Shown here: positions 1 to 64,000 of the stretch, piece after piece
Layout of the letters: each line of letters opens with the position of its first letter
How positions within the stretch are numbered: position 1 is the first letter of the stretch
Source of the DNA: Escherichia coli O157 typing phage 13
DNA: 64,000 bases
Reading direction: 5' to 3' (one strand)
Sequence record: KP869111
Translations under genes and position numbers: made by a program
Notes under the pieces: model-generated
Database searches by the model: none
The model's input: only the letters and a program-made list of their open reading frames with translations
What the model was told of the DNA's origin: nothing

Positions 1-587
1 CTAAAGCTGGTGTATTTGACTTCCAGGACCCGATTGATATCCGTGGTGCTCGTTGGGCCGGTGAAAGCTTTAAATCTCTGTTGTTCCAGATTGATAAAGA
101 AGCAGTTGAAATTGCTCGTCAAACCGGTCGTGGTGAAGGTAACTTCATTATCGCTTCCCGTAACGTAGTTAACGTACTGGCTTCAGTTGATACTGGTATT
201 TCTTACGCTGCACAGGGTCTGGCTTCCGGTTTTAATACCGACACTACTAAGTCTGTATTTGCCGGTGTACTTGGTGGTAAATACCGCGTATACATCGACC
301 AGTATGCTAAACAGGATTATTTCACCGTTGGTTACAAAGGCGCTAACGAAATGGATGCAGGTATTTACTATGCTCCTTACGTTGCACTTACCCCACTGCG
401 TGGTTCTGATCCTAAGAACTTCCAGCCGGTAATGGGCTTTAAAACTCGTTACGGTATCGGTGTTAACCCGTTTGCTGAAAGTTCCCTGCAGGCTCCAGGT
501 GCTCGCATCCAGTCCGGTATGCCATCTATCCTGAACAGCCTTGGTAAGAACGCTTACTTCCGCCGTGTATATGTAAAAGGCATCTAA
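1..587 (+). CDS. 23: Major capsid protein gp23, C-terminal portion (5' end lies upstream of window)
   Basis: ORF frame open from window start; C-terminal sequence ...YYAPYVALTPLRGSDPKNFQPVMGFKTRYGIGVNPFAE matches the T4 gp23 C-terminus; followed by gp24 as in T4. Confidence 0.9.
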   Translation, partial: KAGVFDFQDPIDIRGARWAGESFKSLLFQIDKEAVEIARQTGRGEGNFIIASRNVVNVLASVDTGISYAAQGLASGFNTDTTKSVFAGVLGGKYRVYIDQYAKQDYFTVGYKGANEMDAGIYYAPYVALTPLRGSDPKNFQPVMGFKTRYGIGVNPFAESSLQAPGARIQSGMPSILNSLGKNAYFRRVYVKGI

Positions 588-611
588 TCTTAATTGATTA
601 AATCTTATTTT

Positions 612-635
612 GGGAGACTTCGGTCTCCCATTTTT
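612..635 (+). terminator. Rho-independent terminator after gene 23
   Basis: GC stem GGGAGAC-UUCG-GUCUCCC (612-629) followed by a T-run; immediately after the gp23 stop. Confidence 0.6.
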
Positions 636-639
636 GGTT

Positions 640-909
640 TTATTTCTGTGCAATTTTGATGTAAGTTTTCAAAATATTTTGCCAATTAGGCATACCTTCT
701 TGGACATATGCCGGAGAACCATCTTTGTTTTTGAATGATGCAAGTTTATCAGTGGCCCAATAACCTTTAGCTCGAGCTTCAGAATCAACTTTCATCCATA
801 CTTTGTTGAAGGCATTACCATTAACTTTTGCACCATATTTTTCTACTAACTTAACTGCTTCAGCTTCCAGAACTTTTAAAGTATCTCGTAAGAAACGTGC
901 TTTAGTCAT
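640..909 (-). CDS. Hypothetical 89-aa early protein, antisense between late genes 23 and 24 (locus where T4 carries segD)
   Basis: ORF with strong SD (GAGGAG, 8 nt spacing) and upstream T4-type early promoter on the minus strand; no similarity recognised. Confidence 0.6.
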   Translation of the reverse strand: MTKARFLRDTLKVLEAEAVKLVEKYGAKVNGNAFNKVWMKVDSEARAKGYWATDKLASFKNKDGSPAYVQEGMPNWQNILKTYIKIAQK

Positions 910-934
910 TTTGTTTACTCCTCTGTAGTTGATA

Positions 935-969
935 AGTCTATAGTATCACATACCAAATACGTTGTAAAC
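935..969 (-). promoter_or_regulatory. T4-type early promoter (GTTTAC -35, 18-nt spacer, TACTAT -10)
   Basis: Minus strand reads GTTTACaacgtatttggtatgtgaTACTATagacttatcaac, matching the early-promoter family seen throughout the window. Confidence 0.5.
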
Positions 970-975
970 AATCTT

Positions 976-983
976 TATAAATA
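976..983 (+). promoter_or_regulatory. T4 late promoter TATAAATA upstream of gene 24
   Basis: Exact TATAAATA about 28 nt upstream of the gp24 ATG. Confidence 0.6.
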
Positions 984-1010
984 ATCTATATCACATAAGG
1001 AAAAAATGCA

Positions 1011-2294
1011 ATGAGTAAAATCCAAAAATTATTGCGTGAATCTACAACGTCTACTAGCAACTCAATTGGTCGCCCAAATCTCGTTGCTTTGACTCGCGCT
1101 ACGACTAAATTAATATATTCTGACATTGTAGCAACACAAAGAACTAATCAACCTGTTGCTGCTTTTTATGGTATCAAATATCTTAACCCAGATAACGAAT
1201 TCACATTTAAAACCGGTGCTACTTATGCTGGCGAAGTTGGATATGTAGACCGAGAAAAAATTACTGAACTCACAGAAGAATCAAAAGTCACACTAAATAA
1301 AGGTGATTTTTTCAAATATAATAATATCGTCTATAAAGTGTTAGAAGATACACCATTTGCAGATATTCAAGAAAGTGATCTAGAATTAGCTCTTCAGATT
1401 GCAGTCGTTCATTTAAAGGTACGGTTATTTTCAGATGCAGCGGTAACAAGCAAATTTGAAAGCTCTGATAGCGAAATTTCTGATGCAAGATTCCAGATTA
1501 ATAAATGGCAAACTTCAGTCAAATCTCGCAAACTTAAAACTGGTCTCACGGTTGAATTAGCGCAAGATTTGGAAGCGAATGGATTTGATGCCCCTAACTT
1601 CTTAGAGGATTTGCTTGCTACTGAAATGGCTGATGAAATTAATAAAGATATTCTTCAGTCTTTAATTACTGTATCGAAACGTTATAAAGTTACTGGAATT
1701 ACTGACACCGGATTTATTGACTTGAGCTATGCATCCGCTCCAGAAGCAGGTCGTTCATTATATCGAATGGTGTGTGAAATGGTATCACACATTCAAAAAG
1801 AGACAACTTATACTGCAACGTTTTGTGTAGCCTCAGCTCGTGCAGCTGCTATTCTTGCTGCTTCCGGTTGGTTAAAACATAAGCCAGAAGATGACAAGTA
1901 TCTTTCACAAAATGCTTATGGATTCTTGGCAAATGGATTACCTCTTTACTGCGATACCAACAGTCCGTTAGATTATGTTATTGTTGGTGTTGTAGAAAAT
2001 ATCGGCGAAAAAGAAATTGTAGGGTCCATCTTTTATGCTCCATACACTGAAGGAGTAGATTTAGATGACCCGGAACATGTTGGTGCATTTAAAGTTGTAG
2101 TTGATCCAGAAAGCTTGCAACCGTCTATCGGATTATTGGTTAGATATGCTTTATCAGCAAATCCTTACACAGTAGCAAAAGACGAAAAAGAAGCGAGAAT
2201 AATTGATGGTGGGGACATGGATAAAATGGCAGGACGTTCAGACTTGTCTGTTTTACTCGGTGTTAAATTGCCTAAAATTATTATAGATGAATAA
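1011..2294 (+). CDS. 24: Capsid vertex protein gp24
   Basis: 427 aa, same length as T4 gp24 and near-identical over its length as recalled; gp23 paralogue. Confidence 0.95.
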   Translation: MSKIQKLLRESTTSTSNSIGRPNLVALTRATTKLIYSDIVATQRTNQPVAAFYGIKYLNPDNEFTFKTGATYAGEVGYVDREKITELTEESKVTLNKGDFFKYNNIVYKVLEDTPFADIQESDLELALQIAVVHLKVRLFSDAAVTSKFESSDSEISDARFQINKWQTSVKSRKLKTGLTVELAQDLEANGFDAPNFLEDLLATEMADEINKDILQSLITVSKRYKVTGITDTGFIDLSYASAPEAGRSLYRMVCEMVSHIQKETTYTATFCVASARAAAILAASGWLKHKPEDDKYLSQNAYGFLANGLPLYCDTNSPLDYVIVGVVENIGEKEIVGSIFYAPYTEGVDLDDPEHVGAFKVVVDPESLQPSIGLLVRYALSANPYTVAKDEKEARIIDGGDMDKMAGRSDLSVLLGVKLPKIIIDE

Positions 2295-2295
2295 A

Positions 2296-2327
2296 CAAAA
2301 AAAAAGGGACCTTACGGTCCCTTTTTC
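2296..2327. terminator. Bidirectional terminator between gene 24 and rnlB
   Basis: A-run, stem GGGACC-UUAC-GGUCCC, T-run; convergent genes on either side. Confidence 0.6.
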
Positions 2328-2328
2328 G

Positions 2329-3327
2329 TTATGATACTAATTCAATCCATGCAGGACGCAGAACATCTTGCACCATTCGGACTAATTCTTTCTTAACAAG
2401 ATTCGGATTATCGGATGATGTTAATACAATACCTTCACGAGAAGTTTCTTCCAGAATATCTTGAACAGTCAATCCCATCACTTTGCCAAAATCTTTTGGC
2501 GTTACAGTCCCAATCTTAGAAATCACATTATTAACACGGTTTAATGTAACATAACAAGCTAGGACATCAAGCAAGTTTTTGTCAATTTCGGTTAATGGAA
2601 CCTGAGTTTTAATAGGCTTATCAGACTTTTTCTTTTCACTGAATTTAGAGTTCTTACACTTAATAGCTACACGAGTACCGTTTGGCAGCCATTTAGGGAA
2701 ACAAGGCTTCAGAACATAACCTTCTGCTGTATTATCACCAATAACATTAGCATCAAATACGCAATTATTTGCTTCGACAAGGTCTTCTGACGCAGTAGCA
2801 TTATAAGCGGCTAAGACGGAATCAAGGTCGTTTGGAATCATGATAAGAGCATCAAATGTGCCACGACCAAGCATTGGTGCCATTTTAAAACCGAATTCAT
2901 TACAGAAATCTTGCATTTCGTAATCAGTCAAATACGTATTATCACCACTTTCTGTATTGATAATGATATCGAACACATAAAAATCTTTTTCACCGTAGTC
3001 AACACCTTTCTGGATTCCACCACCAGCGAATTCACCGAATACTTGATATGATACGGCTCGAGCTGTGTACATGAATTCCTGAACGGCTTTAATAGCTTTA
3101 TCATACTTCTTGAGTACGATTTCATAACCATAAAAATCTTCTGCTGGAAGAATAGGGCCTGTGCGCTTGGCGCATGTGACGTTGTCACGTTCAATAATTA
3201 AACTAAAGTTGGTCCCATGGATTTTCTCACGTGCTACCCAAACACCAGTAGTCAAACCATTAGTGTAGAGTTTTTCAATAAACTTAGAGTTGTAGTGGTT
3301 TTCAAGACTGCTGTATTTCTTAAACAT
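2329..3327 (-). CDS. rnlB: RNA ligase 2 (Rnl2)
   Basis: 332 aa; N-terminus [21 protein letters not shown]... and the ligase motif [11 protein letters not shown] with the adenylylation lysine match T4 Rnl2. Confidence 0.95.
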
Positions 3328-3446
3328 AAATCACCATTATAAATAATAATATCAAAATAATTAGCAGAGACTCTGTCTCCGACCCGATGTTTAATTTGAA
3401 TGGATAGAACCTAGATTCATTATACCATCAAAAAATGTAAAGCATA

Positions 3447-3698
3447 TTAGAACTTGATTTCTATCCAATGCCCATCACGTTGGTCATGATTAATTTTGTA
3501 CTGAAAGCCGTTATCACGAAGCCATTGACCGACTTGCTCGGTGATAGTTAAATCATTCTTTGATGGATAGTACGTGAATTGTGTCTGGCCTTTGTCAGCG
3601 GCTTTCTCTGCCATCACAGAGAAGTTAGTAATAAAATCACTCAACAAATTGGCTTTAGTGGCCAGAGCCCTTTCTCTTAATTCCTGTGCAAAACTCAT
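3447..3698 (-). CDS. Hypothetical protein (T4 24.2 position)
   Basis: 83-aa ORF, tightly packed between rnlB and hoc as in T4. Confidence 0.5.
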   Translation of the reverse strand: MSFAQELRERALATKANLLSDFITNFSVMAEKAADKGQTQFTYYPSKNDLTITEQVGQWLRDNGFQYKINHDQRDGHWIEIKF

Positions 3699-3895
3699 TT
3701 CTTCACCTTTTTGTTAATCAAACGTTTACGGTATACAACTTTTTCTTTTGCTTTAAACTTTGACCGAGCTGTCTCGGCTTTAGTCCATAGTAATCCAACT
3801 TCTTTAGGTTGTAAACCGATTTTTTGAGCAATTTCTACGAATGAAAATCCCGCCTCATGTAATGTATAAACTTCAACTTCAGCTCTCATAATCAA
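3695..3895 (-). CDS. Hypothetical small protein with HTH-like segment (T4 24.3 position)
   Basis: 66-aa ORF overlapping the next gene by 4 nt; basic C-terminus. Confidence 0.5.
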   Translation of the reverse strand: MIMRAEVEVYTLHEAGFSFVEIAQKIGLQPKEVGLLWTKAETARSKFKAKEKVVYRKRLINKKVKK

Positions 3896-3961
3896 TCCAG
3901 TATTATTTGGTTTGTGCCATTATATACATCAATCTCAAGATGTGTTTTGTATGCTTTAAAA

Positions 3962-3986
3962 ACGAAGAAAGGGGCCGAAGCCCCTT
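3962..3986 (-). terminator. Stem-loop terminator downstream of hoc
   Basis: GGGGC-CGAA-GCCCC hairpin followed by U-rich tract on the minus strand. Confidence 0.5.
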
Positions 3987-3990
3987 ACGA

Positions 3991-5406
3991 TTATGGATAT
4001 GTATAGATGATACCAGTTTCTAAAGCAGTTTTATGGATGATGTATCCATTACGTGATTCTTGAACATCAACTTCTGGATAGTCTTTCATCATCTTCTGAA
4101 GAGTGTAACGATGCAGGTAGTATTTACTATCTGGATCGTCAATTTTCCAATCTTTACCTTCTTCAGTCATTTTTTGTATTTCATCCATAACCCACCAACC
4201 GCACCAGATGTAAGCTGAAGTACGATGTGGAAGAGGATGAACATAAGGTAATTCACCTTCTGGTTCAATTGGAGTCCGTTCAGCAATAACAACTTCAGCG
4301 GTTGAACTAATTGTCTTTGAAGTATAATTATCTTTAGTTAATACTGCTTCAACTTTAATTGTATGAGTACCCGCTGAGGAGGTATCAATACTGTAAGTAT
4401 TGGTAGAATTACTTTCTGCTACGTTGTCTTTCTTCCAAGAATATACAATATTAGTATCACCTGGAGCACCAGTAACAGATGCTGTTAAAGTTGCAGTTCC
4501 ACCAACAGTAGTATTAACTGATGGCGGAGATAAAGAAATGGTGGCACTATTAAATGTCGCATTATTAGTTACTACTGTTGCTTCTGCTGAAATTTCTTTT
4601 GTAACATAATCTGTTGCAGAAACAGATACGGTGCATTTAAGAGTTTTACTTCCGACCTCGGTTGGAGTGAATTTATACGTAGCAGAAGTTGCATCCGGAA
4701 TATTACTGTCATCCATTGACCACTGGAATGATGTAGTAGCACCTGGAGGTGCACTAGAGACATTTGCAGTTAAAGTAATAGGAACACCAAAGACCGTAGT
4801 CGGAGACTCAGGCGTAATTTTTAGTGTTGAAGAATTAGCCTTTTTATTTACAGTCAAAGAAACCGCTGATGATTCTACTGTTTTATCAACGTAATCAGTT
4901 GCAGTCACTGTGACAGAACAAGTTATAGACTTAGTTCCTTCGGATGTTGGTATATATTCAAAGGTTGATTGCTTTTGACCATCAACAGCGACCCCGTCAA
5001 CTTTCCATGTATAAGCAATAGCAGCACCACTAGGTTGATTGCTTACATTAGCAGTGAATGTTGTTGCTGTTCCAATTTCTACTGCCGCCGGAGAAGCCGG
5101 AGTAACAGCGACGGTAGAATTATTTTCTTTCTTATTAACAGTGATAGTTGTTGACGCTTCAGCTATTTCCGGATCTCCTGCGGAAAGTGTATTAGTTGCA
5201 ACCACTTTAATTTTTTTTGTTCCTGCTGGAGAAGCAAGAGTATAATCCATTGTAGCAGCCGTAGAATCCTGTGCTATATCATCTACAGTCCAGACGTATG
5301 TAATAGTACCATCCGGAGTTTCACCTGCAGGTGTAGCAGTGAATGTTTGTGAACCTCCAATAACCCCTGTAGGAGTTATTGGAGATAACGTGACAGTGAA
5401 TGTCAT
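3991..5406 (-). CDS. hoc: Highly immunogenic outer capsid protein Hoc (extended form, about four Ig-like repeats)
   Basis: N-terminus MTFTV...TFTATP and C-terminal capsid-binding tail ...PEGELPYVHPLPHR...TALETGIIYTYP match T4 Hoc; 471 aa versus 376 in T4. Confidence 0.9.
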   Translation of the reverse strand: MTFTVTLSPITPTGVIGGSQTFTATPAGETPDGTITYVWTVDDIAQDSTAATMDYTLASPAGTKKIKVVATNTLSAGDPEIAEASTTITVNKKENNSTVAVTPASPAAVEIGTATTFTANVSNQPSGAAIAYTWKVDGVAVDGQKQSTFEYIPTSEGTKSITCSVTVTATDYVDKTVESSAVSLTVNKKANSSTLKITPESPTTVFGVPITLTANVSSAPPGATTSFQWSMDDSNIPDATSATYKFTPTEVGSKTLKCTVSVSATDYVTKEISAEATVVTNNATFNSATISLSPPSVNTTVGGTATLTASVTGAPGDTNIVYSWKKDNVAESNSTNTYSIDTSSAGTHTIKVEAVLTKDNYTSKTISSTAEVVIAERTPIEPEGELPYVHPLPHRTSAYIWCGWWVMDEIQKMTEEGKDWKIDDPDSKYYLHRYTLQKMMKDYPEVDVQESRNGYIIHKTALETGIIYTYP

Positions 5407-5415
5407 AAGTTATCC

Positions 5416-6084
5416 TTATTTTAATGTTATGAAAGAAGAATTACGAGTTTCACGAATTAGAACTGATCCGTCGCGATTAATATAATAAATTAAGCTAAAT
5501 AATGTTTGGTGAGCAGAAGCATGTACAAAACTAGTTGGGCGAGATTTCCAATCTGGGGTTTCGGCTATCCATTGATAAATCCACCAAGGAACAGTAACAT
5601 ACCCTGGGCCTTTGCCTAATTTAATGAGTGTAGGACTAAAATTTTCAGGCAGAACAAATTTTACTTCTTTATTTACCTCTGACTCAGGCTCTTTTTCAGA
5701 TTCAACAACCTGAGTAATTGCTTCTTCGAATTTATCATGGTCGAATTCTTTTTCTTGTTCGACAACTTCTAATACTTCAACTTGTTCTGTTGGAGAATCA
5801 AACAACAGAATAGCTTCTTCTTTAACTTCTTCGTTGGTGAAATTAACACCATCCACATCATCTGCGGCAGTAATTAAATCAGTGATAGATAATCCATCAG
5901 TTTCAGGTAATGGTTCATCAGCCAGTGCGTTAAGAGCTTCTTCGATATCAATAACAATATTATCGAATGATTTTGTTTTCTTAACACTAATGCCAAATTG
6001 TTTCGCATATTCGAACAGTTTAGCTTTGGCTTCCTTTTTATCAGAAAGAGCACGTAACTCTTCAATATAGTCTTTATCGATCAT
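5416..6084 (-). CDS. inh: Putative inhibitor of prohead protease (Inh-like)
   Basis: 222-aa acidic protein at the T4 inh position between hoc and uvsW; identity inferred mainly from synteny. Confidence 0.55.
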   Translation of the reverse strand: MIDKDYIEELRALSDKKEAKAKLFEYAKQFGISVKKTKSFDNIVIDIEEALNALADEPLPETDGLSITDLITAADDVDGVNFTNEEVKEEAILLFDSPTEQVEVLEVVEQEKEFDHDKFEEAITQVVESEKEPESEVNKEVKFVLPENFSPTLIKLGKGPGYVTVPWWIYQWIAETPDWKSRPTSFVHASAHQTLFSLIYYINRDGSVLIRETRNSSFITLK

Positions 6085-6097
6085 GGTATTTCCTCAT

Positions 6098-6105
6098 TAT
6101 AAATA
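6098..6105 (+). promoter_or_regulatory. Candidate late promoter TATAAATA upstream of uvsW
   Basis: Exact TATAAATA about 30 nt upstream of the uvsW ATG. Confidence 0.45.
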
Positions 6106-6134
6106 TAACTATATTTATTACATGGTAATTTGAC

Positions 6135-7649
6135 ATGACTGACATTAAAGTACATTTTTATGATTTTAGTCACGTGCGCATTGAATGCGACGAAAGTACG
6201 TTTTATGAACTTCGTGACTTTTTTAGCTTTGAAGCTGACGGGTATAAATTTAACCCAAAATATCGCTATGGGCAATGGGATGGTAGAATTCGACTTTTAG
6301 ATTACAATCGTTTGTTACCATATGGACTTGTAGGACAAATAAAAAAGTTCTGTAACAATATGAGTTATTCTGTATGGATTGACCCTAAAATCTTTGAGAC
6401 TGAAGACCTTACCAGGGAAGATTTTGACGCATGGCTTTCTAAACAAGAAATTTATTCGGGCAACACCAAAATCGAACCACATTGGTATCAAAAAGATGCA
6501 GTATATGAAGGACTAGTTAATCGTCGTCGAATTTTAAACCTTCCGACATCAGCAGGTAAATCACTAATCCAAGCACTTTTAGCTCGGTATTATTTAGAGA
6601 ACTATGAAGGTAAAATTCTCATTATCGTCCCTACAACAGCATTGACAACCCAAATGGCTAATGATTTTGTTGATTATCGCTTGTTTAGTCATTCGATGAT
6701 TAAGAAAATTGGCGGTGGTGCTGATAAAGCGGACAAATCTAAAAACGACGCTCCAATTATTGTTGGCACATGGCAAACGGTAGTTAAGCAGCCTAAAGAA
6801 TGGTTCTCTCAGTTCGGTATGATGATGAACGATGAATGCCACTTAGCAACAGGCAAAAGTATTTCTTCAATCATCGCAGGATTAAATAATTGCATGTTTA
6901 AATTCGGTTTATCCGGCTCATTAAGAGACGGAAAAGCCAATGTAATGCAGTACGTAGGTATGTTCGGCGAAATCTTCCGTCCTGTTAGCACGTCTAAATT
7001 AATGGAAGACGGACAGGTAACTGAGCTTAAGATTAATAGTATTTTCCTTCGTTATCCGGACGAATTCACCGTTAAATTAAAAGGTAAAACATACCAAGAA
7101 GAAGTTAAAATTATTACCGGACTAAAACGTCGTACAAAGTGGATTGCTCAACTTTCGGTCAAATTGGCTAAGAAAGACGAGAACGCCTTTGTAATGTTTA
7201 AACACGTTACACACGGTAAAGAAATATTTGAAGCTATTAAAGAGCTTGGATACGAAAAAGTTTATTACGTATCAGGTGAAGTTGATACTGAAACACGTAA
7301 CGCGCTTAAAGTCATGGCAGAAAATGGTAAAGGCATTATTATTGTCGCATCATATGGAGTATTCTCTACTGGTATTTCAGTCAAGAATCTTCATCATGTT
7401 ATTTTTGCTCATGGTGTTAAATCAAAAATTATCGTACTTCAAACCGTAGGTCGTGTGCTTCGCAAGCATGGTTCTAAAGCTGTTGCTACAGTTTGGGATC
7501 TCATCGACGATGCAGGTGTAAAACCTAAATCATTAAATACTAAAAAGAAGTATACTCATCTTAATTACTTGTTAAAACACGGTATTGATCGTATCCAACG
7601 TTACGCTGATGAGAAATTTAACTATGTAATGAAAACAATTAATTTATAA
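6135..7649 (+). CDS. uvsW: UvsW DNA/RNA helicase (SF2)
   Basis: 504 aa; Walker A-like LPTSAGKS and DEAH-like MMNDECH motifs; T4 UvsW homologue by length and synteny. Confidence 0.92.
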   Translation: MTDIKVHFYDFSHVRIECDESTFYELRDFFSFEADGYKFNPKYRYGQWDGRIRLLDYNRLLPYGLVGQIKKFCNNMSYSVWIDPKIFETEDLTREDFDAWLSKQEIYSGNTKIEPHWYQKDAVYEGLVNRRRILNLPTSAGKSLIQALLARYYLENYEGKILIIVPTTALTTQMANDFVDYRLFSHSMIKKIGGGADKADKSKNDAPIIVGTWQTVVKQPKEWFSQFGMMMNDECHLATGKSISSIIAGLNNCMFKFGLSGSLRDGKANVMQYVGMFGEIFRPVSTSKLMEDGQVTELKINSIFLRYPDEFTVKLKGKTYQEEVKIITGLKRRTKWIAQLSVKLAKKDENAFVMFKHVTHGKEIFEAIKELGYEKVYYVSGEVDTETRNALKVMAENGKGIIIVASYGVFSTGISVKNLHHVIFAHGVKSKIIVLQTVGRVLRKHGSKAVATVWDLIDDAGVKPKSLNTKKKYTHLNYLLKHGIDRIQRYADEKFNYVMKTINL

Positions 7650-7674
7650 GGGCTTCGGCCCTTAGGAGATAAAA

Positions 7675-7905
7675 ATGGTACTTGAATTTAAACAATTTTT
7701 ATACGAAGCATCTATTGACGAATTCATGGGTAAAATTGCTAGTTGTCATACCCTAGAAGGGCTTGAAGAATTGGAAGCTTATTATAAGAAACGTATAAAA
7801 GAAACGGAATTAAAAGATACAGATGATATTTCTGTCAGGGATGCCTTAGCAGGTAAGCGTGCCGAACTTGAAGGCGATGATGAGGATGTGGAAGAAGACT
7901 TCTAA
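7675..7905 (+). CDS. uvsW.1: UvsW.1 small acidic protein
   Basis: 76 aa directly after uvsW, as in T4. Confidence 0.8.
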   Translation: MVLEFKQFLYEASIDEFMGKIASCHTLEGLEELEAYYKKRIKETELKDTDDISVRDALAGKRAELEGDDEDVEEDF

Positions 7906-7907
7906 TT

Positions 7908-7940
7908 AAAAAAAAAGGCCCGACCTTTTTGGAAGGGCCA
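7908..7940 (-). terminator. Stem-loop with T9 run (minus-strand terminator)
   Basis: GGCCC...GGGCC hairpin followed on the minus strand by nine T residues. Confidence 0.5.
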
Positions 7941-7965
7941 AAAACCATAGGCAAAAAAGGTAACA

Positions 7966-8133
7966 CTATAGTAAAAGTTGGGTTTCGTTCAATTGCTCTT
8001 CTGAACTTTCTGAAACCGGCAATTGTTGGACATAATTATAACAAGGACCAGGATGTGCTGGACCTTTGTCTGTTTCAACAACCAATGCAGAATCGATTGG
8101 AGTTTTACAGACAACACAAATCTTATCTGACAT
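7966..8133 (-). CDS. Hypothetical 55-aa Cys-containing protein (below the 60-aa ORF-track cutoff)
   Basis: Strong SD TAGGAGG 5 nt before ATG; late-promoter-like TATAAATA just upstream; CxxC...H...C pattern. Confidence 0.45.
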   Translation of the reverse strand: MSDKICVVCKTPIDSALVVETDKGPAHPGPCYNYVQQLPVSESSEEQLNETQLLL

Positions 8134-8165
8134 GATTGCCTCCTAAGTTGAAATTACATATCTAT

Positions 8166-8390
8166 TTATACAACTCTCATATGCATATCAATGCCCATAT
8201 CTTTAGAATAAAAATATTCATCAAGATATCCGGCAAATTTTCCTTTAATATAAAGGACGTCTTCACCACACGGGTGGTCTGCCAGGATACGAATATCCTG
8301 ACGACGTAGACGATACTTTTCCATTAAGAATTTAATTTCAGTTTCAAATTCTTCGTCATTATTAAAGGCATCTTCAATTGAATAACGCAT
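8166..8390 (-). CDS. Hypothetical protein upstream-adjacent to uvsY
   Basis: 74-aa ORF with ATGA overlap to the uvsY stop; T4 has small uvsY.-1/-2 genes here. Confidence 0.55.
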   Translation of the reverse strand: MRYSIEDAFNNDEEFETEIKFLMEKYRLRRQDIRILADHPCGEDVLYIKGKFAGYLDEYFYSKDMGIDMHMRVV

Positions 8391-8803
8391 TATTGCCCCG
8401 CTTCAAATTCTCGCATATCCTGGATATGTTTAAGTGCAAAACTACGAGACTTAACCGCGTCAAGTGCACCACTACAGAACTCAAGTAAAATTCCCCAGTA
8501 TTGTAAAGTAGTCTCTATTTTAAGCACATCTTTATCTGCAGCCAGGACAGTTTTCATTTCAGATTTCTCATATCGGTCCATACTGAATTCATCACCGTCA
8601 CCTCGTCCCGAGTAGTAGTCTAATCTTGCTTTTAGAGCAGTTTTCTTCTGAGTCTCTATACGCAACATTTCTTTACGAATAAATGAGTGCTTACGTAGCC
8701 ATTTGCTGTATAACTTAACATTATTCGCCGTCTCATATTGCAACTTTGTCGTATCAATAGCTAAGTCTGCGTCTAACTCTTCCTGTAAATCTTCCAGCTT
8801 CAT
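8390..8803 (-). CDS. uvsY: UvsY recombination mediator
   Basis: Start trimmed to the internal Met (MKLEDLQEEL...) giving 137 aa as in T4; near-identical to T4 UvsY as recalled. Confidence 0.9.
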   Translation of the reverse strand: MKLEDLQEELDADLAIDTTKLQYETANNVKLYSKWLRKHSFIRKEMLRIETQKKTALKARLDYYSGRGDGDEFSMDRYEKSEMKTVLAADKDVLKIETTLQYWGILLEFCSGALDAVKSRSFALKHIQDMREFEAGQ

Positions 8804-8856
8804 AATATTCTCTCTTTTAACTAATAATCTCCCGGCTGTATCGGAAGGACCTAAAA

Positions 8857-8884
8857 CCATTATACATAGGTTGCCTTGAAGCAT
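8857..8884 (-). promoter_or_regulatory. Candidate MotA-dependent middle promoter for uvsY
   Basis: Minus strand aTGCTTcA (MotA-box-like) followed 12 nt later by TATAAT, about 55 nt upstream of the uvsY start. Confidence 0.4.
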
Positions 8885-9282
8885 TACACTCTATTGCTTG
8901 ACGCTAACTGAAGTTTAATTTGTTCAATATCGTCAGGGTTGTCTACGACCGAAAATCTAATCTCTACTATAACCGTATAGTCATCATATACTGGCGTTAC
9001 ACTTACAGAAAGTTTGTCGATGCGTGGCTCATAGTTACGAACAGCTGCCTGGATATTACGCTCAATCGTATCGGCTGTAAGTGGTGTCATGTTCTCGAAA
9101 AGTTCATCGACCAAATCACATCCAAATTCAGGGTCGAAGGGGCGTGAGCCTTTTCTAGTTGTCACTATGCCAAGAAGACTATTTTTAATAGAACGAAGTC
9201 CTACAGAACGAGCAACGTCCTTGTTCCAATCCATACGCATTTCTGGGTCGATATCTGAATAAAGTTTATTGATATTAGACAT
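8884..9282 (-). CDS. 25: Baseplate wedge protein gp25
   Basis: 132 aa, same length as T4 gp25; conserved synteny. Confidence 0.93.
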   Translation of the reverse strand: MSNINKLYSDIDPEMRMDWNKDVARSVGLRSIKNSLLGIVTTRKGSRPFDPEFGCDLVDELFENMTPLTADTIERNIQAAVRNYEPRIDKLSVSVTPVYDDYTVIVEIRFSVVDNPDDIEQIKLQLASSNRV

Positions 9283-9908
9283 TATAGTAACTCAAAGAAT
9301 TCTTTGAGGCCTCGTATTGTGTGAACGTGTGACGCCCCACATTTGGGACATTTAATAGGGGTTGCTAGATAAATTGATGGTGATACTAAAAGATTTTTAA
9401 TATTGATCATGTCATCTTCCGTTATAAGGCCATAAAGGTCGTTTATTTCTGCTTCAGTTAAATCTTCAACAGGGATGGACTCTCCATTGACAAAAACGGC
9501 CTCAATACATGAAGCAATCATTAATGCGATATTTTTATCGTCAAATAATTTAGGTTGACGGAACTTAATTTTAATACCGCTGAACGAATACCAGGGATCG
9601 GCCTGTTCATCTAATTGAGTGTGCAATAAATTCATATAGACTTGAAATGAATGCCCACAGGAACAATTCCAGGTGTGTTCTTGATTCACTTCACCTAATG
9701 AATGTGCCCACAGATTTACCAACAATAACTCGGCTTCTTGTTTAGTCAAGTTTTTAGCATTAGAGCAATTAGTGATAATATTGTTCACTGCTGATTCAAT
9801 AGTACCGGTAGCCCGCGCACCTATGAGTCCTAAATATTCTTTTAAAGTAAAGGCTCTACAATTCACTTCTTTATCGCCTAAACGTACGGTAAACGTATAT
9901 TTGTACAT
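9282..9908 (-). CDS. 26: Baseplate hub protein gp26
   Basis: 208 aa as in T4; ATGA overlap with gene 25. Confidence 0.9.
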   Translation of the reverse strand: MYKYTFTVRLGDKEVNCRAFTLKEYLGLIGARATGTIESAVNNIITNCSNAKNLTKQEAELLLVNLWAHSLGEVNQEHTWNCSCGHSFQVYMNLLHTQLDEQADPWYSFSGIKIKFRQPKLFDDKNIALMIASCIEAVFVNGESIPVEDLTEAEINDLYGLITEDDMINIKNLLVSPSIYLATPIKCPKCGASHVHTIRGLKEFFELL

Positions 9909-9926
9909 GTTAACTCCTTTATTGTG

Positions 9927-9938
9927 TATTTATAAATA
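9927..9938. promoter_or_regulatory. Overlapping divergent late promoters (TATTTATAAATA)
   Basis: Plus strand TATAAATA (9931-9938) for gene 51 and its reverse-complement TATAAATA (9927-9934) for gene 26 share one palindromic core. Confidence 0.55.
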
Positions 9939-9955
9939 ATAGAAAAGGAGTAATT

Positions 9956-10708
9956 ATGGCTAATATAATTCGTTGTAAATTACCGGATGGTGTTCATCGT
10001 TTTAAGCCGTTCACTGTGGCGGATTATAGAGACTTTTTACTAGTTAGAAATGATATCGAACATCGTTCGCCGCAAGAACAAAAAGAAATAATTGCCGATC
10101 TGATTGATGATTATTTTGGCGAGTACCCTAAAACATGGCAACCATTTATATTCCTGCAAGTTTTTGCAGGCTCTATAGGCAAAACAAAAGTTCCCGTTAT
10201 TTTCACTTGCCCTAAATGCTCTAAAGAAAAAACTGCACCATTTGAGATATATCAAAAAGAACTAGTCGAACCTGAACTTGATGTTGCTGGTATAAAAATA
10301 CGTTTTTCTTTCCCTGAAAAGTTTTATGACAATAAAGCATTAATGATAAGTGAAAACATAAAAGAAATATATTATAATGATGAATGGTACCCATGGAATG
10401 ATTTGACTGAAGAGAACCAAATCCAAGTAATAGAAGCAATAGACATTGACTCGCTCGAGAAGGTTATTGCTTCTATGAATCCTATTAATTTGACCCTTAG
10501 ATTAGGTTGTTGTGAACGTCATGTTAAAACATACACTGATATCTTAGAGGTTTTTAAATTGTTAGTTAACCCTGATGAGATTTTTACATTCTATCAGATA
10601 AACCATTCACTAGTAAAGAGTCAATACACATTGGATTCTATTATGCAAATGATTCCTGTTGAACGTGGTATTGCTTTAACATTAGTAGAAAAGGACCATA
10701 AAAAATGA
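9956..10708 (+). CDS. 51: Baseplate hub assembly catalyst gp51
   Basis: 250 aa versus 249 in T4; position between genes 26 and 27. Confidence 0.9.
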
Positions 10709-11877
10709 CAGTATTCCAACGTCCAGGATATCCTAACTTAAGCGTTAAATTATACCAAGATTATTCTGCTTGGCAAGAAAATAGATACGTTGAACTCGCA
10801 GCAACAATAACAACTTTAACCATGCGAGATTCACTATATGGAAGAAATGAAGGGATTCTTCAATTTTATGACACTAAAAACATCCACACTAAAATGGATG
10901 GTAGACAGATAGTTCAAATCTCTGTTTCAAATTCAAACACACCTCTCCAAGTTAGAACTCGAATTTACGGATGTAGACATTATTCTGTGTCTGTGGACTC
11001 AAAAGGCGACAATATTATTGCAATTGAGCTTGGAACAATACATTCTATAGAGAACCTTAAATTTGGGCGTCCATTCTTCCCAGACGCAGGCGAATCTATA
11101 CGTGAAATGTTAGGTGTCATATACAAAGACCGTACGTTAATTACTCCGCCAATAAACACTATTAATGCTTATGTTCCTGATATTCCTTGGACAAGCACAT
11201 TTGATGATTATTTGGCATATGTCAGAGAATTAGGACTTGCTACAGCGAGTGATAAGTTCGTATTCGTATGGCAAGATATTTTAGGCGTAAACATGATTGA
11301 CTACGATACTCTTATTGGTCAAGAAGGCATTAAGATGATTGTAGGCGAGCCAAATACTGTAGGTCAGTATATTCAAGAGCTTGAGTATCCATTAGTATGG
11401 GATTTCACCTGGATGACTAAAGCCAACCAATTTACAAGAGACCCTATTAAAAACGCCACAATATTCGCTCATTCATTTTTAGATACATCTATTCCGGTTA
11501 TTGTTACAGGCGATGGTGATAATGCTATTGTTGTGTCAAGATCCGGCGGATATTCCGAAATGACCTATCGTAATGGATTTGAAGAAGCAAGTCGTCTTCA
11601 GACAATGGCTCAATATGATGGATATGCTAAATGCACTACTACAGGCAATTTTAACATAACGCCTGCTACTAAAATTATATTTGTTGACCAAAAGAACCAA
11701 TTCAAATCCGAATTTTACGTAGATGAAGTTATTCATGAGTTATCAAATAACAACTCACAAACTCATCTGTACATGTTTACCAACTCAATGGTGTTAGAAC
11801 CTGTTAACCCAGTTAAGGTTAAAAATGAACTTAAATCTGATTCTACCTCTAAAGAAAATAATTCTACCACAGTCTAA
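10705..11877 (+). CDS. 27: Baseplate hub protein gp27
   Basis: 390 aa versus 391 in T4; conserved synteny. Confidence 0.92.
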
Positions 11878-12358
11878 TAAAAAGGTAATGATTCCCAAAT
11901 TAGGGCTCAAACATTATAATCTTTTAAAGGACGTTAAAGGCCCTGATGAAAACATGAAAATCTTAGCTGATTCTATTTGTAAAAATATGAGTCCCGCAGA
12001 TTTTGATTTTGCATGTCTACACATATTGGAATTTAATAACAAACTTAAGTCTGAAGTTGAAAAAGACGGATTCACATATAAGCTAGATGACGTCTATGTA
12101 TGCCAACGAACAGAATTCCAATTCCAAGGCAATACTTTTTATTTTAGACCTCCAGGCAAATTTGAACAATTCGCTACAATCAGTGAAATGCTATCAAATT
12201 GCTTAATAAAAGTTAATGACGAAGAGAAAGAAATTTCTTTCCTTGAGATGCCTGCTTTTGTAATCAAATGGGCAGAAGACCTTTCGACAACTATTGCTAT
12301 TCCAGGCCCTAATGGTCCTATTAAGGGTATAGCAGAAATTATTGGATTGCTTGAATGA
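11825..12358 (+). CDS. 28: Baseplate hub distal protein gp28
   Basis: 177 aa as in T4; overlaps the gp27 3' end as in T4. Confidence 0.85.
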
Positions 12359-14127
12359 AACCTGAAGAAATGAAATCCATGCGTAGAAATAAGGTCATTG
12401 CCGATAATAAACCACAAAAAGTAGCTGCAACAGCAGCTACCGATTCATTAGAAGCATTGAATAACATTTCATCAAAACTAGACGATGTCCAAGCTGCGTC
12501 TGAACTCACATCACAAAGTGTAGAAGATAAAGGCAATGGAATTATTGAATCAATTGGAGACTTAAAGAATTCGACAGATAATACTGCTGAAGGCACAGAG
12601 CTTATCGCAGAAGTTATTGAAAAACAAACTGAAGTCACTAAAAGTATAAACGAAGTTTCTAATGCAATAAACTCTAAGTTAGACCGATTAGCTACATTAT
12701 TAGAGCAAAAATTACAAACATCTACCGCTATTCAAAATACAGGAGGCACCTCTCTTGAAGTAATTGAGAACGCAATACCTGTTAAAGTGGTTGAGAACGA
12801 AACTTCTGATGAGTTGTTTAAAGCATTACCTACACCTGAAAAGATTGATAATAAGCCAGACGAAGATTTCTTCCCAGCGCCGGTTCAAGAAAGTGCTAAT
12901 TCTACTTCCGATTCTAAAGGCGGAATTAGCTTTAAATTGAGCGATAAAATTGCAATGCTCACCAAAACAGTTCAAGCCGGGTTTAATAAATCAATATCCA
13001 TTTCAGACAGAATTGCTGGAATGCTTTTCAAATACACTATAACGGCTGCTATTGAAGCAGCAAAAATGGCTGCACTTATTCTTGGTATTGTTATTGGTAT
13101 TGATTTATTGATAGTCCATTTCAAATATTGGACAGACAAGTTCACTTCTGCCTGGGATTTATTTGATGAAAACTTTACTAAATTCTCCGATGAAGCTAAA
13201 GAGTGGGGTAAATTCTTAAGTGATATATTCACTTCTATTGACTCGATAAAACAATTGTGGGAAGCTGGAGACTGGGGTGGTTTAACCGTTGCTATTGTCA
13301 AAGGTGTAGGAACAGCATTAATGAACTTAGGTGAACTAATTCAATTAGGAATGGCTAAACTCTCCGCGTCTATATTGCGTGCTATAGGTTTTGGTGATAC
13401 CGCTGACGAAATAGAAGGACGTGCTTTAGAAGGATTCCAAGAAACTACTGGGAACAAATTAAAGAAAGAAGACCAAGAGAAAGTCGCTAAATATCAAATG
13501 AAGCGTGACGATGGGGAATTAGGAACCGTTTCTAAAGGTCTTGATATGTTACAACGCGGCAAAACATTCGTTACTAACTGGGTTCGTGGTAATGACAATA
13601 AAGAAGAGTTTAGTACAAGTGATGAGCGCGCTGCGGAATCAGCAAAATTAAAAGAGTTACCTGAAGAGGAACGTAAAGAGGCGTACATAAAAGCGAATGA
13701 AACTCGTGCTGCACTGGTTAGATTTGAGGATTATATCGATAAAATCGATATGACTAATCCAGAAAATGCTAAAAACGTCGAGAAGTCTTATGCTGATTTA
13801 AGTAAACTTATTAAAGACCCTGAACTTAATAAAACTCCTGTTGTTAAAAAGGAAATAGATGCTAGATTTGAAAAGCTAAATAATAAAATGGCTGAAGCCA
13901 AAAAGGCTCAGACAACAGTTAAGCCTGAATCTTCGACTAAATCTCCGGAAGCAAAACAAGTTCAGTCAATAGAGAAAGGACGTGCTTCTGAATCTAAACA
14001 ACAGCAACCGGTAGCGGCGATTAGTAACACAAATAATGTCGTCAAAAAGAATACCGTAGTCCAGAATATGACCCCTGTAACAAGTACAACGGCTCCTGGA
14101 ATTTTCCATGCCACCGGTGTTAATTAA
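12355..14127 (+). CDS. 29: Baseplate hub / tail length determinator gp29
   Basis: 590 aa as in T4; ATGA overlap with gene 28. Confidence 0.92.
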   Translation: MKPEEMKSMRRNKVIADNKPQKVAATAATDSLEALNNISSKLDDVQAASELTSQSVEDKGNGIIESIGDLKNSTDNTAEGTELIAEVIEKQTEVTKSINEVSNAINSKLDRLATLLEQKLQTSTAIQNTGGTSLEVIENAIPVKVVENETSDELFKALPTPEKIDNKPDEDFFPAPVQESANSTSDSKGGISFKLSDKIAMLTKTVQAGFNKSISISDRIAGMLFKYTITAAIEAAKMAALILGIVIGIDLLIVHFKYWTDKFTSAWDLFDENFTKFSDEAKEWGKFLSDIFTSIDSIKQLWEAGDWGGLTVAIVKGVGTALMNLGELIQLGMAKLSASILRAIGFGDTADEIEGRALEGFQETTGNKLKKEDQEKVAKYQMKRDDGELGTVSKGLDMLQRGKTFVTNWVRGNDNKEEFSTSDERAAESAKLKELPEEERKEAYIKANETRAALVRFEDYIDKIDMTNPENAKNVEKSYADLSKLIKDPELNKTPVVKKEIDARFEKLNNKMAEAKKAQTTVKPESSTKSPEAKQVQSIEKGRASESKQQQPVAAISNTNNVVKKNTVVQNMTPVTSTTAPGIFHATGVN

Positions 14128-14135
14128 GGATTATT

Positions 14136-15245
14136 ATGATTAGTGTAAAAGAAATAGTAGTAGATGCAAAGGATTTAAATAAAGCAATCCCAGTCTCAGA
14201 AAGTGCTGGGCAAAGCACTAAAACCGAAACAACTACTAAAACTTATGTTGCTCAATTTCCTACAGGAAGAGCAGCCGGAAATGACTCCACAGGAGACTTC
14301 CAGGTAACAGACCTTTATAAGAATGGATTATTATTTACCGCGTACAATATGTCTGCACGCGATTCAGGATCCCTCAGGAATTTACGTCCGGCATACGCCG
14401 GGACTTCATCTAATGGTATCATATCAGATTTAACTGATAATGTGAAAGATGCAGTGACTAAATTCTCAAACGGATTGCTTCCTGCCGGAGCTAATAAATC
14501 TACTATAAATAAAACTCCTGTTGCTAATATACTTTTGCCACGTTCCAAATCTGACGTTGATACAACTTCACATCGTTTTAATGATATCGGTGATAGCCTT
14601 ATTACTAAAGGTGGAGGTACTGCTACGGGTGTTTTAAGTAACATTGCTTCTACTGCAGTTTTTGGTGCATTAGATTCTATTACTCAAGGGCTTATGGCTG
14701 ATAATAACGAACAGATTTATACGACTTCTCGTAGTATGTATGGCGGTGCTGAGAACCGTACTAAAGTCTTTACATGGGATTTAACTCCGCGTTCAACTGA
14801 AGACCTTATGGCTATTATAAACATTTACCAGTATTTTAACTATTTCTCATATGGTGAGACCGGTAAATCACAGTACGCCCAAGAGATTAAAAGTTATTTA
14901 GACGAATGGTACCGTTCAACGTTTATTGAGCCTATGACGCCAGATGATGCAGTAAAAAATAAGACATTGTTTGAAAAGATTACTGCGTCATTAACAAACG
15001 TATTAGTTGTAAGCAACCCTACAATTTGGATGGTTAAAAACTTTGGTTATACATCTAAATTTGATGGATTAACTGACGTATTTGGTCCATGCCAAATTCA
15101 AAGTGTACGTTTTGATAAAACTCCAAATGGACAATTTAATGGTCTCGCTGTTGCTCCTAACTTACCGTCAACATTTACGTTAGAGATAACAATGCGAGAA
15201 ATTATTACATTAAACCGTTCTTCACTTTATGCGGGGACTTTCTAA
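14136..15245 (+). CDS. 48: Baseplate tail-tube junction protein gp48
   Basis: 369 aa versus 364 in T4; conserved position. Confidence 0.9.
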   Translation: MISVKEIVVDAKDLNKAIPVSESAGQSTKTETTTKTYVAQFPTGRAAGNDSTGDFQVTDLYKNGLLFTAYNMSARDSGSLRNLRPAYAGTSSNGIISDLTDNVKDAVTKFSNGLLPAGANKSTINKTPVANILLPRSKSDVDTTSHRFNDIGDSLITKGGGTATGVLSNIASTAVFGALDSITQGLMADNNEQIYTTSRSMYGGAENRTKVFTWDLTPRSTEDLMAIINIYQYFNYFSYGETGKSQYAQEIKSYLDEWYRSTFIEPMTPDDAVKNKTLFEKITASLTNVLVVSNPTIWMVKNFGYTSKFDGLTDVFGPCQIQSVRFDKTPNGQFNGLAVAPNLPSTFTLEITMREIITLNRSSLYAGTF

Positions 15246-16207
15246 TGTACTCTTTAGAAGAATTTAATAACCAAGCTATAAATGCAGATTTCCAACGAAA
15301 CAATATGTTTAGTTGTGTATTTGCTACTACACCATCGACTAAATCATCTTCACTAATTTCGTCAATTGGTAGTTTTGCTTATAATAACTTAGGGTTGGAT
15401 TCTGATTGGTTAGGATTAACTCGAGGTGATATCAATCAGGGTGTAACAACCCTGATTACAGCAGGAACACAGAAATTAATTCGAAAATCAGGTATAAGTA
15501 AATATCTGATTGGAGCAATGAGTCAACGTACGGTACAAAGCTTGTTAGGTGAGTTCACAGTCGGAGCTTATCTGATAGACTTCTTCAATATGGCATATAA
15601 TAATACAGGTTTAATGATTTATTCTGTAAAAATGCCTGAGAACCGATTATCGTATGAAACAGATTTCAACTATAACTCCCCGAACATCCGAATTACCGGT
15701 CGTGAAATGGACCCGTTAGTAATAAGCTTTAGAATGGATTCCGAAGCATCTAACTTTAGAGCAATGCAAGACTGGGTAAACTCGGTCCAAGACCCTGTAA
15801 CAGGTCTTCGTGCTTTACCACAAGACGTCGAAGCGGATATTCAGGTTAATTTACATGCACGAAATGGTTTACCACATACCGCTGTCATGTTCACTGGATG
15901 TATTCCTGTTAGCGTCTCTTCTCCTGAGTTAACGTATGATGGTGATAACCAAATAACAGTTTTTGACGTAACATTTGCTTATCGCGTTATGCAATCAGGT
16001 GCTGTAAATAGACAGGCTGCTTTAGAATGGCTGGAATCAGGACTTATTAGTAGTGTTTCAGGAATGTTTGGGAATAATCAAAATGATTCTGGGCTAGGAA
16101 GTGCAGTATCAAGACTTTCTAGATTAGGTGGGACTGCTGGAGGTGTGTCTAATATAAACACATTGACAGGTGTGGTGAATTCTGCATCAAGAGTTTTAGG
16201 TCTATAA
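15245..16207 (+). CDS. 54: Baseplate tail-tube initiator gp54
   Basis: 320 aa as in T4; follows gene 48. Confidence 0.9.
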   Translation: MYSLEEFNNQAINADFQRNNMFSCVFATTPSTKSSSLISSIGSFAYNNLGLDSDWLGLTRGDINQGVTTLITAGTQKLIRKSGISKYLIGAMSQRTVQSLLGEFTVGAYLIDFFNMAYNNTGLMIYSVKMPENRLSYETDFNYNSPNIRITGREMDPLVISFRMDSEASNFRAMQDWVNSVQDPVTGLRALPQDVEADIQVNLHARNGLPHTAVMFTGCIPVSVSSPELTYDGDNQITVFDVTFAYRVMQSGAVNRQAALEWLESGLISSVSGMFGNNQNDSGLGSAVSRLSRLGGTAGGVSNINTLTGVVNSASRVLGL

Positions 16208-16208
16208 G

Positions 16209-16237
16209 AAAAAAAAAGGGAGACGTTGTCTCCCTTT
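16209..16237. terminator. Bidirectional terminator between gene 54 and the alt-proximal gene
   Basis: A9 run, stem GGGAGAC-GUU-GUCUCCC, U-rich tract; between convergent genes. Confidence 0.6.
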
Positions 16238-16243
16238 AGGGGT

Positions 16244-16537
16244 TTATTTACGGAATGAAAGAAATGCTGGTGCTCGGAATGGAGTATCATCTTTAGAGTA
16301 TTTAACTAATACGACCATTGGTACCTCTGTTTCTAAATGACCTGTCAGTACACCGATAAAAATTTGATCAGTGTGTTCAGGGTCACGAAAGTTTTTAAGA
16401 GGTTCCATAGCAATATGGAATGCACCTGGGAATACTCGATTCAATTCGTCAATCACAGCTTCGTTAAAAACATCATCCGCTGGGATAGCATCTTCAACTA
16501 CTAGTTCTTGACCATTAAAGCGAAGCATAGATTTCAT
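16244..16537 (-). CDS. Hypothetical 97-aa protein (alt-adjacent)
   Basis: Start trimmed to MKSMLRFNGQ... with SD GAGGAG; early promoter just upstream; the longer ORF-track version lacks an SD. Confidence 0.55.
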   Translation of the reverse strand: MKSMLRFNGQELVVEDAIPADDVFNEAVIDELNRVFPGAFHIAMEPLKNFRDPEHTDQIFIGVLTGHLETEVPMVVLVKYSKDDTPFRAPAFLSFRK

Positions 16538-16559
16538 AACGTTCTCCTCATGTTGTTGA

Positions 16560-16596
16560 TAGGATGATAGTATCACACATCCATGTGCTTGTAAAC
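16560..16596 (-). promoter_or_regulatory. T4-type early promoter
   Basis: Minus strand GTTTACaagcacatggatgtgtgaTACTATcatcctatcaac; overlaps the alt stop region. Confidence 0.45.
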
Positions 16597-18683
16597 TATC
16601 CTTGAACAAATTTAAACGGAACCGATTCCAAATCCATTAAAGATGCTAACAGTTTCAATCCTTTAGGAGCACTAGTTTTTTCTACAAATGAGGAGAACGA
16701 TACCGGCTCATCCGATTCGATTTCACCCGTCATAGCAACCACCTCGCCTGTTTCCATGAGAACATCACCATCGTAAATTACAGCTTCGTCCAACTGGTCT
16801 GAGGACATAACTTCAGCTTGAATAAATTTAAGGTTGGATTCTAAACCTGCACCAGTGTCAGATGACGCATCTGTAATTTTATTTATCTGCAAGAGAATGC
16901 CTCTAGGCAAAATAATTTCTTGCTCATTAGGGTGATTACTCAACTGTCCTGGATAAATCACGTTAACTTTATGGGCGCCGTCAATAGCCCATCCAACGTT
17001 AACACGGATTTGTTCTGGTGCATGCATAGCTGTTCTTACTTGACTAGGAGAAATAGTAACACCTTCGTCATTATTGTCAATGTTAAGCTCTTTGCGAACT
17101 TCTTCAGGAGCAAGTCCAAGGGCAACGTTCTCTTTAAACCCGCCAAAAATAATAGGAGCTAATGAAGTAGAAACATAGTTTCTGAAGTAGAATACCTTAT
17201 TTTTAACCATTGCTTCGTAAATAGGCATTCTGATAGACTGGGCTCTATACAACGTTAGTCCTTCAGGTAAACGGTCTCCATTTAAAAACGCCGAATCAAG
17301 ACCATCAATAGCGCGTTTAACTTCATCTTCATCTGCAACATCATAAAAATCCGGTTTATAACGGCCTAACAACATATTATTGATATCGGTATACGCAGAA
17401 GAGGCATATTCACGAATAGCTCGTTTTTCAGCAACAGAGTATTGTTTAGGGTCCCGATTCATTGTTATATTAAAGGTGCCTCTAGCCGATTCTCGTGCAT
17501 AAGTATACATCACATTAGACAAGAACGCTGATTTACGTTGTTTCCAAGTTTTTTCAGATACTTCAGCTAAAACGTCGTCAGCCAGTTGGAAATTATCTCG
17601 TCTAAAATCTTCAAACCATTCGTCTTTAATAGAGTCTGCAATTTCGTTTGCAGCTTCAACAAAAGCAGCTAATGCTTTAACAGATGTTGTTTTTTCAGTT
17701 TTAATTTTCTTAGCAAACTTTTCTAAAGTTGGCTTAATAACACTACCATAAGAAACTTCATCAGCAAATCTAAAGGATTCATCAATACGATTATAAATCT
17801 TATTTTCGATATCAGCAACTAGAGTGCCTTTTGCTGTAGACGATGCCTGGGCTAGTACGATTTCATATGCTTCAGGAAGTAATTCAGCTGTAGCTGGGCC
17901 ACTAACTTCTTTAGCAGAATTTTCGTATTTCTGGAATAACTCGCCTTCTTGGCGGTCAGCTTCTAAAGATTGACTTGCTGCAATAGCGCGACGAGAAATT
18001 TTAGTACGAGCAATAACAGGCTTATCTTTACGTTTTTCTTCTACAGCAGCAATAGAACCAGCGATAGCCGTTTCTTTGGTGACTTTTTCGCCAGTCTTTT
18101 TACTCACATAAACTTCACCAACATCAGAATCTACTTTCGTGTACAACTCTGTGTTAATGTTAGGGATGCCTTTAATATCTTCAATGTTGGCATTTTTACG
18201 AACCATCATCACATAGGTGTGTTTACCTGTGAATTGATACATTGCAGACAATACTTTAAAACGACCACCAGTTTTAGTAGAAACTAAACGAGCAAGAAGA
18301 GTTTGAAGTTGTTGTCCACGTCCTTTCAATTTCTTGGTAGGGAATCGGAACAAAACTGCATCCATACGAAGAGCTTTAACCTGTTCATACACTGTATTGA
18401 AAATGGTGTTGATTGCATCAATAGGAGCAGGACCAAGACCATTTTTTAATTCAGCGAGATTACCCTTTTCAGAAAGACTCATAATAACGACATGAGCGTA
18501 TTTGTCACCAAGTTTAACTTGTTTTACAGCATCGCCTTCGGAAAGGTAAGAGAATAAACGAACTACGATGTTTGTATCGATATCACCAATTTTCCAGACT
18601 TGTGGAACTTTAGCTTTAGGGTTCAAATTGACGACAGGAAGACTGCCTTCAGATTCAAACACTTCATTTAATTGTTCAGACAT
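16596..18683 (-). CDS. alt: Alt ADP-ribosyltransferase (virion-packaged)
   Basis: 695 aa versus 682 in T4; recognisable similarity to T4 Alt in N- and C-terminal regions; T4 position between 54 and 30. Confidence 0.9.
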   Translation of the reverse strand: MSEQLNEVFESEGSLPVVNLNPKAKVPQVWKIGDIDTNIVVRLFSYLSEGDAVKQVKLGDKYAHVVIMSLSEKGNLAELKNGLGPAPIDAINTIFNTVYEQVKALRMDAVLFRFPTKKLKGRGQQLQTLLARLVSTKTGGRFKVLSAMYQFTGKHTYVMMVRKNANIEDIKGIPNINTELYTKVDSDVGEVYVSKKTGEKVTKETAIAGSIAAVEEKRKDKPVIARTKISRRAIAASQSLEADRQEGELFQKYENSAKEVSGPATAELLPEAYEIVLAQASSTAKGTLVADIENKIYNRIDESFRFADEVSYGSVIKPTLEKFAKKIKTEKTTSVKALAAFVEAANEIADSIKDEWFEDFRRDNFQLADDVLAEVSEKTWKQRKSAFLSNVMYTYARESARGTFNITMNRDPKQYSVAEKRAIREYASSAYTDINNMLLGRYKPDFYDVADEDEVKRAIDGLDSAFLNGDRLPEGLTLYRAQSIRMPIYEAMVKNKVFYFRNYVSTSLAPIIFGGFKENVALGLAPEEVRKELNIDNNDEGVTISPSQVRTAMHAPEQIRVNVGWAIDGAHKVNVIYPGQLSNHPNEQEIILPRGILLQINKITDASSDTGAGLESNLKFIQAEVMSSDQLDEAVIYDGDVLMETGEVVAMTGEIESDEPVSFSSFVEKTSAPKGLKLLASLMDLESVPFKFVQG

Positions 18684-18723
18684 AGTGTTTTCCTTTTAGT
18701 AATAATTTATATTTATGCCAAAA

Positions 18724-18739
18724 AGAGCCCGAAGGCTCT
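18724..18739 (-). terminator. Stem-loop upstream of alt
   Basis: AGAGCC-CGAA-GGCUCU hairpin followed by UUUUUGG on the minus strand. Confidence 0.45.
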
Positions 18740-18948
18740 TAATCCACAATCAGGAACAAAGTACGATAAACTTCAAAATTAGGGCCTTTTTCGTACTTAT
18801 CAAAATTGTCCATAAAAATATTATAGGAATCGTTATTAGGAAAATCTAATACAATTTGGGAACAAGAGGTGGAAACGTCACCACCATCTTTATTAGCGAC
18901 AACTACTGTTTCTAAATAAGCTTTCATTATAAACCTGTCTGGGACCAC
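18739..18948 (-). CDS. Hypothetical 69-aa protein between gene 30 and alt
   Basis: ORF overlapping the gp30 3' end; T4 has alt.1 here; no motif recognised. Confidence 0.45.
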   Translation of the reverse strand: MVPDRFIMKAYLETVVVANKDGGDVSTSCSQIVLDFPNNDSYNIFMDNFDKYEKGPNFEVYRTLFLIVD

Positions 18949-20420
18949 GGTCCAAATACGTCTTCAAATGAATCCGCTTCTGTTTTATCAAAACGGAACC
19001 CTTTAATAATTGGAAGGAAAATACCTACAGTACCTTCACGGCCTTTAGAATGAACCCAACCATTACATTCGCAATCAGCAATACGTCCAATCAATTTACC
19101 TTCACGAGCTTCAGCCATTAATCGTTCACGGTCTAAATCATGACGCTCATCTAAAGGAATAAGAACCTTTACACCATCAACTGTTTTATGAGTTGTATCT
19201 TTAAACCCTGAACCACAATCGGTTGTAATACGACGACAACGTGATACGAGTTCGACACCACCTAATTTGTTAGGGTCTTTAGAGTGTTCGTAGTATCCTA
19301 CAACTTCTAAAGCGATATCAATAACTTCTTTAAATTTAATTAGGTTCTTAGAGCGTTTGTTTTCCCAATATGAATCACGGTTTTTAAGGATAATACCTTC
19401 AAGACCTTGGTCAACATATTTTTTATAAACCACTTTAGCTTCGTCAAGATTACGAACTAACTGATTTTCAATTGGCTCAATTCGCTTAAAGCCTTCAGCC
19501 ATATTTTCAAGAGCAGCAAAACGAACATCGTATTTCTGACCTTTAATTTTGCCATCAGAATAGACTTCATCTAAAGGAACATAGTCCCAGGCTTGAAGAA
19601 CCATACCTTCCGCTTCTTTAGGAGAAATAGTCCCTTGAAGAGATTTATTTGCTAAACCGTTTGAAGTGCTACGGTCTGCAACTTGTACTTCTTCAGATTC
19701 TTCATTATCGCCAAATAAGAACGACAGGTCATTTCCTGAGCTCACAGCCTTTTTAATATCAAATGAATGATAAACCAATTCACCGTCGATTAAAACCCCA
19801 TTAGGGTGTCTTTCACGGGCTTCTTTAGTCATTTCCATTAGTTCATCTGCTAATAGGGTAAGACCATGGTATTCATTACCAGCACGAGAAAAGAATTGAA
19901 CACCGTCATCACGAACTTCAGCGAAACAACGAGCACCATCTGCCTTTAATTGAGCAAATGCAGGCCATTTAATATTTTTAGTAATCAATTTCTCGTCATA
20001 TGCAGATGCTAACATCTGCGGTTGCAATTGAATAAGTCCAGGCCATACCTTATTCGCGATAGACACTGAAGCACCTACTTCAAGGTCTCGCATCATTACA
20101 CGGCGTAGTACTTCAACATCATCAGGTTTACCGTCGGCGATATAACCCATGAGCTCTTTAATTGCTGCATTACCAGTGAGTTTACGAGTGGCCAATGTGA
20201 ACTCAATAAAATCCAACATGTCATCTAATTCAAGAAGGCCATACGCTTGAGACCTTTCACCTGGTCCTGGCCATTTCTTAATATAATACTGAATGCCACG
20301 TGCATACGTTAAACGATATACACGTTCAAGTAATTTGTTGTCCTTATTTTTCTTAAGGATTTCCTGTTTTGTTTTAGTAGAACCGATCGCAGCTATTTGG
20401 TTTAAAATATCTAAAATCAT
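18927..20420 (-). CDS. 30: ATP-dependent DNA ligase gp30
   Basis: 497 aa; N-terminus MILDILNQIAAIGSTKTKQEILKKNKDN... and the adenylation motif KADGAR match T4 ligase. Confidence 0.95.
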   Translation of the reverse strand: MILDILNQIAAIGSTKTKQEILKKNKDNKLLERVYRLTYARGIQYYIKKWPGPGERSQAYGLLELDDMLDFIEFTLATRKLTGNAAIKELMGYIADGKPDDVEVLRRVMMRDLEVGASVSIANKVWPGLIQLQPQMLASAYDEKLITKNIKWPAFAQLKADGARCFAEVRDDGVQFFSRAGNEYHGLTLLADELMEMTKEARERHPNGVLIDGELVYHSFDIKKAVSSGNDLSFLFGDNEESEEVQVADRSTSNGLANKSLQGTISPKEAEGMVLQAWDYVPLDEVYSDGKIKGQKYDVRFAALENMAEGFKRIEPIENQLVRNLDEAKVVYKKYVDQGLEGIILKNRDSYWENKRSKNLIKFKEVIDIALEVVGYYEHSKDPNKLGGVELVSRCRRITTDCGSGFKDTTHKTVDGVKVLIPLDERHDLDRERLMAEAREGKLIGRIADCECNGWVHSKGREGTVGIFLPIIKGFRFDKTEADSFEDVFGPWSQTGL

Positions 20421-20686
20421 TTGATATCCTCGATTTTGGTTACGGTTCTATTATAAGCCACTTCATCTAGAAGCGATTTCAGCGTTTTCTGATAAGTGGT
20501 AATCCATTTACCGAGTCCTTCAACATAATATTCTGAAATGTAGATGAACCCTTGTTCAACACACTCTTTAAATATTTCTGCGTCTTTTACTGAACGAAAC
20601 ACCGGCCAGTCTCGAAAGAACATGTTAACATGACCGTAGTCACGTGTGGTGTTTTTGCCATCTGTAATATCATGAACTACAAACAT
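20417..20686 (-). CDS. Hypothetical protein (T4 30.1 position)
   Basis: 89-aa ORF with ATGA overlap to gene 30. Confidence 0.5.
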   Translation of the reverse strand: MFVVHDITDGKNTTRDYGHVNMFFRDWPVFRSVKDAEIFKECVEQGFIYISEYYVEGLGKWITTYQKTLKSLLDEVAYNRTVTKIEDIK

Positions 20687-20695
20687 AATTAGCCC

Positions 20696-21511
20696 TTAAC
20701 AATTTATAGACCAAGTCCATTTAGACGAATCTAAAGGAAAGTTTTGAATCGTCCACCATGGCTGCATATCGGTTGGTCCTGGAGTTCGCCAAGTATACGG
20801 ATTCGACGGAGTGCCAATTTGATTAGGCCATGCACCTGGACTTGTTGCACCAGATTCTTTAAGCAAATCTGCCAATCGTTTTAAAAGGTCTTCACGATCT
20901 GAATCTGAATTATGCTCTGGCGGAACTAAACGAGATTCAATATCATCCCATGTGTGTACACGTTGTGCAGTGCGAGGAATATCATCACGTTCACCACGAG
21001 CCAACCAATAAATCGGTACATTAAGAATTTCTGCCGCATGGTCACAGTGATGAGCTAAATCGTCAACGTAACAAATCACGTTATACTTTGTTTTGGCTAG
21101 TTCGAATAATTGTTCTTTTGAAGAATCATGACCACACATCATTACTTCAGAGAAAGCGCCTGGGAACAAAGCATTCAAATTAAATTGTCTATTCAATCGA
21201 GCATCAATTGAATCGCCTAGTGCCGTCACGGCTACAAAATTATAGTCTTCTTTTAGTTTATTGATAACTCGAAGAGCATCTGAATAAGGCGCTAAGTAAC
21301 GAATAAAATCAGAGCTATTATATTTTTCTATTAATTGTTTACCAAGGTTATCGTCGGTATTGAACAGTTTACCAGGAGAAATAAATTTTTCGTCCTGAAT
21401 CATTTTTAAAATATGTTCTAATGGAAGATTATATTTTTGGGCAAAATAAGGAAGTCCAGATTGCCAACTTAAACATACACCATCAATATCAGTCAAAATA
21501 GTAGGCTTCAT
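20696..21511 (-). CDS. Hypothetical protein (T4 30.2 position)
   Basis: 271-aa ORF; size and position as T4 30.2. Confidence 0.6.
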   Translation of the reverse strand: MKPTILTDIDGVCLSWQSGLPYFAQKYNLPLEHILKMIQDEKFISPGKLFNTDDNLGKQLIEKYNSSDFIRYLAPYSDALRVINKLKEDYNFVAVTALGDSIDARLNRQFNLNALFPGAFSEVMMCGHDSSKEQLFELAKTKYNVICYVDDLAHHCDHAAEILNVPIYWLARGERDDIPRTAQRVHTWDDIESRLVPPEHNSDSDREDLLKRLADLLKESGATSPGAWPNQIGTPSNPYTWRTPGPTDMQPWWTIQNFPLDSSKWTWSINC

Positions 21512-21975
21512 AAAGAGTCTCTTAATAGGTTTAACACATCAATAAATTCAGCTTCAGTTAGTATTGTATCATCTTTTGTTAGGTGGCTAGCCATGCTGTG
21601 CTTCAAAATTTTTCCTTTAGAGGCTTGTAAGGCATCACGAAACCCCTTATTTTGGATCGCGGCTTCAAAATATGCATTTGTGTATAATTCTTTCCACGCT
21701 TCGGAGTATCTTGAAAATGGAACTCCTAACCAGAAGAGAGTCCCACGGTCCTGAGCTCTTGCATAAGACCTTCCAGCTTGCTGTGCAGCCAATCCAGACA
21801 ACCCAAATATACGTCTTTGTTGTTCAACATTTTTCACCTTACATCCTTGGAGAAATCCTTCAAGACCTCCGAATTGAATACCATCCATAACAAAAGGCCA
21901 TTGAGCAAAGTTACTTAATGCACATGACGGCCACTTGAAATTACTTCTTATTTCTAATTCAGACATCTTTAACAC
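21508..21975 (-). CDS. Hypothetical protein (T4 30.3 position)
   Basis: 155-aa ORF, translationally coupled to neighbours. Confidence 0.6.
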   Translation of the reverse strand: MLKMSELEIRSNFKWPSCALSNFAQWPFVMDGIQFGGLEGFLQGCKVKNVEQQRRIFGLSGLAAQQAGRSYARAQDRGTLFWLGVPFSRYSEAWKELYTNAYFEAAIQNKGFRDALQASKGKILKHSMASHLTKDDTILTEAEFIDVLNLLRDSL

Positions 21976-22174
21976 TTATAATTTCAACATCAGCCCAATG
22001 GTCGTATCCGGGTATACGGTCTTCGATAGATAAATTTCCGTCATTTTTAGGTAGTTTAATCGATGTGATATACGGTTCTAAATGGTCTTCTGTATGCGGA
22101 GAAACGTCTGTCACACGATAAGTAACTTCAACCATTTCCGTACCAAACAATTTCTGGATTAGTTTATTCAACAT
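21959..22174 (-). CDS. Hypothetical 71-aa protein
   Basis: ORF in the 30.x array; start overlaps the upstream gene stop (ATGTTGAATAA). Confidence 0.45.
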   Translation of the reverse strand: MLNKLIQKLFGTEMVEVTYRVTDVSPHTEDHLEPYITSIKLPKNDGNLSIEDRIPGYDHWADVEIISVKDV

Positions 22175-22307
22175 GTTTCAACCCTTTAATAGGAGATAAC
22201 TCTTTACCCATACGTATGTCAGAAGTCCCATCAACCCATTGAACAGCATACGCTTCATTGATAATTCCAGCGGCGGTTTTAAATTCATGGAGAACTTTAA
22301 AAATCAT
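22164..22307 (-). CDS. Hypothetical small protein with 5' end at or inside the N-run (boundary uncertain)
   Basis: Minus-strand frame open from the N-run to the stop at 22164; first in-frame ATG at 22307. Confidence 0.3.
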   Translation of the reverse strand: MIFKVLHEFKTAAGIINEAYAVQWVDGTSDIRMGKELSPIKGLKHVE

Positions 22308-22333
22308 CCCAGGGATTCCAACACCTTTTAATT

Positions 22334-22451
22334 NNNNNNNNNNNNNNNNNNNNNNNNNNNNNNNNNNNNNNNNNNNNNNNNNNNNNNNNNNNNNNNNNNN
22401 NNNNNNNNNNNNNNNNNNNNNNNNNNNNNNNNNNNNNNNNNNNNNNNNNNN
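22334..22451. other. Run of 118 N (assembly gap or mask)
   Basis: Unresolved bases; minus-strand reading frame stays open across the join. Confidence 0.99.
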
Positions 22452-22467
22452 CGTCCTTGGATGTAAA

Positions 22468-23082
22468 CTACTTAACGAAATTAATTTCTACCGGATGAAC
22501 GACAGGTTGAGCAGTGATATATTGAGTAATTGCTTTCATGACTAGAGCTTCAGAACCAGGATTTTTCTCAACGAATTCACGTGCTTGGTTATGAGCTTCA
22601 AGTTCACTTAGTAAACCACTTCGTTGGCATCCACGGTCTTGAGTACCCTGTTCAGATAAAAAGACGACGATGTATTTTTCATCGTCATACGGTTTAGACG
22701 GTTGAGCAAATGTTCCTTTACTTCCGAAAGGAGAGTTATGACGCCACATATCGCCGTGAGGAGTTTCAACCTTCGTATATTCGTGCGGGCCATTTTTCTT
22801 AATTTCTTGATGTGGAACTTCATAGATCTTAGGGTTAGGACATTCAATAAAATGCTCATCTAAATCAGTCGAGAATATTAAAGTAAAACAATTACTGAAT
22901 TTACCGACACCTGCCTGATAAATTTTACCTTCAGAAGTTCTAATTTCACAAACTGAGCCGGCATCAGTAACTTCTAAAACTTCAAAAGGCTCGATAAGGT
23001 CATATGAGAACATGTTTTTAAGGCGTGGAGTAATATCCCCATTTTTAAAATTCATTTTATAAAAAGTATTAACTTTAAACAT
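22468..23082 (-). CDS. Hypothetical 204-aa protein
   Basis: ORF with SD GAGGAA; preceded by intercistronic GGGAGC-CGAA-GCUCCC stem-loop. Confidence 0.6.
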   Translation of the reverse strand: MFKVNTFYKMNFKNGDITPRLKNMFSYDLIEPFEVLEVTDAGSVCEIRTSEGKIYQAGVGKFSNCFTLIFSTDLDEHFIECPNPKIYEVPHQEIKKNGPHEYTKVETPHGDMWRHNSPFGSKGTFAQPSKPYDDEKYIVVFLSEQGTQDRGCQRSGLLSELEAHNQAREFVEKNPGSEALVMKAITQYITAQPVVHPVEINFVK

Positions 23083-23117
23083 AATTTCCTCAGTGGGAGC
23101 CGAAGCTCCCAGTTAAA

Positions 23118-23483
23118 TTAGATATCAAATTCATTAAGAACTACATCAAAGATTGCTTCAAGATGTTCAGGTTTAGCTCGATGACTCAGGATATGACGAA
23201 TCCAAGTTTTAACCAGAAGTTCACGATTATCACCATTCCAGCAAGGATGAGTACCTAAATCGCGCTGACGGAAATCATCATCTAATGCAATTTTAAAATT
23301 TGAACCTTCCATCGTGATTGAAACCGTGATGCCATTTTCAAATCGCATATAAACGTAATTAGGAGTCATGCACTGTTCGATTTCACAAACTGTACCGTTT
23401 TCGTGTTTCCATAAGCAAATAACTTCAGAAGAACCAGCGATACCGTTAGAAACATATTTACGTTCGAAGTTGATGTAGTTCAT
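23118..23483 (-). CDS. Hypothetical 121-aa protein
   Basis: ORF with SD (CGGAGAAT) and its own early promoter. Confidence 0.55.
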   Translation of the reverse strand: MNYINFERKYVSNGIAGSSEVICLWKHENGTVCEIEQCMTPNYVYMRFENGITVSITMEGSNFKIALDDDFRQRDLGTHPCWNGDNRELLVKTWIRHILSHRAKPEHLEAIFDVVLNEFDI

Positions 23484-23513
23484 TTTATTCTCCGGATGTT
23501 TAAGTTGTTTGTT

Positions 23514-23554
23514 GGTACAGGTCTATAATAACATAACCTGTACCAAAGTAAACT
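23514..23554 (-). promoter_or_regulatory. T4-type early promoter with -10 inside a 9-bp inverted repeat
   Basis: Minus strand GTTTACtttGGTACAGGTtatgtTATTATagACCTGTACCaac. Confidence 0.5.
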
Positions 23555-23557
23555 GTT

Positions 23558-23926
23558 TTATGCAACTTTAATCCAATTGTCTAAATTTAAAACACCTTTG
23601 GCTTTCATTTTTTCGATCAGGTTATCTGCTGTAATGCGTCCATTTTGATACCATGTAACATCTTCAGAGTAACCAGTTTCTTCGTCAACATATGTTTCTG
23701 AACGAATTTTACCGGTAATAATAGTTTTTAATTCGTATGTGTCACCTGTGAAAAAGTTTGCTAACACAATTTTCCAAGAGAAATCATTTGAAGGACCTTC
23801 AGGGGTCATACAACTTACGAACTCAAATTGCTCTTTGTATAACATCCACTGGAATTCTTTAATTTCGATAGCTTTATAACCGTCGTGGTCTTTACATTTG
23901 ATGTATGAGTTCAGATTGATTTTCAT
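23558..23926 (-). CDS. Hypothetical 122-aa protein
   Basis: ORF with SD and upstream early promoter. Confidence 0.55.
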   Translation of the reverse strand: MKINLNSYIKCKDHDGYKAIEIKEFQWMLYKEQFEFVSCMTPEGPSNDFSWKIVLANFFTGDTYELKTIITGKIRSETYVDEETGYSEDVTWYQNGRITADNLIEKMKAKGVLNLDNWIKVA

Positions 23927-23959
23927 TTTATTCTCCGGTTGTTTTATTGATTAGGTGGT

Positions 23960-23996
23960 ACAAGTCTATAGTAACACATCCTACAGGAGAGTAAAC
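23960..23996 (-). promoter_or_regulatory. T4-type early promoter
   Basis: Minus strand GTTTACtctcctgtaggatgtgtTACTATagacttgtacc. Confidence 0.5.
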
Positions 23997-24027
23997 ATCT
24001 TTTTAATCTTTTTCTGCCCTAAACGCA

Positions 24028-24050
24028 CAAAAGGGAGACCGAAGTCTCCC
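24028..24050 (-). terminator. Rho-independent terminator
   Basis: GGGAGAC-UUCG-GUCUCCC followed by UUUUG on the minus strand, directly after the 59-aa ORF stop. Confidence 0.55.
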
Positions 24051-24055
24051 TAAAA

Positions 24056-24235
24056 TTATGCAACAACCTTTCCAAAACGAGAAGCATCATCTCGAAGAAC
24101 TGCACGTGCTCTGCGCATGATCTTCTCAACTGTTTGATTAATACGAGAGTTCGACCCACGCTTGTATCCAGCGCGTTTAGAGGTACCATCAACTTTCTTT
24201 TCAACTGCTTTCTTTGCTTTAGCTTGTTTTGCCAT
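24056..24235 (-). CDS. Hypothetical 59-aa lysine/arginine-rich protein (below ORF-track cutoff)
   Basis: ORF MAKQAKAKKAVEKK... ends exactly at the terminator hairpin; weak SD. Confidence 0.4.
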   Translation of the reverse strand: MAKQAKAKKAVEKKVDGTSKRAGYKRGSNSRINQTVEKIMRRARAVLRDDASRFGKVVA

Positions 24236-24503
24236 TATAAATTCTCTTTAAATGAAAATGCAGGACTTATTGACATTGCCTGCGCAAGCCCTCAAGGGGA
24301 ACATAGGTTTTGGATATTTAACGACAGGATAACCATAAACCCGTCATCATACCAACCACGACTTAGACAGATAACCTTTTTCTGACGCGTGATAGTACAA
24401 AATACATTCAAGAGGTACACCGTAAAATTGTCGGGGCGGTACTTCTAAAACATACCGATTCGCAAATCGATAATCAGACAATTCGACGGCTCCTCGATTT
24501 AAC

Positions 24504-24752
24504 TTACTTCAGGGTAATAATAAAATGACGTACTGCTTTACGAGCTGCTGAAGCCAGAGGCTTAGCATATTTCAGTTCATCTTTTGCTTCCAGTTCAGCA
24601 GCCAGAGTAGCCTGAGCAGGATTCAGATGTTTGAAATATCGCAGGATTTCCAGTGCTTCGGCTTCAACATCAATTGAAGCGCCGTAGTTTTCGTGACCGT
24701 TATTCCATGCGTTGCGTTGCAGTTCAAGAGCGTGTTGTAATTGTTTAATCAT
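24504..24752 (-). CDS. rIII: rIII lysis-inhibition accessory protein
   Basis: 82 aa, same length as T4 rIII and near-identical as recalled (MIKQLQHALELQRNAWNNGHENYGASIDVEAEALEILRYFKHLNPAQ...). Confidence 0.95.
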   Translation of the reverse strand: MIKQLQHALELQRNAWNNGHENYGASIDVEAEALEILRYFKHLNPAQATLAAELEAKDELKYAKPLASAARKAVRHFIITLK

Positions 24753-24876
24753 TTTAAATTCTCAATTCGAGATAATATTTAGTAGCCACGTTCGTCTGAA
24801 TTTCACCTTCTTTCGACAGGTCTCTCAGTTGTAGGCTACCGCTTAGAAGAGTGTTCTCTTCATATAGTTATTTATA

Positions 24877-25209
24877 TCACTTATAAAGACACGGAATAGC
24901 TTTATAGTGGCATGTTACGAATTTCTGTTTAATTTCTTTAGGTTGTTTAAGTCCCAAAGCCACAAATGGATGTGGAACATTTCGAATTTGTCCAACTGGT
25001 AGTGGAGTCAAATCACCGACTTCAACAAAACCTTCAGGAACATCAGGACCTACAGAATGAACTACACATAGTTCAGGAACTTCACCTTGAACACGTTTAC
25101 CGATCACAAGTCCTGATTCGGTAACTTCTTCATCACCTGCTTGAGCGGGTTCAGAAACCAGAATGACATATTCACCAACAGCACGAATTGGGAGTTGTAC
25201 TTCAGACAT
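24877..25209 (-). CDS. 31: Co-chaperonin gp31 (GroES-like)
   Basis: 110 aa versus 111 in T4; position between rIII and cd. Confidence 0.93.
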
Positions 25210-25266
25210 CTTATTTCCTTGTTGTTTGACGATAGATTAATAATACCATACTATTCGTAAAGCATA

Positions 25267-25575
25267 TTACATAAGAAGCAAACGTTCTACCGGAGTACCA
25301 TCAACCGAAATTACTTTATCAAGGCGGAAAGAACGCCACTGGCCTAACTTGGTATCGAATGCTCGAACTGATTCACGAGGTTCAGAACGAACTTCTGTTG
25401 CCGGATTGTTATTTTCATATTTGACTTCAAGTTCATCACGCGAAGCAAACATAGTGCGTACCTCGCCGTTAGCCTTTTCAAATACAACACAATGAACGCC
25501 TACAGACAGAATAGTTTTAATACGTTCACGAAGAACCATAGTTTCTTGTTCAGTTAAAATCATATTATTCACCAC
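25267..25575 (-). CDS. Hypothetical 102-aa protein (T4 31.1/31.2 position)
   Basis: ORF between cd and gene 31, overlapping the cd stop. Confidence 0.5.
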   Translation of the reverse strand: MVNNMILTEQETMVLRERIKTILSVGVHCVVFEKANGEVRTMFASRDELEVKYENNNPATEVRSEPRESVRAFDTKLGQWRSFRLDKVISVDGTPVERLLLM

Positions 25576-26146
25576 AAAAGTTTCGGATTTGTTCCCAATT
25601 CAGAGAACGAAGATTATTACGAGAGTACTGAATTACTTCAATACCGGCTTGTTTTAGAATGTCTGCCCAATTTTCAGGAGATCTGTCATATAATTCTGCG
25701 TATACAACCTTTTTAATACCTGACTGTGTAATAGCTTTAGTGCAATCAGGACATGGAGAAAGTGTCGTATACAACGTAGCACCTTCAATAGAATTACCTT
25801 TACGAGCTGCAAACAAAATTGCATTCAGTTCCGCATGGATTTCGTTATTAGCGGACCATGCACTATGAGCAGCCCGATGTTCTTTAGCCAAAACAAAATT
25901 ATCCACCCGTCCAAATGCTGTAGTGCCTTCTTTATGCCCAGCAACGATGACCGGGCTTGGTTTATTCTTCAACCAACCGTTTTCGGATGCATGTTCACAA
26001 CAGTTAACACCACCGGCCGGGCTACCGTTATACCCAGTAGAGATAATGCGTCCATCTTTTTCAATGACGGCACCAACTTTCCATGAACAACATTTTGATT
26101 CTTGAGAAATCAAATAAGCAATTTGAAGATATGTGCTAGCTTTCAT
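25565..26146 (-). CDS. cd: dCMP deaminase
   Basis: 193 aa as in T4; zinc-binding deaminase motifs HAELNA and PCxxC. Confidence 0.93.
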   Translation of the reverse strand: MKASTYLQIAYLISQESKCCSWKVGAVIEKDGRIISTGYNGSPAGGVNCCEHASENGWLKNKPSPVIVAGHKEGTTAFGRVDNFVLAKEHRAAHSAWSANNEIHAELNAILFAARKGNSIEGATLYTTLSPCPDCTKAITQSGIKKVVYAELYDRSPENWADILKQAGIEVIQYSRNNLRSLNWEQIRNFCGE

Positions 26147-27138
26147 TATTGAACCTTATTAATATAAGTTAACAGCTCTTTAGTTTGTTCCCAACTGATG
26201 CACGCATCGGTAACGGAAACGCCATAGGACATATTATCAGAAATTTTTTGATTTCCTTCATGTAGGAATGATTCTATCATAATTCCTTTGACCAAATCAT
26301 TAGCTGCTAAATTTTTACCAATACCAATTTGATTGCTATAATGCCCATCAGCGTTTGCATGGCTACAGTCAACCATTACATAATGATTCAGACCTACTGC
26401 CCTTGCTTTGTTAGAAGCTTCTTGAATATCAGAAGAATGATAGTTCGGGCCGTTGGTCCCGCCACGCAATACGATATGCGTATTCTGATTACCTTCAGCT
26501 TCAACAATGCCTACAGTACCATCGACGTCCATACCCATATACCGATGAGGCCAGGCGGCACTATACATCGCGTCTGTAGCTACTTTAATAGAACCATTGG
26601 TTGCGTTCTTGAAGCCTACGCACATCGGTAGACCTGAAGCAATTTCACGATGTGTCTGACTTTCAGTCGTACGGGCGCCAATAGCAACCCATGAGAAAAT
26701 ACCAGAAAGATACTTAATCGTGAATGGGTCTAATACTTCAGTTGCTAATGGAAGTCCCATACGTAGAAGTTTACGACACAATGTTCGTGCAACTATAAGA
26801 CCGTGGTTCATATCAAAACTTCCGTCAAGATATGGATCATTTACAAGACCTTTCCAACCTACGGTAGTTCGAGGCTTTTCAAAATAAACGCGCATCACTA
26901 ACAGAACATTAGGAAGACGAGTTTGAAGTTCAGCCAGACGTTTGCCGTATTCAACAGCAGCAATAGGGTCATGAATTGAACAAGGACCTACAACAATAAG
27001 TTTGCGTGGGTCTTCACCGTTCATAATCGAATTAACTTGTTCGCGATGAGAAGCCACTTGTGATGCGTAAGCTTCCGACAAAGGAATAATCTCAGCCAGT
27101 TCTTTTGGAGAAATAAGTTTTCCGACGACAGGTAACAT
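26146..27138 (-). CDS. 3-deoxy-D-arabino-heptulosonate-7-phosphate (DAHP) synthase, class I (AroF/AroG-like)
   Basis: 330 aa; signature RVYFEKPRTTVGWKGLVNDP, IGARTTESQTHRE, VGFKN, YGVSVTDACISWE shared with E. coli AroF/AroG; SD TAAGGA; ATGA coupling to cd. Confidence 0.88.
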   Translation of the reverse strand: MLPVVGKLISPKELAEIIPLSEAYASQVASHREQVNSIMNGEDPRKLIVVGPCSIHDPIAAVEYGKRLAELQTRLPNVLLVMRVYFEKPRTTVGWKGLVNDPYLDGSFDMNHGLIVARTLCRKLLRMGLPLATEVLDPFTIKYLSGIFSWVAIGARTTESQTHREIASGLPMCVGFKNATNGSIKVATDAMYSAAWPHRYMGMDVDGTVGIVEAEGNQNTHIVLRGGTNGPNYHSSDIQEASNKARAVGLNHYVMVDCSHANADGHYSNQIGIGKNLAANDLVKGIMIESFLHEGNQKISDNMSYGVSVTDACISWEQTKELLTYINKVQ

Positions 27139-27258
27139 AACAATCCTTAGGAGATATAAACAGATTCTGATTCAACAATACCTTTAACCGGATTAGACAG
27201 GCTAAGTTGGTAGTGCTCAGATTTATGACCATTCTCGATAGTAATGAGATAGCTCTCA

Positions 27259-27495
27259 TTATAGTGTTCCATATACTCGAGTTGCTTCAACAAGACCATC
27301 ACTGCCTAATTTAAGATTAGTAATTTGGTCACCATCTTTAGGATTAACGATTATGAGAAAAGAACGTGGAGATTCTTGAATAACTCGTAATGTTGCATCT
27401 TGGAAACGTTCAGACACTTTATTGATGAGTGCTTGAGCAAATTCTTTTACTTTAATCTGAAATTCGTGTACTGTAATTGGGTTTTCACTTAGCAT
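27259..27495 (-). CDS. Hypothetical 78-aa protein
   Basis: ORF with early promoter upstream; T4 cd.x position. Confidence 0.5.
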   Translation of the reverse strand: MLSENPITVHEFQIKVKEFAQALINKVSERFQDATLRVIQESPRSFLIIVNPKDGDQITNLKLGSDGLVEATRVYGTL

Positions 27496-27514
27496 TTCTA
27501 TTTCCTCATTTGTT

Positions 27515-27553
27515 GGTAGAGTTATAGTATCACAACTCCACCATGTTGTAAAC
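27515..27553 (-). promoter_or_regulatory. T4-type early promoter with inverted-repeat arms around -10
   Basis: Minus strand GTTTACaacatGGTGGAGTTgtgaTACTATAACTCTACCaac. Confidence 0.5.
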
Positions 27554-27555
27554 CA

Positions 27556-27831
27556 TTAAATTGCTTTGCATTCAATTTTTTGTGTACCGAAATTGATATC
27601 ACACTGGATAACTAAATCGCCGTCAAGATCAAATACCACTATGACGTGTGCAGACCCAGGGAGAAGAGTAATAGCAATAGAATCTACTTGGTCTGGGAGC
27701 AAAGCATTGAGTACATGAGTTAGTTGAGCATGAACTCTGAGTTCGGCTGCATTATCAAGCACTTCAAACATATTATTAGCAATAATCTGACTGAAGACTA
27801 CCTTTACAATTTCAGAATAAGTTGGGAACAT
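27556..27831 (-). CDS. Hypothetical 91-aa protein
   Basis: ORF in the cd-pseT small-gene array. Confidence 0.5.
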   Translation of the reverse strand: MFPTYSEIVKVVFSQIIANNMFEVLDNAAELRVHAQLTHVLNALLPDQVDSIAITLLPGSAHVIVVFDLDGDLVIQCDINFGTQKIECKAI

Positions 27832-27838
27832 AATTACC

Positions 27839-28063
27839 TCAGTGTACAGTATTTACTTTAACTCGAACAACAAATCGCTCGGTCGGTTCACCTACAGGAA
27901 CAAACTCTACATGATATTCACCTTTGTAACGAGTATTCAGATCATTACGAATTCCTGCGAGTTTGTTGATTAATGTAGGACTCATATTAAGTCCCACTAG
28001 TTTACGAAGCATTTTGTATGCTTCATCTTCGATTTCATGATGTTTATCGTACATAGTTTTCAT
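27839..28063 (-). CDS. Hypothetical 74-aa protein
   Basis: ORF in the cd-pseT small-gene array. Confidence 0.5.
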   Translation of the reverse strand: MKTMYDKHHEIEDEAYKMLRKLVGLNMSPTLINKLAGIRNDLNTRYKGEYHVEFVPVGEPTERFVVRVKVNTVH

Positions 28064-28234
28064 TTAACCATTCAATTGCCTGGTCGACGTTATCAAATAT
28101 ACCGCCGTCCAAACGTTCTTCATGCTCATAGTCCAGCACATCAATACCGAACTGTCCATTTACTAAAGGCCAGGCTACAAACAAATATTCTTTATGCTGT
28201 TCGATGGCCTCAATCACTTCATATAATCGTTTCA

Positions 28235-28235
<1 letters not shown>
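28044..28235 (-). CDS. Hypothetical 63-aa acidic protein
   Basis: ORF with ATGA-type overlap to the pseT stop. Confidence 0.45.
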
Positions 28236-29299
<1,064 letters not shown>

Positions 29300-29322
<23 letters not shown>

Positions 29323-29623
29323 TATTTATTCCTAAGAAAGTTTCAAGAATACGAATGTTATGCTCGCGCCGGTCTTTATTAATTTCAGCAACGTTTTTAT
29401 TAATTGACGTACTTCTAACGTTTGAAGAAATAAATTTAATCATATGACTTTTGAGTTGTTGCAAATCCAACCCTTTTTCTTTAGCAGCTTTACGAAGAGC
29501 TTTACCTGCTTCATCTAGGGCCTTTGCCGCATCTTTGTCATAATTGACAAGTGACGACGTTCCACGACAGATATCAATATACTCATCAGACCGTTTGATG
29601 TAATTCTCTAGTAATGTTTTCAT
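29300..29623 (-). CDS. Hypothetical 107-aa protein
   Basis: ORF with early promoter upstream. Confidence 0.5.
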
Positions 29624-29644
29624 TTAGATTTCCTCAATTATCCA

Positions 29645-29681
29645 TAGGAGCATTATACTCTGCTCCCGAGAGTTTGTAAAC
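29645..29681 (-). promoter_or_regulatory. T4-type early promoter with -10 flanked by inverted repeat
   Basis: Minus strand GTTTACaaactctcgGGAGCAgagTATAATGCTCCtat. Confidence 0.5.
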
Positions 29682-29905
29682 TATTTTACTAAAGATTCAA
29701 TATACTCATGAAGAGCTTTAGTCGCTACTGCCCACTTATTCTGATATTCATTTTTCAGATTAGCACGAGACTGAACTAACAAGCGGTCATTAGTCGGAGG
29801 CAAAGATTCTAATCGTTGAATCTGGCGCCCATAAATCATAGCCGCCATTTCAGATTCATAGATAAGCCCTTTAATGTATTCATGCTGTTCTTTAGTCATT
29901 GGCAT
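29681..29905 (-). CDS. Hypothetical 74-aa protein
   Basis: ORF overlapping the o-spanin stop. Confidence 0.5.
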   Translation of the reverse strand: MPMTKEQHEYIKGLIYESEMAAMIYGRQIQRLESLPPTNDRLLVQSRANLKNEYQNKWAVATKALHEYIESLVK

Positions 29906-30186
29906 TTTTCCTCTTTTAAACCACTACGATAATAACATAACATAGTCTTCTGGTCATGTATATATCTTTTTACGTCGTTTAACCAGATACGAAATTCTTG
30001 AGAGTCTTCAAATGGCATTCCAACCCATGGATTACCATCAATAACCTTTACTTGCCATTTCTGGTTATATTCAACAATAGATTCAGGCCATGGCGGATGT
30101 AAAGTTTCTTTAGGGCTTAAGGGCACATCCTGGGCACATCCAGCCAAAATGCCAATAGATAATACAACTGCGATTAATTTAATCAT
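29896..30186 (-). CDS. Putative outer-membrane spanin (lipoprotein; T4 pseT.2-like)
   Basis: Signal peptide with lipobox LAGC; 96 aa; immediately downstream of and overlapping the i-spanin-like gene. Confidence 0.6.
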   Translation of the reverse strand: MIKLIAVVLSIGILAGCAQDVPLSPKETLHPPWPESIVEYNQKWQVKVIDGNPWVGMPFEDSQEFRIWLNDVKRYIHDQKTMLCYYRSGLKEEKCQ

Positions 30187-30539
30187 TCTGAGAGCTTCCT
30201 GAGGTCTTCTGCAAAGGAATCGAAGGACCTGTTGATTTGTTTTTCGACCAATCCTGGTTTACTTGCCACCACGTTCTTCTTCTTCGAATCCTTACGGAGC
30301 TTTTCATTTTCGGCCTTAAGTTGGTCAACTAAAACACGGTTCTTATAAGTCATTTCTTCGATTGACTGATATTGAACCTTGAAGTCGTCTAATACTTTAG
30401 CATTGTTTTTAGCGGTCTCTTTGACAGAAGCTAATTCAGTATTCAACGAATCAACTTTGTTGTTTAAGACAACTATTGTTACCGTAGAAACTAGAGCAAA
30501 AGCTGCTACTATAGCGTAAATCGGATTTACTTTAAGCAT
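30183..30539 (-). CDS. Putative inner-membrane spanin (T4 pseT.3-like)
   Basis: N-terminal TM helix then charged coiled-coil region; 118 aa; paired with the lipoprotein gene. Confidence 0.6.
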   Translation of the reverse strand: MLKVNPIYAIVAAFALVSTVTIVVLNNKVDSLNTELASVKETAKNNAKVLDDFKVQYQSIEEMTYKNRVLVDQLKAENEKLRKDSKKKNVVASKPGLVEKQINRSFDSFAEDLRKLSE

Positions 30540-31027
30540 GTTTTAATAATCCCAATGATTTCATCTCGGGATAATCCATTGATAAGAACGGTTTTCAAAC
30601 CATCGCACTGGATTTTGTATGATTCAAACAATACACACAACTCTTCTGCTGTATGATATGGACTTGAGATTCCGAGACGGTTGAATTTGTCGGTAAGAGG
30701 GTCGCAAATAATGTAGAATTTTATACCTGCGATATGTACGTTTGGTTGACTAATATTAATGAACACATTAGCGTCATATTTAGTCAAATTGTTTTGAAGA
30801 AATTCTACCATGGCATTAACTGCTTCCGGCATTGCTTCACGTTTCTCTTCGGTGTAACGTGTTGAATATTCCTTTTGCTTTAACTTCTTTTTAGCATTTT
30901 TCGCTAGAGTAGTACGAAGGTCCGTAAGATAACCAACTGCACGGCCTTTCTTAAAGACCCGGATTCCATCTGTAGAATCACCAAATGCTGCCACAACCAT
31001 ATCGTTAGTAATCAATTGCATATTCAT
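30527..31027 (-). CDS. alc: Alc-like host transcription termination/inhibition protein
   Basis: 166 aa versus 167 in T4 and the T4 alc position between pseT and rnlA; identity inferred from size and synteny. Confidence 0.65.
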   Translation of the reverse strand: MNMQLITNDMVVAAFGDSTDGIRVFKKGRAVGYLTDLRTTLAKNAKKKLKQKEYSTRYTEEKREAMPEAVNAMVEFLQNNLTKYDANVFINISQPNVHIAGIKFYIICDPLTDKFNRLGISSPYHTAEELCVLFESYKIQCDGLKTVLINGLSRDEIIGIIKTCLK

Positions 31028-31049
31028 AATTTTCTCCTCGTGTTATTGA

Positions 31050-31087
31050 TAAAAGCCATAGTAACACCATCCTTGGTGTTTGTAAAC
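31050..31087 (-). promoter_or_regulatory. T4-type early promoter upstream of alc
   Basis: Minus strand GTTTACaaacaccaaggatggtgtTACTATggcttttatcaa. Confidence 0.5.
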
Positions 31088-31089
31088 CA

Positions 31090-32223
<1,134 letters not shown>

Positions 32224-32235
32224 TCAGTTAGTTTT

Positions 32236-32269
32236 TTTAAATTGTACCACAATCCTTGTGGTATGTAAA
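32236..32269 (-). promoter_or_regulatory. T4-type early promoter upstream of rnlA
   Basis: Minus strand GTTTACataccacaaggattgtggTACAAT. Confidence 0.5.
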
Positions 32270-32680
32270 CTACTTTTTCTTATGTTGGATATTCCAAGGC
32301 GGGTTGAACTTTTTGATAAAAAGCGGTTCTTCAAGGTCCATTGTTGCGATGGTCATTGAACCAAGTTCGTTGGTGACTGAAAGGTCAAAACATTGGCGGG
32401 CCCAGAATTCAACCTTTTTGCCTTGCATTAAGGCATCCAAAATCATAAGTGATTTTCTTGAATCTGAAGTCTGGTCTTTTCGATTTATGGCTGTTCGATA
32501 GTAGTTAATGCGTTTCTTTAAATTCTTGGTTTTACCAATATACACAAGTTCGTCATCTATAGCAATAGCGTATATGACATTTTTCTTATTAGGGACATCA
32601 ACTGTTTTAATTGTTGCATCTTCTAATAGCTCCAATTCTGTATATTTAATAAAGGAATATTCGGCGGCAATATCTTTCAT
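32270..32680 (-). CDS. denA: Endonuclease II (GIY-YIG family)
   Basis: 136 aa as in T4 EndoII; GIY-YIG-like VIYAI...VYIGKT; position between nrdB and rnlA. Confidence 0.85.
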   Translation of the reverse strand: MKDIAAEYSFIKYTELELLEDATIKTVDVPNKKNVIYAIAIDDELVYIGKTKNLKKRINYYRTAINRKDQTSDSRKSLMILDALMQGKKVEFWARQCFDLSVTNELGSMTIATMDLEEPLFIKKFNPPWNIQHKKK

Positions 32681-32706
32681 AATAAAGTGGGACCGAAGTC
32701 CCGTCC

Positions 32707-33882
32707 TTAGAAATATTTTTTGTATGAATTGATTACATTTTGGTCTACATCATTATCAATTTGTGCGACAAGATAAGAACTGATTTCAACTTCCTGAGGA
32801 GCTGCTTGAACTAAATCGGAGTTCAGATATTCACGAATCCAAGGATACGGATGCTTGGTCGGAGCATCAGTGATTGGGCATGGCAAACCACACTGTTTCA
32901 TACGAGACACAGTCAAGTAATCAACAAAAGCACACATACTCTGTGTATTGATACCTGGGCATGTACCTTCTTTAAAGAGGTGTGCAGCCCATTCCTTCTC
33001 TTGACTATTTACTTCCATAAAAATGTCAACTGCTTCTTGTTCACATTCTTTAGCAATTCGAACCCACTCATCGCCATCAGTACCAGATTGAAGTTGACGG
33101 ATAATGTACTGAGTACCCTTGAGGTGGAGTTGTTCGTCACGAGCAATGAACTTCATAATCTTTGCATTACCTTCCATAATTTCCATATTTTTATGGAAGT
33201 TGAAAGTACATGCAAATGATACGTAAAAACGAATAGCTTCTAAGGCATTGATAACATGCAAACAGAGATAAAGAGACTTCATTAAATCACGCTTGGCGTT
33301 AAACATTATTTCTTCGTACATCTCAATATCATTCTGCTGGCATGAGCCTATTGAACACTCATAAACTTCCTTAGCATTTTCCCAACGACGAGTCTTGTCT
33401 AGAACATCATCGTAATATTTACCTATTGATTCGGCTCGTTTCATGATTGCTTCGTCTAATACAATCTCATCAAATACTTTGGATGGATCAGTATAAAGAT
33501 TTCGCATAATATGAGTATATGAACGAGAGTGAATAGTTTCACTGAATGTCCATGTTGCAACCCACGTATCTAATGAAGGGTCGGAAATCAGTGCCATAAG
33601 TACCGCAGATGGGGCCCTGCCTTGGATAGAATCTAATAATGATTGATACTTAAGATTGTTTGTAAAAATGTCCTGTTGGAACTGAGGAAGCTTATTGAAC
33701 TGTGCAGAGTCCAACATCAAGTTTACCTCTTCGGGGCGCCAGAAAAATGACAAGGATTTTTCTATAAGTTCTTCAAAAACTTTATGTCGTTGAATATCGT
33801 AACGTGCAAGACCAAGACCGGAACCAAAGAACATCGGTTCGTTCAAAACATCGACTTGTTGTGTATTAAAAACTGTACTCAT
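32707..33882 (-). CDS. nrdB: Ribonucleotide reductase small subunit NrdB (uninterrupted)
   Basis: 391 aa continuous ORF with di-iron and tyrosyl-radical region; no intron. Confidence 0.95.
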   Translation of the reverse strand: MSTVFNTQQVDVLNEPMFFGSGLGLARYDIQRHKVFEELIEKSLSFFWRPEEVNLMLDSAQFNKLPQFQQDIFTNNLKYQSLLDSIQGRAPSAVLMALISDPSLDTWVATWTFSETIHSRSYTHIMRNLYTDPSKVFDEIVLDEAIMKRAESIGKYYDDVLDKTRRWENAKEVYECSIGSCQQNDIEMYEEIMFNAKRDLMKSLYLCLHVINALEAIRFYVSFACTFNFHKNMEIMEGNAKIMKFIARDEQLHLKGTQYIIRQLQSGTDGDEWVRIAKECEQEAVDIFMEVNSQEKEWAAHLFKEGTCPGINTQSMCAFVDYLTVSRMKQCGLPCPITDAPTKHPYPWIREYLNSDLVQAAPQEVEISSYLVAQIDNDVDQNVINSYKKYF

Positions 33883-33936
33883 TATATTTTCTCACTTAGT
33901 TATAACTCATCCATGAGTAAATTATAATCAAAAGTC

Positions 33937-36192
33937 TTAAAGCTTACAAGCAGAGCAATCTTCAGCTTTAGGTGTTTCTAATTCGTAGTCATCTGTACCT
34001 GACCCATCACGAGTGTTATGATAGTAGAGGTTTTTTCCGCCAAAGTACCAGAAGTAAAGCAGATCGTCAAGCATTACCGACATTGGCACTTTACCTTTCT
34101 CAAATACTGCAGGGTCATAGTAAGTATTAGCAGAAGCAGATTGGCACACCCATTTCAACATGATAGCAACTTGGGTCAAATAAGGTTTATTACCTTTCTT
34201 AGCAAGTTTCCACGCATAGTCGTAAAGACTCATGTTATGTTCGATATTAGGAACAACCTGTCGGAAGTTGCCTTCTTTAGATTCTTTAATACTTACTGGA
34301 CCGCGTGGTGGCTCAATCCCGTTTGTAGAGTTTGATACTTGACTGCTTGACTCACAAGGCATGAGTGCAGACAACGTTGAGTTACGAATTCCATGTTCTT
34401 TGAGTTCAGCTCGAAGTTCTTCCCAGTCACAGACGTAGTTCGGGGCTGCGATTTGGTCAATCTTTTTATTGTACCAGTCGATAGGTAATTCGCCTCTAGA
34501 CCATTTAGTGTCTGAATAATACTCGCAACATCCTTTTTCTTTGGCGAGTTTGATTGATGCTTTGATAAGGCCATATTGCAATCTCTCAAACAATTCATGA
34601 GTCAAATCGTTAGCGTCTTCATATGAAGCGAAGTTAGAAGCTAACCATGCGGCATAGTTCGTAACACCGACACCGAGGTTTCGACGCTTTTTAGCTTTTA
34701 AAGCTTCTGGAACCGGATAATCTTGATAGTCTAACAGGTTATCAAGTGCACGTACTTGTACTTCAGCAAGTTCATTAATTTTATCTTGGTCTTGCCAATC
34801 AAATTTATCTAATACAAAAGCAGATAATGTGCATAAACCAATTTCAGCATCAGGACCATTCACATCATTAGTTGGAATAGCGATTTCACAACATAAGTTA
34901 CTCTGACGAATTGGAGCTTTTTCACGAATAAATGGAGTGTAGTTGTTCGTGTTATCAACGAATTGTGGATAAATTCGAGCAGTACCAGAGCGTTCAGTCA
35001 TGAACAATTCAAAGAGTTCTAGTGCTTTGATTCTTTTCTTTCTGATTGACGGGTCTTTTTCAGCTTTCTCATAAAGCTCACGGAATTTATCTTGATCTTC
35101 AAAGAACGAGTAGTATAGTTCGCCTGACATTTCGTGAGGGCTAAATAAAGTAATATAATCATTTTTACCAAGGCGTTCCATCATAAGGTCATTAATCTGA
35201 ATTCCGTAGTCCATATGTCGAATACGGTTTTCATCCACGCCTTTGTTATTTTTCAGAACTAATAGGTTCTCTACTTCTAAGTGCCACATCGGATAATACG
35301 CTGTAGCAGCACCACCACGAATACCACCTTGAGAACAAGATTTTACTGCAGTTTGGAAATGTTTCCAGAATGGAATAACACCTGTATGTCGAACTTCACC
35401 CATACCAATCTTAGAACCTTCTGCACGAAGCATACCAACGTTGATACCAATACCAGCTCGTTTAGAAATATATTCAATAATTGATGCTGAAGTTTTGTTA
35501 ATAGATTTTAACGAATCACCGGCTTCAATAACTACACAACTAGAGAACTGGCGAGTTGGAGTACGAGCACCTGCCATAATTGGAGTAGGCAATGAAACTT
35601 GATGAGTAGAAACGGCGTCATAAAAACGAATAATATGTTTCAAACGGTCATGAGTTTCGTCTTGATGTAAGGCCATGCCAATAGCCATGATAGCAAACTG
35701 TGGAGTTTCATAAATCTTCCCAGTTGTTTTATCTTTAACTAGATATTTTTCTTTAAGCTGCATAGCACCAGCATAAGTCAGGTCAAAGTCTCGTTCATGT
35801 TTAATCTGTGAATCGAGATAAATGATTTCTTCTGCTGAATATTGAGACAACAGCTCAGGGTCATATTTGCCTTCATTAACACAGTAAGAAATATGGTCGA
35901 TAAAAGCAGGCGGTTCAAACTGCCCATATACATCTTTACGAAGTGCAAACATTAGCCCTTTGGCGGCGACATACTGATAATCAGGTTCTTCGACAGAAAT
36001 CGAGTTAGCTGCAACTTTAATACAAATCTTCTGAATATCTTTGGTGCTCATCCCATCGACAAGATGGGTCTTAATTTCTTCGTACAATTCATATGGGTCA
36101 ATTTGTGTTCCTTCACACTGCCAAGTTAAGACTTGAATAATTTTCTGTGCATCAAAATTTTGGGATACCCCACTGCTCTTAATTACTTGCAT
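33937..36192 (-). CDS. nrdA: Ribonucleotide reductase large subunit NrdA
   Basis: 751 aa versus 754 in T4; ATP-cone N-terminus and C-terminal Cys pair. Confidence 0.95.
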   Translation of the reverse strand: MQVIKSSGVSQNFDAQKIIQVLTWQCEGTQIDPYELYEEIKTHLVDGMSTKDIQKICIKVAANSISVEEPDYQYVAAKGLMFALRKDVYGQFEPPAFIDHISYCVNEGKYDPELLSQYSAEEIIYLDSQIKHERDFDLTYAGAMQLKEKYLVKDKTTGKIYETPQFAIMAIGMALHQDETHDRLKHIIRFYDAVSTHQVSLPTPIMAGARTPTRQFSSCVVIEAGDSLKSINKTSASIIEYISKRAGIGINVGMLRAEGSKIGMGEVRHTGVIPFWKHFQTAVKSCSQGGIRGGAATAYYPMWHLEVENLLVLKNNKGVDENRIRHMDYGIQINDLMMERLGKNDYITLFSPHEMSGELYYSFFEDQDKFRELYEKAEKDPSIRKKRIKALELFELFMTERSGTARIYPQFVDNTNNYTPFIREKAPIRQSNLCCEIAIPTNDVNGPDAEIGLCTLSAFVLDKFDWQDQDKINELAEVQVRALDNLLDYQDYPVPEALKAKKRRNLGVGVTNYAAWLASNFASYEDANDLTHELFERLQYGLIKASIKLAKEKGCCEYYSDTKWSRGELPIDWYNKKIDQIAAPNYVCDWEELRAELKEHGIRNSTLSALMPCESSSQVSNSTNGIEPPRGPVSIKESKEGNFRQVVPNIEHNMSLYDYAWKLAKKGNKPYLTQVAIMLKWVCQSASANTYYDPAVFEKGKVPMSVMLDDLLYFWYFGGKNLYYHNTRDGSGTDDYELETPKAEDCSACKL

Positions 36193-36279
36193 ATATTCCT
36201 CAGTATAGGTTGATAGACATTACTCCAAACGGGATAGTATTTATCCCGTTAATTTATTATACACTTTTAAACTGAAGCG

Positions 36280-36534
36280 TTAATTATCCTCAGCAATAAT
36301 TTCTTTGTATTCTTTAGGAGTCAAGACCGTAATATCGAAATAAACCAATGGTTCTTTTTCCATACCGTAACCACCACAAAATTCACGATATTCATAAATT
36401 CGTTCATGTGAATAACAAATGAATCGTTCACCTTTAACTGTGATTTCACTATTTGGTGAAGGGATATCCAGTTCACTTGGATTTTTCATTTCAAAAATTG
36501 TGGTGCCATATGAATTAATAAAACGTAAAATCAT
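36280..36534 (-). CDS. Hypothetical 84-aa protein between td and nrdA
   Basis: ORF abutting the td stop; T4 nrdA.1 position. Confidence 0.5.
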   Translation of the reverse strand: MILRFINSYGTTIFEMKNPSELDIPSPNSEITVKGERFICYSHERIYEYREFCGGYGMEKEPLVYFDITVLTPKEYKEIIAEDN

Positions 36535-38218
<1,684 letters not shown>

Positions 38219-38227
38219 TGTATTTCC

Positions 38228-38470
38228 TCAAACAGACTTTTTCACAATTTTCCAATCAGCTTTAAATTGGTCGACATCCGAGTGATAAATCCAGAATCCG
38301 GATGATATACCATCTTCGTAGAGTGGACATCCATCACATTCTTCATTCCATCCCATTTCACGTAAAGCTTCTTCAGCTTGTTCAAGGAGTTCAGCATCTT
38401 TACCAACGACGTTGAAGTACCATTTACCTCTAACTTCTGAATCTTTGATGCTCTGGCGTTGCAATCTCAT
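38228..38470 (-). CDS. Hypothetical 80-aa protein (frd.2 position)
   Basis: ORF with SD GAGGAG and early promoter upstream. Confidence 0.5.
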   Translation of the reverse strand: MRLQRQSIKDSEVRGKWYFNVVGKDAELLEQAEEALREMGWNEECDGCPLYEDGISSGFWIYHSDVDQFKADWKIVKKSV

Positions 38471-38493
38471 TTTATTCTCCTCTTCACTTTTAT

Positions 38494-38533
38494 TTGATAG
38501 GACTACTATAACATAGCCCTATCTTGTTATAAA
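38494..38533 (-). promoter_or_regulatory. T4-type early promoter, near-identical to plus-strand copy at 43158
   Basis: Minus strand GTTTATaacaagaTAGGGCTAtgtTATAGTAGTCCTAtcaaa. Confidence 0.5.
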
Positions 38534-38926
38534 CTACTTTTTAAAAGTTTTTTGCAAAAGTTTGATGATTTCGTCGACGTTGGTTTCATCTACGATACAA
38601 TGGATTTTTGTTACACCTAAAGTTATACCTTCGTTAGTAGGTTGAGGCTTTACTAAATCTACCTCAGTAAAGTATTTGAACTCGTCAGGATAAATCTCAA
38701 AATAAGTTTCAATTTCACCACCGGCAGAACATACAGTACCATCTTCCATAGTTACACTTACTACGTTTGACATATCGCTATCATAATCAGGTTCCATTCC
38801 GTTTACAACAAAACTAGGCCCGTGGAGTTCAATCAATTTTAACATCTTAGCGTTATTGTGTGGTGCTTCTTGAACAAAGTCATCTTTAAATAAAGGGTTA
38901 ATGATATAAGATTTTCCGATTTCCAT
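38534..38926 (-). CDS. Hypothetical 130-aa protein (frd.3 position)
   Basis: ORF with SD and early promoter upstream. Confidence 0.5.
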   Translation of the reverse strand: MEIGKSYIINPLFKDDFVQEAPHNNAKMLKLIELHGPSFVVNGMEPDYDSDMSNVVSVTMEDGTVCSAGGEIETYFEIYPDEFKYFTEVDLVKPQPTNEGITLGVTKIHCIVDETNVDEIIKLLQKTFKK

Positions 38927-38947
38927 TTTGATTTCCTCATGTTGTTG

Positions 38948-38984
38948 ATAAGTCTATACTAACACATCCAGGGAAGAAGTAAAC
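38948..38984 (-). promoter_or_regulatory. T4-type early promoter
   Basis: Minus strand GTTTACttcttccctggatgtgtTAGTATagacttatcaac. Confidence 0.5.
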
Positions 38985-39010
38985 AACTTTTTTTGGCAAT
39001 TTACAGATAC

Positions 39011-39034
39011 TCAAAAGGGAGACCGAAGTCTCCC
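39011..39034 (-). terminator. Rho-independent terminator after gene 32
   Basis: GGGAGAC-UUCG-GUCUCCC followed by UUUUG on the minus strand, just after the gp32 stop. Confidence 0.6.
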
Positions 39035-39040
39035 AATTTA

Positions 39041-39940
39041 TTATAGACCAGCTAACAGGTCATCGAGGTCGCCATCGTCAGAAGACGAGGAACTCATGAA
39101 GTCATCTTCAGTTTTTGCAGAACTAAAGGCTTCCATGTCTTTATCAAAATCGTCAAGGTCAGAAGCAACTTTATCTGCAACAGAAGCTGCGGCAGCTGCT
39201 GCACCGCCCAGAGCGGCAGTACCAAGAACTTGATTAAATTTAGTATTCAATTCTTCAAACGATTTGAACTTATCTTTAGAAGTCATTTCAGAAAGGTCAA
39301 CCATTTGTTCGAACAATTCTTTCTGGAAAGATTCATCATCAATGTTTGGAATCGCAGATTGATTCAGGAATTTAGATTCGTCGTAGTTACTGAAACCAGA
39401 AACCTGTTTAACTTTCAGCACAAAGTTAGCACCTTCCCATGGGCAAGTTACATCAACAGGAGTTTCACCCATTTCAGTATCAACTGCAATCATTGCATTG
39501 ATTTTGTCCCAAATCTTTTTACCAAAACGGTATTTGAATACTTTACCTTCATTATCTGGAGCTTGAGGGTCTTTAACAACCAGAATATTAGCCCAATAAG
39601 AAGTTTTACGTTTCAGTTGAGAATATTCAGTTTTGTTGGTATTGTACAGGTCATTTTTACTAATGTACTGACATACAGGACAAGAGTCATAATCGCCGTG
39701 TGTAGATGAACAGGTTTCAATATACCATTTGCCATTTTTCTTGAACCCGTGGTTAACAAGAATTGCAAATGGAAGTGCGTCATCTGTTTTTGCCGGCAGG
39801 AAACGAATTACCGCTTGACCATTACCGGATGCGTCGAGTTTCAGCTTCCATTCACCTTTATCTTCTGAAGAGAAACCTTTGTTACCATTCAGTTTAGCCA
39901 TCTGAGCAGCGAGGTCAGCAGTAGATTTACGTTTAAACAT
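39041..39940 (-). CDS. 32: Single-stranded DNA-binding protein gp32
   Basis: 299 aa versus 301 in T4; zinc-binding region and acidic Ser/Asp-rich C-terminal tail. Confidence 0.95.
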
Positions 39941-40019
39941 TATATTTACCTTTATTTAGATTATTTAATTTATTTACAGTTGGTTGCTACGACACTTATA
40001 CCTCGTAGCTGGTATGTTT
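39941..40019 (-). promoter_or_regulatory. Gene 32 mRNA leader (autoregulatory translational operator region)
   Basis: Minus strand has stem GCUACGA...UCGUAGC followed by AU-rich tract with repeated UAAAUAA motifs up to the ATG, as in the T4 gene 32 operator. Confidence 0.5.
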
Positions 40020-40027
40020 TATTTATA
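40020..40027 (-). promoter_or_regulatory. Late promoter TATAAATA upstream of gene 32
   Basis: Exact TATAAATA on the minus strand about 80 nt upstream of the gp32 ATG. Confidence 0.45.
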
Positions 40028-40056
40028 CGGTAATTCTAACATAGATAAAATAAAGC

Positions 40057-40710
40057 TTAATACTTACATGATTTGATTGTTTCTATGAACAATTTCTTAG
40101 CAGCATTTCCATCGATTTGAAGTATTTTTCGATATGCCTTTAATTTAGTAGAATAATTTTGCCAGACTAAGTTATCGGTGAGTTCGTCGTGCTTATCTAT
40201 AATATTCAAAAATGAGTCCAACAATAAGAAAGTCTCAAATGAAATTATATTGCTTTGTAGCAATTTGAATATGTAGCTCGTCTGAACGTTGTTATTATAA
40301 TCAAATATCTCTTGAAGCGCACTAACTTCAACTTTCTTACTGAAATAGTAGATGTTACGTACGTCTTCAGCAAACGTCTCTTTAGCTTGTTTGAGACGTC
40401 CAATATATTCCCTATAGAAAACTAATGCATCAGCGTCTGATATCTCACCAATCCATGCGTCTTGGTTAGCAACTAAGTTGCTTATGAATATCAAGGTGAG
40501 TTCCTTCAATTTATATTTCTCTGCTAGTTTTTCAAAGAAATATTTATCTCGGCGTTTTTGATACGCATTATCCGAAACACGCATGCACCAGTTATATTTG
40601 ATTACGTCATACCGACCATTAAAATGTTGTTTGCACATCAAGTATAGTTTGTATACCGATTTTCCGTTAATATAACGTTCTCCATCAGGAGGCATGCGTA
40701 TTTTAATCAT
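40057..40710 (-). CDS. 59: Helicase loader gp59
   Basis: 217 aa as in T4; position upstream of gene 32. Confidence 0.92.
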   Translation of the reverse strand: MIKIRMPPDGERYINGKSVYKLYLMCKQHFNGRYDVIKYNWCMRVSDNAYQKRRDKYFFEKLAEKYKLKELTLIFISNLVANQDAWIGEISDADALVFYREYIGRLKQAKETFAEDVRNIYYFSKKVEVSALQEIFDYNNNVQTSYIFKLLQSNIISFETFLLLDSFLNIIDKHDELTDNLVWQNYSTKLKAYRKILQIDGNAAKKLFIETIKSCKY

Positions 40711-41045
40711 AATAAGAAATCTAACGTATTAGTTTTTTCACCACGAGCAACTGATGGGCGAAGCATGTTTTCGTCAATTGCTTCGCTTGTAATTTTTTCA
40801 ACAATTCCTGTAGGAATAAATTTAGCAAATTGTGTTTCTGGAATAGAATTTTCTTCCAAGAAAGCAGTTGTTGCTTCTAAATAAGACATACCAAATTGTT
40901 CAACCATGGATTCGATAATGAATCCGTTTTCTTGTCGGTCAAGCAATTTAGCGATATCATCTTTATCGTGTTTTACTGCTAATTCTTGTTCAGATAAACC
41001 GGCCTCATCAACCGGTTTAATATCACTTAGTGAAAACTGTGTCAT
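40707..41045 (-). CDS. 33: Late transcription co-activator gp33
   Basis: 112 aa as in T4; ATGA overlap with gene 59. Confidence 0.92.
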   Translation of the reverse strand: MTQFSLSDIKPVDEAGLSEQELAVKHDKDDIAKLLDRQENGFIIESMVEQFGMSYLEATTAFLEENSIPETQFAKFIPTGIVEKITSEAIDENMLRPSVARGEKTNTLDFLL

Positions 41046-41292
41046 AAAGCTCGACTACCTCTTCGTTTTCAGCTTCAAATTGGTCACGAGCGTCTTTATG
41101 ATAAAGAGCTAACAAACGATTAAACATTTTTCCATCGACGCCAAGTTCTTCTTTAGCACGAGTACGAATGTCTTTAATCAGTTCATTATAACCAGAAATT
41201 TTAAGTTTGTTATCGGAAGCTTCCTTGACTAGTTTAGCCAGTTCTTCACCATGCACATCTTGATTAAATTCAACTGCTTCTTTCTTAGCCAT
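41023..41292 (-). CDS. dsbA: dsDNA-binding protein DsbA
   Basis: Start trimmed to MAKKEAVEF... (SD GAGGT) giving 89 aa as in T4. Confidence 0.85.
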   Translation of the reverse strand: MAKKEAVEFNQDVHGEELAKLVKEASDNKLKISGYNELIKDIRTRAKEELGVDGKMFNRLLALYHKDARDQFEAENEEVVELYDTVFTK

Positions 41293-41299
41293 GTTTACC

Positions 41300-42217
41300 T
41301 CAGAATTCATTAATTACACTTGTTAATTTAGAAAGACCAGATTTTACAAAATATGAATAAATCTTGCCTTTAGGTTGTTGTTTATATGAGTTATAATACT
41401 CTATAATGGTTGAAGCAATATTATCAGGGATATAATCAAAATCAATGAGAACCAAATTTTCTTGATACCGTTTATATTCTTCTGCACTTAATAATACTTC
41501 AGCTTGAGAACGGTCATTGGCAATTGCTTCAATAATCGATGTTTTCATGCTCGGAGTTCGTTCACCATCAACTCTGGTAAACCAGAAGTCGCCACGAACT
41601 CGAACAGATGCAACACCATCCTTACGGTCACCTTTAAGAATTTTAGTCATGCAATCAATTTCAGCAGAACCGTTCTTAATTTTAACCCATTTTTTCTGTG
41701 GTGGCGACCACTGTTTAACATTAGGATATTTGTGTAATTGTGTAAAGTCACCATCTGATGCAACAATACATACCTTATGACCGGCTAATGACAAATATTT
41801 AGTTAATACACCGATATGGTCATCCGCTTCATACTTGTCAATATCCATTACAACGTATGGCATGTATTTCTTAATCTCATCAACAACTTGATGGAGTGCA
41901 GTAAAATATCCTTCCCAATCCCACTTTGAAGCTTCACGATCGGTTTTACGATTTTTCTTGTAATAGTAAGCAAAATCACGTCGCCAATAACCTGAAGTAG
42001 CATTATCCATACACAATACAAATTTTGTATAGCCTTGCTTACGGAACATCACCACGTTTTTACGAATTGAATTCAAGATTACATGTCGAACCATTGGAAC
42101 AGTAATTTTATCGCCATCTTCAAAGTTGTTTAATGCGGCTGCCAATGCAATGTTACTAAAGTCAGCAAGTGCAATACCTTCTTTGTAATCTTCATCCAAC
42201 ATCATTTCTAAATCCAT
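41300..42217 (-). CDS. rnh: RNase H (5'-3' exonuclease / flap endonuclease)
   Basis: 305 aa as in T4; FEN-family acidic residues. Confidence 0.95.
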   Translation of the reverse strand: MDLEMMLDEDYKEGIALADFSNIALAAALNNFEDGDKITVPMVRHVILNSIRKNVVMFRKQGYTKFVLCMDNATSGYWRRDFAYYYKKNRKTDREASKWDWEGYFTALHQVVDEIKKYMPYVVMDIDKYEADDHIGVLTKYLSLAGHKVCIVASDGDFTQLHKYPNVKQWSPPQKKWVKIKNGSAEIDCMTKILKGDRKDGVASVRVRGDFWFTRVDGERTPSMKTSIIEAIANDRSQAEVLLSAEEYKRYQENLVLIDFDYIPDNIASTIIEYYNSYKQQPKGKIYSYFVKSGLSKLTSVINEF

Positions 42218-42242
42218 ATGAACCTCTTGTTCAGTTAGTCAA

Positions 42243-42279
42243 CTTGTCTATAGTAACACACTCATTTGAAAGCGTAAAC
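42243..42279 (-). promoter_or_regulatory. T4-type early promoter upstream of rnh
   Basis: Minus strand GTTTACgctttcaaatgagtgtgtTACTATagacaagttgac. Confidence 0.5.
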
Positions 42280-42282
42280 TGG

Positions 42283-42290
42283 TATAAATA
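42283..42290 (+). promoter_or_regulatory. Late promoter TATAAATA upstream of gene 34
   Basis: Exact TATAAATA about 30 nt upstream of the gene 34 ATG. Confidence 0.55.
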
Positions 42291-42320
42291 AGTATTATTG
42301 AAACAATAAAGGAAAAACGA

Positions 42321-42966
42321 ATGGCCGACATCAAACGTAAGTTCAGAGCCGAAGACGGTCTGGACGCCGGTGGCGACAAGATTGTTAACGTAGCATTAGC
42401 CGACCGTACAGTAGGTACTGATGGCGTAAACGTTGACTTCCTGGTACAAGAAAACACCGTTCAAGTATATGATTCTACGCGTGGATATAACAAAGGATTT
42501 GTTGTTCTTTATGACAACCGTTTATATCAAGCAATAAATGATATCGTGTCTCCTTCCGGGGCATTTAACCTTTTACAATGGCGTGCAGTTCGTACCGATG
42601 CACAATGGATAACTGTCGCTTCTGGGACTTATCAACTTTCTTCAGGTGAATCTATTTCGGTTAACACTGGTGCCGGCAATGATATGGTTTTCACGTTGCC
42701 AAATACGCCGGTTGATGGTGATACTGTTGTTTTGGCTGATATTGGTGGAAGAACCGGGACAGTTAAAGTACAGATTAACGCGTCTGTGCAGAGTATTTTA
42801 AACTTTAGAGGTGAACAAGTTCGTACAGTTTTAATGACGCGCCCACGTTCACAACTATTGTTTGTGTTTAGTAATCGTTTGTGGCAGATGTATATTACCG
42901 ATTATGGTAAAGAATCAATCACTGTTACACCTGCGACACCATATCAAGCACAAGCAAATGATTTTA
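42321..42966 (+). CDS. 34: Long tail fiber proximal subunit gp34, N-terminal 215 codons only (runs into N-run)
   Basis: MADIKRKFRAEDGLDAGGDKIVNVALADRTVGTDGVNVDFLVQENTVQ... matches the T4 gp34 N-terminus; frame is not continued after the N-run. Confidence 0.85.
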
Positions 42967-43066
42967 NNNNNNNNNNNNNNNNNNNNNNNNNNNNNNNNNN
43001 NNNNNNNNNNNNNNNNNNNNNNNNNNNNNNNNNNNNNNNNNNNNNNNNNNNNNNNNNNNNNNNNNN
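42967..43066. other. Run of 100 N at the junction between the two syntenic blocks
   Basis: Unresolved bases; sequence after it belongs to a different gene and to the opposite T4 orientation. Confidence 0.99.
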
Positions 43067-43125
43067 GCTACTATTGTTATCTCTCCGGCTGAAGAGACCG
43101 CACTGTTTAAAGCTAAGCATATTTC
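43067..43125 (+). CDS. 3' end of an unidentified CDS (possibly the upstream topoisomerase-subunit gene)
   Basis: Open frame from the N-run ending ...ATIVISPAEETALFKAKHISVAQLKIIAKTLL; T4 synteny would put gene 60 here; not verified. Confidence 0.35.
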
Positions 43126-43157
43126 TGTAGCTCAGCTTAAAATTATTGCAAAAACTC

Positions 43158-43187
43158 TTCTGTAAGTAGTTTACATCTTGATAGGGC
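43158..43187 (+). promoter_or_regulatory. T4-type early promoter (palindromic subfamily)
   Basis: GTTTACatcttgaTAGGGCTAtgtTATAGTAGTCCTAtcaaaac. Confidence 0.5.
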
Positions 43188-43226
43188 TATGTTATAGTAG
43201 TCCTATCAAAACAAATAGAGTCCACA

Positions 43227-43466
43227 ATGATTTATTACGAAAGTATCGGAACCAAAGTGGTTGGTAAAACCATTACTCGTGAAAAGTTTGCAAAGATATT
43301 CGATATGCGTTATAAAAAATCTGAACACAAAGGCATCCGATTCGAAGATGCGCACTGTACAATTTGCCCTTATAATGAAGACATAAACGGTACAATCGTT
43401 CCATTGGTAGAGGCTTCACATGATGACCTCTGGGATGAATATAATATCGCATGTCGTGAAATTTAA
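43227..43466 (+). CDS. Hypothetical 79-aa protein
   Basis: ORF downstream of an early promoter. Confidence 0.55.
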   Translation: MIYYESIGTKVVGKTITREKFAKIFDMRYKKSEHKGIRFEDAHCTICPYNEDINGTIVPLVEASHDDLWDEYNIACREI

Positions 43467-43494
43467 GTTAATGAATTAATCCGAGGAAAATATT

Positions 43495-44486
43495 ATGATG
43501 TTAGTTATTGGTTCTCGTGCACTTCACTATCACGGTCTTATTGATTCTAGCGCTATTAAAAATAGTGATTGGGACTTTATTGCGGACCAAGGTTCTTGGA
43601 ATGCATTCAAAAATCAAATGATGGGTGTATATGTTCACCAAGATAACCCTGATGTCCAAGTTTTCAAATGCTTCCATAATGGACGCGAAACTCATTTTGA
43701 AGCATATATTGTTCCGGCAATCACTAATGTCCGTGAATTAGTCGGTGAACTCACTCCTGAAGATTTCACGTCTTCTTATGACCTTTTAAAATACGCCAAG
43801 AAAAATTTGACTAAAGACCGTTTGAACGGGTTTTACTGGGCAACTCCTGAGATATGTCTTGCAATTAAGATGTCTCATCGTTTCAAGAAAAATAATCCAT
43901 TCTTTTTAAAGACTATGAACCATATTCAGTATCTTCGTGGTAAAGGTGTTACACTTAACGATGAACTTACTGAAATTATGCTGAAACGNNNNNNNNNNNN
44001 NNNNNNNNNNNNNNNNNNNNNNNNNNNNNNNNNNNNNNNNNNNNNNNNNNNNNNNNNNNNNNNNNNNNNNNNNNNNNNNNNNNNNNNNNNNNNNNNNNNN
44101 NNNNNNNNNNNNNNNNNNNNNNNNNNNNNNNNNNNNNNNNNNNNNNNNNNNNNNNNNNNNNNNNNNNNNNNNNNNNNNNNNNNNNNNNNNNNNNNNNNNN
44201 GAAGTTTGAATCACTTCCGGAAATGGTCAAATTGGCCGGTGTATATGAAGAAACATGTGTACTAGCGTTAGAACGTTCTCAGATTCCTAATGGCTTTGAA
44301 ATCCATCCTCGTGATAGTTTTATGATGGCATTAGAAAAGGTCTGTACTTCAATCACATCAGGCTGGTTCCGTGAGTATGCCTGGGAGAACTATGGCAAAG
44401 TAGTAAGTATGTATCAAAGCTTAGGACACGACGATTACGTCAAGCGTTTCAAACAAAATTTTCATATGGTAAAACCTTTCAAATAA
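43495..44486 (+). CDS. Hypothetical protein of about 259 aa, interrupted by an N-run (43989-44200)
   Basis: SD GAGGAAAAT before ATG; 5' and 3' parts are in frame if the N-run has zero real length. Confidence 0.5.
43989..44200. other. Run of 212 N
   Basis: Unresolved bases inside a CDS; flanks join in frame when the N are removed. Confidence 0.99.
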
Positions 44487-44498
44487 TTTCACCAAACT

Positions 44499-44528
44499 GT
44501 TTACAAGGTCTGTAGTTGTTGATACTAT
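44499..44528 (+). promoter_or_regulatory. T4-type early promoter
   Basis: GTTTACaAGGTCTgtagttgttgaTACTATAGACCTatcaaaac with inverted-repeat arms. Confidence 0.5.
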
Positions 44529-44565
44529 AGACCTATCAAAACAAATGAGTGAATGGAGATACAAA

Positions 44566-44766
44566 ATGACTACTTTGAATAAACGTTTCGGTAAAGCTAA
44601 ACCTGGCTGTGCAGCAGAACGTCGTTACATTTTCGCTCAGTTAGAAGATGTAGAGTATCAGATTAATCAAGTTCACATTACTGGCATCGAGCCTATGTGT
44701 GGCCTTGAAGCTCTTCGTGAAGTTCGTGACGGGTATCGTCGTGATATCGAAGAAATGTCAAAATAA
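44566..44766 (+). CDS. Hypothetical 66-aa protein
   Basis: Start chosen at the ATG preceded by SD GGAGA (MTTLNKRFGK...). Confidence 0.5.
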   Translation: MTTLNKRFGKAKPGCAAERRYIFAQLEDVEYQINQVHITGIEPMCGLEALREVRDGYRRDIEEMSK

Positions 44767-44796
44767 GTGTACAAACTGATAGGACTATGTTATAGT
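44767..44796 (+). promoter_or_regulatory. T4-type early promoter (palindromic subfamily, -35 GTGTAC)
   Basis: GTGTACaaactgaTAGGACTAtgtTATAGTAGTCCTAttaaaac. Confidence 0.45.
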
Positions 44797-44824
44797 AGTC
44801 CTATTAAAACATGAGGAGAATATT

Positions 44825-44924
44825 ATGAAATTAGGCGAAACCAACCGAATTGGTCTTTTAACAATATTTGTATCACTTTTTTACGCAGCTCTTTCTGTTG
44901 CAGTATTACAAAAGGCTTACAGTA
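44825..44924 (+). CDS. 5' end of a CDS with a hydrophobic N-terminus, running into an N-run
   Basis: SD GAGGAG; MKLGETNRIGLLTIFVSLFYAALSVAVLQKAYS; in frame with the rIIA body if the N-run is zero-length. Confidence 0.35.
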
Positions 44925-45024
44925 NNNNNNNNNNNNNNNNNNNNNNNNNNNNNNNNNNNNNNNNNNNNNNNNNNNNNNNNNNNNNNNNNNNNNNNNNNNN
45001 NNNNNNNNNNNNNNNNNNNNNNNN
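44925..45024. other. Run of 100 N
   Basis: Unresolved bases at the 5' boundary of the rIIA homology. Confidence 0.99.
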
Positions 45025-46554
45025 GAACGTGGTAATATCATGGCTGTTTATGGCGGTATTGTATATCCAATCGGAAGTGTTATTAAAGAACAAACATGGA
45101 TGATGACGCGATGCACTACAGCTTATATTAAATTCCCTATGGGTGAACTAGATGTAGCCCCGTCTCGTGAAGCATTGTCATTTGATAAACGTACAGTAGC
45201 AAATATCCATAAACGCGTTGCAGAAATCGATGCTAAATTGTTTGCTGAAGATTCTAAGAAATGGATTGATTGTAAATACCCACGTCATGTGTTCCGTGAA
45301 ATTGATTCTCTTGGCTATACCGCTCGTAAATACATGGAAAAGGCCGGGTCTAATATTGAATCACTGAAATACTCTAAAGAACAACTAACTTATTCTGAGT
45401 TGTACAAACGTTTTAAAATGGGGCCTGAGTGGTGTAATCTTGGCGTCGTATACGATATCGTTGAATCCCCTCGTCTTCGTCGTATTCGTGAAAGTGGTAG
45501 CTCATCATCAACCATTTCAATTAACAGCCTGATTGGCATTAACATTAAAAACGTTGAAATTGTTATTGACGACGTTAAGGGACGCGTTCCATTAATGCGA
45601 GCTCTTAATTCAATTGAAATGTCTAAAGACGAGGTTAAATTAACTGGTAAAGTTCCACGTGGTTTTGGTAAAAGCGTACTATTCGTTGACCCTACAGACG
45701 AAGATGCAATGAAACTTCTGGAACGCCTTAAAGTTATCTTTGATGGCGACAACATTAACATGTACAAGACTTCAGAGCTTTTACAAATCGTTAAGCCATG
45801 GATTGAAGTCAGGAAACGAACTAATGAGCCTCGTCCTAAATCCCCAAGTGCTCATCGGTTCTTTAAGAATGAAAATGATGTTTGGGTATCAGAAGATCTC
45901 TTTATTCCGGCAAGTGAAGCAGATGAAATCCAAGGTTATGCTATAGTTCGTAATCGTTCTAATGCTGAATGTCTTGACGCAGATAAAGGTTGGTTGAATT
46001 ATGATTCTAATTTCTTGACTCGTATTGCCGATTTGTCAGGTATTAAAGAGTTCACTGTAGTTCGCCCACAGATTGCTAAGAAAGTTCGTAAACTTGGTGA
46101 AGTAGAATGCTTGTTCGAAAAATCAATTAATGACTATATTACGCTAATTGATAAAGTGGATTATGATGAGTATGTATCACCAAGTCGTAGAGCACAGCCT
46201 TATTTGAATCATATTACTCGTAATGAAGAGCTTAACTTCCTTAGTAAGTATTTTAGCTCTAAGAACAAAGAAATCAGTAAAGATTTTGCAAAACTTTCAA
46301 CAGTAAATAATCGTTGGGGATGGAATCGATTCGCAGGTGCTGATAACAGAGACCTGAACAGGAAGTTAGAATTGTGTGCTAAAATTTTCGATAAGCTTAA
46401 AGATAATGCTTACGATTATGATGATAAAATGGTTATTGAATTTGAAACCAATTATCATATTGTGTCAGAATACATGGGACGACGTGGTACTCTTTCCAAA
46501 GAACAGGTCACTCAAATCGTTAAATTCATGAAGGCTGTGGAAGCAGCCAAATAA
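45025..46554 (+). CDS. rIIA: rIIA protein, C-terminal about 510 aa (N-terminal about 245 aa of the T4-length protein not present)
   Basis: ...AVYGGIVYPIGSVI...YIKFPMGELDVAPSREALSFDKRT... aligns to T4 rIIA from about residue 245 to the end; followed by rIIB. Confidence 0.85.
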   Translation, partial: ERGNIMAVYGGIVYPIGSVIKEQTWMMTRCTTAYIKFPMGELDVAPSREALSFDKRTVANIHKRVAEIDAKLFAEDSKKWIDCKYPRHVFREIDSLGYTARKYMEKAGSNIESLKYSKEQLTYSELYKRFKMGPEWCNLGVVYDIVESPRLRRIRESGSSSSTISINSLIGINIKNVEIVIDDVKGRVPLMRALNSIEMSKDEVKLTGKVPRGFGKSVLFVDPTDEDAMKLLERLKVIFDGDNINMYKTSELLQIVKPWIEVRKRTNEPRPKSPSAHRFFKNENDVWVSEDLFIPASEADEIQGYAIVRNRSNAECLDADKGWLNYDSNFLTRIADLSGIKEFTVVRPQIAKKVRKLGEVECLFEKSINDYITLIDKVDYDEYVSPSRRAQPYLNHITRNEELNFLSKYFSSKNKEISKDFAKLSTVNNRWGWNRFAGADNRDLNRKLELCAKIFDKLKDNAYDYDDKMVIEFETNYHIVSEYMGRRGTLSKEQVTQIVKFMKAVEAAK

Positions 46555-46563
46555 GGAAACATT

Positions 46564-47511
46564 ATGTACAATATCAAATGCTTGTCCCAAGAAGAACAGT
46601 TAGAAGCTTACGGCCTGGTTGAATCAGGCAAATGGACTCGTAAAGAAATTGCCGATTACTTCGACATTTCAACAGATACTCTTCGTAAGATTGTTAAGAA
46701 TTTTAAAGCAGAAGGCGTTGTCCCTGAAGCAAACGATGCCTCTTATGTAATCGAAGAAGTTCCAGAAAATGATGAACCTATTATCGGCGGACATCGTCCT
46801 GAAATCGTATGGAACGCGTCATCTAAATTTATTTCAATTATTGAAGGACGCGTAGCATACAATGCGACCCCATCAAGTCATGCAAATTTTGAAGAAATTA
46901 AAGCTAATCTGGTCGCAGGAAACCTTAGTAAAGCTGTCGAACTTATTAACATCAAGAAAGCTATTACTAAGTTTGTTGATGGTAATGTTACTATTGAAGG
47001 TGGTAGTTTATTTTATCAAGGTATAGAGATTCGTTCAGGGCTGGTTAACCGTATTATTGATTCCATGGAAAAAGGTGAAGACTTTAAATTCTATCTGCCA
47101 TTCCTTGAAAACCTGTTAGAAAACCCAAGCGAAAAAGCTGTACAACGTTTATTCGACTTCTTGGTTGCAAACGATATTGAAATCACTGAAGATGGGTATT
47201 TCTATGCATGGAAAGTAGTTCGTAAGGACTATTTAGACTGCTATAGTGGTACATTTGATAACTCCCCAGGTAAAGTTGTTTCAATGCCTCGTACTCGAGT
47301 TAACGACGATGATACTCAAACCTGTTCTCGCGGTCTCCACGTTTGTGCTAAATCTTATATTCGCCACTTTGGTTCAAGCTCAGATAAAGTTGTGAAGGTT
47401 AAAGTTCATCCACGTGATGTTGTATCCATCCCAGTTGACTATGGTGATGCTAAGATGCGTACTTGTCGTTATGAAGTAATTTCAGACGTTACTGAATTAT
47501 TTGCAGAATAA
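46564..47511 (+). CDS. rIIB: rIIB protein
   Basis: 315 aa versus 312 in T4; MYNIKCL... N-terminus and highly conserved C-terminal half. Confidence 0.93.
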   Translation: MYNIKCLSQEEQLEAYGLVESGKWTRKEIADYFDISTDTLRKIVKNFKAEGVVPEANDASYVIEEVPENDEPIIGGHRPEIVWNASSKFISIIEGRVAYNATPSSHANFEEIKANLVAGNLSKAVELINIKKAITKFVDGNVTIEGGSLFYQGIEIRSGLVNRIIDSMEKGEDFKFYLPFLENLLENPSEKAVQRLFDFLVANDIEITEDGYFYAWKVVRKDYLDCYSGTFDNSPGKVVSMPRTRVNDDDTQTCSRGLHVCAKSYIRHFGSSSDKVVKVKVHPRDVVSIPVDYGDAKMRTCRYEVISDVTELFAE

Positions 47512-47514
47512 TAA

Positions 47515-47540
47515 TTGGGGACTTCGGTCCCCTTTTTTTT
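47515..47540 (+). terminator. Rho-independent terminator after rIIB
   Basis: GGGGAC-UUCG-GUCCCC followed by T8. Confidence 0.65.
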
Positions 47541-47554
47541 CTTTAGGGGTAATT

Positions 47555-47842
47555 ATGATTCATCCATTTGACGTATCAGAATCCAAAATTGCTAATCTTC
47601 GTGGTCATCATAAGTGTAAATCAGTTTATTGTGCTAAATTGGTAAAACATCCTGGCGATGCACACTATGGCTGGTTAGAATGTGACGAAGTTGTTATTGA
47701 AATCCCACCGGTAGATGCAGAATATCTTGAAGAAGGTGACCGCATTTATTTTGGCGAACTACACATTAGAGGTATCTATGGTAAAGACGAACTTGGGACT
47801 GTTGAGGCTGAAGAGTCTTCCGACATTTATCCTGTCGAATGA
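47555..47842 (+). CDS. Hypothetical 95-aa protein
   Basis: Start at ATG with SD-like GGGGTAATT; Cys/His-containing. Confidence 0.5.
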   Translation: MIHPFDVSESKIANLRGHHKCKSVYCAKLVKHPGDAHYGWLECDEVVIEIPPVDAEYLEEGDRIYFGELHIRGIYGKDELGTVEAEESSDIYPVE

Positions 47843-47858
47843 GTTTTTGACTAGCGAA

Positions 47859-48335
47859 ATGAAGGTTAAGATCGCTGATACTGCTCGGTACTCGTTGAAA
47901 CAAGATCCAGGTCAAATAAAAGAAGACGTTGTTCGACGTTGTAAGGTTGCAGTCTTTGCAGAGTATGTAGTAGCAAATTGGCTAGACGGATATGTTAATA
48001 AAGGTAATGAAGACGTAGAAGACCCGTACACGTATGCATGGGACGTTTTAGCTCATCCTAAGTACTGTGGTCTACGCGTAGAAGTAAAGACCCATCAGAT
48101 GGATTCGAAATGGATTTCGGTTACCACAGGATACGGTGGTGATTATCCAGGTGGCAACGGAATCAACATAGGGCCCTTCTTGAACCATCGAGTCGCAGAT
48201 TGCATTATTATATTAGATGTCAAAGAAACCTCACCTGACGTCTTCTCTTATTCTATAAAGTTCGTGGGAGACCATGAAGACCTAAAGAAAATCGTCCGCA
48301 AGAGCAACTACAACGGGTGGTATCTTCATCTTTAA
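47859..48335 (+). CDS. denB: Putative endonuclease IV (DenB-like)
   Basis: 158 aa from the in-frame ATG; sits where T4 has denB after rIIB; the identification rests on position. Confidence 0.55.
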   Translation: MKVKIADTARYSLKQDPGQIKEDVVRRCKVAVFAEYVVANWLDGYVNKGNEDVEDPYTYAWDVLAHPKYCGLRVEVKTHQMDSKWISVTTGYGGDYPGGNGINIGPFLNHRVADCIIILDVKETSPDVFSYSIKFVGDHEDLKKIVRKSNYNGWYLHL

Positions 48336-48346
48336 TTTCATAAAAG

Positions 48347-48377
48347 TGTTTACAACTAAGTAGGACTATGATATAGT
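48347..48377 (+). promoter_or_regulatory. T4-type early promoter (palindromic subfamily)
   Basis: GTTTACaactaagTAGGACTAtgaTATAGTAGTCCTAtctaaa. Confidence 0.5.
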
Positions 48378-48403
48378 AGTCCTATCTAAAAGAGGATAAC
48401 ATC

Positions 48404-48667
48404 ATGAAATTTAAATTTTTCTACGCAAAACATAAAGTAACAGGCGAATTTGTTTCAATGTACAACACTGCAGATGACGAAGGGATGATTTATACCCATT
48501 TGGGTCTATCTCATTGGGACTCAGACGTGCCTTATATGTCATCTGAAGCCGAAATAACTCGTTTAGTTAATGGACATATGAACGACCATTTTAGTGTTAT
48601 CCTTTCTAAAGACCTTAAAGAGGTTATCAACAAAGGATATATGGAACTCGCGGAAGTTGAGATATGA
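48404..48667 (+). CDS. Hypothetical 87-aa protein
   Basis: ORF with SD GAGGA downstream of an early promoter. Confidence 0.5.
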   Translation: MKFKFFYAKHKVTGEFVSMYNTADDEGMIYTHLGLSHWDSDVPYMSSEAEITRLVNGHMNDHFSVILSKDLKEVINKGYMELAEVEI

Positions 48668-48859
48668 GCTCTAAAATGTGGATCGGAATATGGTTGCTTA
48701 GTATCCCAATGATTTGTATAATATTTTCAATTGTGTTGAGGTACTTATGAAAAATGCACTTCTTATTGTACTAAGATCAATTTGTGATACGGGTTTTTAC
48801 ATTGCATGTTCGTTCACTGGAACATGGTTGGCTTTAACATATTTTAATGTAATTTAATT

Positions 48860-48889
48860 GTTTACAACAAGGTAGGATTATGGTATAGT
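48860..48889 (+). promoter_or_regulatory. T4-type early promoter (palindromic subfamily)
   Basis: GTTTACaacaaggTAGGATTAtggTATAGTAGTCCTActgaaac. Confidence 0.5.
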
Positions 48890-48917
48890 AGTCCTACTGA
48901 AACATGAGGAACACAAA

Positions 48918-49118
48918 ATGGCTAAGCTTTTTAAAGATGTTGAAATTGGTGAAAAATTTGTTCTGAATAATGGTCAGCAGCTTATTCGTGTAGCTTCTAT
49001 CGCCGGACAAACTCATAACTGTATCGCCCCAACGTGTTGGACTCGATTTTTTATTGAAGATGACACTGAATGTTTAACTGTTGAAGAGCTTTTTGAACGT
49101 TCTGATATGACCGAATAA
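48918..49118 (+). CDS. Hypothetical 66-aa protein
   Basis: ORF with SD GAGGAA downstream of an early promoter. Confidence 0.5.
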   Translation: MAKLFKDVEIGEKFVLNNGQQLIRVASIAGQTHNCIAPTCWTRFFIEDDTECLTVEELFERSDMTE

Positions 49119-49194
49119 AATTGTACAAACTCTTGAGAGCAGAGTATAATGCTCTCATGGATTACAAAAACATTAATCAATTGAGGAAATTAGC

Positions 49195-49641
49195 ATGTCC
49201 AAATATTTAACTCGTAAAGACCTTCTGGCAGTTGGCGGTGAAGTTGTTGCAGTAGTTCGTAATGGCGAATACGGTTCTGAAGTTTCTAAAGAGTTTCGTT
49301 CTCGTGAAGGTTTTTACTTCTTTGTTAAAGGTTCATCTGATTGGCGACAAGTAGCAGCACGATTCTTTGTAGGACGTCAACGTTCTAAACAAGGGTTGGA
49401 TGCAATTCTTTCTCACATTCGTCAAGGCCGTTCGCAACTAGCCCGTACCATGGGCACTAATAATATTGAATATGATGTAATCTTTGTTGCAGCTAAGAAC
49501 ATGAAACCACTGACCACCGGTTATGGTAAAGGTCAATTGGCTCTGGCATTCACTCGCAACCATACATCAGAATATCAAACACTCACTGAAATGAACCGTC
49601 TTCTGGCTGATAATTTCAAATTCATTCTGCAGAGTTACTAA
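49195..49641 (+). CDS. ndd: Nucleoid disruption protein Ndd
   Basis: 148 aa versus 151 in T4; central region ...QRSKQG...LSHIRQ...RSQLART... and C-terminus KPLTTG...[13 protein letters not shown]...SEYQTL...EMNR...LADNFKF... match T4 Ndd. Confidence 0.88.
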
Positions 49642-49694
49642 TTTATACAGGCCCTATTAAGTTAGGCCTTTAATTTATTTTTGAGGTAATTAAA

Positions 49695-49841
49695 ATGGTA
49701 GCATGGATTATTGCATTGCTGTGTTGGTCGTTTTTATTCGTTAACACTTTAGTTACAGGCGAAACAACAGTATTTCAACAGGCCGTATCACAAGGTACCT
49801 TAGCGGTCTTAGCTCTTATTAACGTGTTAAAAGGCGAGTAA
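49695..49841 (+). CDS. Hypothetical 48-aa membrane peptide (below ORF-track cutoff)
   Basis: SD GAGG; single predicted TM helix; stop overlaps the next start (TAATG). Confidence 0.4.
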   Translation: MVAWIIALLCWSFLFVNTLVTGETTVFQQAVSQGTLAVLALINVLKGE

Positions 49842-49981
49842 TGATTAAGAAAATCTTAGCAGGAGCCTTCGGGCTCTTGTTGTTGCTTACGGTTCTGTAC
49901 TACGGTGTGATGTTTGGACTAATCCAAGTAGTGCTTTTCATTTCAGATGTTATAATGGATATTCGTTCATTAATATGGTGA
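49841..49981 (+). CDS. Hypothetical 46-aa membrane peptide (below ORF-track cutoff)
   Basis: Leu-rich hydrophobic core; translationally coupled; T4 has small membrane genes (ac, ndd.x) here. Confidence 0.4.
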   Translation: MIKKILAGAFGLLLLLTVLYYGVMFGLIQVVLFISDVIMDIRSLIW

Positions 49982-49985
49982 AAAT

Positions 49986-51394
49986 ATGCAATTGAATTCT
50001 CGTAATCTAAAAAGTATTATTGATAACGAAGCCTTAGCATATGCGATGTACACCGTTGAAAACCGTGCAATCCCAAACATGATTGATGGATTTAAGCCGG
50101 TTCAACGTTTTGTGGTCCATCGTGCGTTAGATTTGGCTCGTGGTAATAAAGAAAAATTTCATAAACTTGCGTCAATTGCAGGCGGTGTTGCAGATTTAGG
50201 TTATCACCATGGTGAATCTTCTGCACAAGATGCAGGTGCATTGATGGCTAACACATGGAACAACAACTATCCACTGTTAGATGGCCAAGGCAACTTTGGT
50301 TCTAGAACAGTCCANNNNNNNNNNNNNNNNNNNNNNNNNNNNNNNNNNNNNNNNNNNNNNNNNNNNNNNNNNNNNNNNNNNNNNNNNNNNNNNNNNNNAA
50401 AGCTGCAGCATCTCGTTATATTTTTGCTCGTGTAAGTAAAAATTTCTATAACGTATATAAAGATACTGAATATGCTCCAGCTCATGAAGATAAAGAACAC
50501 GTTCCACCAAAATTCTATCTTCCTATTATTCCGACAGTTCTTTTGAATGGTGTATCTGGTATTGCAACCGGTTACGCAACAAATATTCTGCCTCATAGTT
50601 TTAAATCGGTAAAAAAGGCTGTATTACAAGCTCTTCAAGGTAAAAATGTCACTAAGCCAAAAGTTGAATTCCCGGAATTCCATGGTGAAGTACATGAAGT
50701 TGATGGGCGTTATGAGATTCACGGAACATATAAGTTCACATCTCGCACTCAAATGCAGATAACTGAAATCCCATATAAATTCGACCGTGAAACGTATGTG
50801 AGTAAGGTTCTTGACCCGTTGGAAGACAAAGGTCTAATCTCATGGGAAGATGATTGTGGTGAACACGGCTTTGGGTTTAAGGTGAAGTTCCGTAAAGAGT
50901 ACTCGCTTCCTGATGATGAAGAGCTACGTCATGAAAAAATCATGAAAGATTTTAGTCTCATCGAACGTCGTTCACAAAACATCACAGTGATTAATGAAAA
51001 GGGTAAATTAGCAGTCTACGATAACGTAGTGGACTTAATCAAAGATTTTGTTGAAGTCCGTAAGACTTACGTTCAGAAACGTATTGACAACAAAATCCTT
51101 GAATCTGAAAAAGCATTTAAACTGGCTTTTGCTAAGGCACACTTCATCAAAAAAGTTATCAACGGTGAAATCGTGATTCAGGGCAAGACTCGTAAAGCTT
51201 TGACTGAAGAGCTAGCACAAATCGAAATGTATAAAGAACATGTCGATAAACTGGTAGGTCTTAACATCTTCCATATCACTTCCGATGAAGCACGTAAACT
51301 AGCAGAAGAAGCTAAAGCTAAGAAAGAAGAAAATGAGTATTGGAAGTCTACTGATGTTGTGACAGAGTACACTAAAGACTTGGAGGCACTTTGA
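49986..51394 (+). CDS. 52: DNA topoisomerase II medium subunit gp52, interrupted by an N-run (50315-50398)
   Basis: Both halves recognised as T4 gp52 (GyrA-like); halves sum to about 441 aa versus 442 in T4, so the 84 N stand for only about 1 nt. Confidence 0.9.
50315..50398. other. Run of 84 N inside gene 52
   Basis: Flanking codons are off by one frame, consistent with about 1 missing base rather than 84. Confidence 0.99.
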
Positions 51395-51465
51395 GTGCTA
51401 TAGCCTTAGGATTTCTCGGTGCAATAGCTGTACTAGTGATTTGGCTGTATTGGTTGGACAAACAT

Positions 51466-51490
51466 GATTAGGGAGCTTCGGCTCCCTTTT
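51466..51490 (+). terminator. Rho-independent terminator after gene 52
   Basis: GGGAGC-UUCG-GCUCCC followed by UUUUG. Confidence 0.55.
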
Positions 51491-51512
51491 GTGCATTTTT
51501 CTCACAAAACAG

Positions 51513-51540
51513 TTTACATGCGCTTCAATCATGATATTAT
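51513..51540 (+). promoter_or_regulatory. T4-type early promoter upstream of motA
   Basis: GTTTACatgcgcttcaatcatgaTATTATagacctatcaaaac (17-nt spacer). Confidence 0.5.
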
Positions 51541-51579
51541 AGACCTATCAAAACAAAACAACCAAATTGGAGAAATAAA

Positions 51580-52212
51580 ATGTCTAAAGTTACTTACATC
51601 ATCAAAGCTTCTGAAAACGCTCTGAATGAAAAAACTGCTGCAATAATGGTTTATATCATTAAGAACAACTTCACCACTGCTGCCAATGTCCGTGAAGCTC
51701 TGGAAGCAGAATACAATGCATCAGTTGTTAACTCTAACATTGGTGTATTGATTAAGAAAGGTTTAGTCGAAAAATCTGGTGATGGACTTGTGGCAACCGG
51801 CGAAGCAATGGATATTATCCAAAAAGCTGCAGACCTATTTGCTCAAGAAAATGCTCCAGAACTTCTTCAGAAACGTAACACCAGAAAAGCACGTGGAGTT
51901 ACTCCTGAAATGCATGAATTAGCAAACTTTGTTTTTGAAAATATTAAAGATAAAGTTGAAGTTAAAGAAATTGGTGAAAACCGTAGTAACTTAGAAGTTC
52001 GATTTGCAAAACGAGTTCTAGGCATTCGCCAAATTGAAATTCGACGAGATGGCGCTCTTAGAATCTTTGCATACAACATGTCAGAAACTGAATCAAAGCT
52101 GTTTACTTCTCTTGAAAATGATGTTAAGATTAAGATCGGTGGTAAATATACTTACATTGACTTCCCTAATGTGTCCAAAGAAATCATTACCCTTGTAACT
52201 AACGTACTGTGA
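51580..52212 (+). CDS. motA: MotA middle-transcription activator
   Basis: 210 aa versus 211 in T4; MSKVTYIIKAS... and VVNSNIGVLIKKGLVEKSGDGL match T4 MotA. Confidence 0.92.
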   Translation: MSKVTYIIKASENALNEKTAAIMVYIIKNNFTTAANVREALEAEYNASVVNSNIGVLIKKGLVEKSGDGLVATGEAMDIIQKAADLFAQENAPELLQKRNTRKARGVTPEMHELANFVFENIKDKVEVKEIGENRSNLEVRFAKRVLGIRQIEIRRDGALRIFAYNMSETESKLFTSLENDVKIKIGGKYTYIDFPNVSKEIITLVTNVL

Positions 52213-52222
52213 GGAATACGTA

Positions 52223-52552
52223 ATGAATAAGCTGAATATTATTAACGAACTTCGTAAATGTGCAGAACCTACTCAGGAAGGATGGGATATTTGGTACCAC
52301 GGTGCTTATTTAGGGACAATTGTAAAGATTAAAGCAGGCCAATATACGGTTATTCGTGAAAATAATGACGCGCCATTTGGTCTTCGTAAAAACTACATGG
52401 CAGCGATCAGTTCGTTTGTTGATGCAGCTTACGAAATCTATAAAGAAGATTATAAAGAGTATCAGCAGTCACAACCGGTTATTCGTTCGATTGGTGTAAA
52501 TAAACAAGCACAAAAATCTATTTGGCAACGTATTAAGGAATGGTTTAAATGA
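52223..52552 (+). CDS. Hypothetical 109-aa protein
   Basis: ORF with SD GAGGAA in the motA-asiA interval. Confidence 0.5.
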
Positions 52553-53010
52553 AATCATTTAAAGAACGTTTAGAGCTATTAGATTTGGCCTTGTCTCGTG
52601 AGACTCCTGAAAGTCTAGCAGAAAAATTCCAGTCCTACGGTTATAATTATTCTGCTGATGATATAATGAATGAAGTTCCTGAAATCTGTTGGCAAACGTG
52701 CTATTGGAACAATGACCAAAAAGTTCAACGTGTTATAGTATGTGCAGCTAATAGGTTTAAATTGAAGAGCGGTGGAACTCTGGTTATTCCTGGAGTTCGT
52801 CATTACTCTAAAGATATGGCTGAAGTACTTGATATAGTTGGTCCTCAATTAGTCTCGCAACAAGTTTGTGGCGATGACCAAGGCTTTATCGACCAATACT
52901 CTAATTACTGGACTCGTGAAGAAGCAATGATTATTGCAACATATGCTGGACAGGTACGTATTGAACGTGGCGGAAGTGAGAAAGAACTTTATTCAGAGGA
53001 CCTTTATTAA
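52549..53010 (+). CDS. Hypothetical 153-aa protein
   Basis: ORF with ATGA overlap to the upstream gene; no motif recognised. Confidence 0.55.
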
Positions 53011-53291
53011 TGAATATTAAACAACTCCAGAAAGATGCTATTGAATCACGTATCCAAGATATCAAACGTCTTAATCATATGATGGAAGAAAACTATGGTA
53101 TGTATGCTAATCAGCCTGGTTGGGATGCTTTAGACCATCCTTATTTGGTTAATTTATGTAAAGGTGATACGTTAGCAATTATTCGTGATGGGTTAAAACC
53201 TTTCTTGCGTGACATGTATATTAAAATGAACGAAGAAATTATTAGCTCGTTGCAATATCAATTAAGGAAATTAGATGATGAGAATAATTGA
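53010..53291 (+). CDS. Hypothetical 93-aa protein
   Basis: ORF translationally coupled (TAATG) to the upstream gene. Confidence 0.5.
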   Translation: MNIKQLQKDAIESRIQDIKRLNHMMEENYGMYANQPGWDALDHPYLVNLCKGDTLAIIRDGLKPFLRDMYIKMNEEIISSLQYQLRKLDDENN

Positions 53292-53493
53292 TTCTAAAGC
53301 GGATTATTTTAATTCTGTTAATGATAAGAATAAAGCTTTAATTCGCCACTTTATTACTGAGATGGGATATACCGACTCTAAAGATTTGAAAGAGCACATT
53401 ATCGAATGTTCTGTGGCTAAAAAGTTTTCTTTCACAGACAAATGTTTAAACGAGGTTATAAATCATTATGAACAATCTTGTAGCAAAACATGA
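53275..53493 (+). CDS. Hypothetical 72-aa protein
   Basis: ORF overlapping the upstream stop; could correspond to an Arn-like small protein but not verified. Confidence 0.45.
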   Translation: MMRIIDSKADYFNSVNDKNKALIRHFITEMGYTDSKDLKEHIIECSVAKKFSFTDKCLNEVINHYEQSCSKT

Positions 53494-53576
53494 TTTCAAT
53501 AAGGCTTCTGTCCATAAGGACAAGAAGAAATCAGAACTTCAATCTAAACGCAAACAAAAACATAAGGGTAAAGACT

Positions 53577-53876
53577 ATGCTTACTAAAATCAAAGAAAAT
53601 CCTGCCACTGAACTTGTTATTCGATGTGAAGAACTTGCAGAGCTTTATCAGGTTAACCGAGAAGTGTGTCGTAGTGTTATCGTAGATATGGCAGACGAAG
53701 TATGTTCTCGTATTCCTTTTAGTGTCGATTTCAATCACATGAAGCCTGGTGAAATCACTATCGTCTTTGGTTCTGACTATACTGAAGAACGGGCTCTTAA
53801 TGTCCTAGAATATGAAATGTCATTCTTCGACATACAGGACTACATTGATAGTTATAAGGAACAATATGAGTCATAA
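53577..53876 (+). CDS. Hypothetical 99-aa acidic protein
   Basis: Start trimmed to the ATG with SD AAGGGTAAAG (MLTKIKENP...). Confidence 0.45.
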   Translation: MLTKIKENPATELVIRCEELAELYQVNREVCRSVIVDMADEVCSRIPFSVDFNHMKPGEITIVFGSDYTEERALNVLEYEMSFFDIQDYIDSYKEQYES

Positions 53877-54027
53877 TCTTCAGAACGTAGTAGAGGCCGA
53901 ACGTGAGCGTGAGGCTTTAGTCTATAATGAACTATTAGTTCCATTCTTGGCCTTACACTCGTATGAACAGGAAGACTACATTGATTACGTTAAAAGCGTA
54001 GAAAAAGCCGTTTACAATCAACACTGA
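53866..54027 (+). CDS. Hypothetical 53-aa protein
   Basis: Start trimmed to the ATG with SD AAGGAA (MSHNLQNVVEAE...); overlaps the upstream stop. Confidence 0.4.
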   Translation: MSHNLQNVVEAEREREALVYNELLVPFLALHSYEQEDYIDYVKSVEKAVYNQH

Positions 54028-54073
54028 TAATGGTACTATATCCATATCAACTAAGTGGAATGAATAAAACGTT

Positions 54074-54346
54074 ATGAATAAAGACATTGAAATCGTACGT
54101 GAAATTATTACTATTGCTTCTATTTTGATTAAATTCTCTAGGGAAGATATTGTTGAAGACCGAGCAAGTTTCATCGGATTCTTGAATGAGATTGGAATTA
54201 AAAAAGATGGTCGGCAGCTAAATCAGAATTCGTTCAGAAAACTAATTACAAATTTAACTGCCGAAGAAAAGAAAACACTGATTAGTGAATTCAATGAAGG
54301 TTTTGAAAATATTTATCGTCATTTAGCGATGTATTCTAACAACTAA
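54074..54346 (+). CDS. asiA: Anti-sigma-70 factor AsiA
   Basis: 90 aa as in T4; MNKDIEIVREIITIASILIKFSREDIVE... near-identical to T4 AsiA as recalled. Confidence 0.93.
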   Translation: MNKDIEIVREIITIASILIKFSREDIVEDRASFIGFLNEIGIKKDGRQLNQNSFRKLITNLTAEEKKTLISEFNEGFENIYRHLAMYSNN

Positions 54347-55006
54347 TTATTTAGCCCTTCCTAGTATTCGGATCGCTTGGTTGCATATAGCCGCTAAGCG
54401 ATCTTCCTCAAGTATATTACTCCCCTTATACCAATACATCGTCACAGTTCCAGCATAGATGTTATCCAAATTAAAGTATGGACAACTATACATATAAGAA
54501 AGTTCGGCAGTCTTAGATTTTGTAGGCAAAAATGCAAATTCTGATTTAGATGAGAAATGACGGCCACTTAAATGAATTATATATTCATTGGCCGTTTTAT
54601 CCACTGGGAATCCGCCAAGGGACTTTTCAGAAATTGTGCTAGGTAGTTTGCCTTCATAAGCTATAAGGTCGACAAAATAATTTAAGTTTTTAGGTCTGAA
54701 AGAATACACAGCACTAAAATCTGCACCAGATGAGATATGAACTATTTGCAGTTGTTCTAGAGCCGCAGATTCAAAACGTAAAGCTCGTTCTTTTTGGATT
54801 ATTTCAGTATAAGTATCATACTTAGCTCTTACATAATAATCCAGCAAAATACTTCCTTTGTACCATATTAGTGCCATTAGGAACAAAAGAATAATTACCG
54901 CTACTCGGGACATTAAAACCTTTCCAGTAGCGTTATCTTTGAAAATACGATCTAGCAACCCAAATAGAATATCACTAGGCGAAAATGATACTTTTGGTGT
55001 TGCCAT
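54347..55006 (-). CDS. t: Holin T
   Basis: 219 aa versus 218 in T4; FSPSDILFG...DNATGKV and the periplasmic domain match T4 holin; convergent with asiA. Confidence 0.93.
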   Translation of the reverse strand: MATPKVSFSPSDILFGLLDRIFKDNATGKVLMSRVAVIILLFLMALIWYKGSILLDYYVRAKYDTYTEIIQKERALRFESAALEQLQIVHISSGADFSAVYSFRPKNLNYFVDLIAYEGKLPSTISEKSLGGFPVDKTANEYIIHLSGRHFSSKSEFAFLPTKSKTAELSYMYSCPYFNLDNIYAGTVTMYWYKGSNILEEDRLAAICNQAIRILGRAK

Positions 55007-55015
55007 AATACCTCC

Positions 55016-55567
55016 TTACTTAAAGATATTTATAATCGCTTTGATAATAGATTTGTTTTCAAGGTCAGGGAATTTAGGGAATTCGCCGCCAAGATGTTCA
55101 TGTTTTTCTAAAAGGGCAAAGAATTTTTTGAGCTCTTTAAATTTTCGTTTTTCTTCTCTACTAGCAACCTCTGCGTCAATAAGAGAACTTAAAACACTGA
55201 ATAATTTATAGAGTTCATGAATTTTCTTATCACGTTGAACTACGCGTTTATATGCTTCATCTTCCTTCCACCCGTCGTCGGTCCAAATGTCAAATTCACC
55301 GGGTTCTTCTGTAGTAACATTTTGAAGAGCACCTGGAGTGTCAATAACAATTTTTTGCTTATCATAAGTCCATACCGTTTTTCCACGATGGTCTTCAACA
55401 TATACCCATTCTTGCTCGCGTTCGTCAAATATAACAGCATAGCCTTCTTTAGGGTCTAAAGGTTTTTTTGGTGTCGAATGAGCCGGAAATCCTACGCCTT
55501 TTAATGGTTTATAATTTTCTTCTTTGTAAAATTCTTTAGTGTCAAAATAATAGTGATAGAGTTTCAT
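55016..55567 (-). CDS. 38: gp38 tail-fiber assembly chaperone (T4 type)
   Basis: Start set to MKLYHYYFDTKEFYKEENYKP... (T4-like N-terminus); the ORF-track start 18 nt upstream lies inside a hairpin. Confidence 0.85.
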   Translation of the reverse strand: MKLYHYYFDTKEFYKEENYKPLKGVGFPAHSTPKKPLDPKEGYAVIFDEREQEWVYVEDHRGKTVWTYDKQKIVIDTPGALQNVTTEEPGEFDIWTDDGWKEDEAYKRVVQRDKKIHELYKLFSVLSSLIDAEVASREEKRKFKELKKFFALLEKHEHLGGEFPKFPDLENKSIIKAIINIFK

Positions 55568-55598
55568 ATTATAAAAAAGGGACATAAGTCCCTTCTCC

Positions 55599-58500
55599 TT
55601 ATGCTAAACGAACGATATAGTTAAAAGCAACGTTTTTAACTGTGTTTTCTGTATTTCCTGTGGCATTTACAGTTATTGTATGTCCATGGGAACCAATTGC
55701 AACAGTATGAGAATGAGCACCAATACCTACCGAATGGGTATGAGCACCAATACCCACAGTATGAGCATGGTTACCTGTGGTACTTGTGGTTCCTGACCAA
55801 GAGTGTGTATGGTTACCTTCTGAAGAAGTTTTGGCTATATTCGACCCTGCAGTAGCACCGTTCACGGTTCCAGTGAATTTAGCGTTGGCGTTTGCACCTA
55901 CACTATTATATCCGTCATAGAATATGTTATTGGGTATGCCAGCTTGTATCTGAGGACCTGAGCGCGCATGTTGGTGGTTACCTGCAGCACTTGTAGTTCC
56001 ACNNNNNNNNNNNNNNNNNNNNNNNNNNNNNNNNNNNNNNNNNNNNNNNNNNNNNNNNNNNNNNNNNNNNNNNNNNNNNNNNNNNNNNNNNNNNNNNNNN
56101 NNNNNNNNNNNNNNNNNNNNNACCGTATGGTTATGGTTACCTGTGGTATTACTGGTTTTAGTACCATAATCAAAGCTTGAAGATGTTTTAGTACCATAAT
56201 CAAAGCTTGATGTGGTTTTAGTACCTAAATCAGTATTAGATGCTGAAGCACTATGGTTATGAGACTTAATACCATCAGCTTCTGTACTTAATACATCACG
56301 CCCAGATGGTTTACCTTTAATCGTCTGACCACGCATATCGGGCAGAGTGCCGGAAGGATACACCGCAGCTAACTTAGGATACAAGCCAGTATCAAATGTT
56401 TGACCTTCCATTATGGCATAACCTTCAGGAGGTGTATCAGTAGGCCAAGGAATCGGAGCACCAATAGGATAACTTGAGACAATATCTGTCTTAAGGTTAT
56501 TTATTGTGGTATTCAAGTTAGCAAAATTACCAGAACCGCCGGTGATATTACCATCAGTACCAATACGAACATTACCAGCGCCTAATTTACCAGGAGAGTA
56601 NNNNNNNNNNNNNNNNNNNNNNNNNNNNNNNNNNNNNNNNNNNNNNNNNNNNNNNNNNNNNNNNNNNNNNNNNNNNNNNNNNNNNNNATCACCGTTTTTA
56701 TTAAATTCCCAACCTAAATCCTTTATAATTGCGCCAGTAGAAACGCCGTCACCACCTTCGTGATAGTGAACTCTAAAGTTACCACCATTAATTAAAGTAC
56801 CAATAGAATAGCAACTATTATTTTGAACGTATCTTTGTTTCACAATAGGAACATAAGTGCTTGTATCTGTTCTATCAATATTCATATAGAACGGAGCACG
56901 AACGTTTTCATTATTCTGAGAAGCAAAAGAACCGGCTCCAGCAGGTCGTGCAGTATCAGTACATTCAGCGTCGATATATGCCGATTGTCCTAATTGCATA
57001 CGGTAATTAGGAGAAATGCGACTATGACTAGTTATAACAACAAGTTTATTATCATTATCAACGGTCACCATATTACCGCCAGCACCATCATCACCTAACG
57101 TAACAGAATGGCGCATTTGAACCATACCGTTGTTAAGAGAAACACTCAATGGGCGAAGGTTAGAAATACCACCATTTTCACCTGCATCTTTAAGTGTAGG
57201 TATAATATGCAAAGACGCTTCAGAACGACGGAAAATAGCTCCATATTCAGCATTGTAAATACGGAAAGCATCTGCGGTATTGCCGATTTTAACTTGACCG
57301 GTAATAGAACCACCGCCGGATAAAACAAGCCCGTTATCCATAGTAACTTGTCCGGATAATGTACTTAATCCATTAACTCTAAGACTTCCATCGGTGATAA
57401 TGCTCCCTCTTGCATTCAGTTGTCCATTAATTTGTGTTACAACAGGTCCCACAGTTTCTGAACCGGTTGGAGCTACGCGCTGAGAATAAAAATAATATCC
57501 CTGGCCGTCAGCTACTTCAAAAACTGTTTCACGATTACGATCGCCAGATGCGTTAAATGAATTACCCCATGCTTTAACAGTTACATAGCTTTTATTCTGA
57601 CCAGCACGAGTACCGCCTTCCCACAAAATTTGCTTAGTGCCATCAATTGTAGTAGTTGGAGCGAATGTTAGCCCAGCAGTAGAATTATTAGCTGCTAAAT
57701 ATATGCCGTTATATATTGAAAGCTGCTTAACAGATGTAATACCGCCATCAGCATAAAACATTACATTATTAGAGCCAGTTACTAGTTTAAGAATACCCGG
57801 GTTAATTTCCATACCTTGTTGGGTATTGATATTCATCTGACCTGTACCACGGAAATAGTGGTTCATTTTACCACCAGCATTGTACCCGATATGGGTTTGT
57901 CCGTCTCCAGCATTGTTATTATCAGCTTGTGTTTGAACAGACAAGAGAGCAGCATTTGTACCAGGCATAATCCATGTGGTGCCTTGGTCCTCGGAACGAC
58001 CAAATATACCTTTACGAGTACTACGGAAACTGTCAGGAGTAATAGAAGCAACAGAATTCCAATTACCTACTAAATCATAAACACCCTGCTTAATGTATTT
58101 TAAACCAGTGGCAGCATCACCCAAAGCAATATATCTTTCTCCCATTGGAGTAGGAGAGCCGTAGTTATTGGTATTTTCATCAGTGGTAATTGTGCCAATA
58201 GCAAGTGAACGACGTAATACCATTGCGCCATCATTACGAAGACCCATTAATTTAGTAGTAAGTGTATTTCCGGTCCACCAAGAAATTTCATCATTCTTAC
58301 CAGTTTGAGCTGAAGCGATTTCATGGTAAATAGTTCCACCTGATTTAGCTCGAACTTTACGAAGATAGTTTATACCATTTTCTTCACCTGTTCCAGGATA
58401 AACATATTGAACTAATGACTGTGAATCATATTGTCCGAATGCTTTTGTGTCTAAAACAATGGTTTTCGTATTAACTTGTGGAGCAGAAACTATACCATTA

Positions 58501-59081
58501 GCGGAGTTAATATTGCCTGACGCAGAAATATTACCTGCGCGGACCTCAATACTACCAGAATCTACAATAAAATTACCATTACGGTTAAAGACCCAGTGTT
58601 TAGAATTGTCTGGAGCTGTAGAATCAATATAATGAACTCTAAATGAGCCTTCGCTTACTAATGTACCTACTGAAAAAGTACCGTCTTTATAACGTTGCTT
58701 AATCAAAGGGTGGTATTCAGAAGTTGAAGTAGTTGAACTCAAATCTGTAAAGATAGGGGCTTTATTTGTGTGTTGGTTAGCCCAAGCGCCATTTCCAGCA
58801 GTTTTTGGCAAGAATTCAATATACTTTCCTGCATAAACAAACTGGTTTCCATTAAGATTATACGTGCCGTTTTGTAAATAATCACCATTTTGAGTTACAT
58901 TACCGTTAATATCCCCGCCCTTAGCAAAGCCTAGGCTAATAATATTACCGAGGTCATCTTTAGTAAAAAGAGTTCGATCTTTTAAGTTTATCGCTAATTC
59001 GCCTTCGGCTAATTGTGCTGCAGTAGGATTAACTCCTGCTACTTTGCTTCTTTTAAATTGTATCTGTTTTAATGTAGCCAT
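55599..59081 (-). CDS. 37: Long tail fiber distal subunit gp37 (two N-runs inside)
   Basis: Large ORF between genes 36 and 38; C-terminal tip rich in G-x-H-x-H motifs as in the T4 gp37 needle domain. Confidence 0.9.
56003..56121. other. Run of 119 N inside gene 37
   Basis: Unresolved bases; reading frame maintained across it. Confidence 0.99.
56155..56244 (-). repeat. 30-bp tandem repeat (about 2.5-3 copies) inside gene 37
   Basis: gttttagtaccataatcaaagcttga(a/t)g(a/t)t repeated at 56155, 56185, 56215; encodes repeated DYGTKT(S/T)SSF decapeptide near the receptor-binding tip. Confidence 0.8.
56601..56687. other. Run of 87 N inside gene 37
   Basis: Unresolved bases; length is a multiple of 3 and frame is maintained. 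Confidence 0.99.
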
Positions 59082-59089
59082 AAGTCCTC

Positions 59090-59755
59090 TTAATAATAGC
59101 CGAAATCTTGAACAGAATCTTTAATTACAATCTGGTCGAAACGAGGAACATGATTAGCCTCAGACGCCGGATTCTGTGAGAAAAAGTTTGGTGCTGTTAA
59201 AGTACCAGTCATGGTATCGCCTTTACGCAATACACGGGAATTTGCGTTATCCGTAACAATATTTATTCGTCCATCAACATAATCTTTTCTAGTAAGGTCA
59301 TTCGCTGCTATAGGAGCAGCCGCATCACTTCTTACTTGACCAGCTGCCGACACAACGCCTTTTGTATTAATATCACCATTACGTGTATTAATTACTACAG
59401 TTCTACCCGCTGTTCCTTGTGATGATTTAAAACCAATACCATACCACGAAACAATATCAATATTTGCTGTAACAAAAGTAGCTGCATCTCCATTACCAGG
59501 ATAAATACCAGATTGATTTGTATTGTTTATAGCATATGGTATTTGAACACCGCCGTTAAATGTTACCTTTGATGCATAAGTACCACCATTTGCTTTAGAA
59601 ACGAAATCATTATCAGCAGCTTGTGGCTTATTATATTCTGAATAGAGTTTAAACGTTTTATACAGGACGTCATCACCTGCTGGCATTAAAGGGAAATTAC
59701 CTTGATGCCATATAACGGCACCGCCAGTTGTACTACCAGCTTTTAAATCGGCCAT
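59090..59755 (-). CDS. 36: Long tail fiber distal connector gp36
   Basis: 221 aa as in T4; position between genes 35 and 37. Confidence 0.92.
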
Positions 59756-59779
59756 AGTTGTCTCCTTATATGTATACCA

Positions 59780-59787
59780 TATTTATA
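59780..59787 (-). promoter_or_regulatory. Late promoter TATAAATA upstream of gene 36
   Basis: Exact TATAAATA on the minus strand about 25 nt before the gp36 ATG. Confidence 0.55.
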
Positions 59788-59794
59788 CAAAAAT

Positions 59795-59816
59795 GGGAGA
59801 CCGAAGTCTCCCTAAA
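59795..59816 (-). terminator. Rho-independent terminator after gene 35
   Basis: GGGAGAC-UUCG-GUCUCCC followed by AUUUUUG on the minus strand. Confidence 0.55.
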
Positions 59817-59817
59817 T

Positions 59818-61009
59818 TTATTCTGGTGCTTCTTTAAATTCTTGACCAAATACCTTACCAGTATCAGTTGAAGATTGAGTAGGTAATGTCATTATGTCTG
59901 GAGCACTTAAAGATTCTGAAACATAATTTACACGAATACCATTCGTACCAAACTCAGCAGGTTTTGAAACGCTTCCATTACATGATACTTCAGTGAATAT
60001 AACGTTTCTTAATCCACCTTGCCCGACTGGAGCTGTACGATAACAATAAATCGTGAACCCGTCAGCACCAGCAGGAATTTCTACGTAGTCTTCATATATC
60101 TTCCATTCACCTGCAGCCCCATCAAAGTTTATATCCTTAAATGAAATAGGTGAAGTAGAAGGAGATTTAAAGAAACGAATAGAAAGTCGTGTCGTCCCTT
60201 GTGCTAACAAATCGGCATCGGCCATTAGTTGGAATTTCATATAAAGGAAATCTCCAGGCTTCAATTTATACCCAGCGAGAGGTGTAATAACAGATGCTGT
60301 AGGCATCCTTTTAATTTCGTTATTAGTACCTCCAATGGCAGATAAAAATGTGTCTGACGATTCATACGTACGTCTAGGGAAGCCGGTAGCACCAATATCA
60401 TCGATCGTGTCGTACACAACATCAAGTGGTGTACTATAGTCGGTTGAAGTTTTCTTATTACTATACTTAATATGTTCTAGTGCTATAGCATTCTTACCAG
60501 AAATATAAAATGCAGAATAAGAAATGTCCACTATATTTAAAACTTGTTGAGCTAATGGAATAGCAGAACTCCCAGCTTTAGTAAACCATGCAAGAACTTC
60601 TGGTGGAAAGTTTGTTTTAGCGTTAGTAACAAGAGCAAATATAAAATTTGAAGCATATGTGTCCATGAAAGTAACAAATGCACTTGACGTGGCGTCGTTT
60701 TCAGTAGAGAAATTATATGTCTTAGATTCAACTACTGCACCTGTTGTAGGATTTATTACACGAACGTTTAATCCAACGGAAAAAACCTGGGACCCAAGTG
60801 GATTATCCTGGAACTTAATATAAGCAGGAGATGTTGATNNNNNNNNNNNNNNNNNNNNNNNNNNNNNNNNNNNNNNNNNNNNNNNNNNNNNNNNNNNNNN
60901 NNNNNGGGCAAGAGCCCGCTATGCTTAATTTAAATCGTACTGAATTGCTTTCCGATAAAAATGGCGTTTGGACGTATCCTTGTCCAAACTTAGCCATAAA
61001 TTTTTCCAT
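59818..61009 (-). CDS. 35: Long tail fiber hinge protein gp35 (N-run inside)
   Basis: MEKFMA...LSESNSVRFK... start and position between 34 and 36; the two parts join in frame if the 67-N run is removed (about 374 aa versus 372 in T4). Confidence 0.85.
60839..60905. other. Run of 67 N inside gene 35
   Basis: Unresolved bases; zero-length join restores the frame. Confidence 0.99.
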
Positions 61010-61017
61010 AATACCTC

Positions 61018-64000
61018 TTATTCAATCCACTCGAATTTAACAGATTTATTCACAGGGTCTGGAATAATGCGGACATTACCAATCCTTAAGAAATCCCTTA
61101 TTGTCAAGTTTCCGATTGTTGCATTATCAGAAGGTAAAGCACCAATATCAGATGGCTGAGGAGGGTTACCCCCATCAAATACTTGAACAAAACTTGACCA
61201 AGAATTTTTAGTTTTCTGCCATGTACGAGTCCAACGGGTTGTACGTGCTTCTGGGGTTGTTGGATAAGTAATCCAATCTTGGTAAAGTGAATCAAGTGTA
61301 TTACCAAACTGAGTCAATGTACCAGGAGATTTAACTTCTTCGCCACGTTCTAAGTATGGAAGCCCAGTCACTTCATTAGTTTTTTCAACCATTTTAAAAT
61401 AACCTGGGAACTGGTTATAAGTGGCTGAATCGTTAATATCAATTGACCAGAATCCTACATTATCAGATGTTGGCGCACGGGTATATAAATCGGATGTTTT
61501 AGTACCCTGAGAACGAATTCTCGAGTTAACAGTCAAACCGCCAGAATTTATAGTAGCACCATTGGCAATGATTAAGCCTTCACCAATTGTAATCTGACCG
61601 GATTGGTTATTAATTGATAATGGACGTAATCCATTAAATCCACCGGTCTGATCACCAGATGCAGTAAGCATAAAATATGTGCTGCCGCCATCATTGCGAA
61701 TAAAGAATCCATAATCACCACTAATTGCTCTGAAAGCATTTGCAGACTTGCTAATGAATTCACCATTGGCTGTAACTGAACGACCAAATGTTGCAACGCC
61801 ATTCGCATTTAACGTGCCTGAAGCGTTAACATTTATTGGCATCACAGTACCATTAATGCTAAACGTTATATTCCCAGCTTTATTACGTTGAGAATAAAAG
61901 TGATTAGATGTTTCATCGCCAACTTCAAATACAGTAGAACGTGTTGTATCTGAACCACCACCAAATTCATTTCCCCAAACTCTGATAGTCATAGTTTGAG
62001 CAGGATTTGTTCCGGTCTGAGGTCCTTTTTCAAAAATCAGTCGAGTAGCTGTTCCAGAGTTAGAAATAGTTAATGTACTATTTGCCGAAACTGAACCACC
62101 AAACGTAGCAGTACTAGATGATACAAGAGGGGCACTCAGATTCGTTTGTTGGGTTAAGGTTAGTGAACCATTAACCGTCTGTGCAATGTCCCTACGAATG
62201 AACTGAGATGAATCTAGACCATCTAATAAATTACTATCTATGGCTTTAGCTTTCAACGGCAAATAGTTAGCAAGTACACGGTTTAATTCATATGGAGATA
62301 TAGCATAGCTATTTTTTTCATATGATTCTAAAGGTTGCGTTGAACCAACTGTATCATTACCAACGAATGTAATAGAACCAGATGAAGTTTTAACGAATCC
62401 ACGAATCGCCGTAGTAGCAGCCCATGTTGGTTCAGACTGGACAATCCATTTTAAATTCTTAGGAGATACAGCAGTATTAGCAGAAGTTCCTGTTACAGTT
62501 TCAGCCCGAGTAGCAACCTTAATTACGCCTTCAGACGTTTCAGTGGACTTAGTCCCTAAAAGCTTTTTAGGAGTAATAAGAACATCATCTAAAGTTCCTG
62601 CATTAGATTCTGCCTGAGTCGCTACGCGAAGTGTACCACGTTGTGTTTCATTTGCTTTAGAAATATCAAGAGTATAATGGTTCCACAAGGTTCCTTCTTC
62701 AATAAGTCCGGAATCAGAATTAACACTGGTACGGTCAGAAGAATCAAAATGAGTTTTAATTTTCAGTGGAGTTGAGATACGAGTATCGTCAGTTCCAGTA
62801 TCAAATTCAACTTGCGTAGCAAGTTCGGCTATGCCGGATAATCCTTCCGTAGCTTTCCTATCATTTAACGTCTTAGGCGTTACTGCACGTGTATAATCAG
62901 TCCCAGCATTAGTTTCTGCTTGCGTAGCAATTTCAATTAAACCAATACGTCCATCAGTAGAAGTTTTCTTATGTAGTGTTTCAGGAGTTACTACAGCGTG
63001 AGAATAACCTGCTTGTGATTGACCAGCAATTACTTCACTATCAACAGCTAAAATTACTGCACCTTGTTGAGCATAAGTTGCTTTATATTGGTCAAGGGCT
63101 TTAGGAGAAATAGTTAAATTATTTACGGTTTTATTATAAACGTTAGTGCCTGCAGCACCACGAGTTTCAGCAGGAGTAGCAGAAGTAGTTGATACATATT
63201 TAACTATACCTGATAGTGTTTCAGAACCCTGACGTGCCTGCAATTTCTTAGGTGTAATAATCGTTGTGTCATCAAGACCAGCATCGGTTTCAGTCTGAGT
63301 AGCAATTTCAGCAAGACCGCGACGAGTTTCAGTTGCTGTACGCTCATTTAGTTTTTTAGGCGTAACAATAGTATCGTCCACAAATGATGCTGTGGAATTC
63401 TGGTTAACTTGTGCTGTTGTAGCAATTTTAGCGATACCACGTCGAGCTTCAGTTGCTGTACGATTTGCCAATGTTTCCGGAGTAATAGCCACTTCTTTAG
63501 CTGGAGTATTCTCTAAATCAACATTTGCTTGCGCTTGAGTAGCAAGAGCAATAACACCTAAACGAGCTCGTGTAGCATCATTTCCAGCATCAACACGTTC
63601 TACCGTAGGGACATTCTGTTGCACAACCCAATAGTGAGTGTCAGAATCAGTGTCTTCGATATACGCTAATTCTAATACAGGAACATATGAAGTAGTGCCA
63701 TTGAATTCTAGTTCAGTAACAGAGACCCATTGAGCATCAGGTGGATATTCAGAACGTTTAGGGAACTGAAGCAATGCAACAGAAGAAGCAATTGTATCAC
63801 CTTCGGCAGCTTTAATTTTTACTGTTTGGCCTTTACGCATGTAGTTCATTGAAATTTTAACAGTGTCACCACTCAAAATTCTGGTAGGCAGCGTAAGATT
63901 AATAGTTCCGGTTGTAGCGTTATTTGTGCCAAAAATAAGAACTTCTTCATTTGGACGAATATTTGAATCCGCACGGATAATACGAAGACGTGATTTCTGG
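61018..64000 (-). CDS. 34: Long tail fiber proximal subunit gp34, C-terminal about 990 codons (5' part beyond window end)
   Basis: Frame open to the window edge (the ORF-track M at 63876 is a TTG, not a true start); ...SGDTVKISMNYMRKGQTVKIKAA... through ...KFEWIE matches T4 gp34 from about residue 300 to the C-terminus. Confidence 0.93.
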   Translation of the reverse strand, partial: QKSRLRIIRADSNIRPNEEVLIFGTNNATTGTINLTLPTRILSGDTVKISMNYMRKGQTVKIKAAEGDTIASSVALLQFPKRSEYPPDAQWVSVTELEFNGTTSYVPVLELAYIEDTDSDTHYWVVQQNVPTVERVDAGNDATRARLGVIALATQAQANVDLENTPAKEVAITPETLANRTATEARRGIAKIATTAQVNQNSTASFVDDTIVTPKKLNERTATETRRGLAEIATQTETDAGLDDTTIITPKKLQARQGSETLSGIVKYVSTTSATPAETRGAAGTNVYNKTVNNLTISPKALDQYKATYAQQGAVILAVDSEVIAGQSQAGYSHAVVTPETLHKKTSTDGRIGLIEIATQAETNAGTDYTRAVTPKTLNDRKATEGLSGIAELATQVEFDTGTDDTRISTPLKIKTHFDSSDRTSVNSDSGLIEEGTLWNHYTLDISKANETQRGTLRVATQAESNAGTLDDVLITPKKLLGTKSTETSEGVIKVATRAETVTGTSANTAVSPKNLKWIVQSEPTWAATTAIRGFVKTSSGSITFVGNDTVGSTQPLESYEKNSYAISPYELNRVLANYLPLKAKAIDSNLLDGLDSSQFIRRDIAQTVNGSLTLTQQTNLSAPLVSSSTATFGGSVSANSTLTISNSGTATRLIFEKGPQTGTNPAQTMTIRVWGNEFGGGSDTTRSTVFEVGDETSNHFYSQRNKAGNITFSINGTVMPINVNASGTLNANGVATFGRSVTANGEFISKSANAFRAISGDYGFFIRNDGGSTYFMLTASGDQTGGFNGLRPLSINNQSGQITIGEGLIIANGATINSGGLTVNSRIRSQGTKTSDLYTRAPTSDNVGFWSIDINDSATYNQFPGYFKMVEKTNEVTGLPYLERGEEVKSPGTLTQFGNTLDSLYQDWITYPTTPEARTTRWTRTWQKTKNSWSSFVQVFDGGNPPQPSDIGALPSDNATIGNLTIRDFLRIGNVRIIPDPVNKSVKFEWIE

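Follow-up and report, generated by a model that had tools for sequence, protein, structure and literature searches.

Between the late capsid genes 23 and 24 of Escherichia coli O157 typing phage 13 lies, on the strand opposite to both, a small gene that probably encodes a dispensable, basic, early accessory protein and probably forms, with its promoter and the hairpin behind gene 23, a self-contained cassette that occupies a hot spot of recombination there. We analysed 64,000 nucleotides of sequence record KP869111 (one strand, 5' to 3'), referred to here as the window, and the features of the junction are given in window coordinates in Table 1. Among Mosigvirus (RB69-like) genomes, E. coli O157 typing phages 3 and 6 match the junction at 100% identity, and APCEc01, PhAPEC2 and others at more than 99%.

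Table 1. Features of the gene 23/24 junction and related elements, in window coordinates
Feature	Position	Strand	Details
Gene 23, major capsid protein, 3' end	ends 587	+	
Gene 23/24 spacer			423 bp
Stem-loop, gene 23 intrinsic terminator	611..630	+	TGGGAGAC-TTCG-GTCTCCCA; T-run 631-641
Exact copies of the 18-nt stem-loop GGGAGACTTCGGTCTCCC	612-629 (+), 24033-24050 (-), 39017-39034 (-), 59795-59812 (-)		
89-aa ORF	640..909	-	ATG 909-907, TAA 642-640
Shine-Dalgarno sequence	918..923	-	GAGGAG, 8 nt upstream of ATG
T4-type early (sigma-70) promoter	940..969	-	GTTTAC 969-964, TG 948-947, TACTAT 945-940
Late promoter of gene 24	976..983	+	TATAAATA; kept in all aligned junctions
Gene 24, capsid vertex protein	1011-2294	+	
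rnlB, 24.2, 24.3, hoc	downstream of gene 24	-	

Conservation and predicted fold of the antisense ORF

As a feature, the gene is already known. More than 200 GenBank records list it as a CDS for a hypothetical protein, and it belongs to PHROG 6003, which is the same family at the same locus, with no difference at the level of the feature; in the related record OL960576, the CDS comes with annotations of its early promoter and of both flanking terminators. The first-pass annotation of the window, made from the letters alone, had called the product unrecognised. This holds in that we found no homology to a T4 ORF or to a characterised family, and it fails in that the protein had already been annotated and assigned to a PHROG.

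A tblastn search of 50,697 phage records recovered the protein in 239, about 120 of them at 90% identity or higher and about 119 at 31-37% identity. The inspected record of the first group (OL960576) and the megablast matches are Mosigvirus. Among the more distant records, those inspected were Dhakavirus JS98, Yersinia phage vB_YenM_P8, the Mosigvirus LF82-4 and Acinetobacter phage ABPH49. No match in T4 or another Tequatrovirus was present among the matches listed or tallied in this search. The PHROG 6003 HMM, annotated 'unknown function', matched the window protein over its full length (E=2.9e-45, residues 1-89 against profile positions 1-90 of 90). The family includes JS98 orf173 and RB69ORF188c/189c, and appears as 'hypothetical protein' in Mosigvirus and Dhakavirus records.

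The gene is syntenic among its T-even carriers. In JS98, orf173 is encoded on the strand opposite to that of its neighbours, gene 23 and gene 24a, and two metagenomic relatives, L012 and L014 (62% and 70% identity), as well as the copy in Yersinia phage vB_YenM_P8, are likewise found between genes 23 and 24. The ratio dN/dS, computed by the Nei-Gojobori method on unsaturated Dhaka-type pairs, was 0.06-0.14. Residues M1, K3, F6, G31, N32, N35 and Q70 are invariant across three subtypes, and an N-G-N-x-x-N motif at the start of helix 2 is among the invariant positions. The GC content of the ORF, 0.35, equals the base composition of the phage. Judged by these comparisons, the minus-strand ORF of 89 aa that the first-pass annotation had drawn is a real protein-coding gene under purifying selection.

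AlphaFold2 modelled the window protein (A-type) as a helix (residues 3-25), a second helix (31-48), a beta-hairpin (56-70) and a third helix (76-88) with a pLDDT of 87, and gave the same elements for the Dhaka-type (B-type) protein with a pLDDT of 92.8. The window protein is soluble, contains no cysteine and has a pI of 9.8; in 12 of the 13 family members the pI is between 9.2 and 9.9, the remaining member having a pI of 8.0.

The profile searches and structure prediction that had been proposed as a check on the ORF gave family-only matches, the same fold in two alleles and no functional lead. When 1.84 billion representatives were searched exhaustively with the profile, about seven true clusters came back, made up of family members only. 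Two long proteins, P0017 (Big_2-like repeats) and P0020 (tandem 62-aa repeats), also scored against the family profile (E=1e-17 and 1e-6) and were rejected as homologues: each score is the sum of 8-9 weak stretches and was judged to be additive noise, and the all-beta Big_2 fold contradicts the helical model. Pfam was searched with the window protein and 13 family members. DUF4859 appeared below the cut-off in only three Mosigvirus-type sequences, at least 70% identical, and was rejected, the other hits being scattered noise. NCBIfam and PADLOC gave no match. In PDB sequence searches with the single protein and with the profile, RFC1-BRCT was retrieved with E values of 0.075 and 0.67 and rejected as weak, and fold searches of PDB and BFVD returned no significant match. 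A scan of bacterial and archaeal genome contigs gave no relative, and scans of viral and metagenome sequences added only T-even loci. In the literature, we found no expression or functional data on the ORF.

The early promoter and its conservation

The first-pass annotation had credited the ORF with its own T4-type early promoter and a strong Shine-Dalgarno sequence, and both were confirmed (Table 1). The strict T4 early pattern GTTTAC-N15-TGnTAnnnT matches at 940-969 with 0 mismatches; the same element can also be read as TTTACA (968-963), a 17-nt spacer and TACTAT (945-940) with the TG extension, and the hexamer spacing predicts a start site near 933. In the window, counting both strands, this pattern has 18 matches against 2.1 expected from shuffles, an 8-fold enrichment. 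Since it matches an enriched pattern without a mismatch, the ORF promoter falls in the phage's own early-promoter class. Several sites of this pattern, for instance the one at 39017, share the leader TATAGACTTATCAAC with the ORF promoter, which suggests that early promoter and leader may form a repeated module.

The upstream region was aligned for six junctions. Their shared order, read on the ORF strand, is gene 24 start and Shine-Dalgarno sequence, TATAAATA, 6 nt, GTTTACA, a variable spacer, TG-n-TAyTAT, leader, GGAG and ATG. The hexamers and the TG are kept in Mosigvirus, JS98, L012 and L014, and the spacers differ; constant hexamers around a diverging spacer are what a functional promoter looks like. 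The GGAG of the Shine-Dalgarno sequence is kept in most homologous loci and is shifted and degenerate in the metagenomic L014. The late promoter of gene 24 is divergent from the early promoter and lies 6 nt from its -35 element; in the alignment, T4 requires a 1-column gap at this point. On the proximal side, this late promoter belongs to the conserved boundary of the cassette. A promoter conserved in four diverged lineages supports early transcription of the ORF, convergent with that of gene 23, the timing being the one that a promoter of this class would impose. A literature search retrieved no Mosigvirus or Dhakavirus transcriptome covering the ORF.

Junction states, allele exchange and dispensability

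Mapping of presence and absence across 23/24 junctions, another of the checks proposed at the outset, was carried out as a survey sampled from 1497 matching records, and four states were seen. In this sample, the junction is empty in most Tequatrovirus phages and in Klebsiella and Enterobacter T-evens; it holds an annotated homing endonuclease alone in T4 (segD), T6 and Citrobacter phage Ursula; it holds the ORF alone in Mosigvirus, Dhakavirus and a Yersinia phage; and it holds the ORF together with an endonuclease gene in LF82-4, the one genome inspected for this state. Spot checks suggest that the empty state is the commonest in Tequatrovirus. In T2 (AP018813, locus L017, 389-471), where the junction is empty, the gene 23 hairpin comes immediately after the late promoter of gene 24, and an early promoter is lacking. 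The absence of the promoter from an empty site indicates that the promoter travels with its cargo.

Two allele types, about 30-35% identical to each other, move independently of the phage backbone. JS98 and L012 share 94% gp24 identity and both have a duplicated gene 24, with ORFs that are only 29.5% identical: L012 (ERZ27245996 contig, 173 kb; 4001-4273) carries the Mosigvirus-type allele on a Dhaka-like phage. LF82-4 (PV660448, locus L015, 846-1775), one of 13 records in the tblastn search that give E. coli LF82 as host, combines a Mosigvirus backbone with the Dhaka-type allele and a SegD-like GIY-YIG gene. The latter is 57% identical to T4 SegD and lies 3 nt downstream of the ORF homologue, behind the same promoter. 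LF82-4 is identical to the window up to the Shine-Dalgarno sequence of the ORF, which marks one end of the replaced tract; the other end lies within gene 23, about 90 nt short of its 3' end. This locus looks like an endonuclease-associated or a PeSL-type cassette replacement (PeSL, promoter-early stem-loop; see below). From the pattern of these exchanges, promoter, ORF and hairpin behave as a swappable cassette.

In the RB69 reference (NC_004928, locus L004, 9292-9532), the ORF has lost 1 nt at one point and gained 1 nt at another compared with the window and is thereby split into RB69ORF188c and RB69ORF189c, which represents either real pseudogenisation in a laboratory strain or errors in an old sequence. 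The copy in phage mogra is also split. Because it is split in the RB69 reference and in mogra and absent from T4 and T2, the gene is on this comparative evidence dispensable, allowing that the RB69 frameshifts could be sequence errors.

The only homologues from outside the T-evens are C-type sequences, 31-36% identical to the window protein, found in Acinetobacter phage ABPH49 (Vequintavirinae) and in related metagenomic contigs. These rV5-like homologues belong to long arrays in which small unannotated genes all point the same way. Promoters and stem-loops were scanned at one rV5-like locus, L023 (Logan SRR30397407 contig, 4923-5340), where the C-type homologue is one of more than 20 small ORFs arrayed on the same strand. 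A sigma-70-like promoter stands before it, and after it come a stem-loop and then a near-consensus TTGACA-17-TATACT promoter for the next gene, a neighbourhood typical of early accessory regions.

A candidate early accessory protein

Under the reading that we consider probable, that of a dispensable early accessory protein, unmodified host sigma-70 RNA polymerase would transcribe the ORF leftward in the first minutes of infection, as the promoter class implies, and the mRNA would reach at least as far as the hairpin, which is also the terminator of gene 23. The product would be small, soluble and basic, would fold as helix-helix-beta-hairpin-helix without a catalytic motif, and would bind a host or competitor macromolecule stoichiometrically. 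Given the conserved positive charge, its target would most likely be a nucleic acid or a nucleic-acid-handling protein. The argument for a binding protein, which is the most likely role, consists of the small size, the charge, the lack of catalytic motifs and the genomic neighbourhood. Such an accessory factor, of the host-takeover or counter-defence class, would help the phage only in some hosts, and would be neither a capsid protein nor an endonuclease. The ORF would fall silent late in infection, when transcription of gene 23 would read through and the early promoter would no longer be used. T-even lineages would exchange the cassette by recombination between the promoter block and the hairpin, sometimes along with a SegD-like gene.

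T4 makes several small early host-directed proteins, among them AsiA, Alc, Ndd, Arn and Dmd, which are expected to act by binding a target. The likeness of the window ORF to these is one of analogy only, namely a length below 100 aa, an early promoter, dispensability in the laboratory and no enzymatic motif; they differ from it in that there is no relationship in sequence or in fold. In T-even genomes, small early genes that are uncharacterised number in the region of a hundred.

A more far-reaching version, which we advance tentatively and think unlikely in its full form, is that the product would be an early effector of new fold, acting in counter-defence or host takeover, of which two ancient alleles would circulate in Mosigvirus, Dhakavirus and Yersinia T-evens. 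Their exchange would be driven in part by a hitch-hiking SegD-like endonuclease, and the interval from promoter to hairpin would serve as a dedicated docking site between genes 23 and 24; in T4, this site and promoter would drive segD.

The patchy distribution and the exchanged alleles also bear on the possibility that the protein is a specific counter-defence factor directed against one bacterial anti-phage system, its alleles being kept and shuffled by an arms race. Smallness, early expression and dispensability would suit such a factor, as would alleles of about 30-35% identity exchanged independently of the backbone and homologues located in rV5-like accessory-gene arrays. However, the protein has no similarity to characterised proteins, and selection within each allele type is strongly purifying (dN/dS about 0.1) rather than diversifying. 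We consider this explanation, which the first-pass annotation had raised in naming an anti-defence protein, possible and rather unlikely.

The shared hairpin and the ends of the two transcripts

The ORF ends, as had been noted from the letters alone, at the gene 23 hairpin, whose energy is -14.4 kcal/mol on the plus strand and -13.5 kcal/mol on the minus strand (z -4.2 and -5.0). Past the hairpin, the plus strand reads TTTTTGGTTTT; this is the T-run that completes the terminator of gene 23, and it overlaps the stop codon of the ORF (640-642). In the minus-strand mRNA of the ORF, the hairpin begins 9 nt past the stop codon and is followed by AAAAUAAGAUUU, with no U-tract. Because the ORF strand has no U-tract, the hairpin is a canonical intrinsic terminator for gene 23 only; the terminator scan reported this site on the plus strand only, with no Rho-independent terminator for the ORF transcript there. 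The 18-nt core of the stem-loop is 100% identical in all four ORF-bearing lineages, including JS98, L012 and L014, and the hairpin is the distal boundary of the cassette.

This arrangement of the transcript ends raises the question of a function at the level of RNA. The early leftward RNA would run through the U-less hairpin and act as an antisense ('anti-late') RNA to gene 23, late read-through would silence the ORF, and the peptide would be secondary. The minus-strand hairpin without a U-tract is consistent with such a function, and so are the overlap of the T-run with the ORF stop, by which both transcripts must overlap, and the retention in T4 of a homologous promoter before a different cargo, segD. 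We nevertheless hold it to be improbable: selection on the protein sequence is strongly purifying, phages in which no capsid gene adjoins the ORF have conserved it too, and T2-type phages have no promoter here, so that antisense control of gene 23 is no general requirement.

Comparison with T4 segD

The first-pass annotation had placed the ORF in the intergenic site where T4 carries the homing-endonuclease gene segD. The two genes do share this slot and the same antisense orientation, and the order of late promoter, -35 element and extended -10 element upstream of T4 segD is that of the window. The cargo is unrelated, 223 aa in T4 against 89 aa here. The reported absence of GIY-YIG motifs was confirmed, as the ORF protein gave no GIY-YIG match in Pfam even at E<=10; BLASTP aligned it with SegD over only 17 residues (E=0.022), a similarity that we rejected. 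The ORF product is not a member of the Seg family. The idea that the ORF stands in place of segD is right as to the site and too simple as to the rest, in that ORF and endonuclease are not simple alternatives: they occur in tandem in LF82-4 behind the same promoter.

Could the ORF be a part or remnant of a homing endonuclease, that is, a degenerate DNA-binding module, or else a helper or immunity factor for the SegD-type endonuclease of this site? The slot, orientation and promoter held in common with T4 segD would accord with this, as would the tandem in LF82-4, with the SegD-like gene 3 nt away. Yet the protein has neither SegD similarity nor a GIY-YIG or other nuclease domain, and the ORF is absent from the T4 segD locus. 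In addition, the ORF stands without an endonuclease gene in Mosigvirus, JS98, L012, L014 and the rV5-like arrays inspected, LF82-4 being the sole exception. This explanation is largely refuted and, in our estimation, very improbable.

Upstream of segD in T4 (NC_000866, locus L003, 7254-7282, minus strand), we observed TTTACA-17-TATTAT with an extended -10 TG. T4 segD is accordingly placed, by prediction, behind a good sigma-70-type promoter that is positionally homologous to the ORF promoter. According to a 2010 review, bioinformatic searches failed to find a segD-specific promoter (PMC2988022). Our search of the literature yielded nothing on segD timing. The predicted T4 segD promoter and the picture of cassette exchange are the most useful leads from this analysis.

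Likeness to PeSL cassettes

PeSL motifs have been linked to modular ORFan shuffling in T4-type phages (Arbiol et al. 2010, PMC2839356; Comeau et al. 2014, PMC4122927). As at PeSL sites, the locus differs between close relatives by insertion, deletion or replacement, and the same stem-loop recurs in the window, where two copies adjoin early promoters. The exact 18-nt stem-loop has 4 copies in the window against 0 expected (Table 1). At 24033 and 39017, an early promoter of the form GTTTAC...TGTTAsTAT lies no more than about 50 nt beyond the stem-loop, and these two motifs, found here in a Mosigvirus, resemble composite, PeSL-like elements. The junction between genes 23 and 24 differs from a PeSL in three ways. 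Its promoter and stem-loop lie on either side of the ORF instead of being joined in a single composite motif; the orientation of the stem-loop is that of a terminator for gene 23, the late gene that converges on the ORF; and the site is inside a conserved late structural block, not in a hyperplastic region. Taken at the level of sequence, the locus appears to work like a PeSL-type ORFan cassette that is atypical in its layout.

As a feature, this gene is ordinary and already catalogued, and its value is that of a compact test case. A single promoter-ORF-hairpin unit is set in an otherwise invariant late operon, and its natural states are empty, ORF, segD, and ORF with a SegD-like gene. With two diverged alleles that cross genus boundaries, the locus is handy for following the movement of accessory genes and homing endonucleases among co-infecting T-evens, and it is convenient for assigning a function to PHROG 6003.

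The flanking capsid genes

The position of the ORF between genes 23 and 24, syntenic in Mosigvirus, Dhakavirus, the Yersinia phage and the metagenomic relatives, would agree with a role in head morphogenesis, as a chaperone or regulator of gp23 or gp24. Against this, the ORF is on the opposite strand and has an early rather than a late promoter, and T4 and T2, with closely homologous capsid genes, lack it. The ORF is also frameshifted in the RB69 reference, its rV5-like homologues are found among small early-type genes, and its alleles swap independently of gp24. We regard such a role as highly improbable. An unexpressed chance ORF in an AT-rich spacer, for which small size and nothing else speaks, is practically out of the question and is refuted by the comparative data: a protein conserved down to 30% identity with intact frames, a dN/dS of about 0.1, a conserved Shine-Dalgarno sequence and promoter, and a confident predicted fold.

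Downstream of gene 24, the ORF at the hoc position (3991-5406, minus strand) encodes 471 aa, among which are several repeated Ig-like segments. The hoc CDS of T4 is shorter (1,131 nt, about 376 aa); in the related record OL960576, the ORF at this position is annotated as head outer capsid protein.

What the first reader, a model, noticed from the sequence alone, without database searches (positions are those of the whole stretch)
22334..60905. All eight N-runs behave as near zero-length joints, not as sized gaps
N-run lengths (118, 100, 212, 100, 84, 119, 87, 67) do not reflect missing sequence. In gene 52 the two halves sum to T4 length and the frames require about 1 missing base. In gene 35, in the 43495-44486 gene and at the rIIA 5' boundary, deleting the N-run restores a continuous frame. 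In gene 37 the frame is kept across 119 N and 87 N. The N-runs therefore mark contig joins or deliberate masks inserted at points where little or nothing is missing, and any gene crossing them should be re-sequenced before interpretation.
Basis: seen in the sequence. Interest (0 to 1): 0.5.

Follow-up and report, generated by a model that had tools for sequence, protein, structure and literature searches.

The report
Assembly gap placeholders, three different kinds
The eight N-runs are assembly placeholders in the draft GenBank record of E. coli O157 typing phage 13: four hide only 1-3 bases, two hide 66 and 177 real bases, and the two exactly 100-N runs glue together unlinked, mis-oriented contigs. 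This is an ordinary artefact, not biology.

Summary
The eight N-runs are present at exactly the stated coordinates and lengths. The window is E. coli O157 typing phage 13 (KP869111): four truncated ORFs next to N-runs are exact deposited TP13 proteins. The paper describing these phages reports Velvet assembly at k 90-120, giving 1-7 contigs per phage.

I counted the bases between the flanks in TP3, TP6 and seven independently sequenced Mosigvirus genomes.
- **N5-N8:** 1, 2, 3 and 3 nt are hidden.
- **N1:** 118 N hide 66 nt.
- **N3:** 212 N hide 177 nt, which is 59 codons. The frame survives deleting the Ns only because 177 is divisible by 3.
- **N2 and N4:** these two runs, both exactly 100 N, are not joints at all. 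They separate three scaffolds placed in arbitrary order and orientation. Gene 34 runs into N2 on the + strand, and its remainder lies on the - strand at the window's end. rIIA starts at codon 229 after N4.

Across the six true gaps, N length is about 0.69 x true size + 86. They are sized estimates with a large positive offset.

This is an assembly artefact of low interest. Its practical cost is truncated proteins in nr and UniRef.

The parts
1..42966 (.). Scaffold 1 (contains N1). It equals the reverse complement of TP3 43295..383 and TP6 117266..160179 (+).
   Evidence: 100% identity to TP6, and one A8/A9 homopolymer indel versus TP3.
22334..22451 (.). N1: 118 N that replace 66 real nt (TP3 20898-20963). 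These are intergenic sequence plus the first 28 nt of the gene 30.5-like ORF on the - strand. A within-scaffold gap, over-sized by 52.
   Evidence: 66 nt in TP3, TP6, NRG-P0074, ATK47 and mar007P3. The sequence is shown.
42321..42966 (+). Gene 34 5' fragment (646 nt, 215 codons + 1 nt) that runs straight into N2.
   Evidence: ORF MADIKRKFRAEDGLDAGGDK...; 646 + 247 + 2983 = 3876 nt, the gp34 length in relatives.
42967..43066 (.). N2: exactly 100 N, a spacer between unlinked scaffolds. The left flank is TP3 383 (- strand, inside gene 34). The right flank is TP3 75027 (+ strand, codon 64 of the internal-virion-protein gene).
   Evidence: No relative has the two flanks adjacent.
43067..44924 (.). 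Scaffold 2 (contains N3). It comprises TP3 75027-75174 joined to 82112-83786 across a 47-nt promoter/stem-loop repeat, which is a 6.9-kb deletion relative to TP3. Both ends cut genes.
   Evidence: (NRG-P0074 has the same junction contiguously).
43989..44200 (.). N3: 212 N that replace 177 real nt (59 codons) of the 318-aa DUF7275-family gene at 43495-44486 (+). Over-sized by 35.
   Evidence: 177 nt in TP3, ST0, JK42 and ATK47. One search gives the hidden peptide QKETLNYAHPVLDTS...MTSRE. One search shows the C-terminal 87-aa fragment was deposited as AKE46979.1.
44925..45024 (.). N4: exactly 100 N, a spacer between unlinked scaffolds. The left flank is TP3 83786 (codon 34 of a small ORF). The right flank is TP3 149951, the first base of codon 229 of rIIA.
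   Evidence: One search shows a 504-aa truncated rIIA deposited as AKE46981.1, versus 737 aa in relatives.
45025..64000 (.). Scaffold 3 (contains N5-N8). It equals TP3 149951..168578 (+) and is inverted relative to scaffold 1 compared with every complete relative.
   Evidence: Searches show opposite strands in TP3, TP6, ATK47 and mar005P1.
50315..50398 (.). N5: 84 N that replace 1 nt (A) in gene 52 (49986-51394, +).
   Evidence: TP3, TP6, p000y, JS09, ST0. One search shows that filling 1 nt restores 441 aa. One search shows a 283-aa fragment deposited as AKE46991.1.
56003..56121 (.). N6: 119 N that replace 2 nt (TC) in gene 37 (55599-59081, -).
56601..56687 (.). N7: 87 N that replace 3 nt (AAA) in gene 37.
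60839..60905 (.). N8: 67 N that replace 3 nt (AGC, one codon) in gene 35 (59818-61009, -).
   Evidence: One search shows a 282-aa fragment deposited as AKE47003.1, versus 375 aa in relatives.
61018..64000 (-). Gene 34 3' fragment (2983 nt), on the opposite strand from its own 5' fragment at 42321-42966.

Best explanation
The window is part of the draft GenBank record of E. coli O157 typing phage 13 (KP869111, 162,417 bp). This is a short-read de Bruijn (Velvet) assembly that came out in several pieces.

The N-runs are placeholders of two kinds.

(a) Six odd-length runs (118, 212, 84, 119, 87, 67) are within-scaffold gaps written by the paired-end scaffolder. Their flanks are collinear with complete relatives, and the true hidden lengths are 66, 177, 1, 2, 3 and 3 nt. 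The N counts are distance estimates that track the true size but carry a positive offset of about 70-90 nt.

(b) The two runs of exactly 100 N are conventional unknown-length spacers, used to concatenate three separate scaffolds into one record. The order and orientation are arbitrary, so they say nothing about adjacency.

Shown here: the source, the hidden lengths, the non-adjacency and inversion, and the offset.

Inferred: the offset may reflect an uncorrected k-1 term in the k-mer-coordinate distance estimate, with k near 90. The 1-3-nt holes may be tiny k-mer coverage breaks that arise when k is close to the read length.
For: Source. Four truncated ORFs that begin or end at N-runs are exact NCBI proteins of 'E. 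coli O157 typing phage 13', each on a single 162,417-bp contig. The window is 100% identical to the sister phages TP3 and TP6. The paper states VelvetOptimiser at k 90-120, 1-7 contigs per phage, with TP13 closest to TP6.

Hidden lengths. The counts 66, 177, 1, 2, 3 and 3 nt are identical in TP3, TP6 and seven independent genomes. The hidden bases are the same in all of them. Filling them restores full-length gp52, gp37, gp35 and the 318-aa protein.

100-N spacers. The flanks map to TP3 383(-)|75027(+) and 83786|149951. The gene 34 5' part (+, 646 nt) and 3' part (-, 2983 nt) plus 247 missing nt sum to exactly 3876 nt. rIIA starts at codon 229. Blocks A and C lie on opposite strands in every complete relative.

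Sizing. N = 0.69 x true + 86, r = 0.94, with offsets of 35-117 and a mean of 72.5.

Same-pipeline control. TP7's record has a 10-N run whose flanks overlap by 143 nt.

No genomic repeats lie at N1, N3 or N5-N8.
Against: The KP869111 nucleotide record itself and the reads could not be inspected, so its assembly_gap annotation and real read support are unknown.

The assembler-internal part rests on my recollection of Velvet's code and was not tested. That covers the k-1 offset, the k-mer holes, and Velvet dropping the first k-1 bases after a gap. The mean offset of 72 is somewhat below k-1 for the stated k range (89-119). The regression rests on six points and is driven by the two large gaps. 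The 143-nt overlap in TP7 is hard to produce from a single de Bruijn graph with k <= 120, so post-processing steps not described in the paper may be involved.
Confidence: 0.92

Rival explanations
1. One reading: all eight N-runs are near zero-length joints or deliberate masks, placed where little or nothing is missing.
For: True for N5-N8, where 1, 2, 3 and 3 nt are hidden. Frame continuity after deleting the Ns holds for gp35 and for the 43495-44486 gene.
Against: N1 hides 66 nt. N3 hides 177 nt, or 59 aa, in every relative. N2 and N4 join non-adjacent, oppositely oriented segments that split gene 34 and remove 228 codons of rIIA. No N-run equals its hidden length, so none is a length-preserving mask.
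Confidence: 0.03
2. The N-runs are correctly sized gaps. TP13 really carries about 67-212 nt of extra or different sequence at these points, for example in-frame inserts of 39 and 28 codons in the hypervariable tail-fibre gene 37.
For: 119-2 = 117 and 87-3 = 84 are multiples of 3, so gp37 stays open across both runs. gp37 length varies among relatives, from 3243 to 3282 nt.
Against: 84 versus 1 nt in gp52 and 67 versus 3 nt in gp35 would frameshift these genes. Two of six differences being divisible by 3 is what chance predicts. The flanks are 100% identical to TP3 and TP6 over 62 kb, and those genomes have nothing there. The paper reports no tail-fibre differences for TP13. TP7 shows that N-runs in this record series can even stand for negative gaps.
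Confidence: 0.03
3. The four 1-3-nt breaks mark polymorphic sites in a mixed TP13 stock. Unresolved SNP/MNP bubbles were not merged at large k. Contigs end just before and after the variant bases, and the N count roughly equals the bubble arm length, about k.
For: A de Bruijn bubble leaves exactly the variant positions uncovered. Three of the four breaks lie in the tail-fibre genes 35 and 37. The zero-gap N length of about 86 is close to k. TP13 differs from both TP3 and TP6 at single sites. No repeats explain the breaks.
Against: The hidden bases are identical in TP3, TP6, p000y, JS09 and ST0, so there is no sign that these sites vary. As I recall Velvet's output routine, an unresolved bubble would hide about k bases and not 1-3; that recollection is untested. 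It also does not explain N1 or N3.
Confidence: 0.1

Closest known systems
Estimated-length scaffold gaps from paired-end scaffolding (Velvet contigs.fa N-runs; AGP gap type 'N')
   Same: There are six odd-length runs between collinear, same-orientation flanks. Their lengths correlate with the true distance (r = 0.94). The record comes from a Velvet assembly.
   Different: The estimates are biased upward by 35-117 nt. Gaps that are really 1-3 nt appear as 67-119 N, and the frame information is meaningless.
100-N unknown-length gap convention (AGP gap type 'U', default 100 bases; NCBI practice, from my own knowledge)
   Same: N2 and N4 are exactly 100 N. They separate sequences with no demonstrable linkage.
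   Different: Here the pieces are also in the wrong relative order and orientation. The record reads as one molecule, and genes were called on each side as if the fragments were complete.
The 10-N joint in the sister record TP7 (KP869105, same laboratory and pipeline)
   Same: It is an N-run inside gene 34 whose length bears no relation to the true distance.
   Different: In TP7 the flanks overlap by 143 nt, a negative gap. In the window the flanks never overlap.
Hard-masking (length-preserving replacement of bases by N)
   Same: Both produce runs of N inside otherwise clean sequence.
   Different: A mask hides exactly as many bases as there are Ns. Here the pairs are 118/66, 212/177, 84/1, 119/2, 87/3 and 67/3.

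Membership tests
Estimated-length paired-end scaffold gap | Flanks are collinear and in the same orientation in complete relatives. | tested here: met
   N1, N3 and N5-N8: both flanks lie on one strand, 1-177 nt apart, in TP3, TP6 and 3-4 independent genomes each.
Estimated-length paired-end scaffold gap | N-run length approximates the true distance. | tested here: inconclusive
   The two are correlated (r = 0.94, slope 0.69), but the intercept is +86 and the offsets are 35-117 nt, from n = 6.
Estimated-length paired-end scaffold gap | The record was produced by an assembler that scaffolds with read pairs. | tested here: met
   The source is identified as TP13. The paper reports paired-end Illumina reads and VelvetOptimiser at k 90-120.
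Estimated-length paired-end scaffold gap | Read pairs span each gap. | not testable with these tools
Unknown-length (100-N) spacer between unlinked contigs | The run is exactly 100 N. | tested here: met
   N2 and N4 are 100 N. None of the other six is.
Unknown-length (100-N) spacer between unlinked contigs | Flanks are not adjacent in the real genome, and the genes cut at the flanks continue elsewhere. | tested here: met
   The flanks map to TP3 383(-)|75027(+) and 83786|149951. The two halves of gene 34 lie on opposite strands 18 kb apart and sum to 3876 nt with 247 nt missing. rIIA lacks 228 codons.
   Met for N5-N8 only (1, 2, 3, 3 nt). Not met for N1 (66), N3 (177), N2 or N4 (no adjacency).
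Length-preserving mask | The number of Ns equals the number of bases replaced. | tested here: not met
   The pairs are 118/66, 212/177, 84/1, 119/2, 87/3 and 67/3.
Real insertion or variable cassette in the source phage | The insert length is compatible with an intact host gene. | tested here: not met
   Keeping the N lengths frameshifts gp52 and gp35. Only gp37 stays open, at the rate chance predicts.

The most novel reading that the evidence does not exclude
The four 1-3-nt breaks, three of them in tail-fibre genes 35 and 37, mark codons that are polymorphic within the TP13 typing-phage stock. Such host-range variants could have defeated bubble-merging at large k. Alternatively, N6 and N7 hide real in-frame inserts in gp37. 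Either would bear on why TP13 and TP6 give different phage-typing reactions despite near-identical genomes.
Probability: 0.07. Interest if true: 0.3.

Novelty: not a real feature. Interest (0 to 1): 0.07.

Why it matters
This has no biological significance, only a practical one. The placeholders have already produced wrong annotation that has spread into public protein databases:
- a 283-aa 'DNA gyrase subunit A' (AKE46991.1 / UniRef100_A0A0F6R8J7) in place of the 441-aa gp52;
- a 504-aa rIIA in place of 737 aa;
- a 282-aa gp35 in place of 375 aa;
- an 87-aa fragment of a 318-aa protein.

The 100-N joins also create a false 43-kb inversion and a split gene 34.

For genome scans, three lessons follow:
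- Frame continuity across or without an N-run is weak evidence for gap size, because it gives a 1-in-3 false positive, as at N3.
- Exactly-100-N runs should be treated as contig boundaries with no adjacency.
- Odd-length N-runs from old Velvet-type assemblies can overstate gaps by about one k-mer length.

Tried and rejected
- **Exact search for the N5 joint.** I searched for flank + 84 N + flank in viral contigs, genome contigs and metagenome contigs. There were 0 hits, so the source record's DNA is not in those collections.
- **The look-up of encoding contigs.** I tried the X-containing gp37 and the truncated rIIA. Neither was on record. X-containing ORFs are also absent from the protein collection.
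- **KP869111 in the phage collection.** It is absent. TP7 (KP869105) was considered as the source and rejected, because it is a Tequatrovirus and not 100% identical.
- **Repeats as the cause of the breaks.** Self-BLAST of TP3 around each joint found none at N1, N3 or N5-N8.
- **Polymorphism as the cause.** TP3 and TP6 agree at the hidden bases, and these bases are invariant in p000y, JS09 and ST0. That gives no support, but it does not exclude polymorphism within the stock.
- **Literature on Velvet over-estimating gap sizes.** The search found nothing usable.
- **Length-preserving masks.** Rejected on the counts.
Full report

**What the window is.** Megablast against the phage collection shows about 100% identity to E. 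coli O157 typing phages 3 and 6 (KP869101 and KP869104, genus Mosigvirus). Neither record contains any N. The window is neither of these records, because its parts lie in a different order and orientation.

The paper describing these phages (PMC4429339) says they were assembled from paired-end Illumina reads with VelvetOptimiser at k = 90-120, into 1-7 contigs each. It places TP3, 6, 7 and 13 in one group and reports TP13 as closest to TP6. KP869111 (TP13) is not in the searchable phage collection.

Four truncated ORFs that start or stop at N-runs settle the source. They are exact matches to NCBI proteins of 'Escherichia coli O157 typing phage 13', each seen on a single 162,417-bp contig:
- 44223-44483 is AKE46979.1.
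- 45040-46551 is AKE46981.1.
- 50543-51391 is AKE46991.1.
- 59821-60666 (-) is AKE47003.1.

Their locus tags run in window order. The source is therefore established.

**Counting what is hidden.** I mapped the window onto the complete TP3 sequence and onto TP6. I then located 120-nt flanks of each run in independently sequenced Mosigvirus genomes: p000y, JS09, ST0, NRG-P0074, ATK47, mar007P3 and JK42. Every genome gives the same count.

| Run | N count | Bases hidden |
|---|---|---|
| N1 | 118 | 66 |
| N3 | 212 | 177 |
| N5 | 84 | 1 (A) |
| N6 | 119 | 2 (TC) |
| N7 | 87 | 3 (AAA) |
| N8 | 67 | 3 (AGC) |

The hidden bases at N5-N8 are identical in all relatives.

**Frame checks.**
- gp52 is frameshifted whether the Ns are kept or deleted, and it is restored to 441 aa by one base.
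- gp37 is open across both runs, because 119 and 2 leave the same remainder on division by 3, as do 87 and 3. Deleting both runs frameshifts it.
- gp35 is in frame after deletion, minus one codon.
- The 43495-44486 gene is also in frame after deletion, but only because 177 is 59 codons. The N-deleted product is 259 aa, against 318 aa in TP3 and all relatives.
- N1 hides an intergenic stretch and the first 28 nt of the gene 30.5-like ORF.

**The two 100-N runs are a different thing.** At N2 the left flank is TP3 383 on the minus strand and the right flank is TP3 75027 on the plus strand. At N4 the flanks are TP3 83786 and 149951.

Evidence from the window alone shows the same. The 5' end of gene 34 (MADIKRKFRAEDGLD...) runs on the + strand from 42321 into N2. 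The 3' 2983 nt of gene 34 lie on the - strand at 61018-64000. Then 646 + 247 (TP3 136-382, absent from the window) + 2983 = 3876 nt, exactly the gp34 length in p000y, JS09 and ST0. The true neighbour of position 42966 is therefore the reverse complement of the window's right end.

In every complete relative, the 1-42966 block and the 45025-64000 block map to opposite strands. After N4, rIIA begins at the first base of codon 229. The 'continuous frame' after deleting N4 is only 21 stop-free codons of unrelated sequence, and the left flank's own ORF is in a different frame.

The 1.86-kb island between the two 100-N runs cuts a gene at each end. I therefore read the window as three scaffolds concatenated with the conventional 100-N unknown-length spacer, in arbitrary order and orientation. 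That fits the '1-7 contigs' in the paper.

**How the odd-length runs are sized.** Across the six real gaps the N count exceeds the truth by 52, 35, 83, 117, 84 and 64 (mean 72.5, sd 28.7). The regression gives N = 0.69 x true + 86, with r = 0.94. They are sized estimates, not arbitrary numbers, but a zero-length gap is written as about 86 N.

None of these joints lies in a genomic repeat.

My inference is marked as such and rests on memory of Velvet's code. Velvet measures distances in k-mer coordinates, and an insert length given in bases over-estimates every gap by k-1, which is about 89-119 for the stated k. When k is close to the read length, small holes of a few consecutive k-mers break contigs. 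Velvet's output then shows exactly that number of bases as missing. The mean offset is somewhat lower than k-1, and I could not test this.

**Same-pipeline control.** The sister record TP7 (KP869105, 'partial genome') has one 10-N run in its first 100 kb. Its flanks overlap by 143 nt with one mismatch, so the true gap is negative. N-runs in this record series are thus generally unreliable as sizes.

**Rivals.**
- The 'all zero-length or masks' reading fails at four of the eight runs.
- 'Correctly sized real inserts' fails because gp52 and gp35 would be frameshifted. It survives only formally for gp37, where two in-frame differences out of six is the chance expectation.
- 'Unresolved polymorphic bubbles' remains possible for N5-N8, at about 10%. 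It has no support from the relatives and does not cover N1 or N3.
- Length-preserving masking fails at all six testable runs.

**Comparison with what is known, and verdict.** These are ordinary assembly_gap placeholders of two standard kinds, estimated-length paired-end gaps and 100-N unknown-length spacers, in an old Velvet draft. This is not a biological feature, and it is of low interest.

The practical consequences are real. Truncated gp52, rIIA, gp35 and DUF7275 fragments sit in nr and UniRef as TP13 proteins. The record also implies a false inversion and a split gene 34. Mapping the public reads (PRJNA252693) would close every gap.

Noticed in passing
window 43168-43214 (also 44766-44800); TP3 75128-75174, 75455-75522, 82065-82111, 83628-83673, 93707-93773, 4786-4886, 153260-153337 and others: A dispersed intergenic cassette of about 47-70 nt. 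It has a T4-early-promoter-like site (TTTACA-17-TATAGT with TG, 10/12) overlapping a 13-bp stem-loop (-22 kcal/mol, z = -4.1). It sits at the end-points of TP13's 6.9-kb deletion and TP6's 8.1-kb deletion relative to TP3. The independent phage NRG-P0074 carries the TP13 junction contiguously. It resembles the promoter-early stem-loop cassettes reported to mediate modular shuffling in T4-type phages (from memory: Arbiol et al. 2010).
   Followed up: partly
L003 1-290 and L006 (TP3 168444-168733); TP3 CDS 165596..168427: The 'complete' TP3 record has a 290-nt terminal redundancy with 2 mismatches. Its gene 34 is annotated as 2832 nt instead of 3876 nt, because the record ends split the gene. TP6 likewise repeats 144 nt at its two ends.
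   Followed up: partly
L020 286-295 (TP7, KP869105): A 10-N run lies inside the annotated gene 34 CDS, and its flanks duplicate 143 nt with 1 mismatch. Close relatives such as wV7 have no duplication, so TP7's gp34 carries an artefactual insertion.
   Followed up: yes
window 16217 and 48777: TP13 matches TP6 but not TP3 at an A9/A8 homopolymer (window 16217, intergenic). It matches TP3 but not TP6 at window 48777 (T versus A). Apart from the hyperplastic-region deletions, the three phages differ by only single sites over 62 kb.
   Followed up: partly
window 44223-44483, 45040-46551, 50543-51391, 59821-60666: Fragment ORFs created by the N-runs were deposited as full proteins (AKE46979.1, AKE46981.1, AKE46991.1 / UniRef100_A0A0F6R8J7, AKE47003.1). 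They sit in 90%-identity clusters whose other listed members are almost all full-length.
   Followed up: yes
window about 26146-27138 (- strand; TP3 16211..17203): A gene is annotated in TP3 and TP6 as phospho-2-dehydro-3-deoxyheptonate aldolase (aroF), next to dCMP deaminase. It may be an auxiliary metabolic gene or an over-annotation. I did not examine it.
   Followed up: no

Follow-up and report, generated by a model that had tools for sequence, protein, structure and literature searches.

The stretch of DNA analyzed here, 64,000 nucleotides from Escherichia coli O157 typing phage 13 (KP869111; hereafter the window), comes from a Mosigvirus (RB69-like) and contains an apparent DAHP synthase gene between the phage genes cd and pseT. 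Why does a T4-like phage carry such an enzyme, which catalyzes the committed step of aromatic biosynthesis, and does it still obey the feedback control of its bacterial relatives? The initial annotation had placed a 330-aa ORF with the motifs RVYFEKPRTTVGWKGL, IGARTTESQTHRE and YGVSVTDACISWE at positions 26146-27138 between these two genes, which both the ORF listing and Pfam confirmed, and had suggested a profile search, a phylogeny and an inspection of the feedback residues. Its statement that T4 has only cd.1 to cd.5 at this locus was borne out by the T4 record. The features of the region are:

25565..26146, minus strand: cd, dCMP deaminase (193 aa), recognized by Pfam dCMP_cyt_deam_1 and sequence.
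26146..27138, minus strand: DAHP synthase gene, an ATG-initiated ORF of 330 aa plus stop; putatively type I-alpha and AroF-like with a remodelled allosteric pocket, according to the ORF listing and profile and structure matches.
26146..27258, minus strand: 1113-bp segment that the window has and RB69 lacks, defined by pairwise alignment of the two.
27142..27146, minus strand: Shine-Dalgarno (SD) sequence AAGGA of the DAHP synthase gene, 5 nt upstream of the ATG, read from the sequence as ...ctccTAAGGAttgttATG.
27147..27272, minus strand: 41-aa ORF (phrog_15876) with partial matches to PHROG and Pfam DUF7320.
27259..27495, minus strand: cd.2 (DUF7320, 78 aa), 121 bits against Pfam DUF7320 and 96% identical to RB69 cd.2.
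27524..27552, minus strand: early-promoter-like site between cd.3 and cd.2, found by consensus scan (TTTACA, 17-nt spacer, TG-extended TACTAT).
28235..29134: pseT, with HAD_PNKP and AAA_33 domains.

The DAHP synthase and cd reading frames overlap by a single nucleotide in the sequence TAATG, in which the TAA stop codon occupies positions 26148-26146 and the cd ATG positions 26146-26144. An overlap had thus been described correctly, its form (ATGA with a TGA stop) incorrectly. The gene does have its own SD sequence, as had been claimed. This SD sequence overlaps the stop codon (TAA) of the 41-aa ORF, as had also been noted, but the coordinates given for that ORF, 27125-27250, were wrong. Phages ST0, ZQ3 and NicPhage have the 41-aa ORF annotated, and RB69 lacks it.

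Database searches placed the phage protein firmly among the DAHP synthases. It matched Pfam DAHP_synth_1 (PF00793) with 252 bits (cut-off 25.5), TIGR00034 (aroFGH) with 428 bits (cut-off 173) and NF009395 (PRK12755 model) with 455 bits (cut-off 343). The scores for the isozyme-specific NCBIfam models of AroG (NF006723, 363 bits; cut-off 568) and AroH (NF009396, 386 bits; cut-off 463) fell below their cut-offs. PHROG 5045 was matched with 606 bits, residues 1-330 aligning to profile positions 8-337 of 341, and E. coli AroF (6agm, 354 bits) was the top sequence match in the PDB. The AF2 model of the protein (pLDDT 90.8, pTM 0.91) displayed a (beta/alpha)8 barrel with an internal beta-hairpin extension (strands 198-203 and 209-214), and Foldseek superimposed this model on N. 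meningitidis and E. coli DAH7PS with a TMq of 0.95 and an rmsd of 1.5 A. As judged from sequence and modelled fold, the window protein is a type I-alpha DAHP synthase of AroF-like character, and the original description as a full-length class I enzyme with canonical motifs holds.

All residues expected in the active site are in place. C53, H260, E289 and D311 of the window protein correspond to Cys61, His268, Glu302 and Asp326 of AroG, the metal ligands in the AroG structures. The residues contacting PEP and erythrose-4-phosphate (E4P) are present as R83, K88, P89, R90, T91, G154-A155-R156, K177 and R225 (AroG R92, K97, P98, R99, T100, G163-A164-R165, K186 and R234), including the KPRT motif. 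A loss of catalytic residues, which had been named as an argument for a non-enzymatic role, was not seen, the 14 metal, PEP and E4P positions (14/14) being invariant in all 29 phage sequences compared. The phage enzyme is therefore predicted to be catalytically active, converting PEP and E4P to DAHP and Pi.

Among characterized enzymes, Tyr-sensitive E. coli AroF (PDB 6AGL/6AGM) is the natural reference. The two proteins are 51% identical over their full length, share the catalytic and substrate residues and the beta-hairpin insertion, and both have Gly where AroG has S211, the Tyr/Phe selectivity position, and Pro where AroG has M147. The phage protein differs in being 26 aa shorter: approximately the first nine residues (AroF numbering) are missing, the C-terminus is shorter and, unlike AroF, it has a deletion of 3-5 residues at AroG positions 289-293. 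Moreover, Pro151-Gln152 of AroF are replaced by Ile-Lys, Asp156 by Gly, Ser181 by Pro, Phe210 by Tyr and Thr224 by Ala.

Comparison of 98 bacterial homologues with the 29 phage sequences revealed that these substitutions are shared across the phage clade. Six of 111 columns conserved in the bacterial proteins (at least 95%) were replaced clade-wide in the phages (at least 90%), and five of the six belong to the inhibitor pocket or adjoin it: Q151K, D155G, S180P, F209Y and T223A in AroG numbering, or Lys142, Gly146, Pro171, Tyr200 and Ala214 of the window protein. The sixth, Q288, has drifted to N/A/L/I/H/D/S. Position 151 is K in 28/29 phage and Q in 98/98 bacterial sequences, and position 180 is P in 29/29 phage and S in 97/98 bacterial sequences. 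Tyr at position 209 occurs in 29/29 phage sequences, and Pro150 is exchanged for Ile in 28/29. The combined signature I-K-G-P-Y-G-A is confined to T4-like loci, whereas bacterial homologues and those from giant-virus MAGs display the canonical P-Q-D-S-F-G-T. Asp146, Leu179, Val221 and the beta-hairpin are kept in the phage enzymes. The five replacements (K, G, P, Y and A) do not vary within a clade whose members are down to about 55% identity, a pattern that a new, constrained role of the site would explain no worse than simple loss. A further position, the tetramer-interface salt bridge (AroG E24-R124; N. meningitidis E27-R126), was considered because the window protein has Ile in place of the Arg, and was set aside as uninformative since this column varies in bacteria and phages alike.

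The N-terminus is shortened throughout the clade. No counterpart of AroG residues 1-8 exists in 29/29 phage sequences, and the PCSIH motif is preceded by 47-51 residues in the phages versus at least 57 in the 98 bacterial sequences. Shumilin et al. (2002) are said to have assigned AroG Asp6/Asp7 a specific role in feedback; the literature searched contained nothing on N-terminal feedback mutants, AroF N8K included. The Phe site is built by the N-terminal extension together with the beta-hairpin (PMC4735112).

The feedback residues are thus replaced in the phages, and several of the affected positions are known from engineering. Q151/Q152 and S180/S181 touch the inhibitor main chain, D155 stabilizes the inhibitor site, and feedback-resistant enzymes were obtained from P150L, S180F and F209A/S (PMC9529685). 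Compared with AroG P150L, S180F, Q151 variants and F209A/S and with C. glutamicum AroF P155L/I, Q159A and S188F, the phage clade is naturally substituted at the same positions (P150I, Q151K, S180P, F209Y; PMC9529685). It differs in the replacement residues chosen and in combining several changes with an N-terminal deletion. As laboratory variants such as Q159A and S188F are unstable or weakly active, compensatory changes may be among those of the phage clade. These clade-wide changes suggest a naturally evolved, stable and deregulated DAHP synthase which, if this is true, could serve the production of aromatic compounds.

The presence of the gene in the window adds nothing in itself. It is an ordinary constituent of T4-like genomes, annotated in about 180 of them, and the novelty implied by the initial annotation does not stand: 212 phage records matched the protein, all covering at least 80% of it and 100 at 99% identity or more, and its PHROG 5045 is flagged as an auxiliary metabolic gene. 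The identical protein appears in dozens of GenBank phage records under the labels DAHP synthase, AroF or AroG. PHROG 5045 members and GenBank phage genes for 'phospho-2-dehydro-3-deoxyheptonate aldolase' are the same gene in the same position upstream of cd, for example Shigella phage Shf125875 gp195, aroF of O157 typing phages 3/6, phiC120 ORF64 and the gene of Klebsiella phage KLB31. The slot upstream of cd is occupied in at least five genera (Mosigvirus, Kanagawavirus, Winklervirus, Marfavirus and Bragavirus); the window copy is 100% identical to many Mosigvirus records and 59-77% identical to the copies of the other four. Of about 150 Mosigvirus-type records, 139 contain the gene and 11, RB69 included, do not; T4 and the dhakaviruses also lack it, T4 having cd.1 in that slot. 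The gene is dispensable, since RB69 and about six other mosigviruses, T4 and dhakaviruses manage without it. These natural null alleles and near-isogenic carriers make its role easy to test. Two papers name the phage DAHP synthase or AMG at the level of annotation only (PMC8022965, PMC11845039), and no functional study (assay, expression or knockout) of any member was found in the literature searched. As far as that literature shows, the gene is known and annotated and apparently uncharacterized; for PHROG 5045-type genes it gave no description of a remodelled allosteric pocket or of a recombinational origin in Mosigvirus.

Where did the gene come from? In a neighbor-joining (NJ) tree the phage proteins formed one clade (100/100 bootstraps), whose sister group mixed 42 AroF-type sequences, mostly from proteobacteria, and did not single out a donor lineage. 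Bacterial proteins reach at most 55% identity, and the nearest (52-55%) belong to several phyla. Together with the Gly at the Tyr/Phe selectivity position, this would fit a single ancient acquisition of an AroF-type bacterial gene by the phage lineage; the gene has probably become a settled member of the early pseT-cd cluster in many genera of T4-like phages (Straboviridae). The view that it is diverged and not a fresh host fragment proved correct. Homology alone would speak for a piece of host aroF/aroG taken up recently or for a bacterial contamination of the assembly, and one cluster representative is labelled 'Escherichia coli', yet this one lies on a phage-sized contig of 170,875 bp. Identity to E. 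coli AroG, AroF and AroH is only 47, 51 and 44%, respectively; its codon usage has become phage-like, with a GC content of 41% and a GC3 of 30% versus 52% and 51% in E. coli aroF; and the gene is embedded among phage genes with a coupled stop/start and recurs identically in many independent phage isolates. Host capture or contamination is already refuted by these data and retains practically no probability.

The Mosigvirus copy seems to have a more recent history of its own. In the alignment of the window with RB69, the 1113-bp segment is flanked by a direct repeat that copies the start of cd imperfectly, ATAATGA(G/A)AGCTA(T/G)C(T/A)CAT. In addition, the 41-aa ORF aligned more closely with the C-terminal halves of cd.2 homologues from Kanagawavirus and Marfavirus than with the cd.2 of the window itself. 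By this alignment the 41-aa ORF is what remains of the C-terminal half of a foreign cd.2/DUF7320 gene imported along with the DAHP synthase, and as such marks an import by phage-phage recombination. The copy would have been gained by recombination with another T4-like phage, an event of which the donor cd.2 relic remains at one border and a crossover at the start of cd at the opposite border.

Expression of the segment can be predicted from its surroundings. The promoter-like site aligns with the region of the T4 early promoter Pe133295, which the T4 record places between cd.2 and cd.3. Consensus scanning of promoters was at chance overall (23 sites versus 24.8 expected), as was the terminator scan, and only this site, orthologous to a T4-annotated early promoter, was retained; its designation as a putative early promoter is by homology alone. 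cd.2 is predicted to be the first gene of the early transcription unit. The DAHP synthase gene would probably be transcribed early from this conserved T4-type promoter, and translated from its own SD sequence in coupling (TAATG) to cd.

We consider it probable that the phage acquired an AroF-type gene, expresses it early and produces an active enzyme whose rebuilt allosteric site has made it insensitive to feedback. The active site is intact while the type I-alpha allosteric machinery appears rebuilt: residues at the N-terminus that close over the inhibitor are deleted, and its main-chain binders Gln151 and Ser180 are fixed as Lys and Pro, next to P150I, D155G and F209Y. Because inhibitor-site residues are replaced and the N-terminus is deleted, we propose an escape from feedback; Tyr, Phe and Trp are predicted not to inhibit the phage enzyme, a loss inferred from substitutions at known positions. 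It would keep condensing PEP and E4P when these amino acids are abundant, a situation in which the host isozymes would be feedback-inhibited, repressed and not resynthesized after infection. The outcome would be unregulated chorismate for aromatic amino acids and/or for folate and quinones during infection. The channelling of PEP and E4P into the shikimate pathway, suggested from the outset, is the most reasonable candidate function. The same pocket may instead have been re-targeted and bind a different effector, for instance a nucleotide, an intermediate of the folate or chorismate pathway or a protein of the phage; shikimate entry would then follow the state of infection. The five replacement residues are (near-)invariant among 29 phage sequences otherwise 55-98% identical, whereas the Q288 column has drifted; the beta-hairpin is kept, as is most of the pocket wall, the exchange of Gln for Lys adds a positive charge, and the enzyme encoded by the neighboring cd gene is allosterically activated by hm-dCTP/dCTP (T4 record). 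However, no ligand is positively supported, the invariance could equally reflect a need of the tight-dimer interface after loss of the N-terminal strap, and Pro180 and the N-terminal loss both remove main-chain binding groups from the pocket. We regard re-targeting as unlikely, and as slightly less likely still the specific proposal that Lys142, Gly146, Pro171, Tyr200, Ala214 and the short N-terminus sense a nucleotide, folate-pathway metabolite or phage factor that couples the chorismate/folate branch to phage DNA synthesis. Should either deregulation or re-wiring hold, the phage enzyme would show neatly how a virus can rid a captured host enzyme of its allosteric control or redirect that control.

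Two other readings place the benefit elsewhere or deny it. Consumption of the substrates could itself be useful, draining E4P so that the non-oxidative pentose-phosphate reactions are pulled towards pentose phosphates for nucleotides, and PEP so that sugar uptake and glycolytic flux change. Its neighbors do serve nucleotide and DNA metabolism: cd and pseT in T4-like phages, and a thymidylate kinase and a topoisomerase IB-like gene on a related 262-kb viral contig (L030). No other shikimate-pathway gene lay beside it at any locus examined. This argument is one of gene neighborhood, and T4-like early regions mix unrelated functions; besides, a DAHP synthase free of regulation would raise chorismate anyway if it feeds an intact host pathway, the two effects being inseparable in silico. 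We find this reading improbable, and slightly more improbable that the gene hitch-hikes in a recombination-prone Mosigvirus region as a dispensable, neutral or decaying passenger without a significant role in infection. The natural mosigviruses lacking it, RB69 among them, and the recent recombinational import of the segment are compatible with a passenger. Copies within Mosigvirus are only 1-7 nt apart, and the changes are mostly non-synonymous (4-7 versus 0-2 synonymous in pairs differing by more than one base), with a dN/dS of about 0.6-1.8 based on too few changes to be informative, so that purifying selection cannot be demonstrated within this genus. Between genera, on the other hand, dN/dS is 0.13-0.24 and the catalytic residues are invariant, the 212 records contain no frameshift or stop, and the position is conserved in the five or more genera, with 139 Mosigvirus-type records keeping the gene.

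Homologues of the deregulated enzyme that we propose also occur in other viral sequence collections. Matches of 45-48% identity named 'Acinetobacter phage MD-2021a' were set aside as bacterial contigs with clpA, bioH and fadH, and 'Bacteriophage sp.' faecal contigs (about 35% identity), unverified and unannotated, were left out. Giant-virus MAG and other IMG/VR homologues, which are viral-binned, belong to type I-alpha and have kept their catalytic residues, as in the phage. Those on GVMAG-named contigs, 38-48% identical to the phage enzyme, have canonical inhibitor-site residues and a full-length N-terminus, and are separate acquisitions or binning contaminants. The exceptions are L030 and a further contig, L031, which share S180P and F209Y with the T4-like clade and group with it in 47/50 bootstraps.

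The initial annotation described a 330-aa DAHP synthase between cd and pseT, and an ORF of this length containing all three quoted motifs is present in the window at the coordinates given. The genome is that of a Mosigvirus (RB69-like), in which four small ORFs separate pseT from the DAHP synthase ORF.

Features of the pseT-cd region in the window
25565..26146 (-), cd, downstream of DAHP synthase, Pfam dCMP_cyt_deam_1
26146..27138 (-), DAHP synthase ORF, 330 aa, ATG start, from the ORF listing of the window
27092-27259 (-), 55-aa ORF, its start ATG overlapping the cd.2 stop
27147..27272 (-), 41-aa ORF, its stop overlapping the DAHP synthase Shine-Dalgarno (SD) sequence
28235..29134, pseT, upstream of DAHP synthase, HAD_PNKP and AAA_33

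An AAGGA SD sequence is located 5 nt before the DAHP synthase ATG. The stop codon TAA (26148-26146) has one base in common with the cd ATG (26146-26144), so that the junction reads TAATG and not ATGA as first proposed. The reported overlap of the 41-aa ORF with the SD sequence was confirmed for its stop, but its coordinates had to be corrected from 27125-27250 on the minus strand. Shigella phage Shf125875 shows the same gene order and encodes an identical DAHP synthase from a gene differing by one synonymous site. RB69 cd (locus L005, 9743-10252) is annotated with 169 aa as compared to 193 aa for cd of the window and of T4; RB69 and window cd have a common ATG start, and the RB69 gene as annotated stops about 72 nt earlier.

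The assignment as type I-alpha DAHP synthase was borne out by family models and structure. The protein matched Pfam DAHP_synth_1 with 252 bits and exceeded the cut-offs of NCBIfam TIGR00034 (aroFGH equivalog, 428 bits) and PRK12755 (455 bits), while it fell below those of the AroG- and AroH-specific NCBIfam models. Identity to E. coli AroG, AroF and AroH was 47, 51 and 44%, respectively, and the closest solved structure by sequence was the Tyr-sensitive E. coli AroF (6AGM, 354 bits). An AlphaFold2 model built from a 56-sequence alignment (pLDDT 90.8, pTM 0.91) superimposed on DAH7PS structures of N. meningitidis and E. coli with a TM score of 0.95 and an rmsd of 1.5 Å. All 14 metal, PEP and E4P ligands of AroG are present in the window protein and invariant in 29 phage homologues, and the loss of catalytic residues considered initially was not observed. 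The window carries an intact, conserved and phage-adapted type I-alpha DAHP synthase gene, which has its own SD sequence and is coupled to cd.

The supposed novelty of the gene did not withstand database comparison. A tblastn search of 50,697 phage records detected it in 212, all with at least 80% protein coverage (100 at ≥99% identity and 39 at 95-99%). GenBank labels vary between phospho-2-dehydro-3-deoxyheptonate aldolase, AroF, AroG and DAHP synthase, and the gene has its own family, PHROG 5045, in the class 'moron, auxiliary metabolic gene and host takeover'. Five genera have the gene in the same slot, upstream of cd and downstream of both pseT and the small cd.x ORFs, namely Mosigvirus, Kanagawavirus (Entb_45, 77% identity), Winklervirus (LC53, 69%), Marfavirus (F48, 67%) and Bragavirus (phiP4-3, 59%). 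One small ORF in Winklervirus and two in Bragavirus lie between DAHP synthase and cd, the first having the size of cd.1, which occupies the DAHP synthase slot in T4. In the literature we looked for a functional study of a phage DAHP synthase and found annotation-level mentions only, namely phiC120 ORF64 (PMC8022965) and Klebsiella phage KLB31, whose authors hypothesise an aid to aromatic amino-acid supply (PMC11845039). The gene is already known as a widely annotated but experimentally uncharacterised auxiliary metabolic gene.

Two records deserve comment. CAKLQF020000008.1 (L010, 'Acinetobacter phage MD-2021a') carries clpA, ynfA, bioH, fadH and a normal aroF, and looks like a bacterial contig wrongly labelled as phage. 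Shigella phage JK45 (L014, NC_054940.1) is recorded as Tequatrovirus; its pseT-cd region, with the cd.2 relic (the 41-aa ORF) and a DAHP synthase of 98.5% identity, is Mosigvirus-like, so that either the genome is mosaic or its taxonomic label is wrong.

RB69 has an empty slot, in which the stop of cd.2 and the start of cd overlap. A probe across this junction gave an undivided match in 20 records, 11 of Mosigvirus type (≥94% identity) and the rest mostly dhakaviruses (about 78%), and was split into two places in 139, the same number as records with the protein at ≥95% identity. This puts the share of sequenced Mosigvirus-type genomes with the gene at about 93%. Relative to RB69, 1113 bases are extra in the window, and they are bounded by an imperfect direct repeat derived from the start of cd. 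The left copy of this repeat is the start of the 55-aa ORF, which begins with MRAIS..., a diverged version of the MKAST... that opens cd; this ORF is probably a recombination scar and not a gene. The 41-aa ORF in the same segment has a match to DUF7320, the family of cd.2, over its C-terminal half only, and aligns more closely with Kanagawavirus and Marfavirus cd.2 homologues (SYLITIE...ES.SVY) than with the window's own cd.2. Within Mosigvirus, divergence is 0-1.2% in the block of cd.4, cd.2, the relic and DAHP synthase, compared to 4-6% in flanking cd and 2.5-5.7% in pseT. From the low block divergence, the repeat-bounded insert and the affinity of the relic we conclude that the gene reached the mosigviruses recently, through recombination with a different T4-like phage in which one crossover fell inside cd.2 and the other at the cd start, and that the block later spread within the genus. 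Among six Mosigvirus phages the gene differs by 1-7 nucleotides, mostly non-synonymous.

The ultimate origin appears to be older. In a search of 5.8 billion proteins, the first approximately 24 clusters (55-98% identical, 319-343 aa) were phage proteins or located on phage-sized contigs, whereas bacterial matches from several phyla were all at most 55% identical (341-388 aa). Neighbour-joining analysis of 127 sequences united the 29 phage proteins in a single clade in 100 of 100 bootstraps, with a mixed, mostly proteobacterial AroF-type group as sister. GC (41.4%) and GC3 (29.7%) are similar to those of cd and pseT, the values for E. coli aroF being 52% and 51%. dN/dS between genera was 0.13-0.24, which are upper bounds as synonymous sites are saturated. 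Taken together, clade, bacterial identity, GC3 and dN/dS indicate that the gene was acquired once, long ago, and has since been kept in phage genomes by purifying selection. A recent host fragment, already disfavoured in the initial annotation, is refuted.

Columns at least 95% conserved in 98 bacterial homologues and replaced in at least 90% of the 29 phage proteins were sought without prior assumptions. Six of 111 conserved columns emerged (AroG numbering): Q151K, D155G, S180P, F209Y, T223A and Q288, which is variable in the phage clade. Moreover, 28 of the 29 phage proteins have Ile for Pro150, none of the 29 has a counterpart of AroG residues 1-8, and 47-51 residues precede the PCSIH motif as compared to ≥57 in bacteria. 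In AroG/AroF, Gln151/Gln152 and Ser180/Ser181 hold the inhibitor main chain, Asp155 stabilises the inhibitor site by a salt bridge, and P150L, S180F and F209A/S render AroG feedback-resistant (PMC9529685). In type I-alpha enzymes, allosteric control resides in the N-terminal extension together with the β-hairpin (PMC4735112). Judging from the numbering, Thr223 should lie on the same hairpin strand as Val221 (V221A is feedback-resistant), two residues further on. The clade-specific changes thus cluster at the inhibitor pocket and leave the active site unaltered. This remodelled pocket is the sole result that goes beyond existing annotation.

Among 78 viral-contig homologues (IMG/VR), the I-K-G-P-Y-G-A signature was confined to T4-like loci, whereas the many homologues from giant-virus MAGs kept the canonical P-Q-D-S-F-G-T and the full N-terminus. 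Dozens of the latter contigs (L034-L097) carry type I-alpha homologues, 38-48% identical, with intact catalytic and canonical inhibitor-site residues; they may be truly viral or else binning contaminants. A 261,788-bp contig of an uncultivated, jumbo-sized virus (L030, IMGVR_UViG_3300028829_003504) encodes a DAHP synthase at 2956-4005, between a topoisomerase IB-like gene and thymidylate kinase. In 47 of 50 bootstraps it comes out, together with contig L031, as sister to the T4-like clade. It shares S180P, F209Y and the 'TNG' insertion, but keeps Pro150 and a longer N-terminus. Its position and shared substitutions therefore place the start of pocket remodelling before the T4-like radiation.

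By homology, DAHP synthase would be transcribed early: a promoter-like site (27552..27524, minus strand) aligns with the T4 cd.3-cd.2 interval, to which early promoter Pe133295 is assigned in the T4 record. The substitutions predict an enzyme insensitive to Tyr, Phe and Trp, which would for this reason feed PEP and E4P to the host shikimate pathway whatever the aromatic amino-acid levels. Speculatively, the useful product might be aromatic amino acids that supply protein synthesis late in infection or, as suggested only by the neighbouring genes, chorismate-derived folate for phage thymidylate synthase/dCMP hydroxymethylase chemistry. The replacement residues are themselves invariant, as would suit an allosteric site that is re-targeted rather than dead, although we regard this as unlikely. 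That the enzyme acts as a substrate sink drawing pentose-phosphate flux, which in silico is not separable from product supply, seems distinctly improbable. A dispensable passenger is supported by phages that naturally lack the gene and by the kind of substitutions seen within the genus; it is contradicted by cross-genus conservation, and we give it very little credence. Loss of feedback control through the remodelled site is a concrete and cheaply testable hypothesis.

The window contains eight N runs totalling 887 bases (22334-22451, 42967-43066, 43989-44200, 44925-45024, 50315-50398, 56003-56121, 56601-56687 and 60839-60905), which are masked stretches or assembly gaps. They interrupt ORFs, e.g. 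in the tail-fibre region at about 42-45 kb, and leave the DAHP synthase finding untouched. Immediately beside one of them, a 204-aa ORF (22468-23082, minus strand) has no Pfam match and a full-length match to phrog_17531 (function unknown). It belongs to the gene 30.x region, the place of the short gene 30.6 in Shf125875 and RB69, and represents a further variable slot of the same early region.

Follow-up and report, generated by a model that had tools for sequence, protein, structure and literature searches.

The elements known as PeSLs (promoter-early stem-loops) have been described in RB49/phi1 (Arbiol et al., 2010; PMC2839356) and in T4/PST and KVP40/nt-1 (Comeau et al., 2014; PMC4122927). 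In these cassettes, the upstream gene ends, in A/T-rich DNA, at a stop codon that is followed by a -35/-10 early promoter and then by a Shine-Dalgarno sequence and start codon, and the stem-loop, which contains G-T pairs, lies between the -35 and -10 or overlaps the -10 box. PeSLs are concentrated in hyperplastic regions, and two copies bound insertions/deletions and ORF swaps. The IP-locus elements of T-even phages (Repoila et al., 1994, as summarised in PMC2839356) flank variable internal-protein genes and, according to the same summary, consist of T4-type early promoters with weaker, A/T-rich stem-loops. The promoter component is well characterised in T4: its early promoters have a reviewed architecture of UP, -35 GTTTAC, TGn and -10 (PMC2988021), initiation by the unmodified sigma-70 holoenzyme is experimentally established for the class, and early promoters of similar type have been predicted in RB69 (PMC1524935). 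For the RB69-group phages (Mosigvirus), we found no description of such elements in the literature searched.

Here we analyse a 64,000-nucleotide stretch of the sequence record KP869111, from Escherichia coli O157 typing phage 13, which we refer to as the window. Its repeated promoters share with PeSLs the cassette order, stem-loop position, regional concentration and association with rearrangements given above, and resemble the IP-locus elements in promoter type and stem composition. The element type is already published, and the elements of the window are further members of it. What is new relative to the original descriptive papers is quantitative covariation and strand-bias evidence for selected stems, and the elements are here flagged as lacking terminator features in RB69-group phages. 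Our preferred reading, to which we give a probability of roughly three in four, is that these are composite promoter/stem-loop cassettes of the PeSL / IP-locus type, which form a hairpin in read-through RNA and undergo homologous exchange between copies.

A family of early promoters in the window

The source phage is a T4-like Mosigvirus of the RB69 group, and the window is a scaffold with 100% identity to E. coli O157 typing phage 3. A position-weight scan returned exactly 19 family members, the number given as a minimum by the first-pass annotation, and the gap in scores was clean (>21 for the family, <=9 for everything else). The motif GTTTAC-N17/18-TAYWRT occurs 16 times in the window, compared with 0.35 expected from shuffles. 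Family members consist of an A/T-rich upstream element, GTTTAC, TGn (17/19 sites) and TAYWRT, and the 20 nt upstream of the -35 are 78% A+T. At 17 of the 19 sites, the -10 box is followed after 26-41 nt by a Shine-Dalgarno sequence and start codon, and upstream-gene stop codons lie about 10 nt or less from the -35 (e.g., at 43169, 44767 and 48348), which is the intergenic placement of PeSL and IP-locus elements. Across the whole genome, the family comprises 46 members. Judged by sequence, the 19 window and 46 genome sites are early promoters of the sigma-70 type preceded by A/T-rich DNA. The T4-like source, the promoter elements, the early-gene strand (46/46) and the gene-start position (17/19) support the earlier assignment to T4-type early promoters, and we conclude that the flagged repeats are, as predicted from these features, strong early promoters of a T4-like phage, many with a small hairpin around the -10 box. 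The sequence AG(A/T)C(C/T)TATCAA, which had been given as a common downstream feature, follows only 6/19 sites in its exact form; the post--10 block AGNCCTATCAA is nevertheless conserved more strongly here than in the T4 examples compared. The promoter consensus of the T4/PST PeSLs, TTTACW-N17-TAYWAT, is identical to that of the window family. The Rfam families gave zero matches at gathering score across the whole window.

Hairpins spanning the -10 box

Five copies had been flagged as nearly identical over about 45 bp. All five exist, but their identity over 45 nt is 76-87% (mean 80%). Their arms follow the pattern TAGGRYTA, 8 nt (TGnTATAG) and TAGTCCTA, and the TAGGRCTA/TAGTCCTA palindrome, centred on the -10 box, is present in at least 9 genome copies. 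The minus-strand copy at 38494-38534 (-35 GTTTAT starting at 38534, -10 TATAGT at 38510) has arms GATAGGGCTA (38523-38514) and TAGTCCTATC (38505-38496) with one G·U pair, folds as RNA at -16.0 kcal/mol (z -6.6) and lies near gene 32, upstream of an 80-aa ORF (38470-38228). The remaining copies are on the plus strand, and their -35 hexamers start at 43169, 44767 (GTGTAC), 48348 and 48860. The copy at 43169-43210 has arms TTGATAGGGCTA (43178-43189) and TAGTCCTATCAA (43198-43209), also with one G·U pair, and folds at -18.0 kcal/mol (z -5.8), and that at 44767-44808 has arms TGATAGGACTA and TAGTCCTATTA. Two further copies are in the denB-ndd region: one at 48348-48389 (arms TAGGACTA and TAGTCCTA) upstream of an 87-aa ORF (48404-48667), and one at 48860-48901 (arms GTAGGATTA and TAGTCCTAC, one U·G pair) upstream of a 66-aa ORF (48918-49118). 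Two positions used in the first-pass annotation refer to other points of these copies: 38494 marks where the minus-strand copy ends on its low-coordinate side, and the -35 hexamer of the copy listed at 43158 begins 11 nt further downstream. Unlike the IP-locus elements as they are summarised, the subfamily is found near gene 32 (38534), in the denB-ndd region (48348, 48860) and in the tk and imm regions as well.

Other promoters carry different arms around the -10. These are AGGTCTGTA and TATAGACCT at 44499-44540 (+; -15.5 kcal/mol, z -4.1), TGGTGGAGTTGT and ATAACTCTACCA with one G·U pair at 27512-27553 (-; -16.9 kcal/mol, z -5.2), and two pairs that had been reported before and are confirmed here: the 11-bp arms TTGGTACAGGT (23546-23536) and ACCTGTACCAA (23522-23512) of the promoter at 23512-23553 (-; -17.9 kcal/mol, z -4.8), and GGAGCA (29666-29661) and TGCTCC (29652-29647) around the TATAAT of the promoter at 29640-29681 (-; z -3.1). 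The latter pair falls into one arm subfamily with the motB promoter of T4 (GGGACC/GGTCCC), and the same -10-in-loop arms are shared by two T4 early promoters, dmd and motB. In the window, placing the -10 box in the loop is the dominant design, whereas the stems of T4/PST PeSLs lie just upstream of the promoter, as stated in a figure legend. RB49 PeSLs differ in having polyG/polyC stems and near-perfect TTGACA/TATAAT, compared with the A/T-richer stems and -35 GTTTAC of the window elements.

The inverted arms are a selected structure

A strong -10-spanning hairpin is present in about half of the promoters; the nine in the window have folding energies between -11 and -18 kcal/mol and z-scores between -3.1 and -6.6 relative to dinucleotide shuffles. 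The arms could nonetheless be a mere part of the conserved early-promoter consensus, with no structure implied: the right arm overlaps the AGNCCTATCAA block, and chimeras that join the left half of one promoter to the right half of another still reach about -10 kcal/mol. Native promoters, however, fold at a mean of -13.07 kcal/mol compared with -9.95 +/- 0.39 for chimeras, which is 3 kcal/mol better (z -8; 0/20,000 permutations). The effect holds for the window promoters alone (0/20,000) and without the five similar copies (67/20,000). Across related phages, 67 distinct arm pairs keep complementarity, and among 147 unselected promoters the covariation score of 0.159 exceeds that of slid partners (0.078-0.125) and was reached in 0/500 shuffles. 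The folding of natives against chimeras, the 67 arm pairs and the result without the five similar copies refute the consensus explanation, to which we give next to no weight, and we conclude that the inverted arms are a selected structure beyond the promoter consensus. Alternatively, the hairpins might have arisen without any function, as quasipalindromes were corrected and mobile promoter cassettes underwent gene conversion. The copies clearly spread and recombine, and template-switch correction of quasipalindromes is known in T4. However, many arm sequences that are unrelated to one another have arisen at one position with respect to the -10 box, the arms accept G·U pairs but seldom contain A·C pairs, and T4 (at its dmd and motB promoters) as well as phages of the RB49 and KVP40 types share the design, which makes a functionless origin quite improbable. 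Stronger hairpins at promoters with another promoter <1.5 kb upstream appeared as a trend that was not significant (p about 0.07).

The hairpins probably act as RNA

With strand-symmetric scoring, arm mismatches are G·T/T·G in 11 cases and A·C/C·A in 3. The more stable hairpin is that of the sense strand in 52/78 cases compared with 23 for the antisense strand (p = 3e-4), a bias that reflects few independent events (about 9 vs 3). The sense-strand G·T mismatches point to an RNA hairpin that forms in read-through transcripts and has the -10 box in its loop, which suggests that the stems probably act as RNA structures. An alternative is that the structure acts in DNA, as a cruciform or single-strand hairpin that exposes the -10 for melting or targets structure-specific recombination nucleases. 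The -10 box does lie in the loop, the phage encodes endonuclease VII and SbcCD-like nucleases, and crossovers in RB49 were mapped inside the loop (PMC2839356). Nevertheless, mismatches and stability favour the sense strand, which is unexpected for a cruciform, and the insertion/deletion junctions of these phages match plain homologous exchange over their 43-54 shared nucleotides. Stems of 8-13 bp with 6-8 nt loops make poor cruciforms, which also counts against a DNA structure, and we regard this alternative as improbable. The first-pass annotation had left open whether the arms form a hairpin or bind a protein. As an operator, the TAGGRCTA-N8-TAGTCCTA palindrome would be the binding site of a dimeric protein, encoded by phage or host, through which that promoter subset is regulated, and one palindrome centred on the -10 box in at least 9 genome copies has a geometry typical of repressor operators. 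Other promoters, however, have unrelated arm sequences at the same position, several copies contain G·T pairs that break the symmetry and are neutral only for RNA, and the analysis yielded no candidate protein. An operator is therefore, in our judgement, very improbable, and the hairpin is favoured over a sequence-specific protein site because the arms differ widely between promoters yet remain complementary.

PeSL stems have been published under the label 'terminator', which the U-tract-less stems of the window do not support. The sequence 3' of the hairpins is A-rich (CAAAUAA, AAAACA...), and the canonical terminators of this phage, with a UUCG loop and T-run, look nothing like the promoter hairpins, which together make 'effective terminator' doubtful here. 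An intrinsic (Rho-independent) terminator, with a G+C-rich stem and U-tract, was matched by one antisense hit, at a loose threshold only. With the U-tract missing downstream, classical terminators are ruled out as the identity of the hairpins.

The preferred reading, a promoter cassette that also forms an RNA hairpin, can be laid out as follows. As DNA, each copy would be a UP / -35 GTTTAC / TGn / -10 promoter for the sigma-70 RNA polymerase of the host, and consensus, strand and position predict initiation about 7 nt past the -10 hexamer, at the A of ..CCTATCAA. The stem-loop would be entirely upstream of, or at, this predicted start: its left arm is formed by spacer sequence, the loop takes in TGn together with most of the -10 box, and the right arm spans about -8 to +5. 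The RNA form would therefore occur only in transcripts that read through from an upstream promoter. In such read-through RNA, a 10-13 bp hairpin would form at the border of two small cistrons. We infer, as the least certain step, that this hairpin may be a boundary element that attenuates, pauses, processes or stabilises the read-through RNA, which would leave each cassette mainly dependent on its own promoter.

Recombination at the elements

The copies had also been proposed as recombination substrates, and insertion/deletion junctions between closely related phages indeed fall within them. In three relatives, TAGGRCTA/TAGTCCTA copies mark the ends of insertions/deletions that measure 277 bp, 6,894 bp and 8,116 bp, and the junctions contain 43-54 nt of shared element sequence. 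The 44767 copy corresponds to record element 83653, which is one end of an 8.1-kb difference between typing phage 3 and typing phage 6 and also one end of a 261-bp cassette that is missing from four relatives. The 43169 copy is a recombinant join, with an upstream flank that matches typing phage 3 element 75153 and a downstream flank that matches element 82090. The ipI-type genes, which are swapped between relatives, are precisely the ones bordered by the subfamily copies at record positions 74798, 75153 and 75481. In a small sample, 8/22 breakpoint ends fell in element windows, compared with 3.1% expected. Insertions/deletions and cassette swaps are thus associated with the elements, with crossovers inside them. 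Since the copies share 25-45 nt, homologous exchange between them deletes, inserts or swaps the flanked ORFs, as the comparison of relatives shows. The window is a gapped scaffold, and misassembly at short repeats could have produced some of the junctions.

The elements explain the repeat family of the window, why the assembly is broken and mis-joined around the internal-protein genes, and the 7-8 kb block differences among near-identical typing phages. They are also predictable hotspots at which T4-like phages used for therapy or typing may lose or gain cassettes, and are predicted to be of practical use as compact strong promoters.

Promoters with other pairing

In T4, translation of the late genes e, soc, 49 and I-TevI is gated by sequestering the ribosome-binding site in long transcripts, with a promoter inside the hairpin. 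A subset of the early promoters resembles this arrangement: pairing joins the spacer (TTCTCC..) to the Shine-Dalgarno sequence further downstream, and translation would be restricted to the promoter-proximal transcript. The internal promoters of this subset are early ones, and those of the T4 cases are late. This pairing is found at only about 8/44 promoters, and the hairpins of the five flagged copies do not reach the Shine-Dalgarno sequence. The sole clear case in the window is the promoter at 23928-23996 (-), where the spacer TTACTCTCCTGT pairs with ACCGGAGAATAA of the downstream gene, and the predicted unpaired probability of the Shine-Dalgarno sequence is 0.50 in its own transcript, 0.00 in read-through RNA and 0.39 with foreign left halves. 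A stronger reading is that the stems are selected sense-strand RNA, not terminators, and that cassettes can be expressed essentially from their own promoter only, via Shine-Dalgarno sequestering in the TTCTCC.. subset or cistron-boundary insulation or processing in the -10-in-loop subset. We hold it tentatively and consider it rather unlikely. If true, translation of cassette genes would stop when the early promoters are off, even as upstream transcription continues, and the published 'terminator' label of PeSL stems would be wrong for T-even phages.

Several promoters have hairpins in the spacer: a small one, entirely within it, at 16555-16596 (-; CACATGGATGTG), and others at 31046-31087 (-; ACACCAAGGATGGTGT) and 32229-32270 (-; TACCACAAGGATTGTGGTA). 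The promoter found by the position-weight scan at 928-969 (-) lacks a strong -10-spanning hairpin, and a segment containing its -35 hexamer, TTGTTTAC, is able to pair with GTAAACAA directly past the Shine-Dalgarno sequence. The promoter at 38944-38984 (-; -10 TAGTAT) has only weak pairing of TTCTTC with GAGGAA. The family member with the weakest context, at 3775-3816 (-), is without a nearby Shine-Dalgarno sequence or start codon and has a GC-rich hairpin, GCCGAGACAGCTCGGT, downstream of its predicted start site. The promoter before the rnh homologue (42238-42279, -), first in its transcription unit, is without a site-specific hairpin, and that before the asiA homologue (54010-54051, +) has 5-bp arms only. 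The promoter before the motA homologue, at 51512-51552 (+), is hairpin-free across the -10 although it has the highest score of all; it is thus one of the three top-scoring promoters of the window.

A family of predicted early promoters in the window

The pattern GTTTAC-N17/18-TAYWRT occurs 16 times in the window, with 0.35 occurrences expected. Using a position-weight model trained on the complete typing phage 3 genome (NC_041863.1), we recovered 19 sites in the window, the same number reported by the first-pass annotation, and 46 genome-wide sites that score >14 against noise at <4, all of which (46/46) lie on the early-gene strand. An extended -10 TGn is present in 17 of the 19 window sites, the 20 nt 5' of the -35 hexamer are 78% A+T, and a Shine-Dalgarno sequence with a start codon follows 26-41 nt past the -10 box in 17/19. 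A generic sigma-70 scan, which is useless without the family model, showed no overall enrichment (71 sites vs 60 expected), and an Rfam search of the window returned zero matches. The five copies previously described as near-identical exist, with -35 hexamers at 38534 (-), 43169 (+), 44767 (+), 48348 (+) and 48860 (+), but their identity over 45 nt is only 76-87%; common to them are TAGGRYTA, an 8-nt gap and TAGTCCTA. The sequence AG(A/T)C(C/T)TATCAA had been assigned downstream of every site, which did not hold, as its full form is found at just 6/19. One family member (3754-3816, -) has no nearby start codon and is followed by the G+C-rich hairpin GCCGAGACAGCTCGGT in its predicted 5' leader; this promoter lies inside or beside small ORFs, upstream of an RNA ligase 2 homologue.

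Arm complementarity is specific to each promoter

Fold energies were calculated over positions -26 to +45, numbered from the first nucleotide of the -10 box, for each native promoter and for each chimera that joins the left half of one promoter to the right half of another. Natives had a mean fold energy of -13.07 kcal/mol, compared with -9.95 +/- 0.39 kcal/mol for permuted pairings (z = -8.0, 0/20,000). When restricted to the window, the same comparison gave -13.2 vs -10.5 +/- 0.58 kcal/mol (0/20,000), and natives remained more stable when the five similar copies were left out (-11.9 vs -10.1, 67/20,000), which indicates that the arms are more than a part of the early-promoter consensus; arms that were consensus and nothing else would, by the first-pass annotation's own criterion, have refuted its proposal. 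A motif scan of IMG/VR added ~1 Mb of related phage DNA and 287 distinct promoter contexts, among which are 67 different complementary arm pairs, e.g., AGGGCTAT/ATAGCCCT, GAGGACA/TGTCCTC, GGGCTCAT/ATGAGCCC and TTGGTACAGGT/ACCTGTACCAA. In an ungapped alignment of 147 unselected promoters, 45.9% of cells in the -10-centred helix were paired, compared with 27-38% for slid partners, and its covariation score of 0.159 exceeded those of slid partners (0.078-0.125) and was reached by 0/500 shuffles. Nine hairpins in the window have fold energies between -11 and -18 kcal/mol and z-scores between -3.1 and -6.6. Based on the chimera test, the 67 arm pairs, the slid-partner controls and the fold z-scores, we conclude that arm complementarity is site-specific and kept by covariation.

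Three stem designs

The stems follow three designs. In design A, which comprises the five similar copies together with 23553 (-), 27553 (-), 29681 (-) and 44499 (+), the stem brackets TGn together with the greater part of the -10 box; its left arm falls within the spacer, and its right arm extends over about -8 to +5. No part of this structure reaches past the predicted start site, and therefore its RNA form is possible solely in read-through from an upstream promoter. In design B, the spacer (TTCTCC.. directly after the -35 hexamer) forms a stem with the Shine-Dalgarno region of the gene that follows, through arms of up to 14 perfect base pairs, whose flanks covary between promoters (..CTCTAG../..CTAGAG.. 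vs ..CCGGTAG../..CTACCGG..). Members are mostly outside the window, with -10 boxes at 78411, 86679, 89631, 107636, 131034 and 144079 of NC_041863.1; the window holds 23996 (-), spanning 23928-23996. Design C is a small hairpin wholly within the -35/-10 spacer, at 16555-16596, 31046-31087 and 32229-32270 (all -), and these three promoters have a common AAGGAT-type loop, e.g., TACCACAAGGATTGTGGTA.

Other pairings were observed beside these designs. In the promoter at 928-969 (-), TTGTTTAC, a stretch that takes in the -35 hexamer, can pair with GTAAACAA, located after the Shine-Dalgarno sequence and before the start codon of the downstream ORF; set against its chimeras, the native fold came 2nd of 45. 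The modB-region promoter has a -10 box (ATGATAGC) able to pair with GCTATCAT, a sequence overlapping the start codon that follows, and this is true of both T4 (13162) and NC_041863.1 (138055).

A probable sense-RNA hairpin that is unlikely to be a strong terminator

Symmetric arms could mark either a hairpin or a protein-binding site, as originally suggested, and the hairpin is favoured. Under strand-symmetric detection, arm mismatches were G·T/T·G in 11 cases vs A·C/C·A in 3, and of 78 unique cases, 52 had the more stable hairpin on the sense strand and 23 on the complement (mean difference 1.46 kcal/mol in favour of the sense strand, Wilcoxon p = 3e-4). This strand bias in mismatches and stability, which represents about a dozen independent events, favours a structure in sense RNA. 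An RNA hairpin might act as a terminator, and the published evidence that stems of promoter-early stem-loops (PeSLs) terminate transcription is one RB49 polyG/polyC stem in a lacZ reporter (PMC2839356). The sequence 3' of the stems here is A-rich. Canonical terminators are found after rIIB (47517-47532, +; GGGGACTTCGGTCCCC then T8) and after gene 32 (39034-39017, -; GGGAGACTTCGGTCTCCC then TTTT), and the same stem-loop recurs at 51470-51487 (-) with a weaker T-rich tail; these G+C-rich stems with UUCG tetraloops are clearly unlike the promoter hairpins. Because the tails are A-rich, the phage's own terminators are different and the published case is a single RB49 stem, strong termination by the promoter hairpins appears unlikely from sequence features.

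The promoter hairpin might instead attenuate read-through RNA or mark a boundary for its processing or stability. Hairpins tended to be stronger with another promoter <1.5 kb upstream (excess stability -4.5 vs -2.1 kcal/mol), a trend that was not significant (Spearman 0.28, p 0.065). Genome-wide, the folds did not support a site-specific masking of the Shine-Dalgarno sequence in read-through transcripts, with an unpaired probability of 0.37 for natives and 0.35 with foreign left halves. Such masking holds just for the design B subset (~8 promoters), where the unpaired probability is ~0.00 vs 0.2-0.7, and in these folds translation would be blocked on read-through transcripts but possible on RNA started at the promoter itself.

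Recombination junctions between relatives fall in promoter copies

Five relatives were aligned to typing phage 3 across the internal-protein region, with element positions given in NC_041863.1 coordinates. In typing phage 6, the 8,116 bp from element 75481 to element 83653 are absent (shared junction, 54 nt), which explains its shorter genome. NRG-P0074 lacks 6,894 bp between elements 75153 and 82090 (junction, 43 nt), and a cassette of 277 bp with a single ORF, flanked by 75153 and 75481, is missing from WFK (junction, 52 nt). Four relatives are without a 261-bp ORF between promoters 83385 and 83653, and LF82-33 and mogra carry other ORFs in place of those that separate consecutive elements. 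The proposal that the copies are recombination substrates is thus borne out by insertion/deletion junctions that fall within them. In a wider, small sample of 12 IMG/VR loci that aligned at >=88% identity, most others being too distant, 8/22 breakpoint ends lay within -50 to +30 of a -10 box, compared with 3.1% expected.

The window holds a junction of its own: copy 43169 joins an upstream flank like that of element 75153 to a downstream flank like that of element 82090. As short contigs make up the scaffold, this join may reflect either a true subpopulation or a jump by the assembler over the repeat. The 75170/82065 join makes the window a third arrangement beside typing phages 3 and 6, which seem to be distinguished by a single 8,116-bp block between two palindromic-promoter copies (KP869104.1 vs NC_041863.1 75522-83639). 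The subfamily arms (38514-38523, 43178-43189) contain GGGC, with GGGC...GCCC in relatives. An inverted GGGC...GCCC motif was reportedly found at T4 deletion endpoints by Mosig et al. (1998), as cited in PMC2839356, and it may be the same element as the subfamily arms.

Relation to promoter-early stem-loops

As defined, a PeSL has A/T-rich DNA with an upstream stop codon, followed by an early promoter with a stem-loop and then by a Shine-Dalgarno sequence and start codon; the stem-loop, in which G-T pairs are present, is mostly between -35 and -10 or over the -10 box (PMC2839356; PMC4122927). They are concentrated in hyperplastic regions, where inter-PeSL recombination leads to insertions/deletions and mini-circles (PMC2839356; PMC4122927). 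The anatomy of the window elements agrees with this definition almost point by point, and the T4/PST promoter consensus TTTACW-N17-TAYWAT is the same as in the window (PMC4122927). According to Arbiol et al., Repoila et al. (1994) described elements based on T4 early promoters, with weaker A/T-rich stem-loops, at T-even internal-protein loci (PMC2839356), which, going by that account, is exactly where several of the present copies sit. Among 13 promoters in the first 50 kb of T4, dmd (CTGACAAGACTA-TGGTATAG-TAGTCTTGTCGG) and motB (GGGACC-AGAGTATAAT-GGTCCC) have the same design with the -10 box in the loop. Early promoters of RB69 were predicted in 2006 with stems unmentioned (PMC1524935), and our literature search found no paper describing such elements in the RB69 group. 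Taken together, the initial observation is confirmed and its interpretation as hairpin and recombination substrate is supported; the element type is already known, and to it we add an RB69-group instance, covariation statistics, a bias towards the sense strand, a lack of terminator features, and specific recombination junctions, one of them inside the window.

Scaffold structure of the window

Typing phages 3 and 6 (Mosigvirus, RB69 group of T4-like phages) are 100% identical to the window, which is a gapped scaffold that is not colinear with the genome. Window 1-42966 is the reverse complement of NC_041863.1 43295-383 (head and baseplate genes to nrdA, gene 32 and rnh), and 45025-64000 corresponds to record 149951-168578 (rIIA to rIIB, denB, ndd, gene 52, motA, asiA and the tail-fibre genes). 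Short contigs at 43067-43988 and 44201-44924, flanked by N-runs, derive from the hyperplastic internal-protein/tRNA region (record ~75/82-83.8 kb). The contigs in 43067-44924 sit between rnh and rIIA, an order that is not biological. Because contigs there derive from the internal-protein region, we rejected an apparent divergent promoter layout at ~42.3-43.2 kb, which is an assembly artefact of the scaffold join; a 269-aa ORF (42321-43130) also crosses a gap. N-runs mark scaffold gaps at 22334-22451, 42967-43066, 43989-44200, 44925-45024, 50315-50398, 56003-56121, 56601-56687 and 60839-60905. Most are shrunk to 1-3 nt in the 'complete' GenBank/RefSeq record NC_041863.1 (e.g., window 50315-50398 is record 155241), and gaps in the gene 52 topoisomerase and long tail-fibre genes are therefore hidden in the public record.

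Follow-up and report, generated by a model that had tools for sequence, protein, structure and literature searches.

In concatenated draft phage pseudomolecules the breakpoints coincide with runs of 100 N, the pieces between them are colinear, and the canonical map returns once pieces are reordered or flipped. A spacer of 100 N is the GenBank convention for a gap of unknown length. The window analyzed here, a stretch of 64,000 nucleotides from the record KP869111 of Escherichia coli O157 typing phage 13 (TP13), agrees with such pseudomolecules in each of these respects, and no difference was found. It also shares a trait with the G cassette of phage Mu and the C cassette of P1, which are inverted by the serine invertases Gin and Cin: tail-fiber genes lie within the apparently inverted block. 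Known invertible segments of this type measure about 3–4 kb. The window belongs to a Mosigvirus, a T4 relative similar to RB69 and JS09. Over all shared blocks its nucleotide identity to E. coli O157 typing phages 3 and 6 (TP3 and TP6; KP869101 and KP869104; Mosigvirus 0157tp3) is 100%, and TP13 shares its species taxon with both. As in the window, an assembly boundary interrupts gene 34 of TP3 and TP6 in its 5′ third. In contrast to the window, however, each of these two genomes is a single N-free contig in which the boundary is formed by the record ends and the gene is intact on circularization, whereas the source of the window consists of several pieces, one of them apparently flipped.

Gene 34, which codes for the proximal subunit of the long tail fiber, is split over two strands in the window, as the sequence-only reading had described. 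The 5′ fragment starts with the ATG at 42321 and runs on the plus strand to 42966, the end of the first contig block, comprising 215 codons (1–215, up to 42965) plus one base. This segment (42321–42966) is 100% identical to TP3 1028→383, and its translated product matches exactly the start of the 1291-aa gp34 as reconstructed from TP3 and TP6. The 3′ part is located on the minus strand at 61018–64000 and holds codons 299–1291 and the stop codon; its translation (993 aa) is identical to the C-terminus of gp34 from the same two phages. Position 64000 corresponds to nucleotide 894 of gene 34, and the 3′ part ends there owing to the edge of the window, not to a rearrangement. The window lacks residues 216–298 of gp34 (247 nt). 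Probably, most or all of these 247 nt would fall past its right edge. The layout is not a product of chance, as the matches extend over tens of kilobases at 100% identity.

Eight N-runs were counted in the window, seven of them within 42321–64000, where the earlier reading had mentioned one. Only two runs comprise exactly 100 N, and these mark the only two joins that are not colinear with the relatives. The first (42967–43066) is flanked by sequences corresponding to the non-adjacent positions TP3 383 and TP3 75027, and the second (44925–45024) by TP3 83786 and TP3 149951. The six other runs (67–212 N) connect pieces that are colinear in TP3 and TP6. Block 1–42966 is colinear with TP3 43295→383, which bears out the proposal that it has a single orientation and stops within gene 34. 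The proposed second block of opposite orientation, 43067–64000, stood in part: the order from rIIA to asiA on the plus strand and from t through the chaperone in the gene-38 position, 37, 36 and 35 to 34 on the minus strand is correct, but 43067–44924 is foreign to it. This 1.9-kb segment forms a small scaffold of its own, which derives from a remote part of the genome (TP3 75027–75174 plus 82065–83786). The flipped block thus begins at 45025, inside rIIA at codon 229 of 737 (TP3 149951), and not upstream of rIIA as had been assumed for the inversion endpoint. Up to the last base at 42966, and again from 45025, alignments to TP3 stay 100% identical. Therefore, no rearrangement junction was ever sequenced.

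The flipped block (45025–64000) opens on the plus strand with the 3′ fragment of rIIA (codons 229–737, 45025–46554), a gene located at 149267–151480 in TP3. It is followed on the same strand by rIIB, denB, ndd, gene 52, motA, small ORFs and asiA (46564–54346; coordinates taken over, via alignments, from the annotated TP3 and LH01), all colinear with the relatives. An N-run at 50315–50398 interrupts gene 52. On the minus strand lie the holin gene t (54347–55006), a Tfa-like tail fiber chaperone gene in the position of gene 38 (55016–55585; Pfam Caudo_TAP), gene 37 (55599–59081), gene 36 (59090–59755) and gene 35 (59818–61009), next to the 3′ part of gene 34. Gene 37 contains the N-runs 56003–56121 and 56601–56687, and gene 35 contains the run 60839–60905; these stand for 2, 3 and 3 real bases, respectively.

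Comparison with the closest complete genomes, which had been suggested as a check, shows gene 34 intact and colinear throughout. The two ends of the TP3 record overlap by 290 nt and those of the TP6 record by 298 nt; once joined, they yield an uninterrupted 1291-aa gp34 that holds both fragments of the window. These independent assemblies of an identical genome thus show gene 34 intact. In the finished genome of LH01, the counterparts of window positions 42966 and 64000 are locus positions 17651 and 17403, which share a strand and lie within one annotated gene of 1291 aa. The same spacing of 247 nt between the two fragments is found in the finished genomes MK373778, MK962754 and KR422352, and also in all testable independent contigs (9/9). 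Moreover, a full-length gene 34 adjoins the RNase H gene in all ten contigs with an identical RNase H.

From these comparisons we infer, with a probability of roughly 95%, that the split and inversion of gene 34 are a scaffold-orientation artifact and that the gene in the phage itself is almost certainly intact and normal. An orientation error had already been considered likelier than a real inversion, and the 100-N spacers at the join, the lack of any junction sequence and the colinearity of siblings and relatives support this view. Both breaks, 42966/43067 and 44924/45025, fall on N-runs and not on sequenced junction DNA, and flipping the rIIA-to-gene-34 block restores colinearity with LH01, the three other finished genomes and the nine contigs. 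Presumably, short-read assembly yielded several contigs, one of which would have ended inside gene 34 at nucleotide 646, while a second would have had one end in rIIA and the other in gene 34. The contigs would then have been concatenated with 100-N spacers for deposition, their true order and orientation being disregarded. The rIIA-to-gene-34 contig would thus have come to lie flipped relative to its real neighbor, with an unrelated small scaffold wedged between them. Turning 45025–64000(+) round and setting it after 42966 would give an intact, colinear gene 34 of 1291 codons, with about 247 nt to fill.

Taken at face value, the way the two blocks are oriented to each other in the record would suggest that about 19 kb are truly inverted, with one breakpoint in gene 34 and the other in rIIA. 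Both genes would then be inactive, be it in the entire phage population or only in a fraction of defective genomes that depend on a helper. The breaks in gene 34 in all four related assemblies could conceivably reflect structural heterogeneity as well. Nevertheless, we consider such an inversion very improbable. The join consists of 100-N spacers and an unrelated scaffold, and the junction sequence between gene 34 and rIIA is absent from the window. A search with blastn-short for an inverted repeat between the two breakpoint regions returned only matches of 8–10 nt (E ≥ 0.6), so that the breakpoints share none able to mediate recombination. Both identical siblings are colinear, as are all relatives examined. 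In T4-type phages gene 34 is essential for the long tail fibers and for infectivity. Since the phage is used for lysis-based typing, a working copy must therefore exist, which likewise speaks against an inversion in this functional typing reagent. In a weaker form, the 5′ third of gene 34 would be rearranged or otherwise structurally heterogeneous in a part of the phage stock; at the extreme, defective genomes with the inversion between gene 34 and rIIA would be propagated beside the wild type. This would explain the breaks in all four related assemblies, but there is little chance that it is true.

It is similarly doubtful that the layout results from a simple linearization of a circularly permuted genome, in which an arbitrary record start or end cuts a gene and nothing is misoriented. 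The TP3 and TP6 records show just such an opening inside gene 34. In the window, however, the fragments are internal and on opposite strands, with spacers and another scaffold between them; a contig flip would thus be needed in addition. The opposite strand assignment refutes linearization as a full account; it explains only the contig boundary in gene 34. A programmed, site-specific invertible segment of the Mu G or P1 C type that switches fiber variants has a practically negligible probability in spite of the tail-fiber genes within the block: no flanking inverted repeats or crossover sites were found, a Pfam scan of the nine unassigned ORFs revealed no resolvase or invertase domain (the only match being Caudo_TAP on the chaperone), the remaining ORFs of the block are known T4-type genes in the TP3 and LH01 annotation and none is named a recombinase, the block lacks alternative C-terminal exons, its breakpoints fall inside essential or unrelated genes, cutting gene 34 near the N-terminus as well as rIIA, and its size of about 19 kb is wrong for such a cassette.

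While concatenation of contigs would account for the orientation, the position of the break in gene 34 deserves a separate comment. The paper describing these typing phages reports Velvet assemblies with 1–7 contigs per phage and groups TP3, 6, 7 and 13 together. In each of the four related assemblies a break falls within the 5′ third of gene 34. The records of TP3 and TP6, which are reverse complements of each other, open there at the same point, and the TP7 record likewise starts in gene 34. Since mismatches are located exactly 144 nt from both ends of the overlap, the break in TP3 and TP6 looks like an unresolved assembly bubble. This symmetry implies k = 145 (or reads of 145 nt), and thus disagrees with the 90–120 that the paper gives for k. 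The first contig of the window ends at nucleotide 646 of gene 34, 93 nt ahead of the break zone of TP3 and TP6. Several other causes of the break were considered and rejected. A repeat elsewhere in the genome does not account for it, as TP3 1–1200 matches only itself and the terminal overlap, and the base composition is unremarkable (GC 0.31–0.45 across the zone). The T4 replication origin ori(34) is located in gene 34, but no mechanism would let an origin interrupt an assembly of virion DNA.

Accordingly, the gene order in KP869111 is in all likelihood an artifact of contig pasting. No new biology follows from the layout of gene 34, and its main value is one of caution. An annotator who trusted the record as it stands would wrongly call gene 34, rIIA and genes 35, 37 and 52 truncated, frameshifted or over-long; gene 37, for instance, reads as 1160 aa in the record versus 1093 aa in reality. 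IMG/VR contained no exact match to a 100-nt pattern across a junction peculiar to the window, and exact look-ups of proteins expected from the N-broken record alone (truncated rIIA, truncated gp35 and gp37 read through its Ns) gave no match either. As the record layout is arbitrary in this typing-phage data set, the published suggestion that gene order explains host-range differences among near-identical typing phages should be treated with care.

The small scaffold (43067–44924, plus strand) represents the variable region from ipI to e, and its ends match TP6 85534–85387 and 85094–84947. It contains the 3′ end of a gene resembling that of internal protein I (assigned to Pfam IPI_T4 in relatives), a hybrid promoter/stem-loop repeat (43168–43214), an ORF of 79 aa (43227–43466), a DUF7277/DUF7275 gene (43495–44486) interrupted by the N-run 43989–44200, and two small ORFs. 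In this hyperplastic region, a deletion junction is located at 43168–43214, within a repeat of about 50 nt that combines a stem-loop with a sequence resembling an early promoter. Promoter-early stem-loop (PeSL) elements are described as a means of modular shuffling in T4-type phages (PMC2839356, PMC4122927). The likeness to PeSL shuffling is confined to this repeat, was judged by resemblance and not by the published consensus, and bears no relation to the layout of gene 34. The deletion in the variable region comprises 6.9 kb in the source of the window and 8.1 kb in TP6, with none in TP3, and NRG-P0074 has the same deletion junction as the small scaffold.

Gene 34 begins in the window with an ATG at 42321 on the plus strand and runs into Ns at 42967, and a long gene 34 ORF on the minus strand extends from 64000, the window edge, down to 61018. 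Both ORFs are thus present as the sequence-only reading described them, with the 5' piece on one strand and the remainder about 18 kb away on the other. Nevertheless, at a probability of about 95%, the split and inversion are an artefact of scaffold orientation. This explanation, already preferred in that reading, is borne out by non-syntenic joins that occur only at 100-N spacers and by the colinearity of siblings and relatives. The window contains eight N-runs, not the single one reported earlier, and the non-syntenic joins coincide with the two runs that measure exactly 100 N (42967-43066 and 44925-45024) and with no others. The remaining six (67-212 N) connect pieces that are colinear in the E. 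coli O157 typing phages 3 and 6 (TP3 and TP6).

In a megablast search of the blocks flanking the junction against 50,697 phage records, 100% identity was found for TP3 (KP869101, 168,733 bp) and TP6 (KP869104, 160,570 bp) only, together with the corresponding RefSeq entries. The two phages are members of the species Mosigvirus 0157tp3, and TP13 (KP869111), probably the source of the window, shares this species taxon. The blocks were mapped by local BLAST against the complete TP3 and TP6 records. Window 1-42966 (contig A) corresponds to TP3 43295 to 383 in reverse orientation. All other pieces lie forward: 43067-43214 on TP3 75027-75174, 43168-43988 on 82065-82885, 44201-44924 on 83063-83786, and 45025-64000 on 149951 to 168578. 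Hence 43067-44924 does not belong to the rIIA block, to which it was formerly assigned, but is a small scaffold of its own that derives from a distant region, and the flipped block starts at 45025, within rIIA (TP3 149267-151480). Window 45025-46554 holds rIIA codons 229-737 only. As the first 684 nt are missing at the contig boundary, rIIA, too, would be wrongly annotated as a truncated gene.

Circularly permuted genomes usually yield overlapping record ends when assembled. The TP3 and TP6 records overlap themselves at their ends by 290 and 298 nt, respectively, with about 99.3% identity, and joining the ends gives a single unbroken gene 34 ORF of 1291 codons in both. Gene 34 is therefore intact in these identical siblings. 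The plus-strand fragment of the window equals residues 1-215 of the joined product, and the minus-strand fragment equals residues 299-1291 with zero differences. Residues 216-298 (247 nt) are absent from the window and would be expected just past position 64000. The finished relative LH01 (PP434429), a complete genome with 98% identity, has the order rIIB ... 52 ... motA ... asiA, t, 38-like, 37, 36, 35, 34, rnh, dsbA, 33, 59, 32. Its gene 34 is annotated as a single 1291-aa protein with 98.5% identity to the TP3/TP6 reconstruction. Window positions 42966 and 64000 correspond to positions 17651 and 17403 of this LH01 locus, so that the comparison with a finished relative, which had been suggested as a check, places both fragments on the same strand of a one-piece gene, 247 nt apart. 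According to the coordinates, the same spacing is found in MK373778, MK962754 and KR422352. An identical RNase H is encoded by ten independent contigs from isolates, metagenomes and read-archive assemblies. A full-length gene 34 (1277-1292 aa) adjoins it in all ten, and in each of the nine contigs close enough for the test, the window fragments share one strand with 247 nt between them.

A real inversion in the source phage is very improbable. T4-type phages need gene 34 for their long tail fibres, and typing phages are functioning lysis-typing reagents, both of which argue against it. The window is 100% identical to TP3 through 42966 and again from 45025, the bases that directly adjoin the Ns; consequently, no junction was sequenced. 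Repeats common to the breakpoint regions in gene 34 and in rIIA are just chance 8-10-mers (E of at least 0.6). Nine unassigned ORFs of the flipped block were scanned against Pfam and contain no recombinase domain, the sole match being Caudo_TAP on a tail-fibre chaperone; the TP3 and LH01 annotations list the other genes of this block as ordinary T4-type genes.

As to the origin of the orientation artefact, Velvet assembly of the reads gave 1-7 contigs for each phage, and TP3, 6, 7 and 13 form one group in which TP6 and TP13 are nearest each other (PMC4429339). Assemblies in this data set repeatedly break in the 5' third of gene 34. The records of TP3 and TP6 are mutual reverse complements, both opened at the same point of gene 34, and the TP7 record also begins within this gene, near residue 171. 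The terminal overlaps contain mismatches at a distance of exactly 144 nt from either overlap end (positions 145-146 of 290 in TP3, 145 and 154 of 298 in TP6), which affect gp34 codons 295 (L/R/W) and 298 (D/G); W295 occurs naturally in LH01. These symmetric mismatches look like an unresolved graph bubble that opened the circular contig. The break shared by all four assemblies was caused either by stock heterogeneity or by position-specific sequencing error. For the window, the weak gene 34 region would have yielded a contig end, and the contigs would then have been joined by 100-N spacers, ignoring true order and orientation. Contig A ends at gene 34 nt 646, 93 nt short of the TP3/TP6 overlap zone, and the implied k-1 of 144 disagrees with the published k range of 90-120 (PMC4429339); neither affects the artefact verdict.

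Judged by these comparisons, the layouts of the TP3, TP6 and window records are evidently arbitrary assembly products. Gene-order differences among the near-identical TP8, 11 and 12 were suggested as a possible cause of differing infection profiles (PMC4429339). Given the arbitrary layouts, this suggestion may rest on a like artefact.

The small scaffold derives from the variable ipI-to-e region and lacks 6.9 kb relative to TP3 (TP3 75175-82064). Its deletion junction (43168-43214) is a hybrid formed from two copies of an intergenic repeat of about 50 nt, which comprises an early-promoter-like sequence (GTTTACA...TATAGT) and a stem-loop with a 13-bp stem (fold z=-4.1). TP3 has seven copies within 10 kb, TP6 shows a different 8.1-kb deletion bounded by two other copies of the same family, and the finished phage NRG-P0074 carries the window's junction uninterrupted. 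PeSL-mediated shuffling has been described in T4-type phages (PMC2839356, PMC4122927), and the 6.9-kb deletion at a promoter/stem-loop repeat resembles such PeSL-mediated deletions.

The distal tail-fibre module (55016-59081, minus strand) is of the RB69/Mosigvirus type, and its gene 37 has a Collar domain. The label 38 for the following gene holds for its position but not for a T4 gp38-type identity: in contrast to that adhesin, the product is a lambda-Tfa-like chaperone (Caudo_TAP, E=2.5e-5).

The TP3 and TP6 records contain zero N, and in comparison the assembler-sized N-runs greatly overstate the internal gaps. The runs 50315-50398, 56003-56121, 56601-56687 and 60839-60905 (84, 119, 87 and 67 N) replace 1, 2, 3 and 3 real bases, and 22334-22451 and 43989-44200 (118 and 212 N) replace 66 and 177. 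LH01 agrees on the true size of three of the four short gaps, the gene 37 gap (56003-56121) not being checkable there, and the gene 35 run (60839-60905) is bridged by 3 bases in the read-archive contig SRR1391163_21. ORFs are inflated or broken by N-runs: gene 37 reads as 1160 instead of 1093 aa, and genes 35 and 52 are split.
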